This document shows positions 1-64,000 of a DNA stretch of 64,000 nucleotides, in pieces. The position numbers were made by a program, and so were the translations under genes. The notes below the pieces were generated by a model, which made no database searches, was not told the DNA's origin, and was given only the letters and a program-made list of their open reading frames with translations. The stretch is from Psammoneis japonica. Lineage: Eukaryota. How positions within the stretch are numbered: the stretch's first letter is position 1; each line of letters begins with the position of its first letter. Location of the stretch: the NCBI GenBank assembly GCA_008632985.1, contig QPGO01000005.1, positions 951,607 through 1,015,606 of the forward strand, given 5' to 3'.

Positions 1-2228
1 GAGGCTCATCCCTGACAAGACCATGCGCTGAGGTCTCGCGGGATAGTATAGTTCGACGTCACTCAGCGTGATCTCGCCACGACAAACATCTGGAGAGACA
101 CCGGCATGTCGATGTTTGGACGTCTTTGATGCCTCCGTGCCCATGATCCCGCGATGTTGCGTAAATTCAGAGTGTGTGTGTGCGCCGCCAACATCCACAG
201 ACTCGTCTGTATCCGGCGGCGTCAGACGAGGCTGACGGTTCATAAGCTCAAACACCTTGTCGGCTGCACCAACGGCTTGTGTTAAAGACGAAAAAATGTA
301 CCCAATGCTACCAAAGGCATCCGAAAGTGACTGCAGGTAAAGGAGGAAACTGACTAGCTGACCACTAGTCATATCTCCATTTCGCACCAAAAGCCCACCA
401 TAAAATAAAACCAGTGCAGTGACCAATTGCGGCAATGCCGTAACACACGTACAATACCCAAAGTAGGCAACAGCAGAACGTAGGTTCAAAGACAGATATT
501 TTTCCATGCATTTGTGGAATTCATTCAACTCTCCTTCTCCAGCATCGAACGCTCGAACTGTGGACATGGATCCGATTGCCGCTTCGCTTACAGAGTTGCC
601 ATCCGCCAGTTTCTTCTGCATTAGCTTTGTAAGACTTCGGACGAAGTTGCCATACCACTTGCTAAGGACCGTGATGACCGGAACAGATATGAAGGCCAAG
701 AGTGATAGCTGCCACGACACGACAAACATAAATGCAAGCACGCCCACCGCTTGAACCAAGGATCGAAGAAAGACATTGACGTTGAGCATCACCTGATCCC
801 CCACAAGGGTAGTATCACTACTGAGACGACTTGTAATGTCTCCCGTCTTCGTCACGTCAAAGAAACCGATATCTTGCGTGAGAAGGGCGTCCATTAACTT
901 CAAACGCAACCTGACGTTGACACGACCTCCAACCTTGAGAAAAATTATGGCAAAATAAGATACGAGCTGCCTTGAGAGATGATTGCTTTCTTTCGGATAG
1001 TACATGCAAAACAACATCACGTACCACTGTGAAAATGGAACCACGAATTCCGGAGAACAACCCACATAGGATTGACGCTATCACGAGTTTCTCAATATTT
1101 GACACAAATCCTGGAACCTCCCATATCGGAGGTCTCTTTTCGTCATCATCTTGGCCGGCAAAGGTTTCTGCCAACGAATCCAAAATGTTTCCAGTGAATT
1201 TTGGTATGTAGATTTGCGCCAAGGCTGCCAAGAGCAAAAAAATGAATGCCAGAGCAATAAGATGAATTTGTGGTATGCACAACTTCAAAAGATCCGACCA
1301 TTTAGCCTTGTATGTGGTATCACTGGTTATATCGCTGACCCCTCGTGCGTCGCCATTCCTGCTATTGTCTGCGCCCTCTTCCAAATCATCTTCTTGTTCT
1401 TCGTCGTCCTCGTGCAAGGAAGGCGTTTGTGACGACAAGAGGGGAATACTCAAATTTGACCCGATTCGATGCATCCAATTTGTACTACTGCTGTCTCGTC
1501 GTATTGACTGCCCACGTTCGCGTGCAAGATTTGTCATGGAGTCGAGATATACCGGAATGATTGTGGAGAACACGGCAGTTTGGCCTAACGCCAACCAGAA
1601 GAGCCCGTGTGGTGGTGATTTCTCAGAGGACAGTTCTTGATCAAGACGTGACAGGCACTTGGTTATACTCCACAATCCTGCAACGAGACTGACAAATTCA
1701 CACGGAAATGCATTTCGTGCAGTATACCGGCGAAACCAAGGACAGCACGGTTCTTCCAAAGCTTCGTCTTCAAGTTCCTCCCTACTCTTGCGTTCGCCAT
1801 TAGGATGATACAAGTCGAATGGTGATTCTGGTGATTCGTCACTGTAATACGAACGTATCAGCGCAAATGTGGCACAAAGAAATCGAAAACACGACAGTAT
1901 AGCAAGGTCCGACAGGGATCCATACACGGTATAATGATTGTTCCCGATAGTTCCTTCGTGGTTCGAGAAACTAGCGAAATGAATGAAGGTAGAGAAAGCG
2001 GCTGTGAGGATGGTATGTTGTGACTTTCACGAACAAGCTACACTCTGTCGATCCGAATGGAGAACATTCTTACAATGGAAGTAGCCTTGTCAAAAGTAAA
2101 ACAGACAGTACAACGTCCAATCCGAGGACACTGAGGAACAGCCACAATTTCCACATTTTCTTCTTGATGTCTCCATCGTATTCATCTCCGATGTTGTCCG
2201 TAGGATTAGCTGAGTTCTCACGACACAT
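1..2228 (-). CDS. ABCB-family half-size ABC transporter (TAP/ABCB9-like), 5' part; runs off the window start
   Basis: Exons 2228-2074, 1970-1025 and 933-<1, joined in frame by GT-AG introns. Translation has the ABC transmembrane-domain motifs 'RLKLMDALLTQDIGFFDVTKTGDITSRLSSDT' and 'LTQAVGAADKVFELM', and the NBD start 'DVELYYPARPQRMVLSGMSL'. Confidence 0.9.
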
Positions 2229-2739
2229 GTCCGCACGTAATGAGGTCGTCTGCAACTGAAATGTGAATTGAGAATGAAAACGGACTTTGTAATGTGTCGC
2301 CGACCCGTCAACTATCGTCGAACAGCTGCCAGCAACAACTAACAAAGCACAGCATCGTGCATCGTCATGCCATGCAGCTCCACGTTTCACAGCGCGCATG
2401 CGCCGCACAGACACAACCTCACTCTGCGGGGGCGGGCGGGGGGGTTCAGCAGTCAGCAGCCAGAACGACAAAACCAGCGACATCCTTAATGTTGCCACTG
2501 TTCAACACGACGCTTGCTCCCCCCGACACCACTTGCGCTCTTAAAAATAGAAACTAAGAGCCACGTGTGTTTTTGATGGCACGCACAATGCAATTCACTC
2601 AAATGGTGAGCTGACACAAAGCACAAAGCCAGAAAAAGACCCGCTGAAGAGAGGGCGCTGTTTTGCTGAAACTGCCGAGCAAAGACGCGCGCGGCATTGT
2701 CAAGCCAGTGCCTCCATGTGGTTGCCCACAATTTTCAGA

Positions 2740-5100
2740 GGACAGCAGCAAAGGATCGGGAAGATGCCTTGGATGTGAAGAGTTGCTTGTGGCCATTCTC
2801 AGTGACCTTCTTCAGTCCAGAGCAGTGGCATGAGAGCGCCTTGGGCTGTCGTCGCTTGCTGTCAAACCAACCCAGCAGGAGGTGACTCCATGCCTTCCAC
2901 ACAACAACTGACGCCACATGATCAGTCGCTTGGCTGACCCCAATGTTGACATCTGTCTGATGGCAGAACACCTCTTGGATTCCTTGATGTCTGCCATGTG
3001 AGAGTTTGTTGCTCTGTGGAGCAGCCCACCCTCCACCACCATCATCAACGTGTGACCAGACAGTCTCCAATGATGCACAAAATGGCTCAGCATCTCAAAG
3101 ACAATTGGTCTTTGTGCAGATTGGCACTGGGCAGTGTTCAACATTGTCTTCATGATGCCAATCCTTGGAGTTGCTTTGACAGAAATTAAGCAAATCCACT
3201 GTCTCGGAATCCACTTTCTCCAAAGGACCCCTTTGTCATCCTTTAAAATGGAAGGGTGGAAGTGGTCAAAGCCAATGCATTCGCAGTTGCCAGGAGATTC
3301 AGGCAGTGTGCAAGAGTTCCCAAAAAGGTGGTGCATGGCGGGACACCTCTCTCACACTGTTGCTTGTCACATTGTCACTTCCATGTGGCCTCCTCTTTCT
3401 GGCACAAGGAAGGTGATGACAACCACACCTCTTTTGATCAGCAGCATCAACAAAGTCTTTCATGCTTTTTGCACTCCTCTTTGTCATGGCAGATTGAGAC
3501 ACAAAAGCACAGCTGGGCGCTGCTGCAATGGCTCCTCTGAGGATCTTGCTTCTTGCACTTGGGCAAGGGTGTGGATGGTTCATCCATCATTGTTGCTGCC
3601 AGAGGCAGCGGGGCGCCAAAGCTGACAGATGTGCCAGTGGTGATGGGCTCCCATCAATTGGAGCTGAAGAGAAGAAAATGGTCAGCGTCAATGCTTCCTG
3701 AGCCCATTGAAAGCATGTGACACAGGATGTGACTTGCCCAGTGTGAGGCTCTCAGCATCTGTTGTTGAGAGCACAAGTGGTGTCAGGGAGAGCAAGCATC
3801 TTGCCAAACAGCAGTGACATCAAAAAGAAGAGGCTTGTCAGAGGGGCCATGTTTTTTTTTGTCACAGCAACTCAGCATCCAGGTTCTGCACACAACAAAA
3901 GCTGCGGGTGGCTGTGTGCACTCGGAAATGCAAAATGACTGCATTGGAAGCATGTTGCTGAGCAGTGCAGTGCAAAAGAAAGAAGCAATGCAAGAAATCT
4001 CACACATTGTCTGAGTGACTGCTGGCTGGGATGTGGCAACCATTTCAAAGGTGTCTGCCTTTGCTTCTTGGATTTTTGGCTGAAAAAGGGTGTTTGTCAC
4101 CAATGTGGACAGCGGTCACCATGAATCCTTGCCCATGCCTCCAACCACTCAAGTGAGCCAATCTCACACTGATGGCTCCAACAGCCAGAACCACTCCTCT
4201 GACTCATTTGTGCAAGATGCCTGTGAGTTGAATGATGTTGTGCTTTCCCTTGAGATGTTTCAGTTGACAGCTCTCCAGCAACTGGAAACCTCTTGTTTGA
4301 TGATGACGATCATGGCTGCATGTGCAAAAATGATGACCCACATGACAGGCCCTCTCCTCTGCCATTTGTTGAAAGTGGCTCTGACAACAAGGACAAGGGT
4401 GCTGCTGAGCCTGCCTTTGATGTGCATGAGAAGACTGGAATCTTGAAGATTTTAAGATCCAAGCTTTGGTGCTGCAAGCAACTCAGAGCTGTGTGATTGC
4501 ATGGCTGGCACCTCTGCTGGTTCAACATTCATTGAAGATCTTGTTGCATGCAACCCAAGGGTGGATGACATGGTCATGTGAGGCAAAGGAGGCCTTCAGC
4601 AAAAAGATTGGAGAAATGACAACAAATCTCCAAAACGTGTTCTTCTGTCAATGGGCTGATGAGCACTGCTTCAAGTTGCTCACATTGGAGGTCAGACATG
4701 TCCAGGAAAATGTTTGACACACAAGCTTTTGAGTTGGGAGAGGATGATTGCCTGTTCCTTGTCATTGCAGCAGACACATTTTTTCCCTGAGGAGTCTGAG
4801 TTCGCACAGGTTCTCATGACAAAGTTTTGAGGGTGTCTGGTGAGACAGTGCTCAATTTTTTTACAGTGCTGGCACTGCAAGCATGCAATGCATCCTTGGC
4901 TGTGTGGGTGTTGGTGGATCCTGAAGGGCTGTTCAACAAATCCAATCTTGACCAGAGGTGCATGTCCAAGCAGGGGTGGGGGTTGCAACATGGGAAGCAA
5001 CAGCAAAGCACGACACAGAGAGTGAGACTTGCCAAGAAAACCTGTTGATCACACTCTCTGTGATTGCCCACTGGCCTGTTCCAGCCCCAGGTGATGAGCA
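2740..5100 (+). pseudogene. Possible decayed Dicer-like / RNase III-helicase gene
   Basis: Fragmentary motifs in plausible order across frameshifts: 'EDALDVKSC' + 'LVAILSDLLQSRAVA*' (helicase motifs V/VI-like, 2760-2835), 'LSPKDPFVIL' (~3213-3243), 'SHDKVLRVSGETVLNF' (RNase III signature-like, ~4812-4860). Weak similarity only. Confidence 0.3.
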
Positions 5101-7099
5101 ATCCATGACGTGAAAGAAGGCCAATTTGCTGTGCAGTTCAGCACATGAAACTCCCTCAAATTTGATCCTTTCAAAAATTGAAAGTGAGTGTGCAAAAAAA
5201 AAAGAGTTTTGTGCATGCTCACCCATGAGAATGTGTTGAAAGGACTCAAATGATCCCAAGGTTGACACAATCTTGCCAACTTGCTTGATGTTTGTTGAAG
5301 TCAGTCCAAGAATGAGAAACAACAAGGACGTGCCCCATTTTCAAAACAGCGCAGACAATGGCGATGGTGTTGCTGGCATTGGCGGGCATTTGGGGGGGGG
5401 GTTCTTTCTTGAGCTCAAGACCAGAGACAGCAGAGCTCAGCAAAAGGAGTGAAAGGTCTTGAAACATGTTCAAGGCAGTCAGAAACATGTGTTGGTTAAC
5501 ACCATGGACAATGAACTCAGATGTTGCATCACAAAAGCCAGCAGTGCACTCTAGAACTTGCATCACATCATGTGCCAAAGCTGCCAGCATGCACTGCACA
5601 TCAATGGATCAGAGCAGAGGGAGTGGCAGTTCAAGGGACTTCGGTGCAGCATCATTCTGAGCTGTGCAAGAGGCATGTGCAGCATGACATGTCAAAGACA
5701 CACATGATGACTGTGCCTTGCTTGGGCCTGTGTCCCCCATGAGCTGAGAGCAGGAGAAAAGAAACAGACTTGGAAAGTGGTTGGACACCACATGGACAGC
5801 AACCACACATGCACTGATTGGGCCTGCATCATCTTCGCAAATGCCCTGGCTTGCTGGAAGGCACTGCTCAGCTCACAATTGTCTCTCTTTCTGAGCCACA
5901 AAATTGCTCCTTTCATTGCTGCATGGTGGAGTCATCTAAAAAATGGATCAGCAGAGGCTGCCACATCTTGCCAACAAGCTGCAAGTGCCGCACATCTGTG
6001 CAATGTTCACTCCAACCAAAATTGAACAGTGTGGAAGTGAAGAGAACTTCCAAAACCAGACAAACCAGCAGATCCATTCCATTGTTGGAAGCTGTTGCAT
6101 CTGTGGCCACAATGTGAACGATGCTTCACCCCAATTCTGTGACAGATCTCCTGTGTGAGAGAAACATTTGAGCTGAAGATGCAAGTGTTGAAGCAATTCT
6201 GTCTGGTTGCAAGGCCATTGTTGGGAACAAAGATGCTGCTGTGGAGATGGACCCCACCTCTTCAACCATGGCATGGGTGCCAACACAACACCACAAAAGT
6301 GCATGGACAGAGCTGTTGCTGCAGGCACTTCAAACAAATGGCTGTGCAAGTGCAACAAACCTGTGTGGCAGCAACAAGAATGCACAAGATGGGTGTCAGA
6401 TGACACAAGATGTTCAAAAGGGAATGTGCAATGTGCACAACAAAGACAGCTGGCTTCTGTGCCAGGTGGCGCACATGCATTTCTGCAACAACTCACCACA
6501 CCAGCAAAGGAGAAAGCATGCAAGGGGTTGCCATGGACCCCATCATTTGCTGTTTGCAGCTGTGACAAAATGCACCAAGCCAAGCTGCGCATGGATTCTC
6601 CATGTCAAACTTGGCCAACACAAGCCAACAGAAAAAGAAGAAAGAACCCAGCACAGAGCAAAGCAAAGCATCTTCACTGTGAAGCTGGTTGTTGTGAGTG
6701 CACATCTCCATTGTGGACACAGCATGGATCTGCAGAGACAAACAAACATGCACAGCCCCAGTTTTTACAACAACTCATTGCATCCCAAGCAAGAGTTGTT
6801 TCTTCCTCCAAGAAACACACCCTTGCTTGCTGTGTGCTCCCTTTGCACTTTGGCTGGTTGCCACAACAAATGTCTCATGCAGCCCTGGTGTGGACATGCA
6901 AAAAATTGCTTCAGAGTTGCTTGTCAACAAGGGTGGTGAACACTGCACAAATTTTGAGGCGATTGTTTGGAGCAACACAGGTTCCTCCTCTCTCTCTACA
7001 TTGCAGCACACTCTCTGTCCCAGACACTGCCACACACATCATCTTGCACAGCACAACAAGGGACCGCCATTGTGGAAGCAGCCACAACAAATGTGACCC

Positions 7100-7900
7100 A
7101 ACAATTGAGTGGTGCTTGCATCAACTGTGAGAACAATCCCAGTTGCACCCCCATGCCGGACTGCAGAACTTGGCATTAAATTTCATGAGCACAAAATTTG
7201 TTGGTGTTGCTTTGTCCTGAATTCCAGGGAGTGCCCAGGCATTGTGGTGGGGACGCGGGTGCAAGTTCTTCATCAACCATGGCCTTCAGTGTGAGAAGGG
7301 TGGTCCAGTCATGACACAACACGTGAGAAGTGCATGTGACAACCCAAGCAACCTGCTGGTTGGAAAGGCTTGCAACAAGCCTTCCTGGTGCATGCACAGC
7401 TGGCTTCTTGTCAACCCACTGGTCACGTGCATCTTGGAAAGCCCAAGCAACTCCACCAGCCCCTCAGGCAACACAAACTCCAACACACCCAAGGAACATG
7501 GTGGCCATGGAAGTGTTCCAGCCTGCCAATTTTTTGGCAGAGGGACAGACATGGTGACAGACATTCAAGCTCCAGATGTGGATGCAAAGTCATGCCCACC
7601 CAAGACACTGGAGCAATTCCAGCAGACCACGAACATGAGAAAAAGTGCAAGCATCTCAAGCCTTGCCTTGAGCAACATCATCATTGTGCTCCCTTTGCAG
7701 TGTGCCACATGATGGGCTGCTTTGCAAAGAAGCCACCAAAGTGGCGCTTTGCATGATCTCTTCAAGACTGGCCAACAAGTGGCAAAAGCCATGTTTGGAG
7801 GTGTGTGGCTGCATCAATGTGAGAATGAGCATCACAGCAGTGTGGGGGCACCCCCCATCATTGGCTCCAGGCACCCCCAGCAGGAGGATGGCAGCACTGG
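7100..7900 (+). mobile_element. Decayed 3' fragment of a non-LTR retrotransposon with CCHC finger and restriction-like endonuclease (CRE/R2-type)
   Basis: 'GCKFFINHGLQCEKGGPVMTQH', 'GRGTDMVTDIQAPDVDAKSC', 'EHEKKCKHLKPCLEQHHHCAPF' and 'SRLANKWQKPCLEVCGCINVRMSI' match the C-terminal pattern EREKKRKY..PCLEQRRHF.PF / LA.KWQKPYS.VCGYV..RMSI once Y->C/H and R->C/H/Q are reversed. Confidence 0.7.
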
Positions 7901-8269
7901 TTTGTCCCTTTGCAGACACCAAGGGATCATGCTTGAGTTGGGTTCCACCCATCAAGACAGAGTGCTGCCTCATGGACTGCGGAGATTTGGAAAAATTGGA
8001 CACACTGTCCATCCGTCACCATGCATCCAAGGTGAAAATCAGACGTGGTGCAAGTTGCTGGCTGGAGTGTGGTGAGTCGGCCGCAATGCTAAAAAGAAGA
8101 CACTGTTGTGCCACATTGTCAAAAGAATGTAGAGACAAGAGATCACCATCATCACGACACACGTTGACAATCTAAAGCACTGGTTTTTAAACATGCAATT
8201 GCATTGAAACCCCCAAGCAATCTCTCCACGAGTCGTCACCAGTCATCTCAAGATCCCGCTGCCGACGGT

Positions 8270-9655
8270 TGGTGTGTTGCACAGGCTCCAACCACTGCCA
8301 GTGCCAGCAGCAAAAAGGCTCCCACCACCACCAGACCTGGCATTGCACAAACACTCCAGCTGTTGCCGGTGTCAGCAGCAAAAGGCCTCCCACCATCAGC
8401 AGGGGCACAAAGGCTGCCTCCCACCACCACGAGTGCTGGCAGTGACCAGGCTCCAACCCCGCCACCACATGGCCATCTGTGCAAGCAAACAAAAAGGCTC
8501 CCACCGCCACCAGAGCTGCTGGATGAAAAGGATCCAACCACCTCAATGCACTGGTCAGCAGCACACAGGCTCCCACCACCACCAGTGCTGGTGGCCACAC
8601 ACAGGCTCCCACCGCCACAACCACCACGAGTGCCTGCAGCATGCAGGGGCAGGCATTGCCACCAGACAAAAAGGATCCAACCACCTCAACAGTCAGCACT
8701 GCACAGCCGCCAGACAAAAAGGATCCAATTGCCTCCAGCGCCAACAGTGCAGGCTGGGGCCCTGGCAGCAAAAGGATCCAACCGCCTCCAGCGCCACTGG
8801 CACAGGCTCCCACCGCCACCACTGCCAGTGTCTGTGGCATTCACAGGCTCCCACTTCCACCAGTGCTGCAGCGGTGGCACGCAGGCAGCGCCAGCAGCTG
8901 TGTGGGATGCAGCCTCCCACTGCCACCAGTGCCAGCATCATGCGGGGGTGCCAACCGCCACCAGACAAAAAAGATGGTTGTGCACAGGCTCCAACCGCCG
9001 CCAATGCTGGCAAATGTGCAGGACGCAGGCTCGCACTGCCACCAGTGCAGCAGCAGCAGCACACAGGCTGCTGCTGCCACCAGCGCCAGCAGCAAAAGGC
9101 TCCAACTGCCTCCAGTGCCAGCAGCACACAGGATCCCACTGCCACCAGTGCCAGCAGTGACACACAGGCTCCCACTGCAACCGCTGGCCGTGGCAGCAAA
9201 AAAGCTCCAACCACCACCAGCCCCAACAGCACACAGGGGCACCCACCGACACCACATGACAAGGCTCCAAACACCTTGATGGCTGCCAGTGCACAGGCTC
9301 CAACCACCGCCAATGCTGGCAAACACACAGGACACAGGCTCACACCACCACCAGTGCTGCTGCAGCAGCACACAGGCTGCCACTGCTGCCAGCTCTAGCA
9401 GCAAAAGGCTCCAACCGCCTCCAGCGCCAGCAGCACACAGGATCCCACCGCCACCAGTGCCACAGTGGTGGCGACACACAGGATCCCACTGCAACCACTG
9501 GCCAGCAGCAAAGAAGCTCCAACCACCACACCAGCACCAGCATCACACAGGGGTGCCAACCGCCACCAGACAAAAAGGACAGCATCACACAGGCTCCAAC
9601 CACCGCCAGTGCAAAAGCAGCAAAAGGCTCCTGCCACCACCAGTGGGCAGCTCCG
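8270..9655 (+). repeat. Degenerate minisatellite-like array of ~30-40 bp units (core GGCTCC(C/A)ACC(G/A)CCACCAG)
   Basis: Dozens of copies of 'acaggctcccaccgccaccagtgc' / 'aaaaggatccaaccgcctccag'. One frame reads as APT/DPT-Thr/Ser repeats. Confidence 0.85.
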
Positions 9656-11691
9656 AAAAACACAAACACACAAACGCACAAATCTGTGTCTTTTTTTACA
9701 TAGATTTTTTTAGCTGTCCACCTGGGCCGCCAATCTCGATCTTTGTCAGAGCTCGAAAGGGCAAATGGAATCCTGCATTTTTTCATTCGACGCCCAACGA
9801 TGCCACGACAACATTCAGCGCCCACGAAGGCTCATTTGTTGTCACTTTGTGGCGACAAGAAGAGCCTTTGTAGAACGGGGAGCAATGCAATTGATCCCAT
9901 GGGTGTTGTCTTGGCATTGTGGAGCACTTGTGATTGGCTTGTGTTTGATTCTAGACACAGCAAAACCGTGCAGTGGATTTTGCAAACAATGGCAATGGCG
10001 GCCCTGTTGTCATGGGAAAAGGGAAAAATGAACTTTTCCATTGAATCCTCCACATTTATTTTAGTCAGACAAGGTTCTGTCATCACACTCACCTCAACTC
10101 TAGATGCCTTGCGGCTTGCATTTATGATGACACGACAACAGTGCAATTTTTTGCGTGACAAACAATGCGTCGCATTCTGCACATGAGTTGCCACAACTCA
10201 TCTCATCTTTCATGCTGTGGATCACAATCAATCAATGTCATCAACTGTGTTAAGTGGCACAATGATTGATTCATGGAAGTTGCCACAAAAGGGATTCCAA
10301 AGTGCCACTGCGTGTCATGCCCATTTTTGTTGTTGAGATTCCTTCTTGTTCATGTCATGAGACATGAAATCTGGCAGACGTGCCCTCACGTCTTCCAGAT
10401 TCATGTAAAAAAGATGTAAATCCATGTGCTTGTGACCCAATGATTTTGTGTTTTGTCGACATAAATTTGTGTTTTTGTGTTTTCCGGAGCGACCCAGTGC
10501 TGCCACATTCAGCCCTGCCATGACAGTCCAGCCCACAATGGCCCAGTCCATAAATTCATGTTGAAAACAACACCATCAGAGACACCACCAATGAGACAGA
10601 TCTCTTTCAAACTTTCCAACACATTGTCACATCTAGAAGCATGTGCTGTGGCATGGCTGCGGGAACGCACTGAAGACGCCGCCGCCGCATCATCATCGTG
10701 AAAGTGCCGTTTGCGTTGGCTTCACGCAAATTTGAATGAGGCCCAATTGGCGCAACTGCTGTTTCAGCATTGCCCCACACAACATTGCATGCACAGAATC
10801 CTGCACAAGTTTTGTGAATGCATGGAAGGACAGGCCGAGTGCGGCCATTTTTTCAAATCTCCACAGCCCGCCGTCCTCAGACACTGTCAACATCGTGCTC
10901 CCAAGACGACTGCCGATGCAGTGGTTGCGGCACTGGAGAATCTCCGCGCTCTCACTCAAATGCTGCATGTGCACAGATGACAAACTTGTGCATGGCAACA
11001 GCCTCTCACTTGTGCAACTGCATCAACTGCATGATGTGCCTCCCCCCCCCCATTTCGACTTGACGTGTGGTCACAATGCACAAAGCAGCCCCCCCCCAAC
11101 TTCCACCACACCCTGTGCTCAAAGGCGCGACCGCCAACCAGCAAACACACATGCCGTTTCTCACAGATGACTTTCACACCTTCAGGATCTTCGAATTAGG
11201 TGGGGTGCACCGGAGCACAACTTGTGACTACAATCTGTTAAAAGAACGCGACCGCTAACTCGTCTTTCCATCCACCCTGTAATCAGGGAGTGACTGAAAA
11301 ATGACTCTTCTCTTCCAAAATGCCACAATCATAAATAATGGACTTATGCTGGGCTCGATTGTAGGAAAAAGCAATAATGACTATTGACAAAATTTATGTC
11401 GAGGGGCTTGATTGTTTCTAGTTTCTAGTATGAAAAGTGTCTACTTTAAGAAAAGTTATTTCAATCATTAATCCCGTTTTCTTCCTGTGTATAATACCTT
11501 ATATTCAACAATGAAATAAGTGGATTATCACAGCCAGTCATTCTTACATAATAACGGAGACTATGGATGCCAGCTTGGTCATTCATTGTCAAATAATAGG
11601 CCCTCACTATTTCTGTGCTCGTTCGCCTTGTTTTCACACAAAACAAACGCACCGCACTTGTCCCACTGTGTGAGGGATTTGATGCATCAAG

Positions 11692-13371
11692 ATGCCGTCC
11701 ATGAGATGCATTTTCGGAATAGTCATACCGTTTCTTCTGGCTACAACCAGTAAGGCCTTTCTCCGAGGTTTAGAATCGCCCGAGGGCAGGGAGATGCACT
11801 ACTGGTATGATGTGGACTTCGAAGCAGATCTTGTCGATGGGGATAAACCAGACGATGAGACAATGGTTTGTATCGAAAGGTCAATGGCAACTCACATGAA
11901 TCATATCGCGCAAACTTTCTTCGACGAGCACCAACAGCCGCAAACGCAGCCCGAAGAAGCCACAAAGTGGGCAGTGGAAAAGATCACGTTCGAACCTGAA
12001 TTTGCAAAGATCGTGCTGATTGTGGAGAGCAACGATACAGCCACAGTCAAAGTGATCAAGGATGGTGAACCTAACAAGGTCGAACAGGTAGTGTTGGAGG
12101 AAACGCCACCCTCTACCCAGCGTTTGCGAAGGATGCAGGATTGGTACAGACATTTGAAGAATGGAAAAGGAAACGGAAACGCGTACGGACACACGAAGGG
12201 GAACGGAAATGGGAGAGGAAACGGAGGTAATAACGGGAGAAGAAGGGGTTGGTATAAAGGTCGCATGAACACGAAATCTCGTTGCAGGCATTGCCCTCAT
12301 GACAACACTGACTATGGCCGAAAACTGAATGGCGTAAACGGGGTGAATTTCGAGACAATTATGAATGTACAAGTACGGGATGCAGTTTGTACCGACTGCG
12401 AAGGAGTAATCATCAGAAACTCTACATTCTCGTTGGTAAAACAAGGAGCCATCGTACGAACAAGTGACCCCGAGTACACAGAAAGTAGCGATTCTGAGTC
12501 ATCTGAAGAGGAAGAATCCGCTCCTGAGCCTCAGGTTGCTTTAGGCGGTGATGGCTTGGGAGCCGTCGTCGAAGAAACCACTCCCGAGCTTCAGGCCGTG
12601 TCGGGTGGCGATACCTTAGGTCAGCCGTCAACAAACGACTCTTCTGAGCCCGAAGAAAACGGAGAACCTGCAGAAAAAGCTGTGTCTGCTTTGGATGGCA
12701 ATACCTTGGGTGATTCAGTTGAGAGTGATTCTGACTTATCTGAAGAACCCGCTCCCGAACCTCAGGCTGAATCAGGCGGTGATACTTTGGGCCAGCCGTC
12801 GGCAAACGACTCTTCTGAGCCCGAAGAAAACGGAGAACCTACAGTTGACACTGTGTCGAACTCAGATGGGAATAGCCCGGGTGCTGCAGTTGACAGTGAT
12901 TACGAGGCATCTGAAGAGGAAGAACCAGCTCCCGAACCTCAGGCTGGATCGGTCGGCGATATCTTGGGTCCGCCACTAACAGCCGTTTCAGCTGAGCCTG
13001 ACGCAGAAGAAAACACTGCTCCAGAACCTCAGTCTGGATCAGGTGGCAATACCTTAGATACATACGTTGAAGCAGCTGAGTCAGACGAAGAAGAAAACGT
13101 CGCTCCTGAACCTCAGGTTATTTCAGGTGGCGACACCGTCGAAGCAGCTGAGCACAACGAAGAAGTAAGCCCCGCCACCGAACCTGAAGCCGCCCCAGCT
13201 GAACCTGAAGAAGTCGAAACCCCCTGGGGAAAGTTTAAGACCTTGTCTTCATGGTTAAAAAAGCATCCGGGAAAGGACTCCGAAGAAGAAGAAGAAGAGC
13301 CTGCACCAAAGTTAAGATCTGGTTCCGGTGGAGCTAACACTGGTCGCAGGAGAAAATCAGGAAGCAAATAA
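11692..13371 (+). CDS. Secreted protein with basic Gly/Asn segment and acidic Pro/Glu repeat region (cell wall/extracellular-type)
   Basis: 559-aa ORF with an N-terminal signal peptide (…TSKA-FLRG), RRM/RKL basic motifs, 'SRCRHCPHDN' and repeats 'APEPQAxSGGDTLG'. Normal dinucleotide content. Confidence 0.8.
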   Translation: MPSMRCIFGIVIPFLLATTSKAFLRGLESPEGREMHYWYDVDFEADLVDGDKPDDETMVCIERSMATHMNHIAQTFFDEHQQPQTQPEEATKWAVEKITFEPEFAKIVLIVESNDTATVKVIKDGEPNKVEQVVLEETPPSTQRLRRMQDWYRHLKNGKGNGNAYGHTKGNGNGRGNGGNNGRRRGWYKGRMNTKSRCRHCPHDNTDYGRKLNGVNGVNFETIMNVQVRDAVCTDCEGVIIRNSTFSLVKQGAIVRTSDPEYTESSDSESSEEEESAPEPQVALGGDGLGAVVEETTPELQAVSGGDTLGQPSTNDSSEPEENGEPAEKAVSALDGNTLGDSVESDSDLSEEPAPEPQAESGGDTLGQPSANDSSEPEENGEPTVDTVSNSDGNSPGAAVDSDYEASEEEEPAPEPQAGSVGDILGPPLTAVSAEPDAEENTAPEPQSGSGGNTLDTYVEAAESDEEENVAPEPQVISGGDTVEAAEHNEEVSPATEPEAAPAEPEEVETPWGKFKTLSSWLKKHPGKDSEEEEEEPAPKLRSGSGGANTGRRRKSGSK

Positions 13372-13677
13372 CATTACCGAGGAGTTTCGAGGTGAGAGCG
13401 TCGTAAAGAATGAGAGATGGACAGTTGTTTATACGTCTCTTCCTTTGATGCTGATTCCTTGTTGTCGTCGTGCGCACAGTGAATATACAGACATTTTAGA
13501 AGGTTGTTGCCGCAAGCGCATTAACCTAGTCTTTATCTTCCAACTTCATGTAGTGCTCGTGTCCATTTATCATCTTTCAAAGCAGGGAAATAACAATTAG
13601 TTTGGCGGCGGAACAAATAGCTAGTAGCGAAGACGATTTTAAAACAACCTGCAACTCGCATCGCCTACAAGTAGGCG

Positions 13678-14526
13678 CTATGCTTTCTTTTGTGCACTTT
13701 CCAACATTGCAGTCCACTGTTGCAGCAGCGTATCAATATTCTCCTTCATGAGCGTTCCACAACCACCCCAAACCATTCGATCTGGAATATCGGCGAAGTC
13801 ATCGCCAACATACTTGACAATCTTGAACCCGGATCGTTCATAATAGCGTACAAGTCGACGATGCTGTTTTTCTTCATCATCGATTGCTAGAAACTCAGCA
13901 ATAGTACAACCTTTATCCCGACCATGTAAAAGACATAGAAATCCCAACAAGAGACCCGGTCCACTGTTTTCCAATTTACCCAATACGACGCGAATGATAC
14001 AAATAATGAGCAGACGAGTCGAAATTCAAACTTATGAACAATAAGCCACACCGCACGAAGCAAGACAGAAGAGCACTTACAACAGAGTCCCTCCTTTCAC
14101 GAAATCTGGATTGTCCTTCTTTGCTTGAGTCACCATTTTCTGAAAGACCTCCATCTTGTCCAAGTGCAAAACGCTTCCAGCAGGCCGTATGAATCCCTCA
14201 CAGTATCCCAAAATTTGTGATGCGTTTTGGGTGGAGCGAGCCACCGCACGATAACCGGGTCCCAAAGTGTTGAGTGTCATGTTGATTCCTTGATTTGTAG
14301 CATACTCCAACAACTGACTTTCACTCCATATATCTGTTGCCTTGTCTGTTTGCGATAATTGGAGAGCAGAAACGAGACCGGGTGACTGTTTTTGCCGCTG
14401 CGGACGGAAACACCAACTGTGAAAAGCTGTGAAAGATGCGCATTGACTTGCTGTTGAGAAGAAGAGCACCAAAAACTTGTAACTACAGAAACTTTTCAAT
14501 CGTTTTGTTGTAACCATGGTTGCCAA
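13678..14526 (-). CDS. Conserved plastid-type GNAT-like protein
   Basis: Two exons, 14526-14081 and 13963-13678, GT-AG intron in frame (…TL F GPGLL). Motif 'LAIDDEEKQHRRLVRYYERSGF…MVWGGCGTLM' recalls a conserved plant/algal protein. Signal-like N-terminus 'CAS-F'. Confidence 0.75.
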
Positions 14527-14805
14527 TGATTAACGGGTAGGAGGATTTTTTGTCACAAACGCTTTGTCGATTCGTGAAGTCCATTGCCATCACGTGCTCA
14601 CGTGGACGACAAAAAATGAGTAAGTGCCACTATGGAATACAGAATCTCATATTGTAGTTGCTTCTGATGATGACGTTTGCTTCAGTATCCTGCGCATGGC
14701 TTTTTTGAGGTTCCGTTTCGTTGAAAGATCCGATTTTGAGATTCCAGAAATTGCCGCCTTGTTGTTCATGTTGTCAGTAGCAACTAACAACAGCTCGTCG
14801 CGGTA

Positions 14806-15920
14806 ATGAAGACGGCTTCCAAGTTTGTATTTGTATTGTCATTAAAGGCAGTTCGAGCCTTTGTAACACCGGGCTTTTTTCATCCGAGAATCAATAGTAG
14901 CAGCAAAACGCGATTTCAAATGTCATCATCATCCAGAGAAACACTCATGGACGTCATGTCTGAAGCTGTGGCCAAATCGTTGGGTCGCGACGAGGTACGG
15001 TTGGAGCCAGCTCGAGGTGCGGGTGCCGGGGTGGTGGTGGTGCTAGTGTTTCGGCAGCGGTCGACTCTGTTTCGGGTGACAAGTTCTTTATTAAAACCGC
15101 AAAGGTTGCAAGTGGCGGTGGCAAAATGTTGCGTGCCGAATATCTAGGTGTCAAGGCCATGTCGGATACCAACACCATTCGTGTGCCCAAGCCCATTGCA
15201 TACGGAGAAGGCGGCCCTCTCAATTCTGCCTTTGTTGTGTTTGAGTATCTTGACATGGGCGGTGGAGGCTCGGGCTATGAACTAGGGGTCCAACTCGCAA
15301 AAATGCACAAGTGCACGAGTCCCGAAGGATTTGGTTTCGAGGTGGACAATACATGCGGAGCAACGCCGCAACCAAATCTACCACGCATGATGGATTGGGC
15401 TGAATTTTGGGATACTCATCGATTGGGTCACATGCTGAAATTGACAAATCGAGTGGGGTGCTCGGAGAAGCAAATTGAGAAACTACGTGCCAAAACAAAG
15501 GAATTGTTATCGCACAACCCCGAGCCCAGTCTGATTCATGGCGATTTGTGGGGTGGCAACAAGGGATATGCAAAGATTGATGGAAAGAGCGTAAGTGCAG
15601 AAAATTGACAATCGTTACTTCTGCAGCATTTTTCAATATTATACAGTAACTGCTTCGTCTCTTTCTCTCAGGTACCCGTCATTTTTGATCCTGCAACCTA
15701 CTATGGAGACCGAGAGGCCGACATTGCCATGACGTATTTGTTTGGAGGCTTTGGAAACGACTTCTACGACGGATACGAGTCGGAATGGAAACTTCCAGAG
15801 GGACACAAACAACGGCGCACAGTATATAACCTATATCACATTTTGAATCATTGTGTTTTATTCGGAGGTGGCTACTGCTCACAAGCCAAGGGAATGATTG
15901 AGCAAATTTTAAGGTTTTAA
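14806..15920 (+). CDS. Fructosamine/ribulosamine 3-kinase family protein, probably plastid-targeted; one apparent 1-nt frameshift at ~15028
   Basis: 'VRAFV' presequence, 'MLRAEYLGVKAM…IRVPKP', 'FGFEVDNTCGATPQPN', 'PSLIHGDLWGGN', 'IFDPATYYGDREADIAM'. Intron 15591-15671. Confidence 0.88.
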
Positions 15921-16000
15921 AAGCAAACTACTCCCAAAAACAAATGAATGTAGAGCAGTTACATGGGAGCTTTATCATGTTGCATATTCTACTGCTAGTC

Positions 16001-17704
16001 TCACATGAATGAGTATGCGGAATAGATTCGCGGCCGAACCAGACTCATTTGATCGGGTTGTTTGCGACTCACAATGGGCGTTCGACACAGTGGACAGTAT
16101 CGTCGACATGAGCGCTCGGCACATGCCGCACAAAGTACACAATGGCGGCATGGCTCAAACACAATTTCGACACTCACTTGTTGACACACCATGCATTGGT
16201 CACGAAGTTGTTGCGGATGATCTTTCGCCGCCGCCGCCTCCTGCTTTGCCGCAGCAGCCTTTTCATGCCGTTTCCGTTGTGCCTTTTCCTTGACTAGTAC
16301 TCGATTCCATCGTTGCTTTATTTGATTATGCGACTCGAATGTCTGTCGAAAGTCTTCCTTGTGGGCGCCATACTCGTAGCTCGACGGTGTGTCGTATCCT
16401 GCATAGCGAAGAGTATAGTGTCCCAAATTGTACTCCACATTCAAGTCGTATGCCTGACACGCGGCATTCACCACCTTTCGTTCCAATCCCAGAGCCCGGG
16501 CCGCATCGGTTGCACCACGAAAACAAACAACCACAGAGTTACTCGCTTTCTCCACCACTTCGATAACCTTTTTTGGTCGAAGTGGTGTCTTTTGTGGCTT
16601 GCGTACAGGAGCAAGTTTGGACAAATCAAAGAACGGATACTTGGACGGCAAGGCCGGTATGCTGTGTGATTCTGGGTTTTCCGTCGATTCTTTGGTTCGT
16701 GCAGTACCCAAAGGCGGCGATGTCGTTGCTACTGAAGACTTTGAGTCCAACGTGTTTGATGCGCCCGACGCCTTGGAAGTATTGGTGTACATTTCAATTG
16801 CACTTTCAGCCACCATGCTGAGCAATTCCGTGCCCATTTTCTTCCTGGTGACCCCCTCTTCCATCATTGGAGAACCCTGGACGTTTGCTTCCTTGTCTGG
16901 TTGCGCTGTTGGATTGCAGCTTTCTTCTTCTGCTGCGGGAGTTCCCTCTTTGGTTCGTCACCACCTTTTGTCTCATTGTCGTTTTCCAAGTCTCGCTTTC
17001 TCTTCTTGTTTGCAGTGTCGCCTGTACTTCCCATTTCATCAGCATCATTGATGCCATCAGGCAGTCTATTGCAATCGTCAGGTGGTTTGACCGTTTCTCC
17101 AGATAATCCCATTACTGCCGCGGCACTAAATTGTATTCACAAAAGAAGAAGAAAAGTGAGTATGAGTTTTTGATTCTTTTCTTATTTCTTGTATTCGAGT
17201 TGTGCTGAACGTCATCTGAGACGTATTGCAACAACAACAACAACTACTACTTTTGCAATATGTTACTCACCAAATAGCACGCTGCAATGCCTCCTGTTTG
17301 GTTTCATACATTCCATAAACGCCCTTTCCCGCAAGCAAACTAGCCCAATTAGAAGTTCCCTTGTGAATTCTAACCGCATCACAGTCGACCGTCACATTGT
17401 ACTTGGTTTTGAATTCTTCCAACGGCATGACGCAAATGTCCCTCCATAACTTATCGTACAAGGCCTTGTGCTTTCCGGCAAATACAGACGGGACATGGTC
17501 TTGTAACTTGTTTTGGTTCTGAGTGGCATCCGTGTCTTGCTGATTTACAGGAGTCCCATCAGCATGAGAAGCGGTTGGAGCTGCCTGATTGTTTTCGGCT
17601 GGTGCTTTTGACAAAGGGAGGGGATCGTTGGCTTGTGCGGTGGCCTCATTGACGGTGCTCTTGCTGCTTGACAAACTTTCTGACTGCTCATCTGAGGTAT
17701 TCAT
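16001..17704 (-). CDS. Protein with C-terminal C3HC4 RING finger (putative E3 ligase); apparent 1-nt frameshift at ~16950
   Basis: 'CMVC…FEPCRHCVLCAACAER…CPLCRTPI'. Exon 17704-17271, intron 17270-17126. The second exon changes frame near 'gaaccaaagaggga'. Confidence 0.75.
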
Positions 17705-18066
17705 AGTGAAATTTGAAGCCGTGGTGCGTTGTAAATGACTAGAAGTAGAACAGTAGCAGTGACTCTCGTTTCTACCGTCTCGTTTATGTCATCATGGCGA
17801 ACAAAAAATGAGCCCAACGAGCGCTCAGTATGTAGCGGACAGCCAGACAGACGCTCGACTGAAATATTTTATTTAGTATACACACATTTATAAATTTGAA
17901 TTTTTTTAACGGCCGCTGCAAATCTTGCCGGCACGCTCGTGCCCCCGCTGAGCAGTCTCGCAAAGAAAGCAATGGACGACAGCAAAAAAGAAGCACAGCG
18001 CTTGCTTCGTTTCACACTGTCTTGAACATTGGGTAGTATAAAATCACATTGCAGTACTGTACATGA

Positions 18067-21000
18067 ATGAATGGTATGGCCGCCATGATTGTCGCAGACG
18101 AGCTAAACGAAAACAACCTCGACGTGATTCCCAGTGTTAGTAGCGGAACGGAAGACATGGTACCCGAGCCGGTTCCAAGCGTCAGTCGAACAACCAGCGG
18201 CAGTAGCAGTCCTCATGATGATGATGATGATCAAGATGCTAATAGTTGTGATGATGCAGATGATGAGAGCTATTGCTACGAGTCTGATTATGAGTACATT
18301 GACGAAGCTACCGACGAGGAAGAAGAAAGCAAGACAGCAGCAGAAGAAGAAGTCTCTCCGGGACTGACGGGAAAGCGGAGAAGCTTTTCACCCACGAACG
18401 AGTCTGTATACTTGAATGATGTATCCACCAAGAGCTCAAGGCGAAAGGGGAATCTCAAAACGACCGGTCTCGAAGATGAAGAAGACGACGACGATGTACC
18501 GTACAAGTACTTTCCTCCCGCATTTCTACAGAATCATACCGCTGCCACTCTGCCTCCGCCGCATTTCCTTGGAGAGCAAATTTGCCCTCTCTGTAATCGC
18601 GAAGAACACACGCCTGTTGTGGATTGTGCCATGATTACGTCGTGGCAAGGAATGAGTCAAGACAGTGTTGCGGGTATACTGTCCGTTCCATCCTCGTGTG
18701 TCATGGCTTGCATGATTCGGAGATTCAACGAACCTACTGAACAACCGAACCGACTCGATGAGGCTGCTGCTGACATTACGACCCGTATGGGTAGAGTGAT
18801 GGATCAACAGAGACGACTTATGGAGGCGACCATGCGTCGTCCAACCTTCAGAGCAGTACCTAATGATCCTTTTCATGATGATGATGACGACGACGATGCT
18901 ATTGAAGCTGCCATTTTGATGGGAATGGACCCTCCCCCAGGGGACAGATTTCAAGCACGCAGAATGATGCCTCCACACGCTAGGATGCAGATGCACAGGC
19001 TAGCAGTAAGACGCCGGGAACGGGCCGCAGCGGCGTTTGAAGGAGCAGCGTCGGCACCGGCTGCCGGAGCCTTTGGAGCAGCGTCGGCACCGGCAGCAGC
19101 CGCTACCATTGGTGGTGAAGCAACATCCACCACCCGACCATCCGCGATGGCACCTGCAGTAGCGCCCGGTGGAAGAGCGAACGCGGTACCTGCACCGGCA
19201 GTTACTCTTGCACGTGAAGTTACTGCCAGCACCCAAGAATCAAATGATGTAGCCGAAGAACCAAGCTCCCGAGAATCAATCGAGGTAGCCGCAGCCGTTT
19301 CGACAGTGGCCGTCCGTCAAGTCGACGAATTGGAAGCTACTGTTCCGACCGCTACCCGCCTCCGAGAATCAAACGAGGTAGCCGCAGCTGTTTCGACAGT
19401 GGCCATCCGTCAAGTCGACGAATGGGAAGCTACTCGTCCGACTGCTACCCGCCTCCGAGAATCAAACGAGGTAGCCGCAGCTGTTTCGACAGTGGCCATC
19501 CGTCAAGTCGACGAATTGGAAGCTACTCGTCCGACCGCTACCCTCCGAGAGTCAGACGGAGCAGACGCAGATTTACCGACGGTAGCAATGCGAGAAGCAG
19601 ACGACGAAGAACCCGCAGTTGCACCGACCGCGCCATCCCAAGAATCAAACGCGATAGACGCAACTGTATCGACTGCGTCCCTCCCAGGACGAAACGAAAC
19701 AGCAGCAACAGCTGGAGTAGCAGTTAGGGTTGGGTGCCAGGCAGCTGCGGCAAGCTCGCACTTTGAAACTAATGTCAGGAATATTCAGAATGAACATGAA
19801 GCCTTTCTCAGATTGACCGTGCAAGAGAATGAAGCTACGACCAGCACAGATGCTGCTACTACTGAAGCCAATAATGGCGCTACTGAAGCCAACGACGGAA
19901 ACTGGACTTGTCCCATTTGTATCGACGACGAAGTGGCAGAAGAAGACAGGCTCAGCATGGATTGCGGCCATGCTTATTGTCGTGATTGCTGGGCGCAGTT
20001 TTTACTCACCATGCTGCAGGCTGCGAGGGAGGCCGGCGGAAGGCTCAACATGTCAACCTCGTGTCCCCATGATCAGTGCCGTCAGAATATCACGAGAAGT
20101 CATGTTGTGGAATTCGCGCCTCATTTACTTTCTCAGTATGATGAGCTAGCCCTCAACTCCTTTGTCCAGACCAACAGCGCGACGTTGCGATGGTGCCCGG
20201 GTCCCAACTGCGACCACGTTTTGGTGAACTCTCGAGATGCGGCACTAGGACCACACTTCGCCAGCTGCCAAGCCTGCAATGGTCGATATTGTTTCCAGTG
20301 TGGCGGAGGCGCTCACGAACCACTACCATGCAACATGGGTTTGCGCATCGACCTAACTGGAGATGGACCTACGAACCGGACTGGAAACGAACCTACGAAC
20401 CGGGCTGTAGATGAACCGACGAACCCATTCATTGACGACGAGATGGACTTTGCTATTGGTTTACGGGCTAACTTACGAGACCTGATTGCGGGTGGCCCAG
20501 GGCTGCGGAGAGCGTCAAAGACGGACAAGAAAATAAGACTTTGCCCACAGTGCAAGACTCCGATTGAAAAGAACGGAGGCTGCAATCACATGACTTGTAA
20601 GTGTGGTCACCATTTCTGCTGGCTTTGCATGGCTGACATGAACTTGCAAAATGCGGGCCACTTTTGTGGTCGAGAACCCAGACTACCAGGGACTCGTCGA
20701 AACGCCAACCCGTTGGCGATGCAGGGAAATAGAATCGACCTTGATTATCTTGCAGAAACCGTACAACGCCCTGAGTCGAACTGTGACGAGTCTGTCGTGA
20801 ACGATATACGGGAACGGAGGCGCGAGCTGCAACGTTATGTGCATTATTACGACCGCTATGTCGCACACCGAGAAGGGCAAATGTTTGCAGAAAACCAGTG
20901 CCACTGCCTTTCAGTCCGTGCGGATGACTTTGCCCGAACGTCGTCACTGCAGAATGGTGTCGAGACGGACTTTTTCCAGATGGCGAATGCGCGCTTGGTT

Positions 21001-21339
21001 GCTAGCCGTCGAATGCTGAAGTATTCCTACTGCTATTTGTATTACAAGTTGGATCCTAGCAACCTTGGTAGCCATATATCTTCCTCGCAAGAGTTTGAGG
21101 ATAGCGATTGTCCGGCGGACAGTGCCATGTCGGCCTCGCTTCCCACGTCTTTGGCGCTGTTTTTGGATCACCAGGAAAGGCTAGAGAGAATGACGGAGCG
21201 CTTATCTTATTTGAGCGAGAACGCTGTGACCCGAACGGACCGACAGCGCGTGATAGATATGATCAACACACTTGACCGTTGCATGCAAGCCGTTGCAGCA
21301 ATGTCACTCGAAGAGCTAGATTCCGAATCGAAACGCTAG
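18067..21339 (+). CDS. RBR-family (Ariadne-like) E3 ubiquitin ligase
   Basis: 1090-aa ORF with RING1 'CPIC…CGHAYCRDCW', IBR 'RWCPGPNC…CFQCGGGAHEPLPC', RING2 'CPQCKTPIEKNGGCNHMTCKCGHHFCWLC' and Ariadne-like 'RYVHYYDRY…RRMLKYSY'. Confidence 0.93.
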   Translation: MNGMAAMIVADELNENNLDVIPSVSSGTEDMVPEPVPSVSRTTSGSSSPHDDDDDQDANSCDDADDESYCYESDYEYIDEATDEEEESKTAAEEEVSPGLTGKRRSFSPTNESVYLNDVSTKSSRRKGNLKTTGLEDEEDDDDVPYKYFPPAFLQNHTAATLPPPHFLGEQICPLCNREEHTPVVDCAMITSWQGMSQDSVAGILSVPSSCVMACMIRRFNEPTEQPNRLDEAAADITTRMGRVMDQQRRLMEATMRRPTFRAVPNDPFHDDDDDDDAIEAAILMGMDPPPGDRFQARRMMPPHARMQMHRLAVRRRERAAAAFEGAASAPAAGAFGAASAPAAAATIGGEATSTTRPSAMAPAVAPGGRANAVPAPAVTLAREVTASTQESNDVAEEPSSRESIEVAAAVSTVAVRQVDELEATVPTATRLRESNEVAAAVSTVAIRQVDEWEATRPTATRLRESNEVAAAVSTVAIRQVDELEATRPTATLRESDGADADLPTVAMREADDEEPAVAPTAPSQESNAIDATVSTASLPGRNETAATAGVAVRVGCQAAAASSHFETNVRNIQNEHEAFLRLTVQENEATTSTDAATTEANNGATEANDGNWTCPICIDDEVAEEDRLSMDCGHAYCRDCWAQFLLTMLQAAREAGGRLNMSTSCPHDQCRQNITRSHVVEFAPHLLSQYDELALNSFVQTNSATLRWCPGPNCDHVLVNSRDAALGPHFASCQACNGRYCFQCGGGAHEPLPCNMGLRIDLTGDGPTNRTGNEPTNRAVDEPTNPFIDDEMDFAIGLRANLRDLIAGGPGLRRASKTDKKIRLCPQCKTPIEKNGGCNHMTCKCGHHFCWLCMADMNLQNAGHFCGREPRLPGTRRNANPLAMQGNRIDLDYLAETVQRPESNCDESVVNDIRERRRELQRYVHYYDRYVAHREGQMFAENQCHCLSVRADDFARTSSLQNGVETDFFQMANARLVASRRMLKYSYCYLYYKLDPSNLGSHISSSQEFEDSDCPADSAMSASLPTSLALFLDHQERLERMTERLSYLSENAVTRTDRQRVIDMINTLDRCMQAVAAMSLEELDSESKR
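19269..19550 (+). repeat. Three in-frame tandem 93-bp (31-aa) repeats inside the RBR gene
   Basis: Unit RESNEVAAAVSTVAIRQVDE(L/W)EATRPTATRL. 'ccgagaatc' recurs at 93-nt spacing. Confidence 0.9.
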
Positions 21340-21462
21340 AGAGATGTGTTGCCAGCAATGTGCTCATTGACCGTAATTTTCCTATATATTCAGGTACTGT
21401 TATATCCTTTTAAGATTATCATTATGGAAAGAATAGGTCACCGGTAGCTTATCTTATTCGTA

Positions 21463-24400
21463 TTACTGAAATCCTTCTGGGTCTCTTTCGAGAGTCTCGT
21501 CGTCGTCATCCAGTGATGGTGCAGGACCGTACAACGCTTGCCACTCGAGGCGTGATCGAGAAGAACCAATTCCCGCATCATTCTCCACCGGAACATTAAT
21601 GCTGTCCTTGTTTCCACTCTCGGCTGCAACTCGAGTAATTTTCACCAACACCTTTTCATCTTTCTGACCTGGAGCAAGATCAACAACAACTTGATCACCT
21701 TCATTCACAAACTCCTGCATGATGGCTTCCGCCATTGTGTCCTCGAGGTATCGCTGCACCGCACGTCGAATGGGTCGCGCTCCAAACTGCGCCGAGTTGG
21801 CTAGTCCTTCCCGCGTCACCATTTCCACCACATTATCCGCCACCTGGACACGAATATCTTGGTCGTCTGATGCACGATTTGCCGATTCGGTCAGCAAATT
21901 ACTGGCAATGTCTCGCAAATTATCATAGTTGAGGGGAGAAAAGGTTATAATTTCGTCAATGCGGTTGAGCAACTCTGGCTTCATGGCCTTCTCCAGTTCT
22001 TCTTTCACAGCGTCTTCGGTGGTCTGAGGTTTCTCCTTGTCATCAACAACGTCATCGGATTTCCTGGAAAGTTCCAAAATACGTTGGCTACCGACGTTTG
22101 ATGTCATGACGAAGATTGTGTTTTTAAAACTGACTGTGCGCCCCTTGCCGTCCGTCAGTGTACCTTCATCCATGACTTGCAGAAGCAGGTTTAAGACATC
22201 CTCGTGAGCCTTTCAAAAACGATGCACACCAACAAGAAAAAGCGTGTAATGAGCTTAAAATGTACGATGCAATGCAAAAGCAGTATCGATAACTCACCTT
22301 CTCCACCTCGTCGAAAAGAACTACAGAATGAGGAGCTCTTCTAACAGCATCCGTCAACTGCCCACCTTCTTCAAAGCCAACGTATCCAGGAGGACTGCCG
22401 ACTAATCTACTGGTCGAGATGCGGTCCATGTATTCGCTCATGTCAATACGAATGACATCCTTTTCTTGTCCGTAGTAGGTCTCTGCCAATGACTTGCACA
22501 ATTCAGTTTTACCTGAATAACGATCCATGATCAATAGTTGTGAGCTTCGAAAGGATCGTCATCAAAGCGCCAAAAGCAAAACAATCGTACTCACCGACAC
22601 CAGTCGAACCACAGAACAACAGACTCGCAACAGGGCGTTTCCCGTCTCTCATTCCACTCCTCGCTCTCCGTATCGCCTTGGCCACCGAAGTTACCGCTGC
22701 ATCTTGACCCTTGATACGCTTGCCCATGTTAACTTCGAGATTTCGTAGACGTTCTTTTTCACCCGTGTCCAAGCGCCCGACAGGGATGCCAGTCAACTCC
22801 GAAATTACTTCCGTTACTGAATCTTCTGTCACAAAAGGATCTCCGTCAACGTCTTCGTTCATGTTCACCATGGATCCTGCCTCGTCCAGCAGATCAATGG
22901 CCTTGTCCGGTAGGAAGCGGTCATTAATATAACGGTCGCTGAGCTTCGCGGCCGCAACAAGAGCGTTGGAGGTGTACTCAACATCATGATACTCTTCGTA
23001 ACGAGGCACAATTGCACTTAGAATATCCAATGTCTCCTCGACAGTGGGTTCCTTGATCTCTAGCGGCTGAAACCTTCGTTCTAGTGCTCCGTCTTTCTCG
23101 ATATAACGTCGGTACTCTGGTGTTGTGGTTGCGCCCAACACTCGCAACTCCCCTCGTGCCAATGCAGGTTTCAAAAGGTTGGCAGCATTCATGGCCCCAT
23201 CACCACCTCCACCAGTTCCAATAAGGTTATGGATTTCGTCAATAAATAAGATAACATTCGTGTTGGAGGCTTCCTTTATCAACTTTTGGATCTTTTCTTC
23301 AAAGTCACCACGGTTCCGCGTGCCAGCCACCAAACTCGCAAGCTCAACGCTCACCAAGCGGAATCCCATGAGTGCCTTGGGACAGGGAGGTAACGTATAT
23401 TCCCATGCTTCGTCGTCTTCCACTCCTCCGTTGGCTTTATCCATGACCTTTTCGTCTGGCTTGTTGCGCTTGAATGGGTTTTTAATAGTTGGTAGCTTGA
23501 ATTTCTTCTCTTCTTCGATTACCTCTAATCCGCTGGCCAAAACTTGAGCAAGAGCTTCAGCGACAGCTGTCTTTCCTACACCAGGGTCCCCAATCAAGCA
23601 CGGATTGTTTTTGCGTCGCCGTCCAAGAGTCCGAAGAGCCGTTCTGATCTCCTTGTCGCGACCAAAAACGACATCCAGCTGTCCATCCAGGGCCATTTGG
23701 GTGAGATCGACCCCAACCTCGGCCAAAGTATTGCTGACGGGTGCATTTGCTCCACCAATCTTGACTTCTTCCACCACCGCAGTGGGTCCCTCGGGGTTCT
23801 CGATATCTTCGTTTGGTTCCTTCTCCAACGCCTCCACCAAATTCTCACAAAAGTTGTAAATGGGATACTTCCCTCCCTTCTTGTCGAGACCCGTTAGTCC
23901 CTCTGTATTCATCAACACATTATAAGCCGGAGCAGATTCGATTCTTCCTCCAAAGTTGTACCCGCATAGCGCCAGCAAGACGTGTTCCGATCGGATGGAC
24001 TCACTTTCGAAATGCTGTGCGATCTTCATGGCTGCTGTCAAGACTTGCTTCGCTTCTTTGGAAAAGGGTAACGCCTCGACCTTCTTATCGTCACTATCAT
24101 CAGACTCACTCACGATAATTCCTACTCCAGATTCTTTAAGCTGATTAATTGCACTCTCCTTTGCAGCTTCATACGTGATCCCGTACTTTGCCAAAGTGCT
24201 CTGAGCACGTTCAGGCTTTCCTACAATGCCAGCAAACAAAATCTCGTTCTGAAGAAGCGACAAGCCCAGCTGGTTACCGATATTATGTGATGTCATGACG
24301 GCACCAACGCATTCGTCTGACATTTTCTCAATCACCATGGACAAGGACGAGGATGAACGAGCAGCATTCAATCTGTTGCGTCGGGGGGTTGCAGACGTTT

Positions 24401-24560
24401 TGAAGGAAGCTGTGCGACATGTTGCACCTCGAGCCGGTGTCATTCCAGAGCGACTCCAGCATCCTTGTGAAAACGCCGTTACGACATGGTTCGCCGATGG
24501 ATCCAACGCAAACAGCAGCGGCGCCACCAGCAAACAAGCCTTCATCATGGTTGGAGGCAT
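21463..24560 (-). CDS. clpC: ClpC/ClpB-family AAA+ chaperone, nuclear-encoded and plastid-targeted
   Basis: Exons 24560-22595, 22512-22298 and 22209-21463. '[19 protein letters not shown]', 'LFIDEIH', '[14 protein letters not shown]', 'GSTGVGKTEL', 'DMSEYM', 'GARPIRR'. Presequence 'VTAFS'. No long ClpB middle domain. Confidence 0.92.
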
Positions 24561-25156
24561 TCTTGTCTGATTTTCTCTGCAGACTGCAAAATCTTCGTTG
24601 CCGCGAGATGACGTGGGCAGGATCTGCCACGACCGCAGTGCACGTAGATTTCTACGTATTTGAAATATGAAAAGATGACGTCGCAATAGGTGGCGGATTG
24701 AATGAGCTGAGTCTTGCTAAAAGCTTTGTCTCGTGACGGTCAACGAACAAAGAGTACTTACCGTGCCTCTACTCTAGTAGTAGTAGCTAGCTTAGCTCTC
24801 TCATTTCGTATCGTGCGTTCCGAAGATTCGCCTCTCTAGAGTAGTTCATTTGCATTGTCAGGATTGGTTTCAACGATGAAACGTTCTTAGTGAATGAGCA
24901 TCTTGAATTAGAGCAATATCCATAGAAGCCACCTTAGTCCAATACCGGTAGGACCGATGCACTTGAGGAAGCGCTGCGCATCCGCTGTCTCGTGCAGATC
25001 TTCTGCATTCGGGACGCTGCATTGGGGGCGACGAGTTTGACAAGGACCAGGAAGCACCAGGAAGGAACATTGAAGTGAAGCTGAGAGTCCTCTTTCCATT
25101 TTGATGATGCCGCTGTTGATAAATCTCATGTATGATCTGATATACGAAACATCTAC

Positions 25157-26290
25157 TCAAATGCGTCTTTGTTGTTCAACTACAGCTTTGACAGTCTCGA
25201 CTACTGCCTCTTGTAGATTGCCTCCAGCCGCCATATCTTTCAGCTGGTATCCACCCTCCAATCCCAACACAAGTCCAGGGTTGTTGTTCATTTTCTCCAG
25301 TAGCAACCGCGTTGCTTTTCCGTAGTCAGAAGCTGTCAAACTCACACTAGCAAGTTCGTCACTGTCCAGAGCATCATAGCCAGCTGATATAATTACTAGG
25401 TCAGGCTGCCAAGATGCATTAATCAGAAATGGTAGCGCATCATTCTCCAGCGCCTGTTGGTATCCACAAGTCCAAGTAGTGTCAGCTTGAATTGGTATTG
25501 TAAAGATATTCCCATTTGTTACCTCCTTCTTTTCGCCCATGTACGGGAAGGCTGGGATTTGATGTATTGAAGCATACCTAATGCGGTCGTGACCCTTGAA
25601 TATATCAACGATGCCTTGTCCCATGTGCACGTCCCAATCAAGGATAGATACTTTGGTGCTAGGGTCCTGATCCACGGCGTGGAGCGCAGCTGCGGCACAG
25701 AAATTGAACAAACAAAAGCCATTCGATAACCGAGCTGTTGCATGGTGACCTGGTGGTCGGGTAAGAGCCATACTGGCACCGGGCGAGCCATTCTTATATC
25801 CGACAGCGTAATCAACTGCCCGGATCCAGCAAGCAGTGGCCCGGAGACATACATCATATGTTTCAGTCGTCAGATACGTGTCATCGTCAACATAGCCAAC
25901 AAATCCCAATGGATTCTTGCCATCATCAATTCGGCGCTGGCGTGAATCTCGACATCGTCTTTCTAGTTGTGATACATATTCCTCCGAATGGGCTTTTACC
26001 AATTTATCTCGTGCGTACCGCAACTCTTCGGGCCTACAGGGATTGTGCTCATCAGATACATCAATCAAATCAACTACCGAGTTCTCGATACGGTATTCTT
26101 TAAGTGCTGCAATGCATGCATCGATTCGTGCTGGTTGTTCTGGATGGTACTGCAAGCAACGGTGCAAGTGGTTGGAGGAATCGAAGAAGACGGGAAAGTT
26201 GAGAGCGAGAGCGTTGCCGATCTGCAGGAGAGAAAAGAATAGAATCGAAAATTGGTGGCATTCAGTAATTGAACGCTGACGCACTGCCAT
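25157..26290 (-). CDS. Histone deacetylase-family (class II/acetylpolyamine amidohydrolase-like) protein with signal-like N-terminus
   Basis: 'HPEQPARI', 'RPPGHHA', 'GFCLFN', 'LDWDVHMGQG', 'SAGYDAL', 'LEGGY'. Confidence 0.9.
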   Translation of the reverse strand: MAVRQRSITECHQFSILFFSLLQIGNALALNFPVFFDSSNHLHRCLQYHPEQPARIDACIAALKEYRIENSVVDLIDVSDEHNPCRPEELRYARDKLVKAHSEEYVSQLERRCRDSRQRRIDDGKNPLGFVGYVDDDTYLTTETYDVCLRATACWIRAVDYAVGYKNGSPGASMALTRPPGHHATARLSNGFCLFNFCAAAALHAVDQDPSTKVSILDWDVHMGQGIVDIFKGHDRIRYASIHQIPAFPYMGEKKEVTNGNIFTIPIQADTTWTCGYQQALENDALPFLINASWQPDLVIISAGYDALDSDELASVSLTASDYGKATRLLLEKMNNNPGLVLGLEGGYQLKDMAAGGNLQEAVVETVKAVVEQQRRI

Positions 26291-26583
26291 CGCCAATGGA
26301 CACAATAAGCAACCAGGGAGCGCAACTGAGGAAATCGCAGAGGTATGGTAGGGAGAGGTGACGGTGGAATGCTAGGGCCCTCACTCTACTAGTAGTAGAC
26401 TTTGGACATGCATGCCGCCTGGAGATTGCAGATTGCAGCACATCGCACGAAAAAAAGTAATGGCCGCGAGAAGCACATCAACCCACAAAACATACCGTGT
26501 ACTTTGAGAGAAGGTGGTTATTTTATTCTTCTCTCCAGTTTATGTTATTCTAGCTAGACTTGGCTAGCCTCTGATTCCAGCAA

Positions 26584-28386
26584 CTATTCCACTATAAACG
26601 AGGTCCAAGAACCATGAACGCACCAAGGCATTAAGGTCCCAAGGTCTACAGTACACACAGGCCCCGACCCAAACTTTTCTCCATCCCAAACTACCAGATT
26701 GCAAGACTTGCCGCCAGCATCATGCTCGATGCAGGTTACGAAGCAATCTTGCTCTCCTTTTCCGGTAGGGATAATCATTGCCTCGCTGACAACATTTTCA
26801 TTACCTGCATCCCAATTCTCCGTCTTGCCATTTTCGAGATCGACCTTTAAAATCGAGCGAAACGGAAACCAACCTTCGGGTCGTGCGGCTCCACAAAAGT
26901 ACGAGTATCTCGCCTTTGACGCTTCCGGTTGAAACACGGGCATATCTACAGGAATGTCGACGCCATTGTCATTTAATTTATACCGATCTTTCCGGACCAC
27001 CTTTTGTTGCGTTAACGAAATCACGTACTTGTCCAACCGCGGAGCTGGAGCATCTGAGGAAGCGGACCATGAAATTGGATCAAACTTCTGTGTCTCGGTT
27101 TCGAATCCCATCTCTCCTCCAAACGTGTACTGATCAAATGCTGCCCCATGCACAATCAATGTATTGTCGCTATCATCTTGGTAGCATGGACCAAGGTGGA
27201 AAATGTTGAAGAATCTGTCGGACTTGGCATCCACAACGTCTCTGTTTTCAGGATCGCGGGGGATTAAGAGAAACGAACCGGAGGCGCTCTCATCCATTTG
27301 AAAAGACTCTGTACCTCTTCCAAAACCCGCAAGGTACTTGACTGCTCCCTCCATGTCAAAACTTGCTGGATTTTTTGGTACTACGTAGTAGTCTTTTGTG
27401 ATCATCCAATCGTGAAAAACGATAAAGTCAGTCACATGTTCTCGAGATGAGACTAATCTGAAGTTGACGTCAAACTCAAAGAATTCAATGGCGGTATTTC
27501 CACCACCTTGACCTTCTCCGGGTACTTTGAGAGTCGACGCGCAAAATATAATTGTGCCCTTTCCTCCGTCGACCCGACTATGAGCCAGCAATTTTCTTCC
27601 CGCCAACACCCGTTGGATATCGCCCACTCCTTCCATCACTTGATCTAAAGGACCAAGAGTTTCAAGCGTGCTTGGATCTACGATATATGGATGACCCATA
27701 TCACCACCAACAATCAAAACAGGGTCCATTCCGTATTCACTTGTGGGAGGCCACAACGTTGCAGCAACATTTCCCGTGTTGCGCTCCGTTGGCGACAATG
27801 CATTCAAAATTGCTCCGCCCATGTTGAAGGGCGCCACACTACTCATCACACCCTTTGCAAGCATCATGTTAAGGTTCCGTTCCATTCTTGTCAAAGGCGT
27901 CTGAATTATCGCCTTTTTGTGCACAATGCTTCCGTCGCCTCGAAAGGTTAACGATTTGAGAAAGCCCGGCGCCTCAAATGGATGAACGAGGCGGTTTCCA
28001 ACCTTGCAGCTGCCCAAACCATTCATAAAATATGTGCCCTTGACATTTAGAAAGCGCTCGAAAGCACGCTTGTCGTAGACCTTGGAATTGGAACGAATAT
28101 CAATAACCTCTGTACTCTTGTCGGGCACTTCACACGTTGCAATTGTCTCCCACGTCTTTTTCGCAAGTTCTCTGTTTTCTTCCAGAGAAAGTGGGTCGCG
28201 GTTCAACTGTTGAACATCGTTTTCACATTCTTCAATCAGGACCGCTTTAGAAACAATCCCAGAGTGTGTTCTGTCTGCAACGCGGTCGGCAAGCTGCAGT
28301 TTTGTTCTTGTTTCAACAAAAGCCTCTGAAAAAGTGTTCACAATTGAAGTGAGAAGGATCGAAAAGACAACTTGAATTTGCCTCAT
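26584..28386 (-). CDS. Carotenoid oxygenase / RPE65-family dioxygenase
   Basis: Four candidate Fe-ligand His motifs ('LLAHSRVD', 'FHDWMIT', 'IFHLG', 'CVHGSW') plus 'VSEAMIIP'. Presequence 'SEAFV'. Confidence 0.85.
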   Translation of the reverse strand: MRQIQVVFSILLTSIVNTFSEAFVETRTKLQLADRVADRTHSGIVSKAVLIEECENDVQQLNRDPLSLEENRELAKKTWETIATCEVPDKSTEVIDIRSNSKVYDKRAFERFLNVKGTYFMNGLGSCKVGNRLVHPFEAPGFLKSLTFRGDGSIVHKKAIIQTPLTRMERNLNMMLAKGVMSSVAPFNMGGAILNALSPTERNTGNVAATLWPPTSEYGMDPVLIVGGDMGHPYIVDPSTLETLGPLDQVMEGVGDIQRVLAGRKLLAHSRVDGGKGTIIFCASTLKVPGEGQGGGNTAIEFFEFDVNFRLVSSREHVTDFIVFHDWMITKDYYVVPKNPASFDMEGAVKYLAGFGRGTESFQMDESASGSFLLIPRDPENRDVVDAKSDRFFNIFHLGPCYQDDSDNTLIVHGAAFDQYTFGGEMGFETETQKFDPISWSASSDAPAPRLDKYVISLTQQKVVRKDRYKLNDNGVDIPVDMPVFQPEASKARYSYFCGAARPEGWFPFRSILKVDLENGKTENWDAGNENVVSEAMIIPTGKGEQDCFVTCIEHDAGGKSCNLVVWDGEKFGSGPVCTVDLGTLMPWCVHGSWTSFIVE

Positions 28387-28893
28387 GATTACTTGAAACA
28401 GAAAACGGCTTTAGGTTTCACGATAGCGAGTTTTCAAATCACTTGTGCGTCGAACTGTGTATGAATGCAATGACTACACGCTTCAGTCGAATGGGCCCCC
28501 CATCGTTATCAAGTGCCGTGCGTTTCCTCATCGTCGCTTCGCTGCATAAAGACGGGTGTCGGCGTCATCCGATGATGAGTCAGAGATGAAGCGCGATCAA
28601 ACTTCAACACACGACTCACGCACTCATTGTGTTGTGAGTTTGGCTTTCTCAACATATGTGTGGTGTGCATACATGAAAGTGGTGCATTTCCTCTGTCTGT
28701 TGTTCAAGTTGAAGCACGTTGCGCACAGGCGCGGCTTGCGCGCATCATCCCTCTCACAAAAGCCGCCATATGCCCGCACGCCGCACTGCGCCGCGAGCCG
28801 CGATGGCATTATTCATACAAGTAGATACCGCATTGCGACTAAGCGTCACTCATTTACCAACTGTTGTCTAGGGATAGAGACGCACAGTACAGT

Positions 28894-31800
28894 ATGAAAC
28901 CTGCTGTAGAACATAGTCGTGTAGCAAAAGAGCAGCTGGAGCAACTAGGAAAAGAGGAGGATTATTTTGAGGGAGAGTACGGTTTGGTGGGAGCAGAGCA
29001 GGCTGATGAATCGCACTTTGATGACCGACCCGAAAACTCCTCTGACGACGAAGAAGAAGATGATAACTACTTGGATGAAAAGGGACGGATTCGTTTTTCC
29101 AAGCGCAAGTTGTATGGACGAGAAAAGGAACTACAACGACTTGCTCGAATATTCGACGTTATGATTGATAATGACAAGAACGACAATAGCAATAACGGAG
29201 GCATCAACAACGAATCAAGCGGGAAGCTGAACCAAAATACCAGGAGTGCGGCAGCAATCTTTCTTTCCGGGTACTCAGGTTGTGGCAAGTCGTCGCTATG
29301 TCACGAGTTTGTTCGTCAGCATTTGAAAAATCATCCTCACACACTCATCACGGGCAAGTACGATGAGATGCAGGCATCCGACCCGTTCAGTGCCATTACC
29401 CGTGCTTTAGGACAGTGGTGTCAAAGTCTTGAGGGGAAAGATATTGTACAGAAGAATCTGCAGCATATTCAAACCTACTTGGAGGACGCAATCGGGCCAG
29501 CAGACGTGTTACTGCTGATGGACCTTGTCCCGTATCTTTCTCGTCTTGTAGAAGAAGCGTCAACTTCTGACGAGAAAGACAATGGTGAGCTCGGCAGTGT
29601 TGACGAGAACGCAGAGTCATCTTCAACGGCGTCCAGGTCATCACGATATTCTCGCAGCATGAGCTCCTCAGCACATGGGGGAGGAAGGAGAATGAACAAG
29701 ACCCGAATGAAGTACATTTTCCAGTGTTTGATGCGTTCCATTTGCTGCGCTCAGGTAGATGAGCAAGATGGAGATCAACTGCCTCTTGTAATGTTCTTGG
29801 ATGATTTACAGTGGGCCGACGATGCCAGTCTCGAACTGTTGTCAGCACTGTTAGGAGACGTGACCATGACGAATTTTATGTTTATAGGGGCGTATCGTTC
29901 CAACGAAGGTAAGCCTCGGTCGATATGTATTATCTGGTTGGTATTTCACCCGCCTCACAAGGAGCTTTGAATTCCTGCACAGTACATTCTGAGCACCCAC
30001 TGACTGCTGTTATGAATGACTTGATGGGGGAAGAAAACAAGAATGATCGCCGCGTAATCGAAGCCATGGAATTGTCGGAGCTTGCATCTCAGGACGTCAG
30101 AGAATTCATTGGTGATACTTTGGGATTAACTCCAGATGACGTACAACCTTTGTCAGATGCCATATTCTCAAAAACTTTGGGAAATCCATTCTTTACAATG
30201 CAAGCCATGGAGCAGCTTGTGCGGAAAAACGCTTTGTACTACGACACAATGGTTTTCACATGGCAGTGGAACCTGTCAAAAGAAAAATTACAAGACCAAT
30301 TGTCGGACGACATCATTGAAATGGTGAAATCCAAAATAGAACACATGCCAATAGAATTACGAAGGGCACTGCTTGTGGCTTCGTTCATTCGTGCAGTTTT
30401 CGATGTGGAAACGCTCCGATACGTCATGACTTCAGCTTCCGGAATCACAGCTGTTCACAAGAAGGAACTCATAAAAAATCTCGACCGAGCAGTTGTAGAA
30501 GGATTACTCTTGAATGGCGCTGGGTCTGAGGAATACGCCTTCGCACATGACCGTATCCAAGAAGCTGCTCAAAGCTACATGGATGACAAGCAGCTGATTC
30601 GGATCGCAAATGCTCTTGTAGCCCGCGGCGATTGTAACGAAGATGGTGAGGATTGGATGTTGTTTACAGGTGCTCACCATCTGAATTCCGTTCCAAGTCA
30701 TTATCATGACGACAACTCGAAGGTACGACTAGCACAATTGAACCTGAAAACGGCACTCTTGTCAACAGGCGTCGCCGGGTTTGATCAAGCAGCCAGGTCT
30801 CTCCGGGCTGGTCTGAATGTTTTGGACAAAAATAATCGTTGGACTGATCACTATGAATTGACGATTGACTTGTACAACAACTTGCTTGACATTGAATTTC
30901 GTCTCGGAAACTACGAACAACTTCAAGAAGGTATTGACGTAGTACTTGCCAACGCGAGAACACTCAAGGATAAGGGCCACGCTCTCGTCCACTCTGTCGG
31001 TATCATTTCAATATCCAAAGAGCGAGACCATTCGAAGGCACTTCAGAAAGGGAAAGAGATATTGGCTGTGCTTGGAATTGATATAACGAAAGTCGACATT
31101 GATAATGTGAGAGCTGCGGATATTAAGGAACAGGAAAGGCTCTGTAAAAAGGCGCTGGGGCCACGTGAAGTAAAGGAGCTTTTTGATTCTCCGGCAATGG
31201 AAGACGAGACGGTATTGATTGTCTTGGACAAAATGGCTGGTTCTGCGGTCATGTCTAGTAGGTTGGCGTTTAATTATCTACTGTCAAAGGTTGCAATAAG
31301 AGTTTGCGCCAAGCATGGAATCTCTCCTTACCTCCCCAGAATTGTGGTCTATGAGTGCTTGTACTTTCAAAAAGTGAATCCTAACTTCAATCAAGCATAT
31401 GATGTGGCTGTGCTTTGTCAGGAAATGTTGGACAATATTCCTGGTGTGACATCTGAAAGTCGCTGTAAAGTGATGGGCGGTTGTTACAATGGTGGATACG
31501 TGCTACGTGGGTCGATGCGGCATTCCGTTGAGGGCTTCATGGAGGGCTATGTGCACGGAATCAAAGCTGGCGACACGGAATGGGCTTTTATCATGGCCAT
31601 GTGCTATGGTTGGGCTTTCTTCGCATCAGGGTACCAAATAACGCCCGTCACAGAAGCTAGGTTTGCCTATTACGAAGAGGAGTGCCGACGATTTAGACAA
31701 CCACCATCGGTGTCTGTCGTTTTTTCGATCTATCGACAATTTTGCTTGGGTTTACAGGGAAAGTCCGCAAATCCTTGCATTTTTGACGGCAAAGCGATGA

Positions 31801-32390
31801 AGGAGAAAGCGGCCCTTGATAGCTTTGACCCAGAATCAACGACGTTCAAGCAAACTCTACGAGATCTGTGCAATTTGAAAATGATGGCGGCATGTATTTT
31901 CAGAGACTTGACAACTATGGAGGAGATAATATCTGTTTTGAAAGCGTGGCCTGAATTCGATATTCTTGTTTGCCGTGGATATATCAGATTGCTTTGGGTA
32001 TCGTTCGGTTGTTTTGAATTGGCCCGTGCCGGGAAAGGTAAAAGTTTCTTGGCGCTGGGAAAGGGACACCTTAAATTCTTTCAGAGTGGAGCCAAGAAAG
32101 GAAATCCGAATGATAGCGTGGCTTGCATGTGTCTTAAGGCGGAAAGCAAGCAAACAAAGAAGAACTATGACGTTGCAATCAAAGGATGTTCTAATCTCGG
32201 CATGCTTCATATGGAAGCTTTGATGAACGAGCGTTGCGGACTGTGCCAGTTAGCTAGAAAGAAGCAGGATCACGCCGAAGCTTACTTGACGAAAGCCATT
32301 GGCTTATATTTAGACTGGGGCGCGACCGCGAAGGTGGCTCAAATGAAGAAAGAGCACTCGTTCCTACAACGTTGGAGGGCAGGGGCTTGA
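28894..32390 (+). CDS. STAND/AAA_16-type predicted ATPase with long helical C-terminus
   Basis: 'KLYGREKE', Walker A 'GYSGCGKS', 'LVMFLDDLQWAD', 'GAYRSNE', 'KTLGNPFF', 'FAHDRIQEAA', 'WGATAKV'. Intron 29909-29982 joins the two ORFs in frame. Confidence 0.88.
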
Positions 32391-32822
32391 ATGTGAACTT
32401 TAGTCATCGTTGAAGTAGAGAGCATCATCCCTGGACAAAATAACCAAGGGCGTTTCGAATCTCAAAATCCGTCGCCGCCCAATCAAATGCGCTGCGCCAG
32501 CATGAAGAGTTCCGGGGAACCCCAGGCAGTTCGCTCTGTACCGAGCTCCCCTTTTGCAGATGTCGCACAACGCGATATGAGTGGATGTGAAAATCAACGT
32601 GGCTTTTGGCAGTGCGGACGCTTTCCCGGCTAATATCGAGACTATACCAGTACTTCAATCATCGCAAATTGCTCAAAGAAATCGATTATGGCTTAGCACT
32701 TTGTTAGAAAGATTAACTTAGCTTGATAACCTCAACAAAGATTGAGTTGTATGGCTTGTCTCGAAAACTTCGGCGTCTAATACAAAGCAACGAACTTTAA
32801 TTTAACGATTAGTCGCCTGTTA

Positions 32823-33812
32823 CTACATGCCGTCATCACGACGATCTTGGAGCCATCCAATGTGATCCAGAGAGATTTGACCTCCCAAATCGGTGGGGAG
32901 TTTATCTGCGGTCAAGCCATACTTGGCTAGTTTGTCCAACACCTTTTCTTGCGATCCAGCATGGACCTTGACGCGCTTTCTCAAGCGAGCCCCCATGAAC
33001 AACTTGACAATTGGAAATATGAGAGCAAAGAAAGATGGGGGGTGACACAAGTGAATCACGGATATTCGAATTGGCAGCCTGCCTTTCAAGCTATCCATAT
33101 TAATCTTCACCTGCACGCGATCAAACTGCGAAAACTTGGCTTTGGATGGATTTGCTAAGATAACAACGCCGTTCTTTTGCGTTTCGATATCTTCTAGAAC
33201 TGCGTGTATGACGTACCAGATGCCACGAAGCATGGATTCGCGAGAGTACTTGGAAAGATCCTGCTGAGAAGGATCCGCATACAAAATCGAACGCCCTGAA
33301 GGATCTTTAGCTCCAACCACAAATCTCATAAATCCAAAGCTCAACGCAACCTTGTCATCCTTAAGTGCCTCGTTCAACTTGAGTGGGAGAAAAGCTTTGT
33401 GCGGTCCAAAGATTTCTAGTCGTTTCTCCCAATACGCCGTCAAGCGAGATGCTGCCAGCTGTTTTCGCAGTGAATCGGGAAGGTGATACGGTATAGAGAA
33501 AGATCCGTGTCAAAAAACAAAACGCCGAACGCTTGAATGAAGCCATCATGATGAGCAACACAGTATACTTACGTCTGCATTGAAGACTTCGCAGCGAAGA
33601 AACATGAGTCTGTGATCATCGCCAACAAGCTCGGGCGGGCACTTTTCTGTTGCTTGACTCCATGCGCTCTTTTCGTCAACTGGCAGCTTGTTCAACTCTT
33701 GCTCGAGATTCTTCAGACCTTCTTCAATAACTTTGGGGGTCTCAATGGGATGAATCTGCCCGTATACATCTTCTTCTTTGGTGTACGAGACACCGGCAGC
33801 CCGCGCCGTCAT
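32823..33812 (-). CDS. CRAL-TRIO / SEC14 lipid-binding protein
   Basis: Exons 33812-33573 and 33458-32823. 'LMFLRCEVFNAD-LAASRL..YW', 'LPIRISVIH', 'RLRKRVKVH', 'LPTDLGG'. Confidence 0.88.
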
Positions 33813-34152
33813 GTTGGGCTATTCAAATAACATTGCTTCAGCAGAAGCTTCAGCAGAAGATCGAGAGAAGGAGAAAGTTCTGGCATTTGGTCCAATTTGA
33901 TCTGAATTGATCTGAATTTGTTGCAATTATTAAAAAATCACTTCTGTTTCAAAATTGTCCAGAAAGAAATCCTCTTTTTGACACTTTCGTACGTCTGACG
34001 GACGTTGAATCGAGCGTTTCGAATAATAAGTAGTATGGAATCGGCGCCATGACGGCTGGGCGGCAAACATCTCTGCATCTCTCCCGTTGTCATGCAGCTG
34101 CACTCAAGTTCAGTGTCGAAAAGTTCATCATACGAATCGAGTTTGCTGCAGC

Positions 34153-34830
34153 ATGATTCACCGGAAAACCGGTCTTCCTTCAGCGTTTTTAATCATCAAT
34201 TCGAGTTGTGCAAAAAGCATCCGAGGAATGTCAACAGGAAGAAGCTCCGCCCGAATCCGTAGTCCAATTCTGTGGTACTCGTCGAAACTCGAAACACATC
34301 CGCTGACCACAAAATGTCTCTCCAGTGGATTCATCGCTGCAAGTGGCGATCTCTTTTGTCAGAATATAGTGTTTCAGTTGAACAAGGACGAAAAAGAGAA
34401 GTTCCAATGGGACATGCTCCGTACAGGCCGTTTCGGTTTGCTGGGCTTTGGTTTGTTTGCGCCAATTGCTCACGCATGGTACGGTTTACTCATGACCCGG
34501 TTTCCCGGAACATCCGTGCAAGTTGTTGCAAAGCGTACCTTTTTGGATCAAGCTTTGTTTGCGCCGCTCTTCCTTCCAACGTTTGTGCTCAGCTTGAGCG
34601 TTCTCGAGGGAACGTCGCCCGAGCAGACTCTGGAGAAACTACGGGTGAACTTGTGGCCCATGCTCAAAACGAATTGGGGGTTGTGGATACCGGCTCAAGT
34701 TGTAAATTTCGGTCTGGTGCCTTCCAAATATCAAGTCCTCTTTAGCAACCTGGTTGGATTCATATGGAACGCATATCTGAGTTGGCGAACACAAGAGAGA
34801 CATTCTCGCGAAAAAGAAGAGGAGGCTTGA
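34153..34830 (+). CDS. Mpv17/PMP22 family membrane protein
   Basis: 'HPLTTKCLSSG…GDLFCQ', 'RTGRF', 'LDQALFAP', 'NWGLWIPAQVVNF', 'WNAYLS'. Start codon uncertain (34153 or 34228). Confidence 0.9.
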   Translation: MIHRKTGLPSAFLIINSSCAKSIRGMSTGRSSARIRSPILWYSSKLETHPLTTKCLSSGFIAASGDLFCQNIVFQLNKDEKEKFQWDMLRTGRFGLLGFGLFAPIAHAWYGLLMTRFPGTSVQVVAKRTFLDQALFAPLFLPTFVLSLSVLEGTSPEQTLEKLRVNLWPMLKTNWGLWIPAQVVNFGLVPSKYQVLFSNLVGFIWNAYLSWRTQERHSREKEEEA

Positions 34831-35985
34831 ATGTGTTGCCAGGGTTAAGTCTTTGCTCTAGATCATTATCATCTTTTCTTCAAGGCATGTTGGGGCTCTC
34901 ATGCGGTGCCTTTCTGAGTTGTCTTTTCTGATCGTTTCCTGTTGACGTCTACGCAGTACACTATACACTGCTCTCCTTCAAGTCATTGCTTGGACTCTTC
35001 CCCAAACTCTAGCTAGCTAGCTTAGCTGGAGAGAAGGGGTATTAACAAGTAATAATTATGAAAAAGCGTAACAAATTCATTTCAAAACAGAGTTCACGCG
35101 CCCATAGTCTCAAATGAACCTTTTTCCGCTGTGTCAAGTTTCAACTCACCTCTATCTACTTCTCTTGTAGAAAATAGCATTGGTTAAGTTTAAGGTTCTC
35201 GAAATGCAGGTACGTGGTCGCTTCGGAATTCGAAGGTAAGGCCGCGACGTATCCCTCAAGAGAGACAGGCTCATTCCATCCAACTCGTTCGCTCTCCAAC
35301 GAACGATTGACAGGCAATACTTGTAGCTAGAGTGATGACGATAAAGGCAGCTAAGAAAGGTAGCTATTTTTCGGATTCTTTATCAAAATAGACTATTCTC
35401 TAGCTAGCTTTCTCTACTAGTAGGGCCTAGATGGCGAGCTCTCCATTAGACAGCGCGCGAGGGAAAGGCATCCCTTTCCACAATGATGTCTCCCCCTTAA
35501 ATAATCGAAAATGCCACTTTCAACTTACCGTACTGTACAGTACTGAGCTTTTGTACAGTATGTAATTGCGGCCTACCTACCGGGCGGTATGAAACTACTA
35601 GTTCTTGACATCCAGAATCGATCAGGCATAAATAAAAATGTATCGTACAGTGCTGTATGTACGAGGTCACTTCTTCGCACAAGAGGAGTCACTTGAGCAC
35701 AAAAAACAAATCTGTTTACCTTTGTTTACTGGCACTGTAGGCCCTGCTCTCTCTGGTGGAGTGTTTGCGTTTCTCACCTGTTGACACATTGACAGGTGGT
35801 GTGGTGCTTTTTACTGCTGATTTGTTTTTGGTGGTGGGCACCGGAGATCCCGGTGAGGCTTGTTTGTCTCGATGTCTCTCCAAGTGCAGTCGGGACAGCC
35901 TCACACCAGCTTTCTCGTGTGACTTCACTTTTTTGCTTTGTCATTCTTCAGTGGGTCATCTTCAACCGATCCATGCTCTTCAAGG

Positions 35986-38006
35986 ATGCGCGTTCTCGGT
36001 CCCCTTTGGGGGTTGTGTGCTTTGTTCTGTCTCGGCAACGAAGTCAAGCCTGTTGTGCCGACCTGTGATTGCCCCGCATTGCCAACCGTGAACTTGACAG
36101 CGAATTTTGTGTTTGTCGTTTTCGCAAAAGACCAGCTGGTGCAGGATGATCTTGATGATTTTGGCACTCTCTTCAACAAGACGCATGTGGAATTCTTGGA
36201 AAGCAAAAATTGTTTGGAAGATCTTCGCAAGATCAATGCAGTCGTGGTTGAGTTTGACAGCATTGTTCCTGTCAGCGTCGCTGAGGGCAACTGCAATCTT
36301 CAGTGTAGCTTGCTTGTCGAGGTTACAGGGACGTGTCGGACGTCAGGCAAATGCACAAGTTTCTTTGCGAAGAAGAGAATGGGCAAAGGGAAAGGGAAAT
36401 CGAAAGGCAGGAGAAAGAAGCACAAGACCAATGGACCTGGACGCTCACACGGACGTGGGCCCAGAGGTGACTCAAGCGGTGATGCCAAAGGTTTGTTTGC
36501 CATCAGCGAGCCCGGAAGCCAATTCAGGCAAAACACCACACAAAATTGTGAAAAATGCAAAAAACTTGGAAGAGACAAGTTTCTTGATTTGTTCAGCGAA
36601 AAGGTTGCCACGGAATCCGCTGGTGACCCGACAAAGAAAATGTGCTCTTCTAAGTCAGGGAAGGAGTTTGTGTCAAGGCCCATCGACGAGTGTGATCCGA
36701 ATGACTTTGTCGCTTCTAACGCTAGATTTGGGTTTTCCTTTGCAGCGACTTGCGATGAAACCAACCCTGTTTTTCTACAGAAGTTGACTGCCGAGTTGCG
36801 GAGCATTGGATTTGAATCGGTTCCTAGAATCAATCGACCATTTCCGAAAAATGCGACCCTGAGTTCCCAATCATCAAAACTCTTGAGCTGGATTCTGCAG
36901 TTGTTGAGGCCTGTGGCTTCTCTGAAGTGCGACGACCAAGACGATTTTTTGGCCAATGTTCGGGTGGCGCAAGGAAATCGAGATCCAGAAAGCTCAATGA
37001 CAGGCGTCTTCTTGCTTTGGATGATGATCACAGCGCATTCAACAGGGAACTCAGTCATGGCATTGGCGTGGGACTCCCTCCATGCGCGTGCAGCGCCGAC
37101 ACCACACTTGCCCATGTCACTTCCAAAGATTTGAAACAGGCGTTTAATTCGCAAATCGAAATCCTGCGCAAATCTGGAAGTGTTGAATGTGTCAGAAACG
37201 GATTTGATTCTGCTGAGCGCGAGGATGACAATGACCCTGACTGTGACCCAGGAGAAGCATTGCCAAAGGCAGGTGCCAATTGTGGGGAAGGCAACCAGTT
37301 TGCCCTTGAAGTCAACTGCAACAATGGTGAAGCGTTTGAGTGTGACGAGTGTGCCACCGATGTTGCCCCCGTTTTCCGAGAAGGCTTTGTGCCAGAAGAA
37401 GGTGCAACGGGTTTCTCTCATCAGAGATGTGTCTCGGAGTTTTCCTGTTTCTCCTTGATCGTCAATGATCCATTTCCTCCGGGCAGTGCACTTTCCGTGA
37501 CATTGGACGGCGCACCCGAGTTGTCCGTTGGACCTGCAGTTGTCAGCTCTGGTGGATTTGACCTGAATTTTGGATTCTGCAATGCTCCCGACAAATGCGG
37601 TGAGTGCGACGAAGGCAACGGAGGACCGCAATGTTTGTCGCCATTTTGTTGTGACAGCGTAGAAGATGGCAGGTGTGATTTCTGCGGTGATTGCCTTCAA
37701 GGCTCGTGCAGAGGTCTTTGCAGCTTTTGTGCTGCTTGCGGCGAGGCTCCTCTGGATCCTCCCATTCAATGCGGCCCAAACTGTGGAGCTGAGACTGAGG
37801 GCGTGCCAGCATGCGGAACAGATGGTTGCGCTGAATGCGAAGAGATTTCTGAAGCTTGTCCTCCACCAAGCTGCCCTGACGCATGTGGCGAGCGTGCAGA
37901 TTCACTTGCAGTCACTCTCTGTGCAGTCCAAGTGAACGCGAATCTTGTGAGGACGTCTGCCAAATGGACGGGGACTCGTGTTTGCTCGTGTGGGAAAGAG
38001 GGATGA
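35986..38006 (+). pseudogene. Secreted Cys-rich protein gene, TpA-depleted and frameshifted (~36820): block B
   Basis: Signal peptide 'MRVLGPLWGLCALFCLG'. Two overlapping ORFs (398 and 359 aa) contain no Tyr at all. The second frame picks up at 'STISEKCDPEFPIIK'. 36001-36300 has 0 TpA but 13 CpG. Confidence 0.7.
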
Positions 38007-38562
38007 AGCCGTTGCTTGACAGCTGAAGCTGCAGAACTGCAGAAATGCGCGTTGGATGAGCAAGGGCATTTCATGACTTTTCAACACAGTGATTGACATC
38101 CAGTCACAACAACTCAGTGGTGGCAGAAGTCAGGTTTTTGATTTGTTTTGTTGGAACGCTGTTCTCTCTAGGAAAGCACTTGTGATGGTCATTTGTCTCT
38201 CTCTCTCTCTCTCTTGCTAGCTAGAAAGGATCTGGCACCCATCAGGATCTCCTTGCAGATTCTACTTTGAAGCAACTCAAATGTCACCGTGTCTCGAAGC
38301 TGTTTGAAAAGTTCCCGTCTGGGACACACGGCATTTTGTCGCATTTGGCGACATTTTCTTAAATGAATTGATGATTTGTCGCGAAAAGACGCGAATTGCG
38401 ACAAAATGTCCGGGTTGGCGATAAACGGGACAGAAACATTGTTTAATTAAGTTATGAAATGATTAATGTCATTTATAACCAACCTGAACTTTGGCGATGT
38501 CGTTTCAATAAGTGGGGTAATTAACAGAATTTGGCGATCGATGTCATCGACGAAAATTCATC

Positions 38563-38757
38563 CGACAAAATTTGTCGTATACGACAAAATTTGTCGGACA
38601 TCCGACAAATTTGTCGGATGTCCGACAAAATTTGTCGCATACGACAAGACACGACACGACACGACACGACACGACAAGACACGACACGACACGACAAGAC
38701 ACGACACGACACGACAAGACACGACACGACACGACACGACACGTCACGACACGACGA
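38563..38757 (+). repeat. Four CGACAAA(A)TTTGTCG palindromes followed by a (CGACA/AGACA)n microsatellite
   Basis: Palindromes start at 38563, 38582, 38603 and 38623. Pentamer run 38642-38757. Confidence 0.95.
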
Positions 38758-39031
38758 CTCACGAACGAAACACCCACGCCCCCCGCACACGCTAACCGCT
38801 AACGTCTCCGTTGACACTACCGGTATGTCTCTTTTGCGCGATGATGCAAAGCGACGATCATGCCGCTCTCGGCGGTCTCCATACTCTCGTCAATACCGGG
38901 ACAACAACACTTCTACATAGTGCAACGGAATGTACCGGTATGTATTGCTGTACTGTACCTTTTATCAGTACGACTGGGCACTTCTGAATGTTGGGGAGCG
39001 TTGCGTTATCGGTATGTCGCAAACGTCCGTC

Positions 39032-39216
39032 TGTCGGCGTTTGTCGGCTCTTGTCGGCTCTTGTCGGCGTTTGTCGTACGTTGTCGGGGTTTGTCGGGGC
39101 TTGTCGGGGTTTGTCGGGGTTTGTCGGGGTTTGTCGGATACGACAAAATTTGTCGTACGTCCGACAAAATTTGTCGTACATCCGACAAAATTTGTCGTAT
39201 CCGACAAAATTTGTCG
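39032..39216 (+). repeat. 10-mer TTGTCG-containing tandem repeats followed by four CGACAAAATTTGTCG palindromes
   Basis: 'ttgtcggggt'-type units 39032-39137. Palindromes start at 39141, 39162, 39183 and 39202. Confidence 0.95.
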
Positions 39217-39605
39217 TACGTACGACAAAATCGCCAAAACATTAATTAATAAGTACAGTCTTCGCCGAAAGTTAAATTCATCATATAGCACTGTAGTTGA
39301 TATAACGTGTGTGTTTAGGACACGCCATCGCCAATTAAATGATGATTTTGTCTTATTTTTCGCCAACGGTTGAAATTTGTCTCAAAGGGCGTTTTTCACG
39401 ACAAATCGTCCAATTCATTTATGGGAATGTCGCAATTGGCGACAAAATGCCGTGTGTCCCTGCTGAGAATCGCGCACGGCGGCATTTTCAATTTAGACCG
39501 CGAAACATCAGGGGCGAAGACAGACCATTCGTTTCACTCTTTGTATTGTGTGACGGACGCGCGTCATCATCCGGCATTTTTGCGACGAGCGTTCACAGAA
39601 CGATG

Positions 39606-39812
39606 ATGCCACAGTCAACAACCAAAGTCCCGTCGGCGTTGATTGCACCACCAACATTGCTTGCAACCAATGCAGCACTGCTGCACAATGGGATGATCAG
39701 CTCATGACAAAAAGCACCACAGAAAACAGAAAATCGAAAAAGAGCTCGAGAAAACAAAAATCACAAGGGATTGACGAACGCCACAAGGACAGCGACAACC
39801 ACAAAAAGTCTC
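39606..39812 (+). pseudogene. Mutated duplicate of the upstream region and first ~40 codons of the gene at 60904
   Basis: 39688 'atgggatgatcagctcatgacaaaaagc…aaaagtctc' aligns by eye with 60904 'atgggacgatcagctcatgacgaaaagc…aaaagtctc'. Confidence 0.88.
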
Positions 39813-39814
39813 AA

Positions 39815-40652
39815 GTTGCTGCTCTGCCGCCAGTCATGTGTGCATGTTGTCTGGTTGCACTGTCTTGCATTGGTGCAAGATGCAACAAGTGACCATGGCC
39901 AGTGTGGCTGAGGCAGAGTTTTTCGCAGCTGGTGCTGCTGGAGAGCAAGTGCTCCTGCGCCTTTGCCGCATTGTCAAGGAGCTGGGATTCGCCCAAGTCA
40001 GACTGACTCCCGTGTTTGTTGTCAAGAACAAACTGACCATCAGGGTCACCAACAACTGTGCCCCCACTGAGCGATCCTGTCACATCATTGAGCGATCTTG
40101 CCACATCACCACCCAGTGGTTTGTTGCCCAAAACCAGAGAGAGACAGGCCATGTTGTCGCTGGACACATCCCTGGCATCACCAGCACAAGCAATGCCTGT
40201 GCCCAGGCTCTTGAAACAATGCTGCACACCCACCATGCTCATTGCATGATGGGGCACTGCCTTTGACATTTTGCCACTGAGTCTGATGGCATCTGCTGAA
40301 CGCAGCCCTTTTGCATTGTGTGGTTTCTTTCTGGTTGACTGGAGCCTTCCCCGCAGCCATTTGTTGTGACCATTGTGATCTTCATTGTCCAGTTTGGGCA
40401 CGTTGGGTGAGGGGGGTGTCAGCTGGCAAATGGCGTGGCACTTGGCCAGATTGCATGCACTGGACAAGGTCACAGGCACTTTTGGATGGCAGAGCAGATC
40501 TCAGGTCAAGATCTTCTCCTCACTCTTTCTCGCTGGCATGCATGTTGTCCCTGTTGCTGGTTTGCAGGGAGGCTCTGCATGCTTGTTGCTCTTGCTGTCA
40601 CTGCTCCATCAGTTGCACATGTTTCTTGTGAGCAGCCAGTGGCTGGTTGACA
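39815..40652 (+). mobile_element. Decayed Ty1/copia 3' end: RNase H, polypurine tract and probable 3' LTR
   Basis: 'CMLSGCTVLHWCKMQQVTMASVAEAEFFAAG' and 'RSCHITTQWFVAQ'. PPT GGGTGAGGGGGG (40405-40416), then TG at 40417. The LTR resembles those at 50512-50701 and 60243-60516. Right end tentative. Confidence 0.75.
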
Positions 40653-42369
40653 GAAATTGAAGATGACTGGGTGGAAGAAAACAATGGCTCCTTGCTCCTG
40701 CTGTCTAAACAGCAGATGAGCCTCCATGCAGAGACTGTCACAGGAGCCAAAAGACTGGTGTCATGATGTTGGTGCTGCTGTCATTGTTCTTCTTGTGAAC
40801 CAAGTGGCTCAAAAGCAAGCTGCACTGCACATTGTGCATGGAACTGAGAACACACACAATTGTGTGAGACAAGCCAAAATCTTGTTTAAATCCTGTCACT
40901 CCCCAGTTTGCTTTGGGAGTCTACAGCAACAGATTCTTCAAGGTCAGATTGGACAAAGGCTTGGGATTAAAGTTCCAGAACATCAGAGGGCAGAGGAGGC
41001 TCCAGATCTGGGATCAGCCCCTGTGCTTGCTGAGAATGTCAGTCAGTTTGCGGGAACCTTTGCATGGTGGATGGAGAGGGTGGTGTGTTGCTTGTGTGAC
41101 TTGGAGCGAGGGATGGCAGCACTGTCCACAACTGGCTTGTTGTCCCCAAACATGTGACACATGTCATGAGTTGGGACACCAAGGCAACACAAAGTGATGG
41201 GAAGACCAATGATCTGTTCAACACATGTCCTTGCAGCAACAACCAGAGATCATCCACACATTTCAGTCTCAACTGTTGCTTGTTTCTTGGAGAGCCAATT
41301 GGCCAGAAACTTGTTGAGGAAATGGATGACACCCATGACAGAGCATCCAGTGAGCACTCAATGGAGCAAGTTTGTGTCAACATGGTGGGTCGTGGTGACA
41401 AACTTGCCAAGTGGCTCAGGCATGTCTTGCGAGAGGAACTCTTCTGCCTCCCCACACACAGAGTGAGCCCAGTCGTGCACTGGCTCAGGCAGGTCCAAAC
41501 AGTTGGGTTCCTTGGTGCACACTCGGAGGGCACCATGTTGCATCTTGGACAGGTGTCTGCAGACATGTTTGGCACAATCTAGAAGGCCTTGATGGGGTGC
41601 TGCATGCAAGCTAGACAGGGACATGACTTCCACAGCAATGTCAGTGTGCGACGGAGCAATGCAGCCCTTTGCAGGGAACCAACCAAGGACTGGAGTTCAT
41701 GGATGCCATCGGGTTTGAGCAATTTGGAGGTGTCAAGCTCAGGGTGGACTCCTTTTTCAAGAGGGGAAAGCATGCCAGAGTGAGGCTTTTCTCCAAAGAG
41801 ACATGCACAGTTGTCAACCATGCGCTCAATGCACTTGCAAGGAGCAAGGCACAGGGAGCATCGGAGTCATGAGTGAAGTTTCAACCAAGGTGGAACTCCA
41901 ATGATCTAGCACCCTTGAGCTTGAACTTGCATTTCTCTGTGAGGGTGTTTGCAAAAGCTTGAGGGTCCTTCAAGGTGAAAGCCAGGTTGTCCACATGTGT
42001 TGCCATGTGTTCACATTGGTTGCTCATCAGAGCACACAACATGGTGATCATCACACATCTTTTCATTGTGATTTTCATTCCTTTTGTGGACAATTTTTTT
42101 GTGGTTTCAAACCTCGTTGGTTGTGCAGCTGGCAATGACATGTCAATTGTGACAGATTGACATTTTCATGCTGTGGGATCAGACCCCCCCTCCCCATGAG
42201 GAAAATTGTTTCGCTGTGAAACAGGGGCACGTTTTCACCATGAGAGTGCCCACCCTCTGTCCTTGCAAAACCTGCAAATTAAAATCATTTGCGTTGCACC
42301 ATGAACGTTCCATTTTGTTGTTTGCATTCAAACTAAATGACGCCAACAGAGACAACACCCTAGAGTCTG

Positions 42370-42840
42370 CAGCAGTTGCAGCTCACTTTCTTCAAGTGCC
42401 GCTGCTGGCAACCACCTTGTTCATTGCCAAAAAAGTGCAGAATGTGTTGTGAGAGTGCAGCGTGGATGAGCCAACACCACCAACAGGAGTGGCAACATGG
42501 GCTTGCCGGCACATCCAGTGCCGCTGATTCTGGAACAGGTGAGTTTGCAGCAGGAGCTGCTGCTCCATTGTTTGAAGTGCCGCTGCTCTGTTCTGCCTCA
42601 TTCATTGCCAAAAAGAGCAAAACACATTGTGAGAGTGTTGCATGGATGAACCAACACAACCCATGGGAACGGCAACATGGGTGTGCCAGTGCACCCGACA
42701 CCACTGATTCTGGAGCAGGCAAGTTTGCAGCAGAAGTGCTGTTGCTCCTCTGGCACTGATCCACCTTGTTCATTGCTGAAAAGCACAGAGCACATTGTGA
42801 GAGCATGATGCAGATGAACTGGCATGAACCACAGCACACA
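42370..42840 (+). repeat. Three degenerate ~170-180 bp tandem repeats
   Basis: 'ttcattgc…ttgtgagag…gatga' recurs at ~42420, ~42601 and ~42769. Confidence 0.8.
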
Positions 42841-42979
42841 CTCACCGGTGCATTGGTGCATCTGGCGCAGCTGATTCAGGAGCAACGTAGATGCCGGTGT
42901 GCAGTGTGAGATGTGGAGCCCCCAGCTCCACCCCTGCAACTCAAAGAAAACACAGAAAGAAAGCATGTGAGCAAGCAAA

Positions 42980-43400
42980 AAACCTCCTGTGCTGCGGACG
43001 GTGCACTGATGACATGTTTGGAGCACAGACCAGAAACAGCAGAGAGACTTGGGAAGCCTTTAAAAATGAGCCCAACAGTTCAGGCAACCTTCGATGGGTT
43101 GCCTCCCCACTCTCCACCTCTGCAGTCTTTCTGGATCCGGACACAGAAATTGGAGAAGATGGGTGCAACGCAAGTGAACACATCAAAAACAAACGAAGCT
43201 CTTTTTGTGCATGCCTTTTTTGAAGAGTGCCAATTGTGGTGTTGCAATGAACTTTTCATGTGTGTGATTCTGAGAGCTGCAGGAACAAGCACCGCCTGCA
43301 GTCTTTCTGGATCTGGGTGCAGAAATTGGAGAAGATGGATGTGTTGTTGGCAAATGCATCAAAAACCAATGAACCTCTTTTTGCACACACCTTGTTTGAA
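42980..43400 (+). mobile_element. Penelope-like reverse transcriptase fragment (decayed, internally duplicated)
   Basis: 'LLCCGRCTDDMFG…TWEAFK…GNLRW…SAVFLD' and 'HQKPMNLFLHTP' match YY.RY.DD…V.FLD…YQKPMNL.LY.P after reversing Y->C/H. Confidence 0.65.
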
Positions 43401-46400
43401 CAGTGTAATTTGTGGCAACTTGTGATGATTCTGGACGCAAAACTCTGACATGCACGATTGCACCAATGCTGCAGAAAAGCAAGTTTGTGACGTGTGTGCA
43501 CACAACACACAACAACACACCAGCAGCTCAGCATTCTGGATGTGGCAGATTCATGACAGCACACTCGCGATCACAAAATTCAAGCTGTGCCTGAATGAAG
43601 CCCCGCCTTGACCAACCAGAAGGACAGCAGGTTTTGCCATGCATGGAGCTGCTGTCATCAGCCAATGGGGCAAAGTCTGTGTCACCACCATGGCCAGTTG
43701 TTGATTTGCAGATTTGCAACCACACGCAGGTTCCACGTGAATCACAACAGCACACGCTCTTGTTTTTCAAACTTTGGGGAGAGGGTGTGCTGTTGTGAAG
43801 TGTGCAGAAAATTGCGCATGCAAAACACATGCTGAAAATGCCGTAGACCAACGTGCTGCACAAATCTGGGAAACATGAAGAAAAATGAAGGTGGGTCACG
43901 TGCGTGTGTGAAGTGCTGCAGACTGCACACTGCAAAGACACACACACAAGTGAGGAGGACAAAGTTAAAACCAAGTTCAAATTGATCACGATCAAAAGGA
44001 AACCAAACCATGCATCACAAAAAACAGATTTTGATCTCAATTGAATTAAACATTGCGTGCATTTGATTGAAGCTTGTGCAAGAAAAGTCAATGAGACATC
44101 AGATGAAATGCAAAAAACAGCTTCATTTTGTTGAGCACTTTTGCTGGCATTTTTTTAAATTCTGCTTGTTGACAATTTTTTGACAATGCACATTAAAAGT
44201 TTTGCAAAACAAAGTGGAAACCACTGCATTGCTGCCTCTGATGCTGTTCTGATGCAACCCGATGTCGAGTTCAGCACAACACAGGAAGAAACCTCTGGCG
44301 TGCAAACAATTGGCAAAGCATTCATGCCACCTGAGGCCAGAGCTGCAGAGTCCATGTAGAGCCTTGTGGATGACAAGGATGTGTCCTTCCAGCTCACCAA
44401 ATTTGGGGCCTGCTGGTGCAATGTGCAGTTTCTCTTTGGCTGCAGCTTTGAGACAGGTGTTGCCAATGTCGGTTGCCCATGTCTCTCCAGTTCATTGAGT
44501 TCAGCCAGGAAGATCATCAGCCAAAGACCACAGAGGGGCACCACTTCAGAGCAGACACTGTCAATGGGCAGCACATCTGTGAGGCATCTGTTGTTGACAA
44601 GTTGTGCCTGGCCTTGTGCCTGCTGTCATGCTTGATGTCATGGATGAGGTGGACCCTGATCCTCTTGTGTCTTGCTGGGGCACCGCTGGAGTCCTTGCAG
44701 TGGTGTTCACAATTGTGAAACACCTTGCACTCACCAAGCTGAGTCATCTCAAGGTCTGTTGCAGCTCCCCACTCATGGTTGCCATTGTGTGCTTGTCGAG
44801 GGCCTGTGTGTGCTTGCAGTCCCAGGGCACTTCACAGCCATGCTTGCATCATGGTGCGCAGTGTGAAACAAGCACAGCTTGGTTTGGTTGGCCATGTGGA
44901 ACAGCTTCTTCTGGTGCAGAGCTGTGGTTTGGTGGAAGCATTTCCATCCATTGGTTTCAAGTGAGCCATGCTCACATGCGCAGATGGCACAGGTGATGGC
45001 ATTGTCTTTGGCAATGATGGCAAGAGGTTCAGATGTGATCTCCCCATCTTCCCATTCAAGCCACAACGGGCAGCACCAATGTCATGTCACCAGTCTTTCA
45101 GCTCCTGCAATGGGGTCTTTGCACAGAGACTCACCCACCAATTGGACAGCAGCAAGGAGTCATTGTTTTCTTCCACCCAGTGTGGCTGTGACAAACAAAA
45201 ATGTTGTTCAAATTGTGTTGCTGGTTGAATTGTGCACTTGGGTCATGTTGGCATTGAGGCTGTGGCTTGTGGGTCTGAGCTTGTTGCTGCAACAACAGCA
45301 CCAAGACTTGTGCAAAACAGATTGTTGACTCTCATGATGGCGGGCCTGTTTTGCACTGCATCAGTGTCCTGATCCACAGCACCAGCCACACATTCAGTGA
45401 GACAGCAAGTCAGTCATGGGCACCATGCTGCTGCTCTGCACTTCAAAGAGCCACACAAGCAAAATGCAACCCTCTCATTTCACCACATCCATGAGGCAAC
45501 AATTGCTTCAGGTTTTGTGCCCAGTTTGTGGGCTGCACTCTCTGGAAATGCTGAGACAGTGGTGTCTCAAAGTTTGATGATGAATGTGGAGCAACCCAGA
45601 AAAATTTGATTGAAAGACAGAAGCAGAAATGACAACACAAAATGTCAACAACACCTCAAAGCTTAACAGAAAGTTCTGACTGGGCAGTGGATTGACCCAT
45701 GCACTGTCATGGCTGTTGGTTGTGTGTGTTGGTCTCTCTCAACATTTCACATGTGCTGTCTGTCTGTCCCCACTGCTGGCTTAAAAAGTCTGCCTGCAGG
45801 CCCATTTGTGGCATGCCAGCTCATGTTTCATGCAAGAGAAAGACATGTGAAGTCTGTCCAAGTGACACAGCCAGATTGCGCTCCTTGCCATTTGCCGCTG
45901 CACTTGCCACACCATGCACGTGCATGTCGCCAATGACGCCAACAAAAATTTCATGACATGCTGGGGCAGCAGTTGCTTTTGTGTGGATCCGGGTTCTTGT
46001 CAGCTGTGCTCATGCTTGTTTGAGCTGACTCAGCAAACAGCCCCTCTCAGCGCAGTGGACCAGCTTGCCATTTGCTTCTCACAGTGCTGCTTGGCTTCCA
46101 GAAATCAACACAAACCCACAATCATCCCCTGCACACAGGACACAGGTGTCAAAGCAGCACAAGAACAATGAGTGATGGTGTGTGTTTGAGCACCGCCTGT
46201 GTGCCAGCTGTGCATCATCATGTGCTCAATGGCGGTGCGCCACAGCAGTGCCAGCAGGGAGTCAACCCATTGCCCCTTCTTGGCCACACATCGCTGCCAC
46301 TTGCTCCTCGCAAAATGTGATCTGGCTCCCTGATGTGGACAAACTTGTTGCAGCCAAGCAGATGTGCAGAGGCAAGCTTTTTGCCACTGCTTTGTTCTCT

Positions 46401-47778
46401 TTTGCATTTCATTTTTCAGCTCCTGGTTGCTTTGATCACATCCTCCATTTTGTTGCAAGCCTGCCAGTGGCAGCAGCTGCTTTCCAACAACATGCTTTCA
46501 CTTGCCAAAGATTGCAGCACTTGCAAGGCTGTTGCGTCCAATCACAAGAACCCACAGAATCTGCAGCACAAATGGTTTGCCTGGTGCATGCAGATTGTGG
46601 TGGCACTGCAAAGAGACGTGTGTGGTTTGCAGGCATGAAGCCCACGTCCCCTCCCAGCCAGAACAAGAATGCCAAGCAGGAAGAGGTCTGTGAAACGCAA
46701 AACAACAACAGCGCCAAAGTGCTCTCTTCTCTTTGCAAGACGTGCAAAGGAGATCTGGACCATGGAGACAATGTGTCAGTGAAGAGGGTCATTCCTGCGT
46801 GGACAGCAGATGACTTCCAGGTTGTGAGCCTTGACATCGCTTGGCACAAGAAGGCAGCCATCTGCAGAATTGTGAAACATCAAAAAATCTCTTCAGCACA
46901 TTGTTGTCTTGATGCCAGCAGTGAGTGCTTGTGGCACACCCACCTCTGTTCTGTTGATGCCATTGATGCACAAATCATTGTTTGCTTTGTTGCTTTCATT
47001 GGTGTTGTCTGCCGACGTTGACCGCACTCTCACAATGTCGACCATGAGAGGTGGGCGTGGCCAGAGAATGTCCAGGAGCTCAAGAGTGTGTTGCTTGCTG
47101 CCCACAGCAACCAGGTGGAGCATGGCTTGTGACATGGGAGGTGGCAACAAGACCCTGAAGTGCTGGACTGAGAAAATGTTGTGTCAACGCACACCCATGG
47201 TGCATTTCCGTGTTGGCCACCTGTTGCTTTGGGTGAGAAGAAGAAGCCACGGTCATTGTGCAAAGCCAGCGGCCAACATGATGAGCACTCTGCTTCTTGT
47301 GCATGCATTCTCCACAGCATGCTCTGCCACTAAAATGACCCCCTCACAAGCTGCACTCTCTTTTTTCCTCCCCGCAAAAAGGGGGTCGACACAAGCAAAG
47401 GAGCCTTGCCACCGAGGTGTGATGAGATCGGAACAGAAAAGAGAGGAAATGAAATGCGAGACATGACAATGGCGCGCTCTCGAGAAGAAGGAACCTGAAT
47501 CCGACTGTCAGATTAAAATGACCACAGTTTGATCGAACAACACACGAAAAAGAACAACCATTGCGAGTTGAGAATTCGCCAAGGCGAGCGGAATTTCATT
47601 TTGTGACGTGGGCGCTTCAACTAAAAAAATCGAAGCAAAAATGTACTAGAGTACAAATTCTACGTACCGGTAGTACACATATCATAACGTACAAGATTCC
47701 TTCGACCAGCTTTTTTCAGTGACACGCTTGTTCTTTTCGACATGATGTCCATGCTGTACTGTACGCGACCGACCAACC

Positions 47779-48279
47779 ATGAAGTTTCTCGCTTTCTTCT
47801 TATTCTTGACGACTGTCGTCGTTGATGCCAAGAACGGTGCTGGCATTGCCACTGTCCTCAGGGGCGCACAAGCATTGAAGGAAGGAGGTTTCGGATTTGA
47901 CACCCTTCGTTGCGCGGAATTAGGAGAGGAGGGGTTTACGAGTAGGAGTGTCATCATATACGAACGATCCGGCACTTGCTGCATTCCTGGTGGCAGGGGA
48001 AACGACCTTTTGATTGGAGGCTGTGGGGATGATCGAAGGGTGGGAGGAGGAGGAGGAGGAAACGATGTGTTGCATGGTGGTCGTGACGAATGTGCCAAGC
48101 TTAGGGATGGTGGACCTATATGTCTCTGCCAAGATCCAGCAGTTCCCACAACGTGCAGTCTAGTTATCCCAAACAGCTGGGAGGAAGCTGCCAAAAATGC
48201 TGTCGAAAGCGCCAAAGCAGCTCTCCAGTGCGACGTTGAAGGTGGGCAGGTTGTTGTCAACTGCGGCGATCCCAAGTAG
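47779..48279 (+). CDS. Small secreted protein with RTX/hemolysin-type Ca-binding GGxGxD repeats
   Basis: Signal peptide 'MKFLAFFLFLTTVVVDA'. 'GGRGNDLLIGGCGDD…GGGGNDVLHGG'. TpA and CpG both present, TAG stop. Confidence 0.7.
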   Translation: MKFLAFFLFLTTVVVDAKNGAGIATVLRGAQALKEGGFGFDTLRCAELGEEGFTSRSVIIYERSGTCCIPGGRGNDLLIGGCGDDRRVGGGGGGNDVLHGGRDECAKLRDGGPICLCQDPAVPTTCSLVIPNSWEEAAKNAVESAKAALQCDVEGGQVVVNCGDPK

Positions 48280-49079
48280 TTGGTAATAGCATCAACGCTG
48301 CAGGAAGGGAACGGAAAGTTAAATAACATCATACACGAAAACAAAACCAGAAAGCTCCTCGGACTCCTCGAGACTATGTCGTGATTTCATCTGTCAGCAG
48401 AGGGCACATATAAGAAGCAGTCGGTTAAGAGCTGCACGTGTGCAGCGATACATTGAAAATATTAGAAAGGTCCAGATTGTAAATGGTACATCAAATTGAG
48501 AAGTTGCCTCTTGCAGGGTGACAGTTGCAGACAATCTAGCCACCAACATTCACAACTTACGCGTCACCACATAGCATACAGGAGGACAATTCGCGATATA
48601 CTGTAGAGCACAAAACATGCTCCAACTCAAGCATGCATCGTCTCGCTTATACTGGCATCCTTCATTGCTGGGCATCCTCAGGCTTGTTTAACCACACGAG
48701 TACTGTAGGACCATCCCGTCTAGCAAAAAAGAATCTCGGATTGCCAAGAATCTCCCAAGCTCACATCTGATGAATGCACGAGGCACCAAAGAATTCCGTG
48801 TGTTCTGTCTCCAACAAAGCTTTTTATGCAACACTGTCATGCAAGCAGTCTTCCTTCTTTAATTTTCTCAATTGAAAAATTTGCATGGACTGGCACCATT
48901 GGTGTGTTCCCTCCCATTGTTTTCAAATGTTGTTGGTGTCGTCTTTTGCCAATAAAATGCAAAATCATCATTGTCGACTGTGCCAGTCCTGTCTCCTGTC
49001 TCACCAAGCTCCTGAGCTCAGCTCCAAAAAGTTGTTTTGAAATTTTGGAAGCTGAGGCACACTCTTTGTCTCACCCATT

Positions 49080-49330
49080 GCAAAACACAACAATTGAGCA
49101 AAATTTCTTTCCCTGTGCAGATGTCATGGGTTGCCACCAAATCCATCCAAAGCCCAGGTGGCCACACTTCATGAGCTCATCTTAGTTTCTCATGATGGGT
49201 GGGAATCTTGAGCACCAGCATGACTTGACACTGCTGACATTCATGGTCAATGCAATTGATGACACTGGTGCAGTGCATCATGGGAGAAAAGAGGAGCACA
49301 AAACTGTCAGTGTGGTGAGCTGAAAGATTT
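49080..49330 (-). pseudogene. Decayed SET-domain gene fragment
   Basis: 'HTDSFVLLFSP…SVINCIDH' (NYINH-like) and 'GLWMDLVATHDICTGKEILLNC' (ATRDI..GEEI..NY-like). Confidence 0.5.
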
Positions 49331-50511
49331 CAAACCATGTCTCCAACTCACAATCTTTTGGATCCTCACAGCAAAGCAAGTGGCCACAACACGTGGATGT
49401 TGCTGATGCCATTGTTTCACCTTGCAGTGTTGGGCCCACTGTGCTTGTCTGTGTGCTTCTCAGCCATTGCACTTGAAGAATGTGGCAATGTTGCTCACAT
49501 GATTGTGCAGATTGAAGTGGGGCAAGGAATTCTTGCATGGACAAACTTTGTCGGAGGTCGTTGTCTTGGCCAATGGCAACTTTGTTTGGGAGAGCCACGA
49601 CAGCATTTTTTGGGCCATTGTCAAAACACTTCTTGTGTTTTTGGCTGCCAGCCAATGCTGAAGCCCTCCCACTTGCTTTCCATTGCAATGACTGATCAGC
49701 TGCAGAGGGTGAGATGTGCACTGTCACCAAGCTGGCGTGTGCCTTTGACAAGCTCCCATTGTTCCACATTGTGGCACACTGCCCCAATGAACAGCAACCT
49801 CAATTGAGAACTTCATCAAGTGGTGCCAGGCATGTGGAGTTGGCTGTTTGTGAGTTTGAAGCATGATGGCAGAAATGAGAGGGAGGAGGTGCATCCACCT
49901 GCTGACAAGCTCCCCAAACTTTGCAAAGCCACTCTGTGTTTGCTCCATGTTCAACACAATTTTGCAGCAACAGGTTGTGCCACGGCACTCTGCTGCACTG
50001 GCTTCCAGTGATTCCTGCATCTTGGCATGGCCTTGTGCTGGGCCACAATGTGGTGCATTTTTTTCAACAGCCTTGTCAACAGCTCCAAGCAAATGCAAAC
50101 ACCAGCACAGTGTCAGTGCCAAAGGTTGGCAACAAATGAGGAGCAGCTGGTGAGTGATTTGAGGTGCAATGACATGACAAGATGTGAAGAAAAGGGCATG
50201 CAAAAGCTTGAGCAAGAAACTCCACACCTCAGAGAATGAAGCAAGGTGGCCAAAACACTTGGATGTTGCTGGCGCTGTTGCTCTGATGTCTGTTGACTTC
50301 TTTGCCATTGGCTGCACAGCCTTGAAGCTGAGCACAAAATCACATTTTTTTGTTTTTCTGTCCCCGGAGCAACGGTGCTGTGTTTGAACAATTTGCCGCC
50401 AACACAAGGCACCACCCACAACAACCATTTAAAGTGCACACAATGCATGGCAAAAAGCATGCCAAGAAACCATCAAGATGCGTGCTTTTCTTTGCAGCTG
50501 GTGCTGTGAAG

Positions 50512-50701
50512 TGACAGAACACCAAAGGGCAATGAGGACAACAGCATGACAGACTCCCCAAGCACTGGGATTGTGATGACATGAGTGCCAGTGGAAAGAA
50601 GTGAGAGGCAGATCTCAGAGAGATCTGCTCGTCTGTCTGGATGACAGTCTGGTCATCATCTGTGCACAGTCAGTCTCCATCACAGGACAGGTGGGCTTGC
50701 A
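50512..50701 (-). repeat. 3' LTR (truncated), preceded by polypurine tract AGGGGAGGG (50710-50702)
   Basis: Begins TG at 50701 on the minus strand. Aligns with 60332-60516, including a long near-identical core 'gaaagaagtgagaggcagatctcagagagatctgctcgtc'. Confidence 0.85.
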
Positions 50702-53700
50702 CCCTCCCCTGTGATCTGCAACATCTAAAAACAGAAGACAGTGCAAATCAATCCAAAGAGTGGGAATGATGCAAACAGAGAGGCCAAAGGACACAACAAG
50801 TGTCCAAGCCCAACACGCAACAAACAAGGGGGCAATGTGCAGCAGGGGGGGCACCATGGAAAAAACATCAACGGCAGTGTCCCATCATGCGTTGAGCATG
50901 GCAAGCATGGAGCACCCATCCTGGAGCCTTGGCAAGGTTGTTGCTGGGATTGGACAATGCCAGGGACATGTCATGCAACAATCTTGCCTGCTTTTTTTCC
51001 ATTCTTGGGTCAAAAAGAACCCAGTGTCAACATGACGTGAGCACTTGGTTGGAACGGAATGGCTGATTTGGGAGAAACCCAATTCATGGAGAACATGACA
51101 AAGACAAAGGATGTGCTCAGCAGCAGTGCCAGCATCATGGAACTTGGCTTCCACAGAGCTTGCAGCAGTCACCAATTGAGTCTTGCACCAAATGGAAATG
51201 GCAGCACCCGCCAACATGCAAGCATGACCTGCAGTGGAACGGTGGTCATGAAGGTCATTGCCACAGGCAGCATCCAGGAAAACAACAAGTTGATGATCGC
51301 ACTCAGTGATGGGAAAGGATGAAAGGGTTGGGTCAGCAGTCAATTGCTCACATGAGGACAGGGAGGCAGACTGGAGTCACGCTTGGGTTTCTTGTGGCTC
51401 AATTCCCAATGCTTGGTTTGCCAAAGATGCTTGCAAGCACCCTTCAGTGCACCACAATGTGCTTCAGCAGGGCAGGCAGAGAACTTGGAAAGGGCAGTGA
51501 TTGCACACCCAATGTCCAATTGACAGACAACATGTGTGTGCAGCAATTCACCAAGGAGGGTGTGGCATCCAAAACCGGCAGCCTCTTCAAGCTCCGCATG
51601 CTCTGGTGTGCCTTCAGTGGGACCAACAGCAGCCCACAATTTGCAAATGGAGTCAACACTGCCAGGAACTGGAGTTGCCTCAAAGTTGTCAGTGAGTTCC
51701 TTGGCAGTCAGTTTTGCCCAACCATGTGAGAGACACACTCAGTCAATGCAGCCGTGGATGGCAACACCAATGGGGTCATCATGCTGGTGAACATCCATGC
51801 CATTGAAGTCTTCAATCAACCCGAGATGCTTGAATGGTGGGGTGGCTTCCAAAGAATGTTGGAGGGCCTTGCCAATCTCAGCACAGATTGTGATCACATG
51901 GGATTCTTCAGGACAGGCAATCAAGAAGTCATTGACCTGGTGAAGCAACAAAATTTTGTGTCCTTCGAATGCAGTGGAATGGACGACACACTTGTCATGC
52001 ACAGCATTGCGGAACAACGGAGTCACACCCATCAGTGGTTCTCCCAGAGCATGCCGGCTTCTGGGTGTCCTTGGAGTGCATGTTGCATTGGCAACACCAA
52101 ACTTCTGTCCAGCTCAACACACCAAAATGTTGGGACTTGCACCATGTTGCATGCACATCATCAACAGCAACATGGACAGAACACTGGACAACTCATGGCA
52201 GCCACCAGAGCAAAGAACATCCTTTGGATGGGCTGTTCAACACAAAAGGAGTGCGTTGAATGGAGACAGTGGAGAACAGATGCTGCACGTTGGGAGCCAT
52301 CACAACATTGACAAGAACGTCTCATGCCATCATGCTTGAGGTCATGCTGCCAATGTGGACAAAGGATGATGGCATCCTTGGGGTGCTTGATCAAGGCACC
52401 AAACACACCCAGTTTATGGAATTGATCCAATTGCTTGAACTTGCCTGCACGCCATTCAGAGGCCGTGCAGGTGGCTTCTTGTTGAGATGGTGCCAAGCAA
52501 AGGCACCCAGTGCCTGCTCCTCCAGAATGACAGCTTGAGAGGATGTCACATGGATGTTGACAACACTGTTGTCACAGTCAATGGAGACAGAGACAGGGGG
52601 AGGAACATTGTTGTCATTGATGTCAGAGAAATCAACACCTGGGTGGCAAATCGCAGCAATGGCATGGGTGTCAGCGTGTGTTGGCTCCAGGACATGCTCA
52701 TCATCAGGATCCAGAGTGGATGAAAAAATGTCATGTTCCGCCAGGGCACATTGCAAAGCCTCAGAGTCAAGGCAGTGTCCAGGTGCAAGTTCAATTTCAA
52801 AATGAGTCACTTTCCAAAGTCACAGGCCTGTTGCAGATGTTTGACTGCATCTTCAGCAGCAAAGACATGTTGATCATCAACCAAAACAATGCAAGCACCC
52901 AGAATCTTGTTGCATGTCACCTTCAAGGATGAGAAGAGATGGGCAGCAGGAGTGCCACACCCAACATTCAAGACAAAAACTTGTTGGTGCAATTCATCCG
53001 CAGTCAAGGGCAAGCCAAAGTTGGGATCAGCAAAGGGGCCTTTCATTGCATGCATGATTGTCTTGGCAAAAGGGTTGCCACCAAAGTGGAGCTCATCCGC
53101 AGTTCTTTCCTTGGTCTCAGCAGGGAATGGCTTGCCAGCCGTGTGTTCCAAGTGAGCCACATTCAGATGAATGGGCTCATGACCCAAATCATTCATGCCC
53201 TCATCAAAGCTGATGTGCTTGGCAAGCTTGACCTGAGACGTCTCAGTGTCACACCACAAGACACTCTTTGTGGCATCCGGGAGGTGACCAAGGAACAGGC
53301 CCTTGTGGGAGATGGTCCAGAATTTTTCCGGATGGTGATTCGAGGCATGAAGCCAAACACAACAACCAAATGTTCAGAGAGCAGTGAAGTCATCTTTTTG
53401 ACCAGCAGCAAGAGCAATCAGGGCCACAGTTTGTCCTTGGGAAGATGTGGCATTCTTGATGCAAAGACAATGGTGAAAAGCATGAGGCCAAAATTTGATG
53501 GGCAAAATTGGCACCTGTCAGCATGGCCTGAATGGCACTTGCAATGGTCAAATGACTCCGTTCAACTGGGCCACTTTGGTTTGGAGCATCTTTTCTAGTG
53601 TGGGACAAATTGCACAATGGAAGTCATCCTCAAAAAGTTGCCGAGCTGCCGGATTGTCACACAGTTCACCACCTTGATCCAGAAAAACACACTTGTCTGG

Positions 53701-55499
53701 ACATTTTGGCAAGTGCTCTTCCAGAAAGTGGCAAACCCAATTCAATGGAGTGGCCTTGGGAACACGAGCAGCACCATGGAAACACTTCATAAAATGATCA
53801 TAAAAACAGCGATCCAACGTGTCTCACCATTCAAGCCAACACAGTTCTTGGTGCACGTTCCTTGTTCTTAGAGTGCAATCCAGAGAAAGAAAAGTCCACA
53901 GTTGGACCTTGGCAGGGTTGAGTGGCAGTCAAAGTGGTGTTCAGACCAGTGGGTTCCTTGGTCTGATTGGCTCAGATGCATGTGGGACAAGCACTGGGGG
54001 ATGAACCATGAGCAAACTTTGGAACACCATCAATGCACTCATGAGCATGATGCAAGCAGTGATCACTGGGATGCTCAAGTCATTGATGCCATGAAAAATG
54101 TTCCGTGTTGGCCTTGAGAGATTGGACAGGGGTGTTCTTTCCTCAGCATGCGCTCTTCAAATGGCACATTCTGACAGACACAGGGAATCAACTTCCGCTC
54201 CACATGCAGGGCATCAGTTGGTGTCAATGACGTGTTTCAATCATGTGTGCCAAAACTGCCTCACATTCTTCAGCAAAGGATGGATCACTGGTCTTGAGAA
54301 ACTCAATTGATGCATCATGTTGGCAGGGTCTGTCATGCAAGGTGGGATCACTTGATTGACAAGGCAATCATGAAACAAGTCCACAATGTTCTTCTTGGGT
54401 TGAGCATGCTGAACGGATCCAGATCAAATGTGGAGTCTGCACAGAGCACATTCAGTGATGTGTGGAGATGCAGCATTGAGACATGTGGTTGGAATTCACA
54501 ACAGATCTCTGCAACAGACGTGGGAGCAGCCTTTGTGAGAAGGTCTCGGGAGGTGCCATGGTTTCACCTGGTGAAAACATTTTTGGTCATGCACACACAC
54601 ATGCAGAAATCTGGCATGTTTCTACGAGCAAGAAAAATGCAGGGAAAGGAAGAAAAAAATGCTTTCAGGAACAAAAGATGAGGCTTGCTTGATCAGCTCA
54701 CAAAGCAAATGAATTGAAACAGAAAGAGTGGTGCAGAATTTGGTGGCACAGTGCAAGGCCACATCTGGGACACCAACAATCCAGGTGTCACACTGGACGT
54801 CAAGATTTTTTGAAATAAAACCCATCATCTTCTCCATTTGGTCCAAGATTGTGCTAATTTGTCAAGTCTGTGTGTGTGTGAAATGTTCAACAACAAACAT
54901 CTGCATTCCCCAATTTAGCCATTTGCCACCCCTTCCAACAAGCCTCATGTGTTCATTTGATTTTGTGTCAATTTCTGGATGGTGTGTCAATCAATTTTCT
55001 GCATCAAAATCACCGCACACATTCCTCAAGGTGGACTCTGCTTGCCTTCTAAATTTTCTCTCCCCGCCCATTCCATCCTTCCGTCCACGACGCCTCCCCC
55101 CATTGCACCTTTTTTCTTGTCCTCCATTTCCACCCTGTGTCACTAAATCCCCAAGTGATTGTTGCTGCACATGCTGTTCCGTTCGATTCTCTTCTTGACA
55201 CTCCTTTGTCTCTGCACATTGGCCATGTTGTCTGATGGTCTTGTTTGTCCTTTCTTTTCTGAACGCGGTCTCAGCAGGCATGTTGCAACCAACTGCCTCC
55301 ATTCCGCTGTTCCAACCAAGTCTTTTGGTTGTCTTTGTTGCAGACAACGTGGTTTTGACTCCGAAAACAATGTGCAGCATCACCTGTCTTGGCACTGCAC
55401 TGCTGCATCTGTTCTCCCTTCCCCATTGACACAGTTGCGCCACAAAACCCAATCATCTTCCACATCCGGTGGGACATCTCTTTCCTCTCATCCTCTGGA

Positions 55500-57900
55500 T
55501 TCCACCTCTGTTGCCTCCCTTGGGTCCCAAACCGACAAACCCAAATGCCCCCATTGCCGTGTCCCCTTTTCCAACATTGCCCTTCATCTGCAAAAGCACT
55601 TGCCCTGCTGCAAAATGGAGGAAATGTCCCTTTGCCGGTTTGCCGCATCTTCAAATGCTGCAAATTCATTGCCCCCTCCAGACGACGATTCACTTGATGA
55701 CCATGATGATCCTGCTGTGTTTGGTTTTTCTGATGATGATGCCCAGCCTCCCCTTCCCGAAGTCCTTTGGAATCCAGATCCACCTCCTCCCACACAATCC
55801 AACAATTCTTCTCCAGCTGGCCCTCCCTCTGCCAGAAATGGACTGCGCCCACCCTCAGTCAGACACTCTGGTTGATTGTGTTCTGCCGCCAATGTTGCTG
55901 CCGCCAGTGCAGCCACCAAAAATGCCCACCAATTTGTTTTGTTTGCAGATGATGGTGTGTCTGCCCTTGGAGAGGACAGTCCTGTGGATGTCCCTGAGTC
56001 AGTTGGAGCTGACCACATTGATGGCAGTTGCGGGCCTCCCTCAATCTCATGTCCAACAGAAGAGCCTGTTCCTCCTCCCCCCGGTGTTGAATCCATTTTA
56101 GCTTCTTCCTTTGATCAACACAATCCTTTGGGACCGGCGCATGATGTCGCCCCTGATGAGGACTTCGATGTCCCTCCAGTCTGCTCACCCAGCATTCTGC
56201 CAGTTGACAAAGCAATGAGAATTTTGCACAAAGAGCATGCAGAAAAAAAATTGGACATGTCAAAGCCCCCCATCACGACCACTGTGGTGATGAAGCAACT
56301 CCTTGGGCCATTTCCCAATGTCCCTCTCCCCCGACTGCTGCTGTGGTGCTTGAATGCAACAATCCAATGCAGCAACAGAGGGGTTGTCCAAAATGTTGTC
56401 GCTTCCCACCTTTCCCAGTTTGCAGTTTCACCAAGACCCTTCAGGATCTTTTTGCTGAGCCAGTGTTCTGTGATCTTTCCAAGTTGCAGGTTGATCCAAA
56501 TGATGTTTGGTCACCGCATCCCCCCTCCGACGGCAATTTGGATTCCAGCGCTGGCCAGGCTGATGGTGTTGAGATGTTGTTTCTGGATTGTCCTGGTGAC
56601 TGGCAACTGTCCACTCAAAGTCAAGACATGGGTGACGGAGAGTGGCAACAACATTGCTCCAATGCCAAGGAAACGGCCTCTGATTTTCATGTTCACCTTT
56701 TTAATTGTTTGGACAAGACCAGAGTCAATGTGGTCAACCCTCACAGGATGGAGCCTGCAATGTGCTCACTTGCCATGATTCAAGAGGATGCATGCCATGA
56801 CTGTTGTTGTTGGCATCCACTTGGTTTCATGCCTGACATGGACAAGAAAGACAAGAAAGACAAGTCTGGGTGCCTTGTTGTTGCCAACTGCCACCGCATT
56901 CTCAAGGAGGTTCTCCATGGGCTGCTTCATTGCCAGGCAAATTCACCCATTGTTTGTGCAACAATGGGCAATCAATGCCGCCATGTCAGAGCCATGATGC
57001 ATTGCAACTCCCTGTTGGGGGACATCCTTGATCAAGAACACATTTGGGGCAGAGTCATGAGCCAAAGCAAGACCAAGCAGTTGTCTCACAACTGCCATGT
57101 GCCCTCTCACCTTTCTGATGATCCCCTCCATGCTTGCCAGTTCTTCAACCAAGCTTTCATTGAGTTGCTCACTGTTGCTGCGTTGGGTCTGGATCCCAAG
57201 GATGACAACAGCCATTGGCACCAGCATGTTAAAAACATTTCCCGGAAGCATTGCACAATGACCGCTAAAAAAAGGCTGAGAATGAGCTTGCTTCATCCCT
57301 CATTTGCTGAATGACCACATGCTCCAAAATGTTGAGGAAAGTGTTTGGACAGCATGCAGTTGACAATGCATGCTTTCCACTCAACATGGGTGACAACCCA
57401 CGTGGTGCATTTGGCATGACCATTGCTGACACAATGCATGTGATGGAGGCAGGTGTTGTCCCTCAAATGATGGAGGCAACAGTTGGAGAGATGTCTGCCA
57501 AACAGAAAGAGGAATGTGACGGATTGCATTGGAGCCATTCTGCACAGCCTGGTGTCATCCAGGTCAGAGACATGTGACTGTCCGTGCATTCGAGTCAATG
57601 GGGGACTTTCCACACTTGGTCAACTTAGAACAAAGTTGCCACGTAGAAAAAAGACAGCACCAAGCTGCCCACTTTTGGAAGGCTTGAACTTTCATTTGAT
57701 GTCAGTCCCAAGGTTGTTCCCAGTGGAATGCCTTGGCTTGATGGCACCGTCTCTTTTCTTGGTGTGCTTGTGAAGCAGGTGCCTGTCGACACCACCTCCC
57801 CATGATGGATTGTCTGGACAGGCAGGAACAAAAAATGATGCGTGCCTCCATTTGTGGGCATGCCCACAAAACATCACATCCAGTGAAACAACAATGGTGC
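55500..57900 (+). mobile_element. Decayed Plavaka-like transposase gene nested in the copia element
   Basis: C2H2-like 'CPHCRVPFSNIALHL', 'LFNCLDKT…MEP', 'WHPLGFMPD', 'NCHRILKEVL', 'LLGD', 'DNACF…GDNPRGAFG…DTMHVMEAG'. Confidence 0.65.
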
Positions 57901-58771
57901 CTTCAGGACACTCGTTGGACAGCATCTCCTCAAGTTGGTTCTGTGCCCCAATGTCATCAAAAAGCATCCGCTCATTGAAAGAATGCATGTTCCTGTGATG
58001 GGAGCGATTCACAACAACCATGTCTCAGTGACAATGTGATGCTTTGGTGCCATTGGAGAGCCAAAAGAGAAAGTGTGAAATTGTGGACAGGTGAGCTCCC
58101 TTGTGCACACACACACGTGTCAGAGAAGTGGGTTGGATCAGTTTGGGCAACAGAGAGAGCAGTTGGAGAGAGATGGCATCGGGTGGTTGAGGGAATGATT
58201 GATTGAGATGTGATTGAATGAAAAAGAGGCAATGAGAGATGCAGATTTGTGCAAAAGAACAGGGGGTTTGACACAATTTTTTAAACCAAATGAAACTGAT
58301 GTTGCATCAGGAAACAGGTGCAATGCATGCATTGGGATGAGCACACAAGATGCATTTTTTGACGTTGATTCAAACAATGTGGCAATCTTCATTGAGGTGT
58401 TGGATTGGCTTGCAATGAAGCACAACTCAAAACAGTGGAAGGTTGACAGAAATTCAAACATGGCAGGTTGGAAATGAGCACTCAAAAATGACACAAACAA
58501 ATGTTTAAATCAAGAGAGGATGCGCGAGCAACAACAAAACAGAGAAAATCACATGCAAAGTGCACTCATTTCGAAGCTCACCTGTTCATAAACTGACAGG
58601 GCAAGGACGGCAGTTGAACACAAGAGGCAGCCATTGGGAAGGACAAAAAGATGGAGGAGACAGTTGTCACAGGAGCAACAGAGGGAGGAAGCAAAACTTT
58701 GAGCAGCAAGTCAGGTTGAGAAGGGCATGACAAAGAGTTCCTGATGAACCAACAACCTGTGATTTTCCTGT

Positions 58772-59420
58772 GTGGTGTCACGCAAAGTTGCCATGAGTCC
58801 TGCGGTGGTGGCCTTGTTCAATGCACAAAGAAACAAACATGGGGAATTAAACAGATTCCAGTTTGCAGGTGGGGACTCAAGTTCGGTGGTGACTCCCATG
58901 GAGGGATGTCTTGTGTTGGATCGTGCACCAGCAGTGGGCAAGAAATTGATGGGATCAATGCTGACAAAGGCAATCAATGAAAGTGTTTGGCTGCTTCACA
59001 AGTTTATGATCTTTGACCAAGAACTCGCCACAGGAGGAGATTGCATGAAAATGGTTCTGCAGGAGTCAAGGAGCATGGCATCTTCGCCGGAGGTGTTCTG
59101 GGAAGAATGCAAAGAGGTGTTCAGAACCAAACTCAACCGCAAGAGGAACAATGTGCAGGACAACATTGGGAGGAGAATGACAGGTGAGCAGCTGTGTGCG
59201 TGCCTTCAATTGTGTTGGAGGCGATTGTCCAATGGGGTGAGTGTCACTTCCTTTGATTTTGTCTGTGCAGTGGCTGCTTTAGAGGGATCGCTGGTGGAGT
59301 GCAAGGATTTGACAAAGGGAAGAGCTGACAAGGACACATGCGGGTGGTTGTTCTTGGAAACTGTGGTGCCGACGGTGGTGGGACAAGCACAGTTTGGTGG
59401 AAGCACAGCCGCTCCAAGAG
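58772..59420 (+). pseudogene. Decayed ORF, probably an accessory gene of the nested DNA transposon
   Basis: Protein-like stretch 'FWEECKEVFRTKLNRKRNNVQDNI' with a possible relict intron ('aggtgag' ~59181). Family not recognised. Confidence 0.35.
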
Positions 59421-60230
59421 TGGCTTTCCATTTTGTTGGAGACATTTGCTCTGCCAGTGCACTTGAACTGCTGCAACAAGGTGATGAACACGGGACAGAG
59501 AAGTTGGAAAAGACAATGTTGCAAGGAGAAGAAGGAAGCTGACAGTGCAAGATGCTGCTCCTGCAAAGTGCACAGCGCAGGCAGCGGGGGAATCGGCGAA
59601 GAGGAGCCAAGGATGGAGCAAGGATGGGATCAAGAAGTGCAATGATCCACATCAGTGGTTGGTGAAAAACAGAGAGAACAACCAAGGATTTGGTGCATGG
59701 TTCAAGGAGAGAAGGTGAGAGAAGACAAACTTGTCCAGGGAGGAAAACAAGAAGCACAAAAGAGAGGAAAAGAGAAAGGAGAGAGAGGGAGGATGGGCAG
59801 CGCCAATGGGTGAGGACCTGCCATTGCAGGCGTTGGCTGCCAGCAACAGAGCGGAAGCAATTGCCACCATGGCAACCAACCAAACTGGTGCATAAACGTA
59901 AATTGCAGCAAACGACAAAATCTAAAAAAAAAAACGAAAAAAAAACATTCTGCAAAGCAGCTCAAAAACAAGAACATGTGGCAGCAGGAAATTTGAATGT
60001 GAGGGCAACACAGCAAAGAGACAAAATGCAGGGCGGCTTGGTGGACAAGGAGGGTGGATCACAAGTGGCAACAAATGTGCCCAAAGAACAAGAAACCGCA
60101 AATGTTAAATGTGGTGTGGAGGATCACCATTGAGTGCAAGAATGATCACACTTGAAAGTGGGAAGAAGCAATTTGGGTGCCAGAAGCTCACAAACTTGCG
60201 CAGTTCTCACATTGTGTTCAAGGATAGATT

Positions 60231-60242
60231 TGGCTCATAAGT
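60231..60242 (-). other. Primer binding site complementary to the tRNA-Met anticodon arm (half-tRNA type)
   Basis: Minus strand reads TGTTGTCA|ACTTATGAGCCA. The plus-strand 'ggctcataa' matches the Met tRNA anticodon-loop sequence. Confidence 0.6.
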
Positions 60243-60516
60243 TGACAACAATCTGGGATTGCAGTCAACAAATGCCCAGATTGTGACAGACAGTCAGAAC
60301 CAGATTGTTGGCACCCCAGATGCACGGCCCCTGACAGAGCACCAAAGGGCAGTGAGGGTGACAGTGTGACAGACTCCCCAAGCACTGGGACTGTGACAAC
60401 ATGAGTGCCAGCAGAAAGAAGTGAGAGGCAGATCTCAGAGAGATCTGCTCGTCCATCTAGATGGTCTGGTCATCATCCATGTGCAATTTGTCCATCGCAG
60501 GATGGGTGGGCTGGCA
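60243..60516 (-). repeat. 5' LTR (274 bp, TG…CA)
   Basis: Starts TGCCAGCCC at 60516, ends TGTCA at 60243 next to the PBS. Homologous to 50512-50701. Confidence 0.8.
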
Positions 60517-60903
60517 CGAAGTTGATGACAGAGATGAGCAACAGGCGGCTGCTCTGTGAAAATCTCATCCGCTGTGTGACCAGCAGAGCCCGAGAGGAGG
60601 GATGACAGAGACACAAACCTCAAAATGTGCAGCAAGTTAAGAATGCTCTCTGTGAGATACAACAAACAGCAAAACTCCATGTTTCAACCAAGCCTGTCTT
60701 CACATGACATGTGCTGAACAAAAAAATGCATGCGCGACTTGCTTACGAGATTTTCAAGTGGCGCTGACACGCGCGTGACGAAGCCCACCAACGCCACATG
60801 CCAACAACACTTCCAAATTCCATCGTCTTTGTTGTTTTAGTTTGCATCGCCCACGCACATCACTCGCAATTAACGTAGGCTAGTCTGTTTCTCACGGTAT
60901 ACA

Positions 60904-62634
60904 ATGGGACGATCAGCTCATGACGAAAAGCGTCACAAAAAATCTAAAAAGAGTTCGAGAAAACGAAAATCACGAGGGCACGACGAACGGCACGAGGAAA
61001 TCGATGAACATGAAAAGTCTCGGCATGCAAAGAAGCAACGTCGATCGCGCTACTCCAGTTCTTCTGAATCTAGTCATGATGATGATTCGTCGAGGAGTTC
61101 TTATTCTCGTAATAGAAAAGTCAAAAAGTCGCATAAAGAATCAAAGAAGCACAAAAAGAAAAAGAGTAGGAAACAGAAAAAGAAGAAACAGAACGAGAAG
61201 AAACCTAAACGAGAAGCAGAACAAACAATACCAGAGCGGATGAAACGAAATTATGAATTGGCGGATGCTCTCGTGCACTTGTTGAATCATCATCCCGATT
61301 TGGCGTCTGATTTGCCAATCATGTTGATACGACTAGCCCGCGGGACAACCTTCAGCTTTGATCCCGCACAAATGCATCCCTCAGTAGCCGAGGGACTGAG
61401 TGCCGTGTTCACTTGCTTGCAGCCCTTTGGAGTTGTATGCCAAGGAGGAACGTGGGCGTGGCAAAACCCCTCTGGGTCGCAACGACAAGGCAAGAATAAT
61501 GATTCTCATGAGCTGGTTTTGGTCAAGATTGTACATGCGTTGCTGAATGAGATTGGTATCAACATTACGGCGTTTCGTCAGTTTGAACAAGACAAACAAA
61601 CGCAGCAAGAAAAAGAACGCAAGAACGATACGGCCATCAAGGAGAAGCGGATGCAGGAGCACGCCAGACTTAAACAAGAAACACAAGATATGTTGAAGAG
61701 CTTTCAGACGAATGGCGAAGACTCACTTGCGAGCGAGTTGATTGGGATTGTAAAGCTCATTCTGGATGGAGAGAGTATCAATGTGAACGGTCTAGCTAAT
61801 CATGAGTTGCGGGATGCTTTGTCATCATTGTTTTTGTCAGTGGGTCTTGAACAGTTTGAAATGGAAAATGATAGCGATGATGAAGAAAGCGAAGAAGAAA
61901 AGGAAATGGGATTTGGGCTTCCGGAAGTAGACGAGCCGCAAGAATCATTAATGGTTCGAAACAATTTATTTGTTATACTGCAGGAATGTCAGCTTCAAAG
62001 CCCCGCTGACGAAACTGCGAACGTGACTACAGCACCCTCGAAATCCGAACCACCTAAACGACGAGTACTAGGTCCTTCCCTACCGTCAGCAGCAGAAGCA
62101 GCAGCCGCCGCGACGAACGATAGTAGCAGTGAAGATGAAGGACCGCTACCTATTGGACAAGCACGTCGCAAACAACCACAGGGACCTGTAATCCAAGCTG
62201 CTCCTCAAGCCAGCGACAATGGGGAAGACCAAGCAAACAAGCGAGAAGAATGGATGATGGTTCCCGGTGAGCATCAATTCTTGCAGGGAATACAATCGAG
62301 TGGTGTGTTGAAGAATCGATCCTTTGTCAACAAGAAAACAAGACACGAGGAACCGGAACAAGTTGTGGATCCTTCTGTCCAAGCCGAAATGGATGCCATT
62401 CACGAGGCTCATGCCGCATCCCGTGGCCCATCATTGATGGACCAACACTTGCAGAACAAGAAGGAACAGCAACTCAAGGAACAAGCAGAAGGAAAGAAAA
62501 AGAATTGGAAATGGAGCCGGCAGGATGACTTGGACAGTGATCGTCGAGTGGATAAGAATGCGTTGCGCATGATGATGGGTGGAGCGCAGACTGACTTGAC
62601 AAATAAGTTCCAAGGAGGCTATGGAAGAGGCTAG
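60904..62634 (+). CDS. GPALPP1/DUF3752-like protein with Lys/Arg/Ser-rich N-terminus
   Basis: 576-aa ORF with 'VLGPSLP', 'GPLP', 'REEWMMVP', 'GPSLMDQH', 'WSRQDDL', 'LTNKFQGG'. Confidence 0.8.
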   Translation: MGRSAHDEKRHKKSKKSSRKRKSRGHDERHEEIDEHEKSRHAKKQRRSRYSSSSESSHDDDSSRSSYSRNRKVKKSHKESKKHKKKKSRKQKKKKQNEKKPKREAEQTIPERMKRNYELADALVHLLNHHPDLASDLPIMLIRLARGTTFSFDPAQMHPSVAEGLSAVFTCLQPFGVVCQGGTWAWQNPSGSQRQGKNNDSHELVLVKIVHALLNEIGINITAFRQFEQDKQTQQEKERKNDTAIKEKRMQEHARLKQETQDMLKSFQTNGEDSLASELIGIVKLILDGESINVNGLANHELRDALSSLFLSVGLEQFEMENDSDDEESEEEKEMGFGLPEVDEPQESLMVRNNLFVILQECQLQSPADETANVTTAPSKSEPPKRRVLGPSLPSAAEAAAAATNDSSSEDEGPLPIGQARRKQPQGPVIQAAPQASDNGEDQANKREEWMMVPGEHQFLQGIQSSGVLKNRSFVNKKTRHEEPEQVVDPSVQAEMDAIHEAHAASRGPSLMDQHLQNKKEQQLKEQAEGKKKNWKWSRQDDLDSDRRVDKNALRMMMGGAQTDLTNKFQGGYGRG

Positions 62635-64000
62635 CTAGCTGTGAATTTATACGCCTTTCCGATTTTTTACAAAGAGTGCCATATTCTGTGCTGCAACCAT
62701 AATGATACGTGCGGCTCGGTTTGTTTGTCAAAAGTAATACACTCGCTACTCTAAATACGGAAGTAGGTACTTCTATTGTCCGAAATTCCCCATCTTTGCG
62801 GGTGCGCTGCTAAAGCAAGTTCTCCACGTAAGGGAAACAGTCAGTATAAAAAGCATATGATCGTTCCTAATGACAATTTTCTCATTCCTTGATCTCATAA
62901 AAAGACACATTGTTGCTTGTATGATTTTTTGAATGCTTGTTTTGATTCATAGTCTGCTTGACCAAGATAGATCAATAATTTTGCTAACAACAACGTAAGT
63001 TCTTAGGGTGTATCTTTTTCTTCGTCTTGAAGCTCGGGGGGAACACAAGAATGAGCAGCCACGCGTAGAGCGTAGAGGTGCGTCTTCACTTTGTACTCGT
63101 TGACACCTCGTCACCACAGATTATGGACTGACGACAATCCTAGATTGATAAGGTACAAGTCGTTCCCGTCCTCCTCTGTAGATCCGAAAGGCCACAAGAA
63201 ACAAAATTAAGACACCGCCTACATGGGAAAGATGGAGACGGAGAATGACATTGTTAGCTTGAAAATCCTCATACCGGCACTGTAAATGCATGATGCATCA
63301 GTGCTGCTTTACATGTAAACACACCTTTCTTTGGTACACATCATTAAGGGTTATCAGCATAACATTCCAGCTAGATTTACACCAGTTTTCGGTCCCCGAT
63401 CGAGGGAGTACTACTAACCGGCACTCGGCAAGGTCATGGACGTCAATACCCAACCCATTGAGCATAACCACTGTCATTATTCTTGATAGTATCAACTGTA
63501 GCTTGCTTGGTTCGGTCCAAAAGGGAGCGTAGGACACGCCACAGCCACGTTCCAATACAAGGAAGAAAATGTATTGAAACGAAATGGTGTCAATACCGAT
63601 GCGATTGTATCAGCCGTTGTTGCCTGTTCAAACTGTTGCCATGGACTAAACACTCTGTCTGTTTGTATTTGAAACGCATGTATCAATTAAAAGGAGTGAG
63701 ATATTGACATAAAGGAGCAATACAAATAAATCATGGCAGAGAGCGACAATGAGCATCAAATCGTGGTGTCAGTGCAAAATCCTTTTTTTATCTTGCAATT
63801 GGCTGCTTACCTTCAAATAAGCAACATAAGTTGTTTCCACATTATGATGGTGAAGACTAGTAGATAGTGTTGGAATTGTTGAAAGGTTCGGCAATAGTCT
63901 AATCTGCCGCTCCAATTCTCATTGTGTTTCCAGTTCGCGGTGTTTGGTGTTTTCAGTGCTTTTTTCAAAACCGTTATCATAGACCTCGCGAAAAAGCATT

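Follow-up and report, generated by a model that had tools for sequence, protein, structure and literature searches.

The question raised by this locus is whether a gene can lose nearly all of its TpA dinucleotides while keeping its CpGs, and by what process. A reading of the letters alone (the sequence-only reading) had claimed that, in part of the 64,000-nucleotide stretch of DNA analyzed here (the window), TpA loss is uncoupled from CpG loss in a recently hit, host-type gene for a secreted protein devoid of tyrosine. Taken as a whole, the evidence is best explained by TpA hypermutation of a single-copy orphan gene in a diatom-like stramenopile, a reading to which we assign a probability of about 0.7.

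The TpA-poor, CpG-retaining domain extends from 35739 to 38168, the size of a transcription unit, and is made up of 247 nt 5' of an ATG, an ORF, and approximately 142 to 162 nt 3' of it. With expected counts drawn from positions 11201 to 35738 of the same window, it contains 10 TA against 94 expected in 2,430 nt (Poisson P = 2.7e-28) and 116 CG against 136 expected (P = 0.046). Approximately 11% of TA but 85% of CG are kept, which bears out the claim that the two losses are uncoupled and is compatible with the further claim that TpA erodes faster than CpG decays. Over the slightly wider interval 35700-38320, there are 17 TA (observed/expected ratio (o/e) 0.10) and 119 CG (o/e 0.74), with TG and CA at o/e 1.42 and 1.36; within 36001-36300, our count reproduced the reported 0 TA and 13 CG. 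Because AA, AT and TT are not depleted, the loss is restricted to the TpA dinucleotide, and a CpG o/e of 0.74 to 0.93 in the gene means that strong CpG depletion is absent. The domain is discrete and its edges are sharp: the TA-dense upstream flank (35300-35738), which was not hit, has 39 TA in 439 nt (0.089 per nt), and the short spacer between the domain and the adjoining transposon (38169-38311) has 4 TA in 143 nt, a density near normal.

The transposon beyond the spacer (38312-39469) is a high-copy, non-autonomous DNA element (MITE) with 59-nt terminal inverted repeats that are 81% complementary. It has lost neither dinucleotide (TA 0.045 and CG 0.097 per nt), and its contig depth is 3,600 to 8,200, compared with 62 to 69 for the gene, which is single copy by this measure and by self-BLAST. 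It is followed by a copia-like relic block (39470-47450), recognized by dinucleotide counts and by a faint RVT_2 match on the minus strand (44126-44491; E = 0.003, under the Pfam cut-off), in which TpA and CpG are both lost; at its left edge (39600-39999) the block is TA-free with CpG still present. CpG o/e is approximately 0.2 in three relic blocks. In the cores of these transposable elements (TEs), TG+CA reaches 0.223 to 0.237, compared with 0.223 predicted from the loss of TA and CG, and both TG and CA were gained. The RT/integrase fragments of the copia relics carry His at positions where, we presume, copia proteins have a conserved Tyr; searched against PDB, these fragments gave no useful match. 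Three states are found next to one another in the window: both dinucleotides lost (the relics), TpA alone lost (the gene and three relic edges), and neither lost (the transposon). Simple spreading of the loss from the relic block into the gene is weakened by the 143-nt spacer.

The gene appears to have no introns. Its coding path in the window starts at the ATG at 35986 on the plus strand and comprises 286 + 386 codons: part A (35986-36845), which runs to a frameshift site and is supported by the ORF list, by composition and by a host codon-usage score that is positive in no other frame, and part B (36846-38006 in the window's frame), supported by the ORF list and codon-usage score, which ends in an acidic Cys-rich tail. 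For comparison we used contigs from one independent DNA run (X1); X2 and X3 gave no contigs for this stretch. Those of X1 contain one extra base at 36845/36846, which brings part B into the frame of part A and gives a single intact ORF of 680 codons. A second indel difference at 37903-37904 (where the X1 contig has a substitution and one additional base) places the X1-derived ORF in another frame after 37903, with its stop at 38024-38026. The sequence-only reading had postulated one shift at about 36820; a frameshift does exist, but it lies at 36845/36846 and there is a second indel at 37903. The predicted product of approximately 680 aa has a signal-peptide-like start, with one Arg followed by about 14 hydrophobic or small residues at the N-terminus of part A. 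As claimed, both plus-strand ORFs are free of Tyr, as are parts A and B (Cys 4.9% and 9.6%, respectively), and the peptides FNKTHVEF, SVECVRN and FSHQRC all occur in the translations. The ORF lengths of 398 and 359 aa were wrong: between stops, the two frames span 403 aa (35923-37134) and 392 aa (36828-38006).

The unit might not belong to the host at all, but be foreign DNA, that is, a viral or transposon-borne cargo gene hypermutated as non-self. None of three ORFs matched Pfam. A word-based protein search of 5.8 billion clusters with parts A and B gave no matches among 3,090 and 1,557 candidates, and HMMER with part B against 1.84 billion representatives found no credible homologue; its two matches were to multi-repeat proteins aligned in 14 and 9 short stretches, which we judged spurious. 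In the ESM Atlas, the best score was 0.79, below the usable level, and part B had no usable match; among PDB sequences the best E was 0.27. Pattern matches in metagenome contigs (62 and 85) and viral contigs (3 and 3) yielded none that was confirmed. Part A compared with part B gave no internal repeat (best E 0.96), Rfam had no match within the window, and single-sequence AlphaFold2 models had pLDDT of 39.0 and 33.4, values too low for a fold comparison. By these searches, the gene appears to be a lineage-specific orphan, with no credible homologue in the databases searched. Because it lacks Pfam or sequence relatives, a foreign origin retains some weight. The unit also adjoins copia relics and a MITE, and in Bigelowiella natans, foreign and unannotated genes are overrepresented in the TpA-depleted clusters (bioRxiv 10.64898/2026.01.13.699255). 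Against a foreign origin, the host codon-usage scores of parts A and B (0.10 and 0.118) fall inside the range of host ORFs (0.07 to 0.30), GC3 is host-like (0.45 to 0.52), no viral contig was a confirmed match, no LTR, terminal inverted repeat or target-site duplication was found bounding the domain, and the acidic Cys-rich tail recalls the ACR motifs of diatom frustulins. We consider a foreign unit unlikely, if still a serious candidate. The label 'host-type' agrees with codon usage and GC3 but finds no support in any Pfam or sequence relative; it is plausible, as is 'recently hit'.

The composition of the gene suggests what the missing TAs became. The gain in TG+CA (0.033) matches the loss of TA (0.035). 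Relative to a host baseline consisting of only 10 ORFs from this one window, TG+CA in the gene is 0.178 compared with 0.131 to 0.160, and sense-strand A (0.238) lies below all 10 while G (0.281) is at the top of their range. The footprint is also visible across codon boundaries, where, after a T-ending codon, the probability of G is 0.56 (0.31 to 0.46 in the 10 host ORFs) and that of A is 0.033 (0.087 to 0.188; binomial P = 2e-5), equal to approximately 27 events of T|A->T|G and about 12 of T|A->C|A. Cys codons confound the bias of the sense strand. Loss depends on the following base: in the gene, 91 to 100% of TAY and 78 to 85% of TAR are lost, and none of the 10 surviving TAs stands in an RTAY context. 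The TE cores follow the same rule (TAY 97 to 98% lost, TAR 81 to 88%).

We propose that hypermutation at the DNA level replaced approximately 90% of the domain's TpA with TpG, for the most part on the sense strand, and with CpA, and that the same process would have purged the neighboring copia relics. The data themselves show the composition, the edges of the domain, the codon-phase footprints and the differences between alleles. As for the chemistry, an adenine preceded by T (5'-T-A-3'), and by preference also followed by a pyrimidine (5'-T-A-Y-3'), would most likely be deaminated and then copied as G. Chromatin or small RNA, and not spreading, would most likely direct the process to a defined unit. 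TadA/ADAT2-3 and ADAR enzymes give an A->G outcome with a 5' U or T neighbor, as in the window, and the native tRNA context of TadA/ADAT is U33-A34. An enzyme of this kind acting on DNA is a candidate for the process.

Other chemistry might have produced the same change: mispairing with G of 5-hydroxymethyluracil, made at TpA by a TET/JBP-type enzyme, or A-to-I RNA editing copied into DNA. The two dinucleotides lost in the relics, TpA and CpG, are the two self-complementary YpR steps, which would suit an enzyme family acting on 5-methylpyrimidines, and the sense-strand excess of A->G and the transcript-sized domain would suit the RNA route. The RNA route, however, is opposed by the gain of both TG and CA in the relics and by the absence of a poly(A) tract or a retrocopy target-site duplication, on which grounds a retrocopy origin of the gene is ruled out. 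ADAR prefers 5' U and 3' G neighbors and, to our knowledge, is known only from animals; double-stranded RNA hyper-editing of the ADAR type fits the 5' T, but neither the preference for a 3' pyrimidine nor an algal host. We regard these other routes as quite unlikely.

Alternatively, a functional gene might be TpA- and Tyr-free natively or by selection, through UpA avoidance or low-complexity composition, with no hypermutation involved. In the X1 contigs nothing interrupts its ORF, and the domain is about transcript-sized. In general the protein contains little Y, H, M, W, I or Q (for example, 2 Trp, or 0.3%), and the gene favors pyrimidine-ending codons in general, which explains part of the rarity of NTA. 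Where NTA was lost, NTT and NTC codons rose and NTG did not (GTG share 0.30 versus 0.29, TTG+CTG 0.48 versus 0.51). His (1.0% versus 2.4%) and Met (0.4% versus 2.6%) are both low, with no visible Tyr->His or Ile->Met, and the low His and missing NTG gain argue against a simple Tyr-to-Cys/His version of the process. Much of the Cys would be native, because its excess of 36 codons surpasses the expected loss of Tyr (approximately 16). Yet TA is missing from all three codon phases (0, 2 and 7 in 672 codons, compared with host means of approximately 2.4, 3.75 and 4.3%) and from the non-coding flank inside the domain (1 TA in 409 nt), and protein composition, the alternative named by the sequence-only reading, is therefore no explanation. 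Furthermore, the G-for-A replacement after T-ending codons is nonsynonymous and not a matter of codon choice, the surviving TAs obey the context rule of dead transposons, and no other ORF in the window comes close (0.026 to 0.048 TA per nt, compared with 0.004). A native state is, in our judgment, very improbable.

The long ORFs on both strands, the lack of homologues and the low confidence of both fold models (pLDDT 39 and 33) would also suit there being no gene, only frames left open as TAA and TAG vanished with TpA, but this can hardly be credited beside 672 codons without a stop where other plus frames have 16 to 32 TGA, codon-usage scores that are positive in plus frames only, and the signal-peptide-like N-terminus. 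When the domain was shuffled 1,000 times with its dinucleotide counts preserved, the longest ORF over all frames had a mean length of 197 aa, a 95th percentile of 284 aa and a maximum of 471 aa. The 403- and 392-aa ORFs each exceed the 95th percentile and only a 533-aa minus-strand ORF exceeds the maximum; the observed sizes were jointly reached in none of the shuffles, and loss of TAA and TAG alone is unlikely to be the cause of the long ORFs. We judge the antisense ORF (36300-37901, minus strand) to be a by-product: its codon-usage scores are negative, it had no match in Pfam, and the extra base of X1 at 36845 would break it. Over part B it shares its codon register with the sense frame, where it could be stopped only by sense TTA, CTA or TCA; of these, TTA and CTA disappeared along with TpA.

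Under TpA hypermutation, nonsynonymous changes would have been accepted, with all Tyr codons lost and first-position A changed to G after T-ending codons, which makes it probable that the gene was silenced or that the hits came in bursts. The ORF would have survived because changes of TpA to TpG or CpA cannot create stop codons. The gene is probably now decaying, with CpG loss barely begun (approximately 15%) and one allele carrying two frameshifts. The window and the X1 contigs, whose differences could partly be assembly errors, differ at 6 substitutions, all transitions: 5 of the 6 are at CpG sites (P = 0.007), none is at TpA, and 4 of the 5 that could be scored are nonsynonymous. CpG decay that is only starting in the gene fits these CpG transitions. 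The claims of the sequence-only reading that the TpA process is mechanistically separate from CpG decay and could diversify genes are inferences.

Two well-known processes resemble this one in part. Fungal RIP changes C to T at CpA, creates TpA, needs duplicated DNA and leaks into neighboring single-copy genes. The likeness is that of a defense-like process that scrubs transposons by dinucleotide-specific transitions and can alter a nearby single-copy gene. RIP is nevertheless ruled out, since TpA is depleted rather than enriched and the locus is single copy, and leakage in its simple form is disfavored here by the normal TA density of the 143-nt spacer. The CpG decay of methylated transposons, by deamination of 5-methylcytosine, yields TG and CA and cannot remove TpA. 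Such decay has affected the three relic blocks and has possibly begun in the gene, for which it is ruled out as the explanation with approximately 85% of CpG retained and 89% of TpA lost.

As for the protein, frustulins belong to the diatom cell wall and carry acidic cysteine-rich (ACR) domains; they are assigned when at least three of five domains are present: pre-sequence, ACR, Pro-rich, poly-Gly and Trp-rich (PMC4712521). The signal-peptide-like start and the acidic Cys-rich tail are similar, and by eye the tail hexapeptides CGECDE and VPACGT resemble two ACR motifs given in that source. Unlike frustulins as described there, the protein has no Trp-rich domain or polyglycine and only one ACR-like stretch. 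Word-based searches with both parts and HMMER with part B gave no link to any frustulin.

The significance of the locus goes beyond one gene. Its three states make it possible to test how the process is targeted, how fast it runs compared with methylation decay and in what order relative to methylation, and whether host genes are remodeled or killed with their ORFs left open. There is also a practical lesson: a long open frame on each strand cannot be taken as evidence of function in genomes of this kind. More tentatively, and with the odds against it, a TpA-directed DNA adenine-editing defense with a T-A-Y motif might operate not only in chlorarachniophytes but also in the diatom lineage, rewriting host genes while leaving their frames open. 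If so, such a defense would be old and widespread among eukaryotes, and would act on defined, transcript-sized units, outpacing CpG-methylation decay and not depending on it. It would spare some high-copy transposons and occasionally rewrite an entire host gene whose reading frame would stay open throughout (typically Tyr->Cys, Asn->Asp and Lys->Glu), a source of abrupt change in secreted Cys-rich, acidic proteins.

As a process, TpA hypermutation is not new. Our literature search found a single report of TpA-specific hypermutation, a preprint from 2026 on the rhizarian alga B. natans, where localized TpA->TpG/CpA hypermutation of integrated viral DNA was measured directly (Mettrop et al., bioRxiv 10.64898/2026.01.13.699255). 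Hypermutation of this type is characterized by de novo mutations that are almost exclusively A:T->G:C, at a rate orders of magnitude above that of the genome, and the preprint proposes polynucleotide adenosine deaminases as candidates. The region hit in B. natans is transcriptionally silent, and a transcription-coupled version is therefore not favored. The two cases differ in lineage (a diatom-like stramenopile here, judged by the relatives of a neighboring gene, and a chlorarachniophyte there), in evidence (compositional only here, measured mutations there) and in targets (copia relics, recognized by faint matches below cut-off, and a single-copy orphan here; giant-virus and virophage inserts there). 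Depletion is also far deeper in the window, with Rho of approximately 0.03 to 0.1 compared with 0.45 in the NCLDV region of B. natans. TpA loss both with and without CpG decay, and the preference for a 3' pyrimidine, are seen in the window and do not appear in the preprint's abstract, Results or Discussion. In both, as far as those sections describe B. natans, only TpA is lost while CpA and TpG rise in step, the regions are discrete, ORFs stay open, and the TpA-depleted set includes transposon-type sequences and genes without annotation. With B. natans as the precedent, the window shows the same signature near saturation in an unrelated, diatom-like genome.

TA positions delimit a domain at 35739-38168 that contains 10 TA in 2430 nt; judged by the window's normal part, it should contain 94 (P = 2.7e-28). 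By the same expectation CG is reduced only to 116 from 136 (P = 0.046), and the 13 CG and zero TA that the sequence-only reading had counted in 36001-36300 were confirmed. The flanks hold 39 TA in 439 nt on the left and 4 TA in 143 nt on the right. Immediately 5' of the domain, 35300-35660 is the window's densest TA stretch, at 37 TA in 360 nt; motifs containing GTAC recur in it, and it may be the promoter. A CTCT(A/T)GCTAGCTAG-like motif occurs at 35007-35020, 35398-35411 and 38211-38224, flanking the gene on both sides; the right copy, just past the end of the domain, is preceded by a (CT)n run.

The domain carries two plus-strand ORFs that measure 403 and 392 aa from stop to stop and lack Tyr, as had been claimed. 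Their coding parts, part A (35986..36845) and part B (36846..38006), are separated by a frameshift. From the ATG at 35986 the path runs for 672 codons without a stop, with 16-32 TGA codons in the other two plus frames; when the domain was shuffled 1000 times with its dinucleotide counts preserved, the longest ORF over all frames had a mean length of 197 aa and never exceeded 471 aa. Using 10 ordinary host ORFs of the window as the codon-usage reference, the two plus frames score 0.10 and 0.12 (host range 0.07-0.30), while every other frame is negative. The N-terminus of the protein looks like a signal peptide, and its C-terminus is Cys-rich and acidic. Pfam, protein, metagenome, viral-contig, PDB and ESM Atlas searches, and a HMMER search with part B, found no credible homologue, and therefore no single ancestral TA is demonstrable in this gene. 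On the antisense strand, an ORF of 533 aa is judged a by-product: its codons and the sense codons share one register over part B, where only sense TTA, CTA and TCA could stop it, and TTA and CTA vanished along with TpA.

The loss of TA acts on DNA and is not a matter of protein composition. By codon phase (1-2, 2-3 and 3-1), the gene has 0, 2 and 7 TA in 672 codons, compared with host means of about 2.4%, 3.75% and 4.3%, and the non-coding portions of the domain have 1 TA in 409 nt. TG+CA reaches 0.178 per nt versus 0.131-0.160 across the 10 host ORFs, a gain of 0.033 that matches the TA loss of 0.035. The footprint is clearest at codon boundaries (binomial P = 2e-5): of the codons that follow a T-ending codon, 56% begin with G (31-46% in host ORFs; 30% in this gene after codons not ending in T) and 3.3% with A (8.7-18.8% in host ORFs). 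This shift is equivalent to ~27 protein-altering T|A->T|G and ~12 synonymous T|A->C|A events. The sense strand has less A (0.238) than any of the 10 host ORFs, and G (0.281) at the top of their range, which suggests an A->G bias toward the sense strand, a measure confounded by Cys codons.

Other features do not follow the simplest expectation. NTA codons are gone without replacement by NTG; instead NTT and NTC are up, the shares of GTG (0.30 vs 0.29) and TTG+CTG (0.48 vs 0.51) differ little from the host's, and the gene favours pyrimidine-ending codons in general. Because His (1.0% vs 2.4%) and Met (0.4% vs 2.6%) are low in the protein, Tyr->His and Ile->Met changes are not visible. The Cys excess of about 36 codons is larger than the expected Tyr loss of about 16, and a large share of the Cys is therefore native. 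What the sequence-only reading observed holds, and its interpretation is partly supported: the uncoupling of TpA from CpG and the DNA-level nature of the loss are borne out, and its Tyr-derived Cys/His sites are candidates.

About 27 kb of the window (~2600-11200, 39470-47450 and 48900-60700) consists of blocks depleted in TA (o/e about 0.03) as well as CG (about 0.2), with TG/CA at about 1.9. Among the 143 ORFs in them that reach 90 aa or more, 4 have weak Pfam matches, two of them copia-type and both below Pfam cut-offs (RVT_2, E 0.003; retroviral-polymerase SH3 domain, E 6e-6); with these faint reverse transcriptase and integrase-SH3 remnants at 44126-44491 and 52810-53373 (minus strand), we take the blocks to be old relics of copia-like elements. 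Their protein fragments lack Tyr and abound in His and Cys. TG+CA in the cores is 0.223-0.237, compared with 0.223 for the normal level plus the lost TA and CG, and total YpR is unchanged, matching the prediction from transitions at TpA and CpG. Inside the first block, 8200-9700 is a C/A-rich region of tandem repeats (62% G+C); besides a 33-nt unit at 9018-9182 it contains longer repeats that have diverged, and each of its strands has long open frames.

The 101 TAs left in all depleted regions (2600-11199, 35739-38168, 39470-47450 and 48900-60700) are enriched in YTAR (TTAA 5.3-fold, CTAA 3.5-fold, CTAG 2.2-fold) and absent or nearly so from RTAY (ATAT 0, GTAC 0, ATAC 0.12); none of the gene's 10 survivors is in RTAY. 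TAY is 97-98% lost and TAR 81-88% lost in the relic cores, and the corresponding losses in the gene are 91-100% and 78-85%. Judged by this shared context, one process probably lies behind the loss in both, and its preferred target looks like 5'-T-A-Y-3'. Alternatively, context-dependent re-creation of TA could have produced the YTAR bias of the survivors.

The two processes are uncoupled, as had been proposed: the gene retains about 11% of its TA and 85% of its CG, and relic cores about 8% and 24%. Relic edges at 2600-2999, 10600-11199 and 39600-39999, free of TA with near-normal or intermediate CpG, are the same state in miniature. If both losses began simultaneously, TpA would disappear roughly ten times as fast as CpG and level off near 5-10%; another possibility is that the gene never carried heavy methylation. 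Bearing on this are the contigs of X1, an independent DNA run and the sole sample with contigs covering the gene. They are identical to the window copy over 35300-36467 and differ over 36469-38346 by six transitions and two one-base insertions. With these changes the gene is a single 680-codon ORF (Tyr 0, Cys 53, His 8) ending at 38024-38026; the two frameshifts of the window copy may reflect a true broken allele or assembly errors. Five of the six substitutions are CpG<->TpG/CpA, a class of site that accounts for 27% of bases in that interval (P = 0.007), and four of the five outside the indel are nonsynonymous. This excess of CpG transitions favours CpG decay being under way in the gene. The gene is single copy, since its contig depth of 69 equals that of its flank (62). 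Additional X1 contigs of low depth (about 9 vs 62-69) match at 35876-35983 and 37238-37309 and then diverge into unlike sequence; they may derive from fragments of similar sequence at other places in the sample.

Plain spread of TpA loss from the relic block to the gene is argued against by the 143-nt TA-normal spacer to the right of the domain. Between gene and block sits a high-copy non-autonomous DNA transposon (38312-39469; 1.16 kb, 59-nt terminal inverted repeats, interior ACGAC arrays and arrays of palindromic 20-nt units) with a contig depth of 3600-8200, or 50-130 times that of the gene. Its TA is normal and it is CpG-rich (o/e 1.8-2.0). Because both processes spared it, either repeats are not targeted as such or the transposon arrived later. 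CpG decay alone is excluded as the cause of the pattern in the domain, as is RIP, which generates TpA and requires repeats. The likeliest account, to which we give a probability of roughly 0.7, is a footprint that TpA-directed hypermutation left on a secreted-protein gene specific to its lineage. This gene has probably been silenced and begun to decay, and its open frame tells little about function.

The window is eukaryotic (G+C 48%) and has long ORFs, poor in introns, that encode common cellular proteins: an Ariadne-type RBR ligase (18067-21339, plus strand), a ClpB-like AAA protein (22509-24716, minus), a histone deacetylase (25157-26371, minus) and an RPE65-type carotenoid oxygenase (26584-28410, minus). 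The ligase coding region contains a 93-nt tandem repeat (19269-19608; three copies, 95% matches). Top relatives of the oxygenase are environmental proteins (49% identity); because its named relatives are mostly diatoms (41-46%), we treat the host as a presumptive diatom-like stramenopile, not Bigelowiella natans. The tail of the Tyr-free protein is reminiscent of the domains, acidic and rich in Cys, that help to define diatom frustulins (PMC4712521), but the features seen here do not suffice to place the protein among them.

Hypermutation of this type is already known, having been described very recently; our literature search for TpA-specific hypermutation found nothing relevant beyond the 2026 B. 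natans preprint (bioRxiv 10.64898/2026.01.13.699255). Its main text reports 231 mutations that two integrated viral regions acquired in mutation-accumulation lines; 230 of them were A->G or T->C, every one at TpA, with a rate of about 6e-7 per site and generation. It also describes 324 predicted genes and 124 genomic clusters that are TpA-depleted, mostly transposon-like or unannotated, and proposes an ADAT2-like deaminase as the agent. In its composition, our locus fits this kind of hypermutation. New here are the lineage, the depth of depletion, a 3'-pyrimidine preference that the preprint's main text does not mention, the presence of states with and without CpG decay side by side, and the target, a well-delimited single-copy gene.

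Follow-up and report, generated by a model that had tools for sequence, protein, structure and literature searches.

Candidate TpA-directed A:T>G:C hypermutation of transposon relics in the diatom Psammoneis japonica

Known systems and their relation to this locus

Fungal RIP changes CpA to TpA, thus creating TpA, and requires duplicated sequence and a sexual phase. Like RIP, the process described here hypermutates mobile DNA by transitions at a given dinucleotide, on both strands, until coding capacity is destroyed. It is unlike RIP in that the direction is opposite, TpA being removed, and in that single-copy DNA is mutated while a high-copy element is spared. Decay by methyl-CpG deamination is also present at this locus (CpG observed/expected ratio, o/e, of 0.23–0.26 in the blocks called B1, B3 and B4 below). 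Such decay cannot remove TpA, whereas block B2 and environmental copies of a copia family lose TpA without a matching loss of CpG. TadA/ADAT enzymes, ADARs and fungal A-to-I editing are similar in producing A>G with T or U directly 5' of the target (U33-A34 in tRNA), but their natural substrates are RNAs. The sequence U-A-C is found in the substrate of bacterial TadA, and Y-A-C was preferred by the early base editors derived from it. To our knowledge, deaminase activity on DNA is known for engineered TadA only, besides reports on the ADAT2 of amphioxus and trypanosomes.

The ADAT2 reports are cited in a preprint by Mettrop et al. (bioRxiv 10.64898/2026.01.13.699255), which describes how foreign DNA, integrated viral sequence included, is hypermutated from A:T to G:C at TpA in Bigelowiella natans. 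In mutation-accumulation lines of this alga a de novo TpA>TpG/CpA spectrum was seen, at about 6e-7 per site per generation. With this precedent of 2026, the process found here is not new in kind. In both organisms TpA is changed to TpG and to CpA on either strand, nearly all changes are transitions, and they are restricted to particular inserted regions. The long-term footprint is alike, made of clusters depleted of TpA and enriched in CpA and TpG (reverse-transcriptase and DDE Pfams are enriched in those of B. natans); a target can be single copy, and an adenine deaminase has been proposed. The hosts differ, a rhizarian (chlorarachniophyte) there and a diatom here. Direct rates exist for B. 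natans, while here the process is known from its footprint alone, and the viral regions of B. natans are mildly depleted (Rho TpA 0.45), whereas the relics here are near saturation (0.04–0.06). The words "diatom" and "CpG" do not occur in the text of the preprint; the preference for a 3' pyrimidine, the independence from CpG decay and the Tyr>Cys/His readout apparently go beyond that text, and its supplements may give the +1 context. The first-pass annotation of this DNA knew of no description in diatoms. A diatom report of TpA-erasing hypermutation was indeed not found in the literature, but the same signature has been published for B. natans (10.64898/2026.01.13.699255). Since it marks diatom transposons and the genome of an unrelated alga, such genome editing may be widespread.

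TpA-poor blocks in the window

The window, a 64-kb stretch of contig QPGO01000005.1, holds four TpA-poor blocks, at 2.6–11.2 (B1), 35.8–38.2 (B2), 39.5–47.6 (B3) and 48.8–60.8 kb (B4). TpA o/e is 0.04–0.06 in the blocks and 0.58 in genes (961 TpA, o/e 0.576, CpG o/e 0.98 in the genic stretch 11300–35700); at the genic rate 340, 93, 307 and 459 TpA are expected in B1 to B4, respectively (Poisson P 1e-29 to 1e-147). TG and CA are about doubled (o/e 1.8–1.95 in B1, B3 and B4, 1.4 in B2, 1.15–1.18 in the genic stretch), the other 12 dinucleotides are normal, and the YpR fraction is unchanged (0.23–0.255 in the blocks vs 0.241), a pattern that fits transitions inside the YpR class. Borders are sharp, composition shifting within about 100 bp. 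Earlier TpA counts were reproduced: zero at 50730–52410, within the longest TA-free gap (1689 bp, 50726–52415), 22 in 39600–47400 for the "roughly two dozen" reported in 39.6–47.4 kb, and 10 in genic 30001–30300.

B1 (2556–11197, with edges at 2555 and 11197) has 30 TpA (o/e 0.058), with o/e of 0.26 for CpG, 1.95 for TG and 1.78 for CA. Tandem-like repeats are found inside it at 8.3–9.6 kb, and comparisons to Pfam, copia and Plavaka proteins gave no match. B2 (35813–38169) has 9 TpA (o/e 0.062) and TG/CA o/e of 1.4. The loss of TpA previously noted at 35.7–38.3 kb is thus confirmed, at 35.8–38.2 kb; CpG is, as a correction, retained there (o/e 0.78). This block is single copy (word depth 62–69, equal to that of adjoining genes), its translations carry long ORFs without Tyr, and family and homolog searches with it were without match.

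B3 (39545–47620) has 21 TpA (o/e 0.043) and a CpG o/e of 0.25, both measured over 39545–47331; the TpA-poor stretch extends to ~47620, and CpG is retained up to ~39.8 kb. The block is made of nested retroelement relics, high copy across 40.3–45.7 kb. Copia polyprotein alignment placed an RNase H-end fragment at 39823–40257 (+), a weak RVT_2 match (E 0.003) lies at 44126–44491 (-), and the reverse transcriptase motifs read KALHGL (44348–44365, -) and ATHVDN, the latter in the reported CEHMATHVDN (41986–42015, -). CCGRCTDD was located at 42990–43013 (+). Between B3 and B4, an island of normal composition (47622–48721) is dense in TpA throughout (TpA o/e 0.55, CpG 0.875 over 47350–48800).

B4 (48825–60800) has 35 TpA (o/e 0.045) and a CpG o/e of 0.23, both over 48850–60500; at its right side CpG returns from ~60.45 kb and TpA from ~60.84 kb. 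It contains a near-complete copia (Ty1-type) pol relic (50871–54139, -), with several frameshifts and stops, which aligns to residues 191–1291 of the 1295-residue polyprotein P0003 (best E 2.8e-51, 44–48% identity against 13 diatom-type copia polyproteins) and in which GCHTLLGELLHTH was located at 51532–51570 (-). A relic of a Plavaka-like (KDZ-type) DNA transposase follows at 55957–57570 (+); it has 193 homologs (best E 4.5e-52), and Plavaka PF18759 scored above cut-off in 2 of 12 scanned. KCKH occurs at 7643–7654 (+) and 50091–50102 (+). Of the five element types named in the first-pass annotation two were corroborated, copia and, through homologs, the Plavaka-like element; Penelope and CRE-like stay candidate labels.

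That the blocks are sequencing or assembly artefacts, such as G or C calls made wrongly at modified bases, is hardly credible. Methylated motifs do cause systematic long-read consensus errors, and the read runs used here come from one sample of one study, possibly the source of the assembly itself, and hence are not independent of it. Read-built contigs at word depth 60–69 nonetheless agree with the assembly, showing TG or CA, not TA: they match the TpA-poor stretches with 0–2 differing letters each, and with 6 in B2 (five CG<->CA/TG, one CA<->TA). In the blocks there are also frameshifts, stops, and decay of Arg to Cys, His or stop, and a matching signature is seen in other assemblies, from two sources, on 35 contigs.

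Polarity, context and independence from CpG decay

Changes were polarised on 633 conserved columns of diatom copia polyproteins, the 50871–54139 relic being the main substrate. None of 21 conserved Tyr columns (19 in this relic) is still Tyr; 10 are now Cys (TGY), 8 His (CAY) and 3 altered in other ways, so that both strands were mutated. In the Plavaka-like relic three conserved Tyr columns became Cys (2) and His (1). Outside TpA, second-position A>G was found in 2 of 151 conserved copia columns (N>S 1/15, K>R 1/24, D>G 0/37, E>G 0/24, H>R 0/31, Q>R 0/20) and first-position T>C in 5 of 94. Across codon borders, first-position A>G occurs in 21 of 24 columns after T, and in 7 of 85 otherwise.

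The proposal that the elements were TpA-poor from their origin, by ancestral composition or selection against TA, has composition alone in its favour and is given practically no weight. It is refuted by the loss of conserved Tyr (0/21 kept), as no reverse transcriptase could function so, and by the Tyr gradient of an independent copia family; relatives in named diatoms have 2.9–4.6% Tyr.

This family comprises 35 environmental loci, those on the 35 contigs mentioned above, and places the signature in a second genome. TpA o/e runs from 0.83 down to 0.00 among them, while CpG o/e stays at 0.54–0.95. The Tyr>Cys/His change follows the TpA gradient (conserved Tyr/Cys/His 17/0/0 in L028, 0/15/6 in L008), CpG loss does not, and control residues are kept at 72–92% in all copies along it. 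A check for intact copies as free of TpA as the relics found instead that the least-mutated members of this related family have normal TpA (o/e ~0.8) and keep Tyr. In the four most depleted copies, 188 reference-TA cells now read TA (7), TG (101), CA (63) or other (17), and A>G affects 47.6% of strand-sites at TpA vs 8–17% at ApA, CpA and GpA, a strong enrichment; counts are pseudo-replicated, the copies being related to each other, and the 17% at CpA makes consensus-based polarisation noisy.

These figures suit poorly the first-pass suggestion of error-prone repair of the Pol-eta type, taken here as repair synthesis in heterochromatin; we regard it as improbable. Pol eta makes A>G at WA motifs and favours TA among them, but ApA is spared in the window (N>S 1/15, K>R 1/24), A>G is 11% at ApA vs 48% at TpA in the most depleted environmental copies, and a 95% site loss with almost no transversions (9% "other") is unlike patch repair.

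Two comparisons were made at the DNA level. A diverged copy (39685–39812, +; 78% identity) of the 5' part of the gene at 60901–61021 sits within the TpA-poor zone; over 137 aligned columns, 3 genic TA became TG, CA and GA, one each, and of 13 genic CG 3 became TG, 6 CA and 4 were kept. Repeat copies at 50512–50702 (+) and 60332–60517 (+), 84% identical, differ at 26 of 186 aligned columns; 24 differences are transitions, and there are 8 TG<->CA double differences, which show that the copies were mutated in place. An origin at the RNA level, with element transcripts hyper-edited (A-to-I), reverse transcribed and re-inserted, would agree with the retroelement-dominated blocks and with the 5' U preferred by ADAR-type editing (bioRxiv 10.64898/2026.01.13.699255). 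It is very improbable, because the DNA-transposon relic, the host-gene fragment copy and non-coding parts bear the changes to an equal degree, mutations fall on both strands within single copies (Cys 10/His 8; Cys 15/His 6 in L008), two repeat copies of one locus show opposite outcomes at 8 sites, and the block borders take in non-element DNA.

Judging from sequence counts, the target prefers T-A-pyrimidine over T-A-purine. Of 95 TpA left in the window, 60 are YTAR, 35 one-sided and none RTAY; the preference read from them assumes genic tetranucleotide usage in the ancestral elements. In the environmental family, retention rises from RTAY (22%) through one-sided (42%) to YTAR (69%), a 3'-pyrimidine preference of ~1.5- to 3-fold only, among related copies; YTAY gives mostly TG and RTAR mostly CA (odds ratio 4.7, the RTAR class being 4 sites).

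The loss of TpA is independent of CpG decay, and seems faster. In three of the four blocks methyl-CpG decay has taken away ~75% of the CpG, and of 45 conserved Arg columns 29 have become Cys, His, Gln, Trp or TGA. The first-pass proposal of a second near-saturating A:T>G:C process at TpA, on either strand of transposon-derived DNA and apart from CpG decay, is borne out by polarised proteins, paralog DNA, TG<->CA flips and graded environmental copies.

Chemistry and targeting

A context-specific A:T>G:C process at TpA that mutated the relics where they lie is the preferred reading, at a probability of about 0.85, which covers the process and not the enzyme. On this reading, relics from at least two unrelated transposon classes, copia among the retroelements and Plavaka-like among the DNA transposons, were mutated in place together with adjoining non-transposon DNA. 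The T:A pair of the 5'-TpA-3' step becomes C:G by transition, A>G on the top strand giving TpG and on the bottom strand CpA, and the process continues to ~95% TpA loss, ending within ~100 bp of the block borders. As every Tyr codon is destroyed, mobile DNA would be irreversibly inactivated.

The best guess for the chemistry, tentative and at somewhat less than even odds, is a TadA/ADAT-type deaminase that converts DNA adenine to hypoxanthine. Most substrates of eukaryotic ADAT2/3 have a purine after A34, a mismatch with T-A-Y. Alternatively, without an adenine deaminase, a modified thymine at TpA (5-hydroxymethyluracil or a base-J-like mark on silenced DNA) or a modified adenine may be mispaired or misrepaired. 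All counts are strand-symmetric, so either base of the T:A pair may be the one attacked, the sharp borders resemble chromatin domains, and dinoflagellate 5hmU is reported to mark repeats and to favour TpA and TpC. We know of no such T or A modification in diatoms, and 5hmU derived from T pairs with A, so that near-saturating T>C would be unexpected; this alternative is unlikely, if worth keeping in view.

For the process preferred here, targeting would follow a chromatin or "foreign DNA" mark, not sequence repetition. The terms "repeat-targeted" and "reverse RIP" find no support: among the mutated stretches several have no second copy at >=80% likeness, and a MITE-like insertion of ~60 copies (38319–39465; summed word depth 3100–4260 vs ~63) lies unmutated between two blocks. 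It has terminal inverted repeats (38321–38736 / 39460–39042), subterminal CGACAAAATTTGTCG repeats and tandem arrays, and the stretch holding it (38200–39540) has TpA o/e of 0.58 and CpG o/e of 1.70. Conversely, the host-gene fragment copy is mutated, and the gene at 60901–61021 itself is spared.

Composition and content of the TpA-poor blocks

Four blocks strongly depleted of TpA mark the window, as seen when the sequence is scanned in 1-kb steps and tracked at 200 bp. They span positions 2556–11197 (B1), 35813–38169 (B2), 39545–47331 (B3) and 48850–60500 (B4), and contain 30, 9, 21 and 35 TpA, corresponding to observed/expected (o/e) ratios of 0.058, 0.062, 0.043 and 0.045, respectively; the genic stretch at 11300–35700 contains 961 (o/e 0.576). 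At the genic rate, 340, 93, 307 and 459 TpA are expected in the four blocks (Poisson P from 1e-29 to 1e-147), and the longest stretch of the window without any TA measures 1689 bp. The o/e ratio of CpG is 0.26 in B1, 0.78 in B2, 0.25 in B3, 0.23 in B4, and 0.98 in the genic stretch. TG and CA are raised (o/e 1.8–1.95, 1.4 in B2, versus 1.15–1.18 in genic DNA), the summed fraction of pyrimidine-purine (YpR) steps is unchanged (0.23–0.255 versus 0.241), and the remaining twelve dinucleotides are normal. Since the YpR total is constant and TG and CA increase, this is the pattern expected from transitions of TA and CG to TG or CA. Block edges are abrupt, the TpA density flipping within ~100 bp at 11197, 35812, 47622 and 48721. 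The TpA counts of the first-pass annotation were reproduced exactly or closely, and every peptide motif quoted there is found in the window.

Within B1, the interval 8278–9645 is GC-rich (0.56–0.58) and features degenerate tandem-like repeats, with self-matches of 66–80% identity. B3 and B4 are separated by a 1.1-kb island of normal composition (47622–48721), which hosts ORFs of 234 aa (minus strand) and 177 aa (plus strand), both without family, and is covered at 47903–48408 by a contig of sequencing run X2 with a depth of 381. At the right edge of B4 (60450–60840), just upstream of the gene starting at 60874, CpG recovers ~300–400 bp ahead of TpA.

Genes flanking the blocks form long, little-interrupted ORFs, and encode an ABC transporter, fructosamine kinase, an Ariadne-type RBR ligase, ClpB, histone deacetylase, an RPE65-type oxygenase, CRAL-TRIO and Mpv17 proteins. 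Atlas clusters nearest to the oxygenase are mostly from Bacillariophyta. In the CRAL-TRIO gene (33458–33573) an X2 contig, listed as 'DNA?', omits 114 bases with CT..AC ends, which read GT..AG on the minus strand. Run X2 therefore behaves like RNA data. In the 20 kb compared, it covers only 33001–35067, 38777–38996, 39685–39726 and 47903–48408.

Pfam searches of the 104 stop-to-stop ORFs of the blocks gave two transposon-related matches (a weak RVT_2 and one SH3_retrovirus), only one at E <0.001, and no element family was found among the ORFs of B1. No Pfam family was matched by three frames of the 40.7–45.2 kb region in which stops were read through as X. A near-complete copia pol relic, featuring frameshifts and stops, resides on the minus strand at 50871–54139, collinear with residues 191–1291 of a 1295-aa polyprotein. 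It is of the RVT_2 type, with the copia order of integrase and RNase H; its homologs carry PF07727, PF13976 and PF25597, and Nitzschia inconspicua and Cylindrotheca fusiformis supply its best named relatives. These relatives and the oxygenase clusters make the host diatom-like, and not a Bigelowiella. A second copia piece, the RNase H end, was identified by homology on the plus strand at 39823–40257. A Plavaka-like relic (55957–57570, plus strand) has 193 related proteins, a few of them matching the profile of the Plavaka transposase; its own ORF has no Pfam match, and of 12 homologs scanned two score above the PF18759 cut-off and one below. No homolog was found among longer proteins for the Penelope-like ORF at 42910–43422, nor at near lengths for the B2 ORF P0016. 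The Penelope and CRE-like labels of the first-pass annotation are accordingly putative. B2 ORFs are long and Tyr-free, and have no Pfam matches; one begins like a signal peptide, another is acidic with 9.4% Cys. Few paralogs were found within the window, and copies were therefore compared with a consensus in an environmental family (below).

The window was compared over its TpA-poor stretches with contigs into which run X1 had been assembled (word depth 60–69). No letter differs at 33001–36467, 39448–40674, 51068–52068 and 52326–53000, one at 49125–50618, two at 45152–49123, and six at 36469–38346. The nine single-copy differences include six CG<->TG/CA and two TA<->TG/CA pairs, the latter a hint that TpA changes may still arise de novo; in B2, five CG<->CA/TG differences occur in 1.9 kb. 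The X1 contigs agree with the assembly also at TG and CA sites, where TA in the reads would, according to the first-pass annotation, have revealed an artefact. Run X1 was possibly made from the sample that also yielded the assembly, so that assembly and polishing errors are excluded, platform errors are not; the remaining doubt is dispelled by environmental contigs carrying the same signature. The view that the pattern is an artefact has little probability, and was rejected.

Polarity and context of the changes

Changes in the copia relics were polarized by using as outgroups 13 diatom-type copia polyproteins, and keeping 633 codon columns (at least 6 aligned, at least 70% agreeing). Tyr is retained in none of the 21 columns in which it is conserved, being replaced by Cys (TGY) in 10, His (CAY) in 8, and other residues in 3. 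The similar numbers of Cys and His indicate that both DNA strands have been mutated. Second-position A>G changes outside TpA total 2/151 (Asn>Ser 1/15, Lys>Arg 1/24, Asp>Gly 0/37, Glu>Gly 0/24, His>Arg 0/31, Gln>Arg 0/20), and first-position T>C controls give Phe>Leu 2/35, Ser>Pro 3/37, Cys>Arg 0/9 and Trp>Arg 0/13. Among columns with conserved Thr, Ile, Lys, Asn or Met, the codon now starts with G in 21 of 24 if a T precedes it, versus 7 of the 85 others. Conserved Arg is retained in 11 of 45 columns, and has become Cys, His, Gln, Trp or TGA in 29; these losses reflect a separate CpG decay.

Sequences mutated in place are found in the same blocks. The members of a 190-bp repeat pair (50512–50702 and 60332–60517) differ in 26 of 186 columns. 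Transitions account for 24 of the differences, and 16 of them make 8 adjacent TG<->CA double differences, which is the expectation if a single ancestral YpR step was changed independently on opposite strands. The 5' part of a neighbouring gene (60901–61021, in normal DNA) recurs as a 128-bp copy at 39685–39812; relative to the gene, all three TA have been lost (to TG, CA and GA), as have 9 of 13 CG. The three conserved Tyr of the Plavaka-like relic are replaced by Cys (two) and His (one). As the relic is probably a DNA transposon, its mutation argues against a reverse-transcription-linked mechanism. RNA editing could in principle yield A>G changes, but a probable DNA transposon is affected, both strands are mutated and flips occur in place; this reading has little probability, and was rejected.

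P0006, the protein most closely related to the window copia, contains 0.9% Tyr, versus 2.9–4.6% in named diatom proteins. Its relatives in metagenome contigs correspond to 35 loci (L001–L035) of one copia family, with 69–100% protein identity. In the matched part, TpA o/e varies from 0.00 (L008, L029) via 0.25–0.55 to 0.76–0.83 (L006, L014, L028), and CpG o/e is 0.54–0.95 across the whole TpA range. Flanks are TpA-normal wherever the contig extends past the element, as in L001, L002, L032 and L033, which are depleted in the copia part. At outgroup-conserved Tyr sites, Tyr, Cys and His number 17, 0 and 0 in L028 and 16, 1 and 0 in L006, versus 0, 15 and 6 in L008, 0, 9 and 0 in L029, and 0, 6 and 5 in L024; other copies are intermediate. 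Control residues are retained at 72–92% throughout. As the replacement of Tyr by Cys or His tracks TpA loss and the controls are kept, the TpA-normal state is ancestral and the loss progressive. The less mutated copies of this related family are TpA-normal, contrary to the condition under which the first-pass annotation would have been refuted, namely intact, active copies being equally TpA-free. A composition poor in TpA from the start has accordingly little probability, and was rejected.

As reference for polarization, a consensus was derived from the 8 copies richest in TpA. In the 4 most depleted copies, the 188 cells in which the reference has TA read TA in 7 cases, TG in 101, CA in 63, and other in 17. 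The A>G rate per strand-site in these copies is 47.6% at TpA, 11.2% at ApA, 16.6% at CpA and 8.3% at GpA, so that the enrichment at TpA anticipated in the earlier reading is present in environmental copies (47.6% versus 8–17%). Error-prone repair by Pol eta would also yield A>G at TA, but ApA is spared; little weight is left to this reading, which was rejected. CpG retention is 60–67% in every non-rich copy group, regardless of TpA loss.

Bases next to the TpA influence its fate. The 95 TpA surviving in the blocks are of the YTAR type in 60 cases (26 TTAA, 13 CTAG, 21 CTAA/TTAG) and have one favourable side in 35, none being RTAY; the corresponding figures for the 961 genic TpA are 163, 475 and 323. 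A multiplicative model, which assumes that ancestral elements had genic tetranucleotide usage, fits relative rates of 1 for TAA, 1.9 for TAG, 5.2 for TAC and 5.8 for TAT. In the environmental copies, for which polarity is known, TpA retention rises from 22% in RTAY to 42% in one-sided and 69% in YTAR sites in the mid group, and from 13% to 26% and 52% in the more depleted one. YTAY sites changed to TG in 249 cases and to CA in 178, RTAR sites to CA in 47 and to TG in 14 (odds ratio 4.7, from related copies and only 4 RTAR sites). Retention and outcome bias together show that the mutated A is targeted as T-A-Y on its own strand, with a ~1.5-fold to 5-fold preference.

CpG decay and repetition

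CpG depletion and CpG>TpG/CpA changes accompany TpA loss in B1, B3 and B4; B2 is not depleted (o/e 0.78). TpA have been lost and CpG retained in B2, at the 39.5–39.8 kb and 60.45–60.8 kb edges, and in the environmental copies, and the two processes are therefore separable. Methyl-CpG decay is a co-occurring process, not the cause of TpA loss, as the CpG ratio of B2 indicates, and TpA loss seems to saturate ahead of CpG loss. The entire 5.5-kb contig of L008 (1–5501) contains 4 TpA (o/e 0.01) and has a CpG o/e of 0.69, the same state, TpA gone and CpG kept, as B2.

The first-pass annotation had described the process as repeat-targeted. DNA derived from transposable elements is indeed mutated, but repetition alone does not seem to select the target. 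B2 and the 45.7–47.3 and 48.8–50.3 kb stretches are single-copy at ≥80% likeness and yet mutated, and a repeated element is spared. This is a MITE-like non-autonomous DNA transposon (38319–39465), with terminal inverted repeats (GGGACACACGGCATTTTGTCGC...), subterminal CGACAAAATTTGTCG repeats, and ACGAC and CGTTTGTCGG arrays. Its summed X1 depth is 3100–4260 versus ~63, ~50–70x over the single-copy depth (roughly 60 copies). The interval 38200–39540, which contains the element, has normal TpA (o/e 0.58) and CpG in excess (o/e 1.70). The element may have been spared by being young or active.

Mechanism and relation to known systems

The process is a strand-symmetric, TpA-specific A:T>G:C change with T-A-Y preference, which operates on resident DNA up to saturation and affects only DNA that is inserted or degenerate. 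Adenines in DNA would be deaminated by an enzyme of the TadA/ADAT type, and we assign a probability of about 0.4 to a DNA adenine deaminase as the source of the signature. The T at the 5' side of the target A parallels U33-A34 in tRNA; the sequence read by bacterial TadA is U-A-C. A route through a modified base is improbable. The process may serve defence or be a by-product of a chromatin mark, either being possible.

The closest known case, as far as described in the main text of the preprint, is the TpA hypermutation of Bigelowiella natans, in which, of the 231 de novo mutations recorded for two integrated viral regions, 230 are A>G or T>C, all at TpA; the rate is increased ~1000-fold, the process is active only in some lines, and an ADAT2-like candidate is suggested (Mettrop et al., bioRxiv 10.64898/2026.01.13.699255). 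Judged from the same text, in which the words 'diatom' and 'CpG' are absent, the two cases share changes almost exclusively A>G or T>C, limitation to the TpA dinucleotide, and restriction to locally delimited stretches of inserted or foreign DNA; here the blocks carry separate CpG transitions too, and the copy of a host-gene fragment inside a block is also mutated. In contrast to fungal RIP, which changes C to T at CpA and creates TpA, the window loses TpA and gains CpA (TA>TG/CA). RIP also targets duplicated sequences; here, at present-day copy number, stretches that are single-copy at ≥80% likeness are mutated and a ~60-copy element is not. No account of diatom transposons losing TpA was found in the literature searched, which lacks most subscription journals. 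The footprint in the blocks is real and strong; it extends a recently described kind of hypermutation to a new lineage, and adds to the known case a target motif, independence from CpG decay, and a simple protein-level readout.

If the process is the same as in B. natans, TpA editing of invading DNA is no one-alga curiosity: it would span distant SAR lineages, either as a defence or as a hazard through mutation, in a group including the ocean's main primary producers. It is a more tentative proposal that a dedicated natural base editor of DNA adenine, T-A-pyrimidine-specific and aimed at newly silenced or foreign DNA, is common to diatoms and chlorarachniophytes. Its action would precede and be independent of cytosine-methylation decay, and would kill mobile elements permanently through the loss of every Tyr codon and of TA-containing signals. 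Such an editor would be a SAR-wide counterpart of RIP and APOBEC, and its enzyme could be found through deaminase genes common only to footprint-carrying genomes. A natural adenine editor of double-strand DNA with a defined context would interest biotechnology. Transposon annotation is also affected, as mutated relics evade Pfam, and divergence-based insertion ages will be inflated.

TpA o/e, combined with Tyr>Cys/His changes at conserved sites, provides a cheap readout for genome and metagenome surveys, and a comparative route to the enzyme. The environmental protein P0029 (1290 aa), which matches the Plavaka profile, contains a single Tyr, 4.7% His and 2.7% Cys. P0126 is similar, and both are probably further victims of the same TpA process in other organisms.

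Follow-up and report, generated by a model that had tools for sequence, protein, structure and literature searches.

A fragment of a host gene joined to a copia remnant has lost TpA and CpG dinucleotides at the edge of a transposon-derived block in a diatom

Hypermutation directed at TpA dinucleotides has been described in the chlorarachniophyte Bigelowiella natans, in which integrated viral DNA acquires de novo changes from TpA to TpG or CpA at about 1000-fold above background (Mettrop et al., bioRxiv 10.64898/2026.01.13.699255). According to the accessible text of that preprint, the process is read as a genome defence that possibly operates by adenine deamination. Our search of the literature for TpA-targeted hypermutation recovered only this 2026 chlorarachniophyte preprint and no diatom paper. 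Here we analyzed a stretch of 64,000 nucleotides from the diatom Psammoneis japonica (GenBank assembly GCA_008632985.1, contig QPGO01000005.1, positions 951,607 to 1,015,606 of the forward strand), which we call the window and within which all positions are given. The window carries a TpA signature of the B. natans type on top of CpG decay. As far as the accessible text goes, the two systems have in common that TpA is changed exclusively to TpG or CpA, on either strand, within delimited regions that consist at least mainly of foreign or selfish DNA, and that over the long term low TpA is accompanied by high TpG and CpA, with enrichment in reverse-transcriptase and DDE open reading frames. They differ in host (a stramenopile here, a rhizarian there) and in targets, which here are remnants of LTR retrotransposons, their flanks and a fragment of a host gene. 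Depletion at our locus is near saturation (observed/expected ratio, O/E, of TpA 0.00-0.12), compared with 0.45 in the B. natans viral region, and a zone of CpG decay overlaps the TpA loss, which the accessible text of the preprint does not report. Unlike the process in B. natans, the signature here is historical only and yields no rate.

Two other processes are relevant to the changes in the window. CpG decay in methylated transposons by deamination of 5-methylcytosine is known from vertebrates and plants, according to the accessible part of one account (PMC3829696). The CpG changes described below resemble such decay in that CG became TG or CA on both strands, in transposon-rich DNA only, and arginine CGN codons became TGN or CAN at 26 of 42 conserved positions. 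They differ from it in that CpG depletion occupies less of the sequence than TpA depletion does, and one domain of 2.4 kb lost TpA and kept CpG. CpG methylation occurs on diatom transposons. Fungal repeat-induced point mutation (RIP), as the accessible part of a description has it, consists of C:G>T:A changes, mainly at CpA, in both copies of a repeat (PMC2621366), and raises TpA because the changes fall mainly at CpA. The window is like a genome subject to RIP in that context-specific transitions put stops in transposons and shift dinucleotide frequencies block by block, and unlike it in that TpA is destroyed rather than created and the host is not a fungus.

A dead copy of the start of a DUF3752 gene

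The parental gene of the pair (60904..62634, plus strand) is an intact, intronless open reading frame of 576 codons with a CpG O/E of about 1.0. Its product has a basic N-terminus rich in lysine, arginine and serine, and DUF3752 at its C-terminus; the Pfam model DUF3752 (PF12572) scored 22.4 bits, just below the cut-off of 23.7. We found 36 homologues (E down to 1.6e-94; 33-43% identical), named diatom proteins among them and most annotated with PF12572, and a full-length alignment of 14 sequences contained 66 invariant columns. Judged by sequence similarity, the gene is a diatom orthologue of the GPALPP/DUF3752 family. One contig of sequencing run X2 (1921 nt) extends over about 60825-62745, limits that would suit a transcript of the gene.

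A preliminary description of the window had taken 39606..39812 to be a duplicate of the 5' end of this gene, lying about 21 kb upstream in the same orientation and fused to the RNase H end of a copia element. Our analysis bears this out in each respect, and all four pairs of short strings quoted there from the intact and block copies were found where they had been placed. The two copies have the same orientation and are 21.2 kb apart. A pseudogene core (39685..39812, plus strand) corresponds to gene positions -3 to +118 (60901-61021). The alignment has 128 columns, of which 100 are identical, and a single 7-bp gap; its E value is 3e-25 when the two segments are compared and 1.7e-23 when the whole window is searched. 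The 21 mismatches in the core comprise 14 transitions and 7 transversions.

The duplicate also has an upstream extension (39594..39684, plus strand) that matches 60772-60900, the 5' flank or UTR of the gene, with 55-60 identical columns, 14-23 transitions, 2-6 transversions and three net deletions of about 4-14 bp each. Support for the extension depends on the gap costs chosen. With stiff gap costs it was not significant, either in local alignments (score reached by 379/500 and 47/500 shuffles) or in anchored ones (300/300 and 125/300 shuffles). When indels of about 13 bp were affordable, anchored alignment was clearly significant (score matched by 0/300, 0/300, 0/300 and 1/300 shuffles). The duplicate is about 210-250 bp long in total, and its 5' limit lies at about 39594-39604, corresponding to 60772-60789 at the gene. 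The parental segment (60772..61021, plus strand) consists of about 115-130 bp of 5' flank or UTR and the first 118 bp of coding sequence. No homology between the two loci was found further upstream of about 39594, beyond the inserted repeat, or downstream past 39812.

The fragment is a dead copy (pseudogene) of the start of the gene at the edge of a transposon block. Its ATG (39688-39690) is followed by a premature TGA at codon 3 (39694-39696), where the gene has CGA, and a 7-bp tandem duplication at about 39719-39725 shifts the reading frame. The junction with the neighboring copia sequence, at 39813±4, is sharp, with the two parts head-to-tail in the same orientation. It is real and single-copy, because it is bridged by a read-derived contig from run X1 (1228 nt, depth 67.6) that covers 39448-40500 and differs there by one 1-bp indel and 0 substitutions. 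The fragment itself is single-copy, the sole extra depth being the contribution of the gene copy. The locus was present in only one sequencing run (share 0.93); of runs X2 and X3 (same sample), X2 gave one gene-derived contig and X3 none. This read support covers 1.2 kb of the window, and X1 is probably the source sample.

The element joined to the fragment, which we call copia A (39813..40263, plus strand), is the C-terminal part of the RNase H of a Ty1/copia pol truncated at its 5' end. Its reading frame is open, though degenerate, and contains a 21-bp tandem duplication (ERSCHI twice). A phmmer search with the open reading frame 39775-40263 gave 156 hits with E≤0.001, the best at 1.2e-14, and every one of them fell at the C-terminal end of a long protein. 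In seven long hits that we tested, RVT_2 and SH3_retrovirus were present in 7/7 and gag_pre-integrs in 5/7. The homology was also seen by tblastn, and a Pfam search with the same reading frame gave no match. By these domains, the neighbor of the fragment is a Ty1/copia LTR retrotransposon, with the polyprotein order integrase - RVT_2 - RNase H. A second element, copia B (50847..54313, minus strand), is a nearly full-length degenerate copia pol that was identified by tblastn with 18 polyproteins (best E = 3e-109) and is collinear with copia polyproteins over about 1100 codons. Pfam detected in it only a weak SH3_retrovirus (52810-53373), which scored 26.6 bits where the cut-off is 27. Across 131 block reading frames, Pfam found only sub-threshold RVT_2 and SH3_retrovirus and three hits at chance level; the set was 131 of the 157 reading frames of at least 90 amino acids, the 26 omitted being overlapping frames, mostly in the repeat array at 8-10 kb and at 36-39.7 kb. 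Decay of the block elements has gone too far for Pfam, and they were recovered by tblastn with outgroup polyproteins instead.

The form of the fusion invites comparison with chimeric retrosequences. LTR retrotransposons capture fragments of cellular genes, and Ty1-mediated retrosequences are known in yeast. Like these, the fusion has a gene piece that starts near a 5' end, the same orientation for both parts, and a sharp join to internal retrotransposon sequence. It differs in that the parental segment is intronless and had no intron to lose, there is no poly(A), and we identified no target-site duplication. The 5' limit of the duplicate at the gene (60772-60789) precedes the first base of the transcript-like contig by 36-53 bp. 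It is plausible that the fragment was captured via the transposon, and a rearrangement at the DNA level fits its origin equally well.

Fates of CpG and TpA in the pair and in copia

We followed each CpG and TpA of the parental segment, which holds 18 CpG and 7 TpA. Within the core, 2 of the 11 gene CpGs are TG in the block copy, 5 are CA and 4 were kept; the one CpG present only in the block copy derives from CT. The direction of change in the core is thus 7:0 (binomial p = 0.016). Transitions were more frequent at CpG bases than at other bases (Fisher p = 0.004), and for any change the same comparison gave p = 0.06 only. Over the whole duplicate, 10-11 of the 18 gene CpGs are TG or CA in the copy, with one reverse case. 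None of the seven gene TpAs was kept: 4-6 became TG or CA, depending on the alignment, one became GA, and 0-2 fall in indels.

The preliminary description had held that the pair shows both types of mutation directly. This stands for CpG, and the loss of TpA is total; the evidence on the type of TpA change is thinner than was implied. The sole gene TpA in the core (60945) changed by a transversion, TA>GA, and a TATA>TGCA pair sits in five ungapped columns immediately 5' of the core. Three TpA sites in the pair are secure, one of them a transversion, and the other four lie in the gap-rich extension. An alignment that tolerates transitions favors the pairing of TA with TG or CA. The interval 39606-39812 contains 0 TpA compared with 8.3 expected (p = 0.0003), and lies in a TpA-free run that extends from 39545 to 40705.

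The direction from CG to TG or CA was upheld by the 10-11 to 1 asymmetry and by the stop in the fragment, since the change from CGA to TGA at codon 3 can only have arisen in the block copy. The further claim that only the block copy is mutated goes too far. There are two double differences with TG in the gene and CA in the block copy at codon boundaries (61005-6 and 61011-12) and one site with CG in the block copy and CA in the gene, which suggests that the gene lineage changed as well. The gene promoter (60520-60870) is also TpA-poor (4 observed and 14 expected, p = 0.002). Part of the asymmetry of the pair is due to selection acting on the gene. The non-coding leader of the gene kept 7 CpG and 6 TpA. 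Because the copy lost its TpAs and about 60% of its CpGs and the working gene kept them, the pair illustrates a double hypermutation that is specific to a region.

Polarity within the pair rests on the asymmetry, the stop codon and an analogy with copia. Among the 36 homologues, from a protein search that included metagenome sources, there was no close orthologue to serve as outgroup; the best was 43% identical (44% by MAFFT), and the first 40 codons of the gene could not be aligned with the homologues. We therefore polarized changes in copia A and copia B against 18 outgroup polyproteins, using 465 codon positions at which at least five outgroups were aligned and at least 60% agreed. None of the 15 conserved tyrosine codons was kept: seven are CAY, five TGY, one TGG and two other codons. 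Conserved arginine codons (n = 42) are now TGN in 14 cases and CAN in 12, with CGN kept in 6, AGR in 4 and other codons in 6. Control codons were retained almost without exception (Phe, 19/19; His, 22/23). The changes are symmetric between strands (7 CAY and 5 TGY; 14 TGN and 12 CAN). In copia A alone, CpG was lost at 6 of 7 conserved arginine codons.

Footprints of the blocks and behavior of repeats

The fragment lies in the left fringe of a hypermutated block (block 2, 39545..47500) in which TpA O/E is 0.00-0.12 and, from about 39830 onwards, CpG O/E is 0.03-0.5; in the fringe, TpA is already zero and CpG is partly lost. The next block (block 3, 49000..60500) stops about 400 bp short of the ATG of the gene. 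TpG and CpA O/E are both about 1.9 in the blocks, and TpA density is 0.0031, compared with 0.040 outside. Elsewhere in this window CpG O/E is about 1.0 and TpA O/E about 0.55. The two blocks are separated by a normal island of 1.5 kb (47500-49000), and the block edges could be placed to within a few hundred bp. The blocks consist mainly of copia remnants; the host gene fragment and stretches of 0.1-2.4 kb with no detected homology are also affected. Among TpAs that survive, RTAY contexts number 0 in the blocks and 418 outside, and TTAA survives best. Long spurious open reading frames occur in all six frames of the blocks because TAA and TAG stops have almost vanished.

The two kinds of loss have different footprints. 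TpA loss reaches 90-560 bp past CpG loss at five of the six block edges examined, and a separate domain (35813..38168) lost TpA (9 observed and 94 expected) and kept CpG (115 observed and 130 expected). Other TpA-free zones with normal CpG are 10635-11196 (0 observed and 22 expected) and 39545-39684 (0 and 5.6), and the gene promoter at 60520-60870 (4 and 14) is a partial example. Because the footprints differ, what we call a block is really two overlapping zones. The domain at 35813-38168 had no Pfam match, no homologue for its open reading frame 36828-38003 and no detected transposon homology, and so could not be used as a second case of DNA seen before and after mutation.

Repeated sequences show that the changes do not follow copy number. 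Directly upstream of the fragment, a palindromic, CpG-rich, high-copy repeat (38312..39469) is unmutated, with a CpG O/E of 1.8-1.95 and a TpA O/E of 0.65-0.70. It has at least about 50 copies; summed contig depth over 39300-39463 was 3300-6700, compared with 67.6 for the single-copy flank. Self-comparison of the window gave only 28 matches, with 62-84% identity between the members of in-block pairs. One such pair (50512-50702 and 60332-60517) differs by 23 transitions, 16 of them in 8 CA/TG double differences, and 3 transversions; its LTR-like member at 60332-60517 is also related to 40443-40574 on the opposite strand. Another (40666-40778 and 45181-45070) differs by 19 transitions and 2 transversions, with 7 double differences. 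Outside the blocks, transition:transversion ratios in two repeat pairs are 24:29 and 64:51, and double differences number 1-2. Copies within the blocks were mutated independently after duplication.

Probable decay in place and the alternatives to it

We favor the reading, with a probability of about 0.7, that the copied fragment decayed in place after joining copia, under two location-targeted, context-specific transition processes, one at CpG and one at TpA. A single copying event would have placed about 210-250 bp from the start of the DUF3752 gene (codons 1-39 together with 5' flank or UTR) next to the RNase H end of a copia element truncated at its 5' end, the join becoming the left edge of the transposon-derived block. 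The fragment would then have decayed as non-functional DNA under the processes that act on the blocks. The change from CpG to TpG or CpA would most likely reflect deamination of 5-methylcytosine in CpG-methylated transposon chromatin. The change from TpA to TpG or CpA amounts to A:T>G:C at TpA on either strand, and may involve deamination of adenine by an enzyme. Both processes would act on double-stranded genomic DNA in place, would be targeted by position or chromatin state and not by copy number or sequence identity, and would spread a few hundred bases into DNA flanking transposons. That the fragment lost all seven TpAs but about 60% of its CpGs would be explained by a TpA process that is faster or further-reaching. 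The parental gene lies just outside the next block and kept its CpGs and TpAs, those of the leader included.

The sharp fusion in one orientation would also fit a template switch from copia RNA to the mRNA of the gene during minus-strand synthesis, and the 5' limit of the duplicate, about 115-130 bp ahead of the ATG, is close to where transcription could plausibly start (the first base of the X2 contig is at about 60825). An APOBEC- or ADAR-type deaminase that edits copia RNA or cDNA could then have acted on a chimeric copia-mRNA cDNA at retrotransposition, irrespective of genomic location. The fragment and copia, if they arrived as one cDNA, could have been mutated together, and CpG loss is alike in the fragment (7/11) and in copia A (6/7 conserved arginine codons). 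We consider such editing unlikely: it marks one strand, whereas both types of change here are strand-symmetric, TpA was removed from DNA with normal CpG that shows no transposon homology (39545-39684, and 2.4 kb at 35813-38168), and units of tandem repeats within the blocks differ by CA/TG double differences. A RIP-like defence that recognizes homology or copy number, and that hit the fragment only through its attachment to repeated copia, would account for the mostly transposon-derived nature of the mutated DNA and for context-specific transitions that inactivate reading frames. It appears very improbable, given that TpA is destroyed (O/E 0.00-0.12) and half of the changes are A:T>G:C. In addition, one member of the pair was mutated and the other was not (CpG, 10-11 to 1; TpA, 7 versus 0), the adjacent repeat of at least about 50 copies is untouched beside single-copy DNA that is mutated, and the DNA of the blocks exists today in single copy and has diverged too far for pairing (28 self-matches; 62-84% identity). 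The earlier inference of targeting by location rather than by pairwise homology, which had been drawn from the pair, is the better reading mainly because of evidence outside the pair, namely the spared repeat, the mutated single-copy DNA, the independent mutation of copies within the blocks, and the TpA-free fringes and 2.4-kb domain in which no transposon homology was detected. The pair alone is insufficient to separate location from a RIP-like rule, because it spans only about 130-230 bp and RIP has a length requirement that exceeds this. Strand symmetry, independence of copies, the spared repeat and the wider loss of TpA together favor location targeting at the DNA level over both RIP-like action and editing of cDNA.

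It is also conceivable that no special process was involved, and that an old neutral pseudogene underwent ordinary transition-biased drift, with the gene appearing unmutated through selection. The pair is old, as its several indels and the 7 transversions among 121 core bases show, constraint acts on the coding part of the gene, and the comparison of CpG with other bases for any change reached only p = 0.06. Drift of this kind is nevertheless improbable. The deficit of TpA in 39606-39812 (0 versus 8.3 expected) and in the TpA-free run on to 40705, the excess of transitions at CpG (p = 0.004) and the retention of 7 CpG and 6 TpA in the non-coding leader of the gene all argue against it. Ordinary drift in this window does not remove CpG or TpA, because CpG O/E outside the blocks is about 1.0 and TpA O/E about 0.55. 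An artefact of assembly or base calling, in which modified bases (5mC, 6mA) in silenced DNA were miscalled, for example in a long-read assembly, would be regional and would fall at exactly the dinucleotides expected to carry modifications, as the pattern does. We rejected this explanation as scarcely credible. The k-mer contig from X1 (depth 67.6), probably the source sample, agrees with 39448-40500 except for one 1-bp indel and shows 0 substitutions. Indels, transversions, TGA stops and copy-specific CA/TG differences are likewise present in the blocks, and miscalling would not make a given site read as TG in one copy and as CA in another.

The pair of gene and fragment bears on how targeting works, since host-derived, non-repeated DNA was hit once beside a transposon. 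More broadly, there is a somewhat less than even chance that diatoms have a mutagenic defence with two arms, both targeted by position or chromatin: one changing C to T at CpG, the other changing A to G at TpA, with a preference for RTAY, faster or wider in reach, and acting on resident double-stranded DNA of any origin or copy number. Such a defence would extend a few hundred bases into host DNA nearby and so erode captured fragments and even adjacent promoters. If this is correct, TpA hypermutation would, together with Bigelowiella, be an ancient trait of the SAR clade, and the pair would be the first host sequence seen before and after exposure. If general, it would change how the evolution of transposon graveyards, pseudogenes and promoter-proximal DNA is viewed in major primary producers, and would bias the annotation of repeats and genes. 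Since diatoms can be transformed, they would offer a tractable system for finding the enzyme. Tyrosine-free "proteins" would be a simple search marker. In a representative library, we found three copia proteins that are free of tyrosine.

A mutated duplicate of the 5' end of a host gene

The preliminary description had quoted four pairs of strings as evidence that the 5' end of the DUF3752 gene (60904-62634, plus strand) is duplicated inside a hypermutated block. All four pairs were found at their loci, and the duplicate is real: BLASTN aligned 39685-39812 with 60901-61021 on the same strand (E = 3e-25), with 100 of 128 columns identical and one 7-bp gap. There was no second match to this gene segment within the window. 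The core of the copy runs from 3 bases 5' of the ATG to coding position +118. Codon 3 is CGA in the gene and TGA in the copy, and the frame of the copy is shifted by a 7-bp tandem duplication at approximately 39719-39725. A read-derived contig (1228 nt; depth 67.6) spans 39448-40500 with no substitutions, which rules out an assembly chimera at the junction between the fragment and the adjacent copia element and shows the locus to be single-copy. The extra depth across the fragment came solely from the contig of the gene itself.

Upstream of the core, similarity is interrupted by three deletions of approximately 4-14 bp. Under stiff gap costs, alignment of this extension did not outperform shuffled sequence, its score being reached by 379/500 and 47/500 shuffles in local alignment and by 300/300 and 125/300 in anchored alignment. 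When a 13-bp indel was affordable, the anchored alignment was better than 300/300, 300/300, 300/300 and 299/300 shuffles. With these gap costs it ended at 39594-39604 in the copy and 60772-60789 in the gene. We regard the extension as a probable part of the duplicate, and its limit agrees with the previously proposed start at 39606. Alignments of gene and copy detected no homology further upstream, downstream, or past the repeat inserted at 38312-39469.

The 21 core mismatches comprise 14 transitions and 7 transversions. Transitions were enriched at CpG bases (7 of 22, versus 7 of 99 elsewhere; p = 0.004). Eleven CpGs of the gene lie in the core, where the copy has TG at two, CA at five and CG at four. 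The extension holds seven more, with 3-4 changed to TG/CA, 1-2 kept and the remainder in gaps or otherwise changed, giving 10-11 of 18 changed to TG/CA over the whole duplicate. Sites with the opposite pattern, where TG/CA of the gene faces CG of the copy, numbered zero in the core (binomial p = 0.016) and one in the extension. The CpG changes of the preliminary description are seen directly in the pair. None of the seven gene TpAs was kept, and the copy is enclosed by a TpA-free run (39545-40705). The single TpA in the core became GA, a transversion; of the six in the extension, 4-6 became TG/CA and 0-2 fell in gaps. These ranges come from a plain and a transition-tolerant alignment, the latter inherently favouring TA paired with TG/CA. 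One change, TATA to TGCA, sits in five ungapped columns adjoining the core. The TpA changes reported earlier are visible in the pair, but securely aligned sites are few, and the changes become convincing only with the copia analysis below.

Two points qualify the use of the gene as the "before" copy. The gene has TG across a codon boundary both at 61005-6 and at 61011-12, facing CA in the copy; the simplest history is an ancestral CG or TA with one change per lineage. In addition, TpA is scarce in the promoter of the gene as well (60520-60870; 4 observed versus 14 expected; p = 0.002). The pair is a useful but small illustration, with approximately 25 informative sites, and the interpretation given in the preliminary description is upheld in part.

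Hypermutated blocks and the direction of change

The window is nuclear diatom DNA. The 576-aa product of the gene has 36 homologues at 33-43% identity, the named ones from Fistulifera, Cylindrotheca and Thalassiosira, and ordinary host genes lie outside the blocks (ABC transporter, RING/Ariadne E3 ligases, AAA+ chaperone, histone deacetylase, carotenoid oxygenase). The three blocks (approximately 2500-11000, 39545-47500 and 49000-60500) have observed/expected ratios of 0.03-0.5 for CpG, 0.00-0.19 for TpA and approximately 1.9 for TpG/CpA; outside them the ratios are approximately 1.0 for CpG and 0.55 for TpA. Density per base is 0.0031 in blocks versus 0.040 outside for TpA, and 0.0135 versus 0.055 for CpG. 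A 1.5-kb island between two blocks (47500-49000), with normal CpG and TpA, shows how sharp the limits of the process are. A 234-aa ORF on the minus strand of this island (47682-48386) matched no Pfam family. Within the window, GC content is highest at 8001-10000 (0.56-0.58), where skew is strong.

The thirteen closest orthologues of the gene were at most 44% identical, and their N-termini could not be aligned with its first 40 codons. Because the pair has no alignable outgroup, we polarised the mutations in transposons of the same blocks. An ORF immediately 3' of the fragment (39775-40263) had 156 matches, at the C-terminal ends of long proteins (best E = 1.2e-14). Of the long matches tested, 7/7 contained RVT_2 and SH3_retrovirus and 5/7 contained gag_pre-integrs; on this domain content we class them as Ty1/copia polyproteins. 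A tblastn search with 18 copia polyproteins located a near-complete degenerate copia element at 54313-50847 (minus strand). Among the 465 codons with at least five outgroups aligned and at least 60% in agreement, none of 15 conserved Tyr codons was kept (7 CAY, 5 TGY, 1 TGG, 2 other). The 42 conserved Arg codons appeared as TGN (14), CAN (12), retained CGN (6), AGR (4) or other (6). As controls, conserved Phe was kept at 19 of 19 codons and conserved His at 22 of 23. This demonstrates the direction of both changes, TA to TG/CA and CG to TG/CA, with the two strands hit about equally. Three database representatives among the 150 copia RNase H matches listed (P0174, P0166 and P0066) have 0-1 Tyr in 185-333 residues; Cys or His replaces conserved Tyr and most conserved Arg is retained, which reads as a TpA-only signature in copia copies of other public contigs.

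The near-complete loss of TAA and TAG leaves TGA as the sole interrupter of frames, and long ORFs are consequently in excess in the blocks (for example, at 39500-47500). Of the 255 ORFs in the window that measure 90 aa or more from stop to stop, 157 fall in the blocks and a TpA-only domain at 35.8-38.2 kb, with all six frames represented. These ORFs are a trap for gene callers.

Footprint and targeting of the two processes

Two in-block sequence pairs differed by 23:3 and 19:2 transitions to transversions, the transitions being mostly CA/TG double differences (8 and 7 sites), which means that a single ancestral CG or TA was resolved separately in each copy. For repeat pairs in ordinary genes the values were 24:29 and 64:51, with 1-2 such sites. 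Tandem arrays also lie within the blocks (8280-9650 and 42363-42884; units approximately 62-68% identical), and in the second, the one of the two analysed, unit differences are largely CA/TG doubles (15 sites).

At five of six block edges examined, TpA loss reached approximately 90-560 bp beyond CpG loss. The 2.4-kb domain at 35813-38168 has 9 TpAs versus 94 expected and 115 CpGs versus 130 expected. From these observations, we conclude that the CpG and TpA processes differ in footprint or differ greatly in speed. Several frames of the domain contain long ORFs that lack Tyr, one of which (36828-38003; 392 aa) is rich in Cys. The domain had no Pfam match and no homologue in our searches. Further TpA-free fringes with normal CpG occur at 10635-11196 and 39545-39684. 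The position of the fragment in such a fringe fits its total loss of TpA and partial loss of CpG.

We compared TpA contexts in 3000-10600, 40000-47300 and 49000-60400 with those in the non-block parts. No RTAY site (ATAT, GTAC, ATAC/GTAT) survived in the blocks, versus 418 outside; relative survival was 0.48 for TTAA, 0.27 for CTAA/TTAG and 0.15 for CTAG. These figures point to a preference of the TpA process for a purine at -2, a pyrimidine at +1, or both. Survival of CpG depended less on context (0.10-0.45), with minima at TCGA and ACGA/TCGT.

A palindromic repeat directly left of the fragment (38312-39469) had a summed contig depth of 3300-6700, versus 67.6 for its neighbour, and observed/expected ratios of 1.8-1.95 for CpG and 0.65-0.70 for TpA. 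Because this high-copy repeat is unmutated, the mutations are not triggered by copy number alone; alternatively, the repeat may have been spared as a very young insertion. It contains short internal repeats, many variant contigs map to it, its depth is approximately 50-100x that of the single-copy flank, and the DNA on both sides is TpA-depleted. The repeat probably represents an element that is young, active and present in many copies, for example a foldback element or MITE.

We argue that resident double-stranded DNA is mutated according to its location. The strand symmetry, the independent mutation of separate copies, the sparing of the high-copy repeat and the mutation of single-copy and non-transposon DNA all speak against RIP-like pairing, in which homology would select the target, and against a single round of editing at the RNA or cDNA stage of a retrotransposon. 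Location rather than homology, as proposed in the preliminary description, is thus the better-supported rule, but the support comes mostly from evidence outside the pair.

Methylation of transposons is known from diatoms, and loss of CpG would be most simply explained by deamination of 5-methylcytosine in methylated transposon chromatin. The TpA loss exactly matches the signature of TpA hypermutation in Bigelowiella natans, as described in a preprint (bioRxiv 10.64898/2026.01.13.699255). There, 230 of 231 single-nucleotide changes in mutation-accumulation lines were A>G or T>C at TpA; the 231 changes lay in two integrated viral regions, at approximately 1000x the background rate, and the authors propose an ADAT-like adenine deaminase. 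The window differs in adding CpG decay and in being near saturation. Our literature search, with most subscription journals outside its coverage, found no report of TpA hypermutation in diatoms. The interest of the pair lies in the phenomenon behind it, a diatom counterpart of this recently described process.

Origin of the fragment

The fusion to a copia RNase H noted previously was borne out: the junction is at 39813±4, and the copia element has nothing 5' of it. The gene piece has the same orientation as the copia element and starts 115-130 bp 5' of the ATG. Exactly this arrangement would be expected if the template had switched, during minus-strand synthesis, from copia RNA to the gene mRNA. 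A DNA-level rearrangement, for example by capture at a break or by insertion and then deletion, fits equally well. In one public sequencing run of the sample (X2), a 1921-nt contig covers the gene from approximately 60825 to 62745, that is, from 79 nt before the ATG to approximately 110 nt after the stop codon. This span looks like that of an mRNA; should X2 be an RNA run, the gene would be expressed without splicing. The contig starts near, but not at, the 5' limit of the duplicate (60772-60789). At 60332-60517, approximately 390 bp 5' of the gene, there is an LTR-like piece from the same family.
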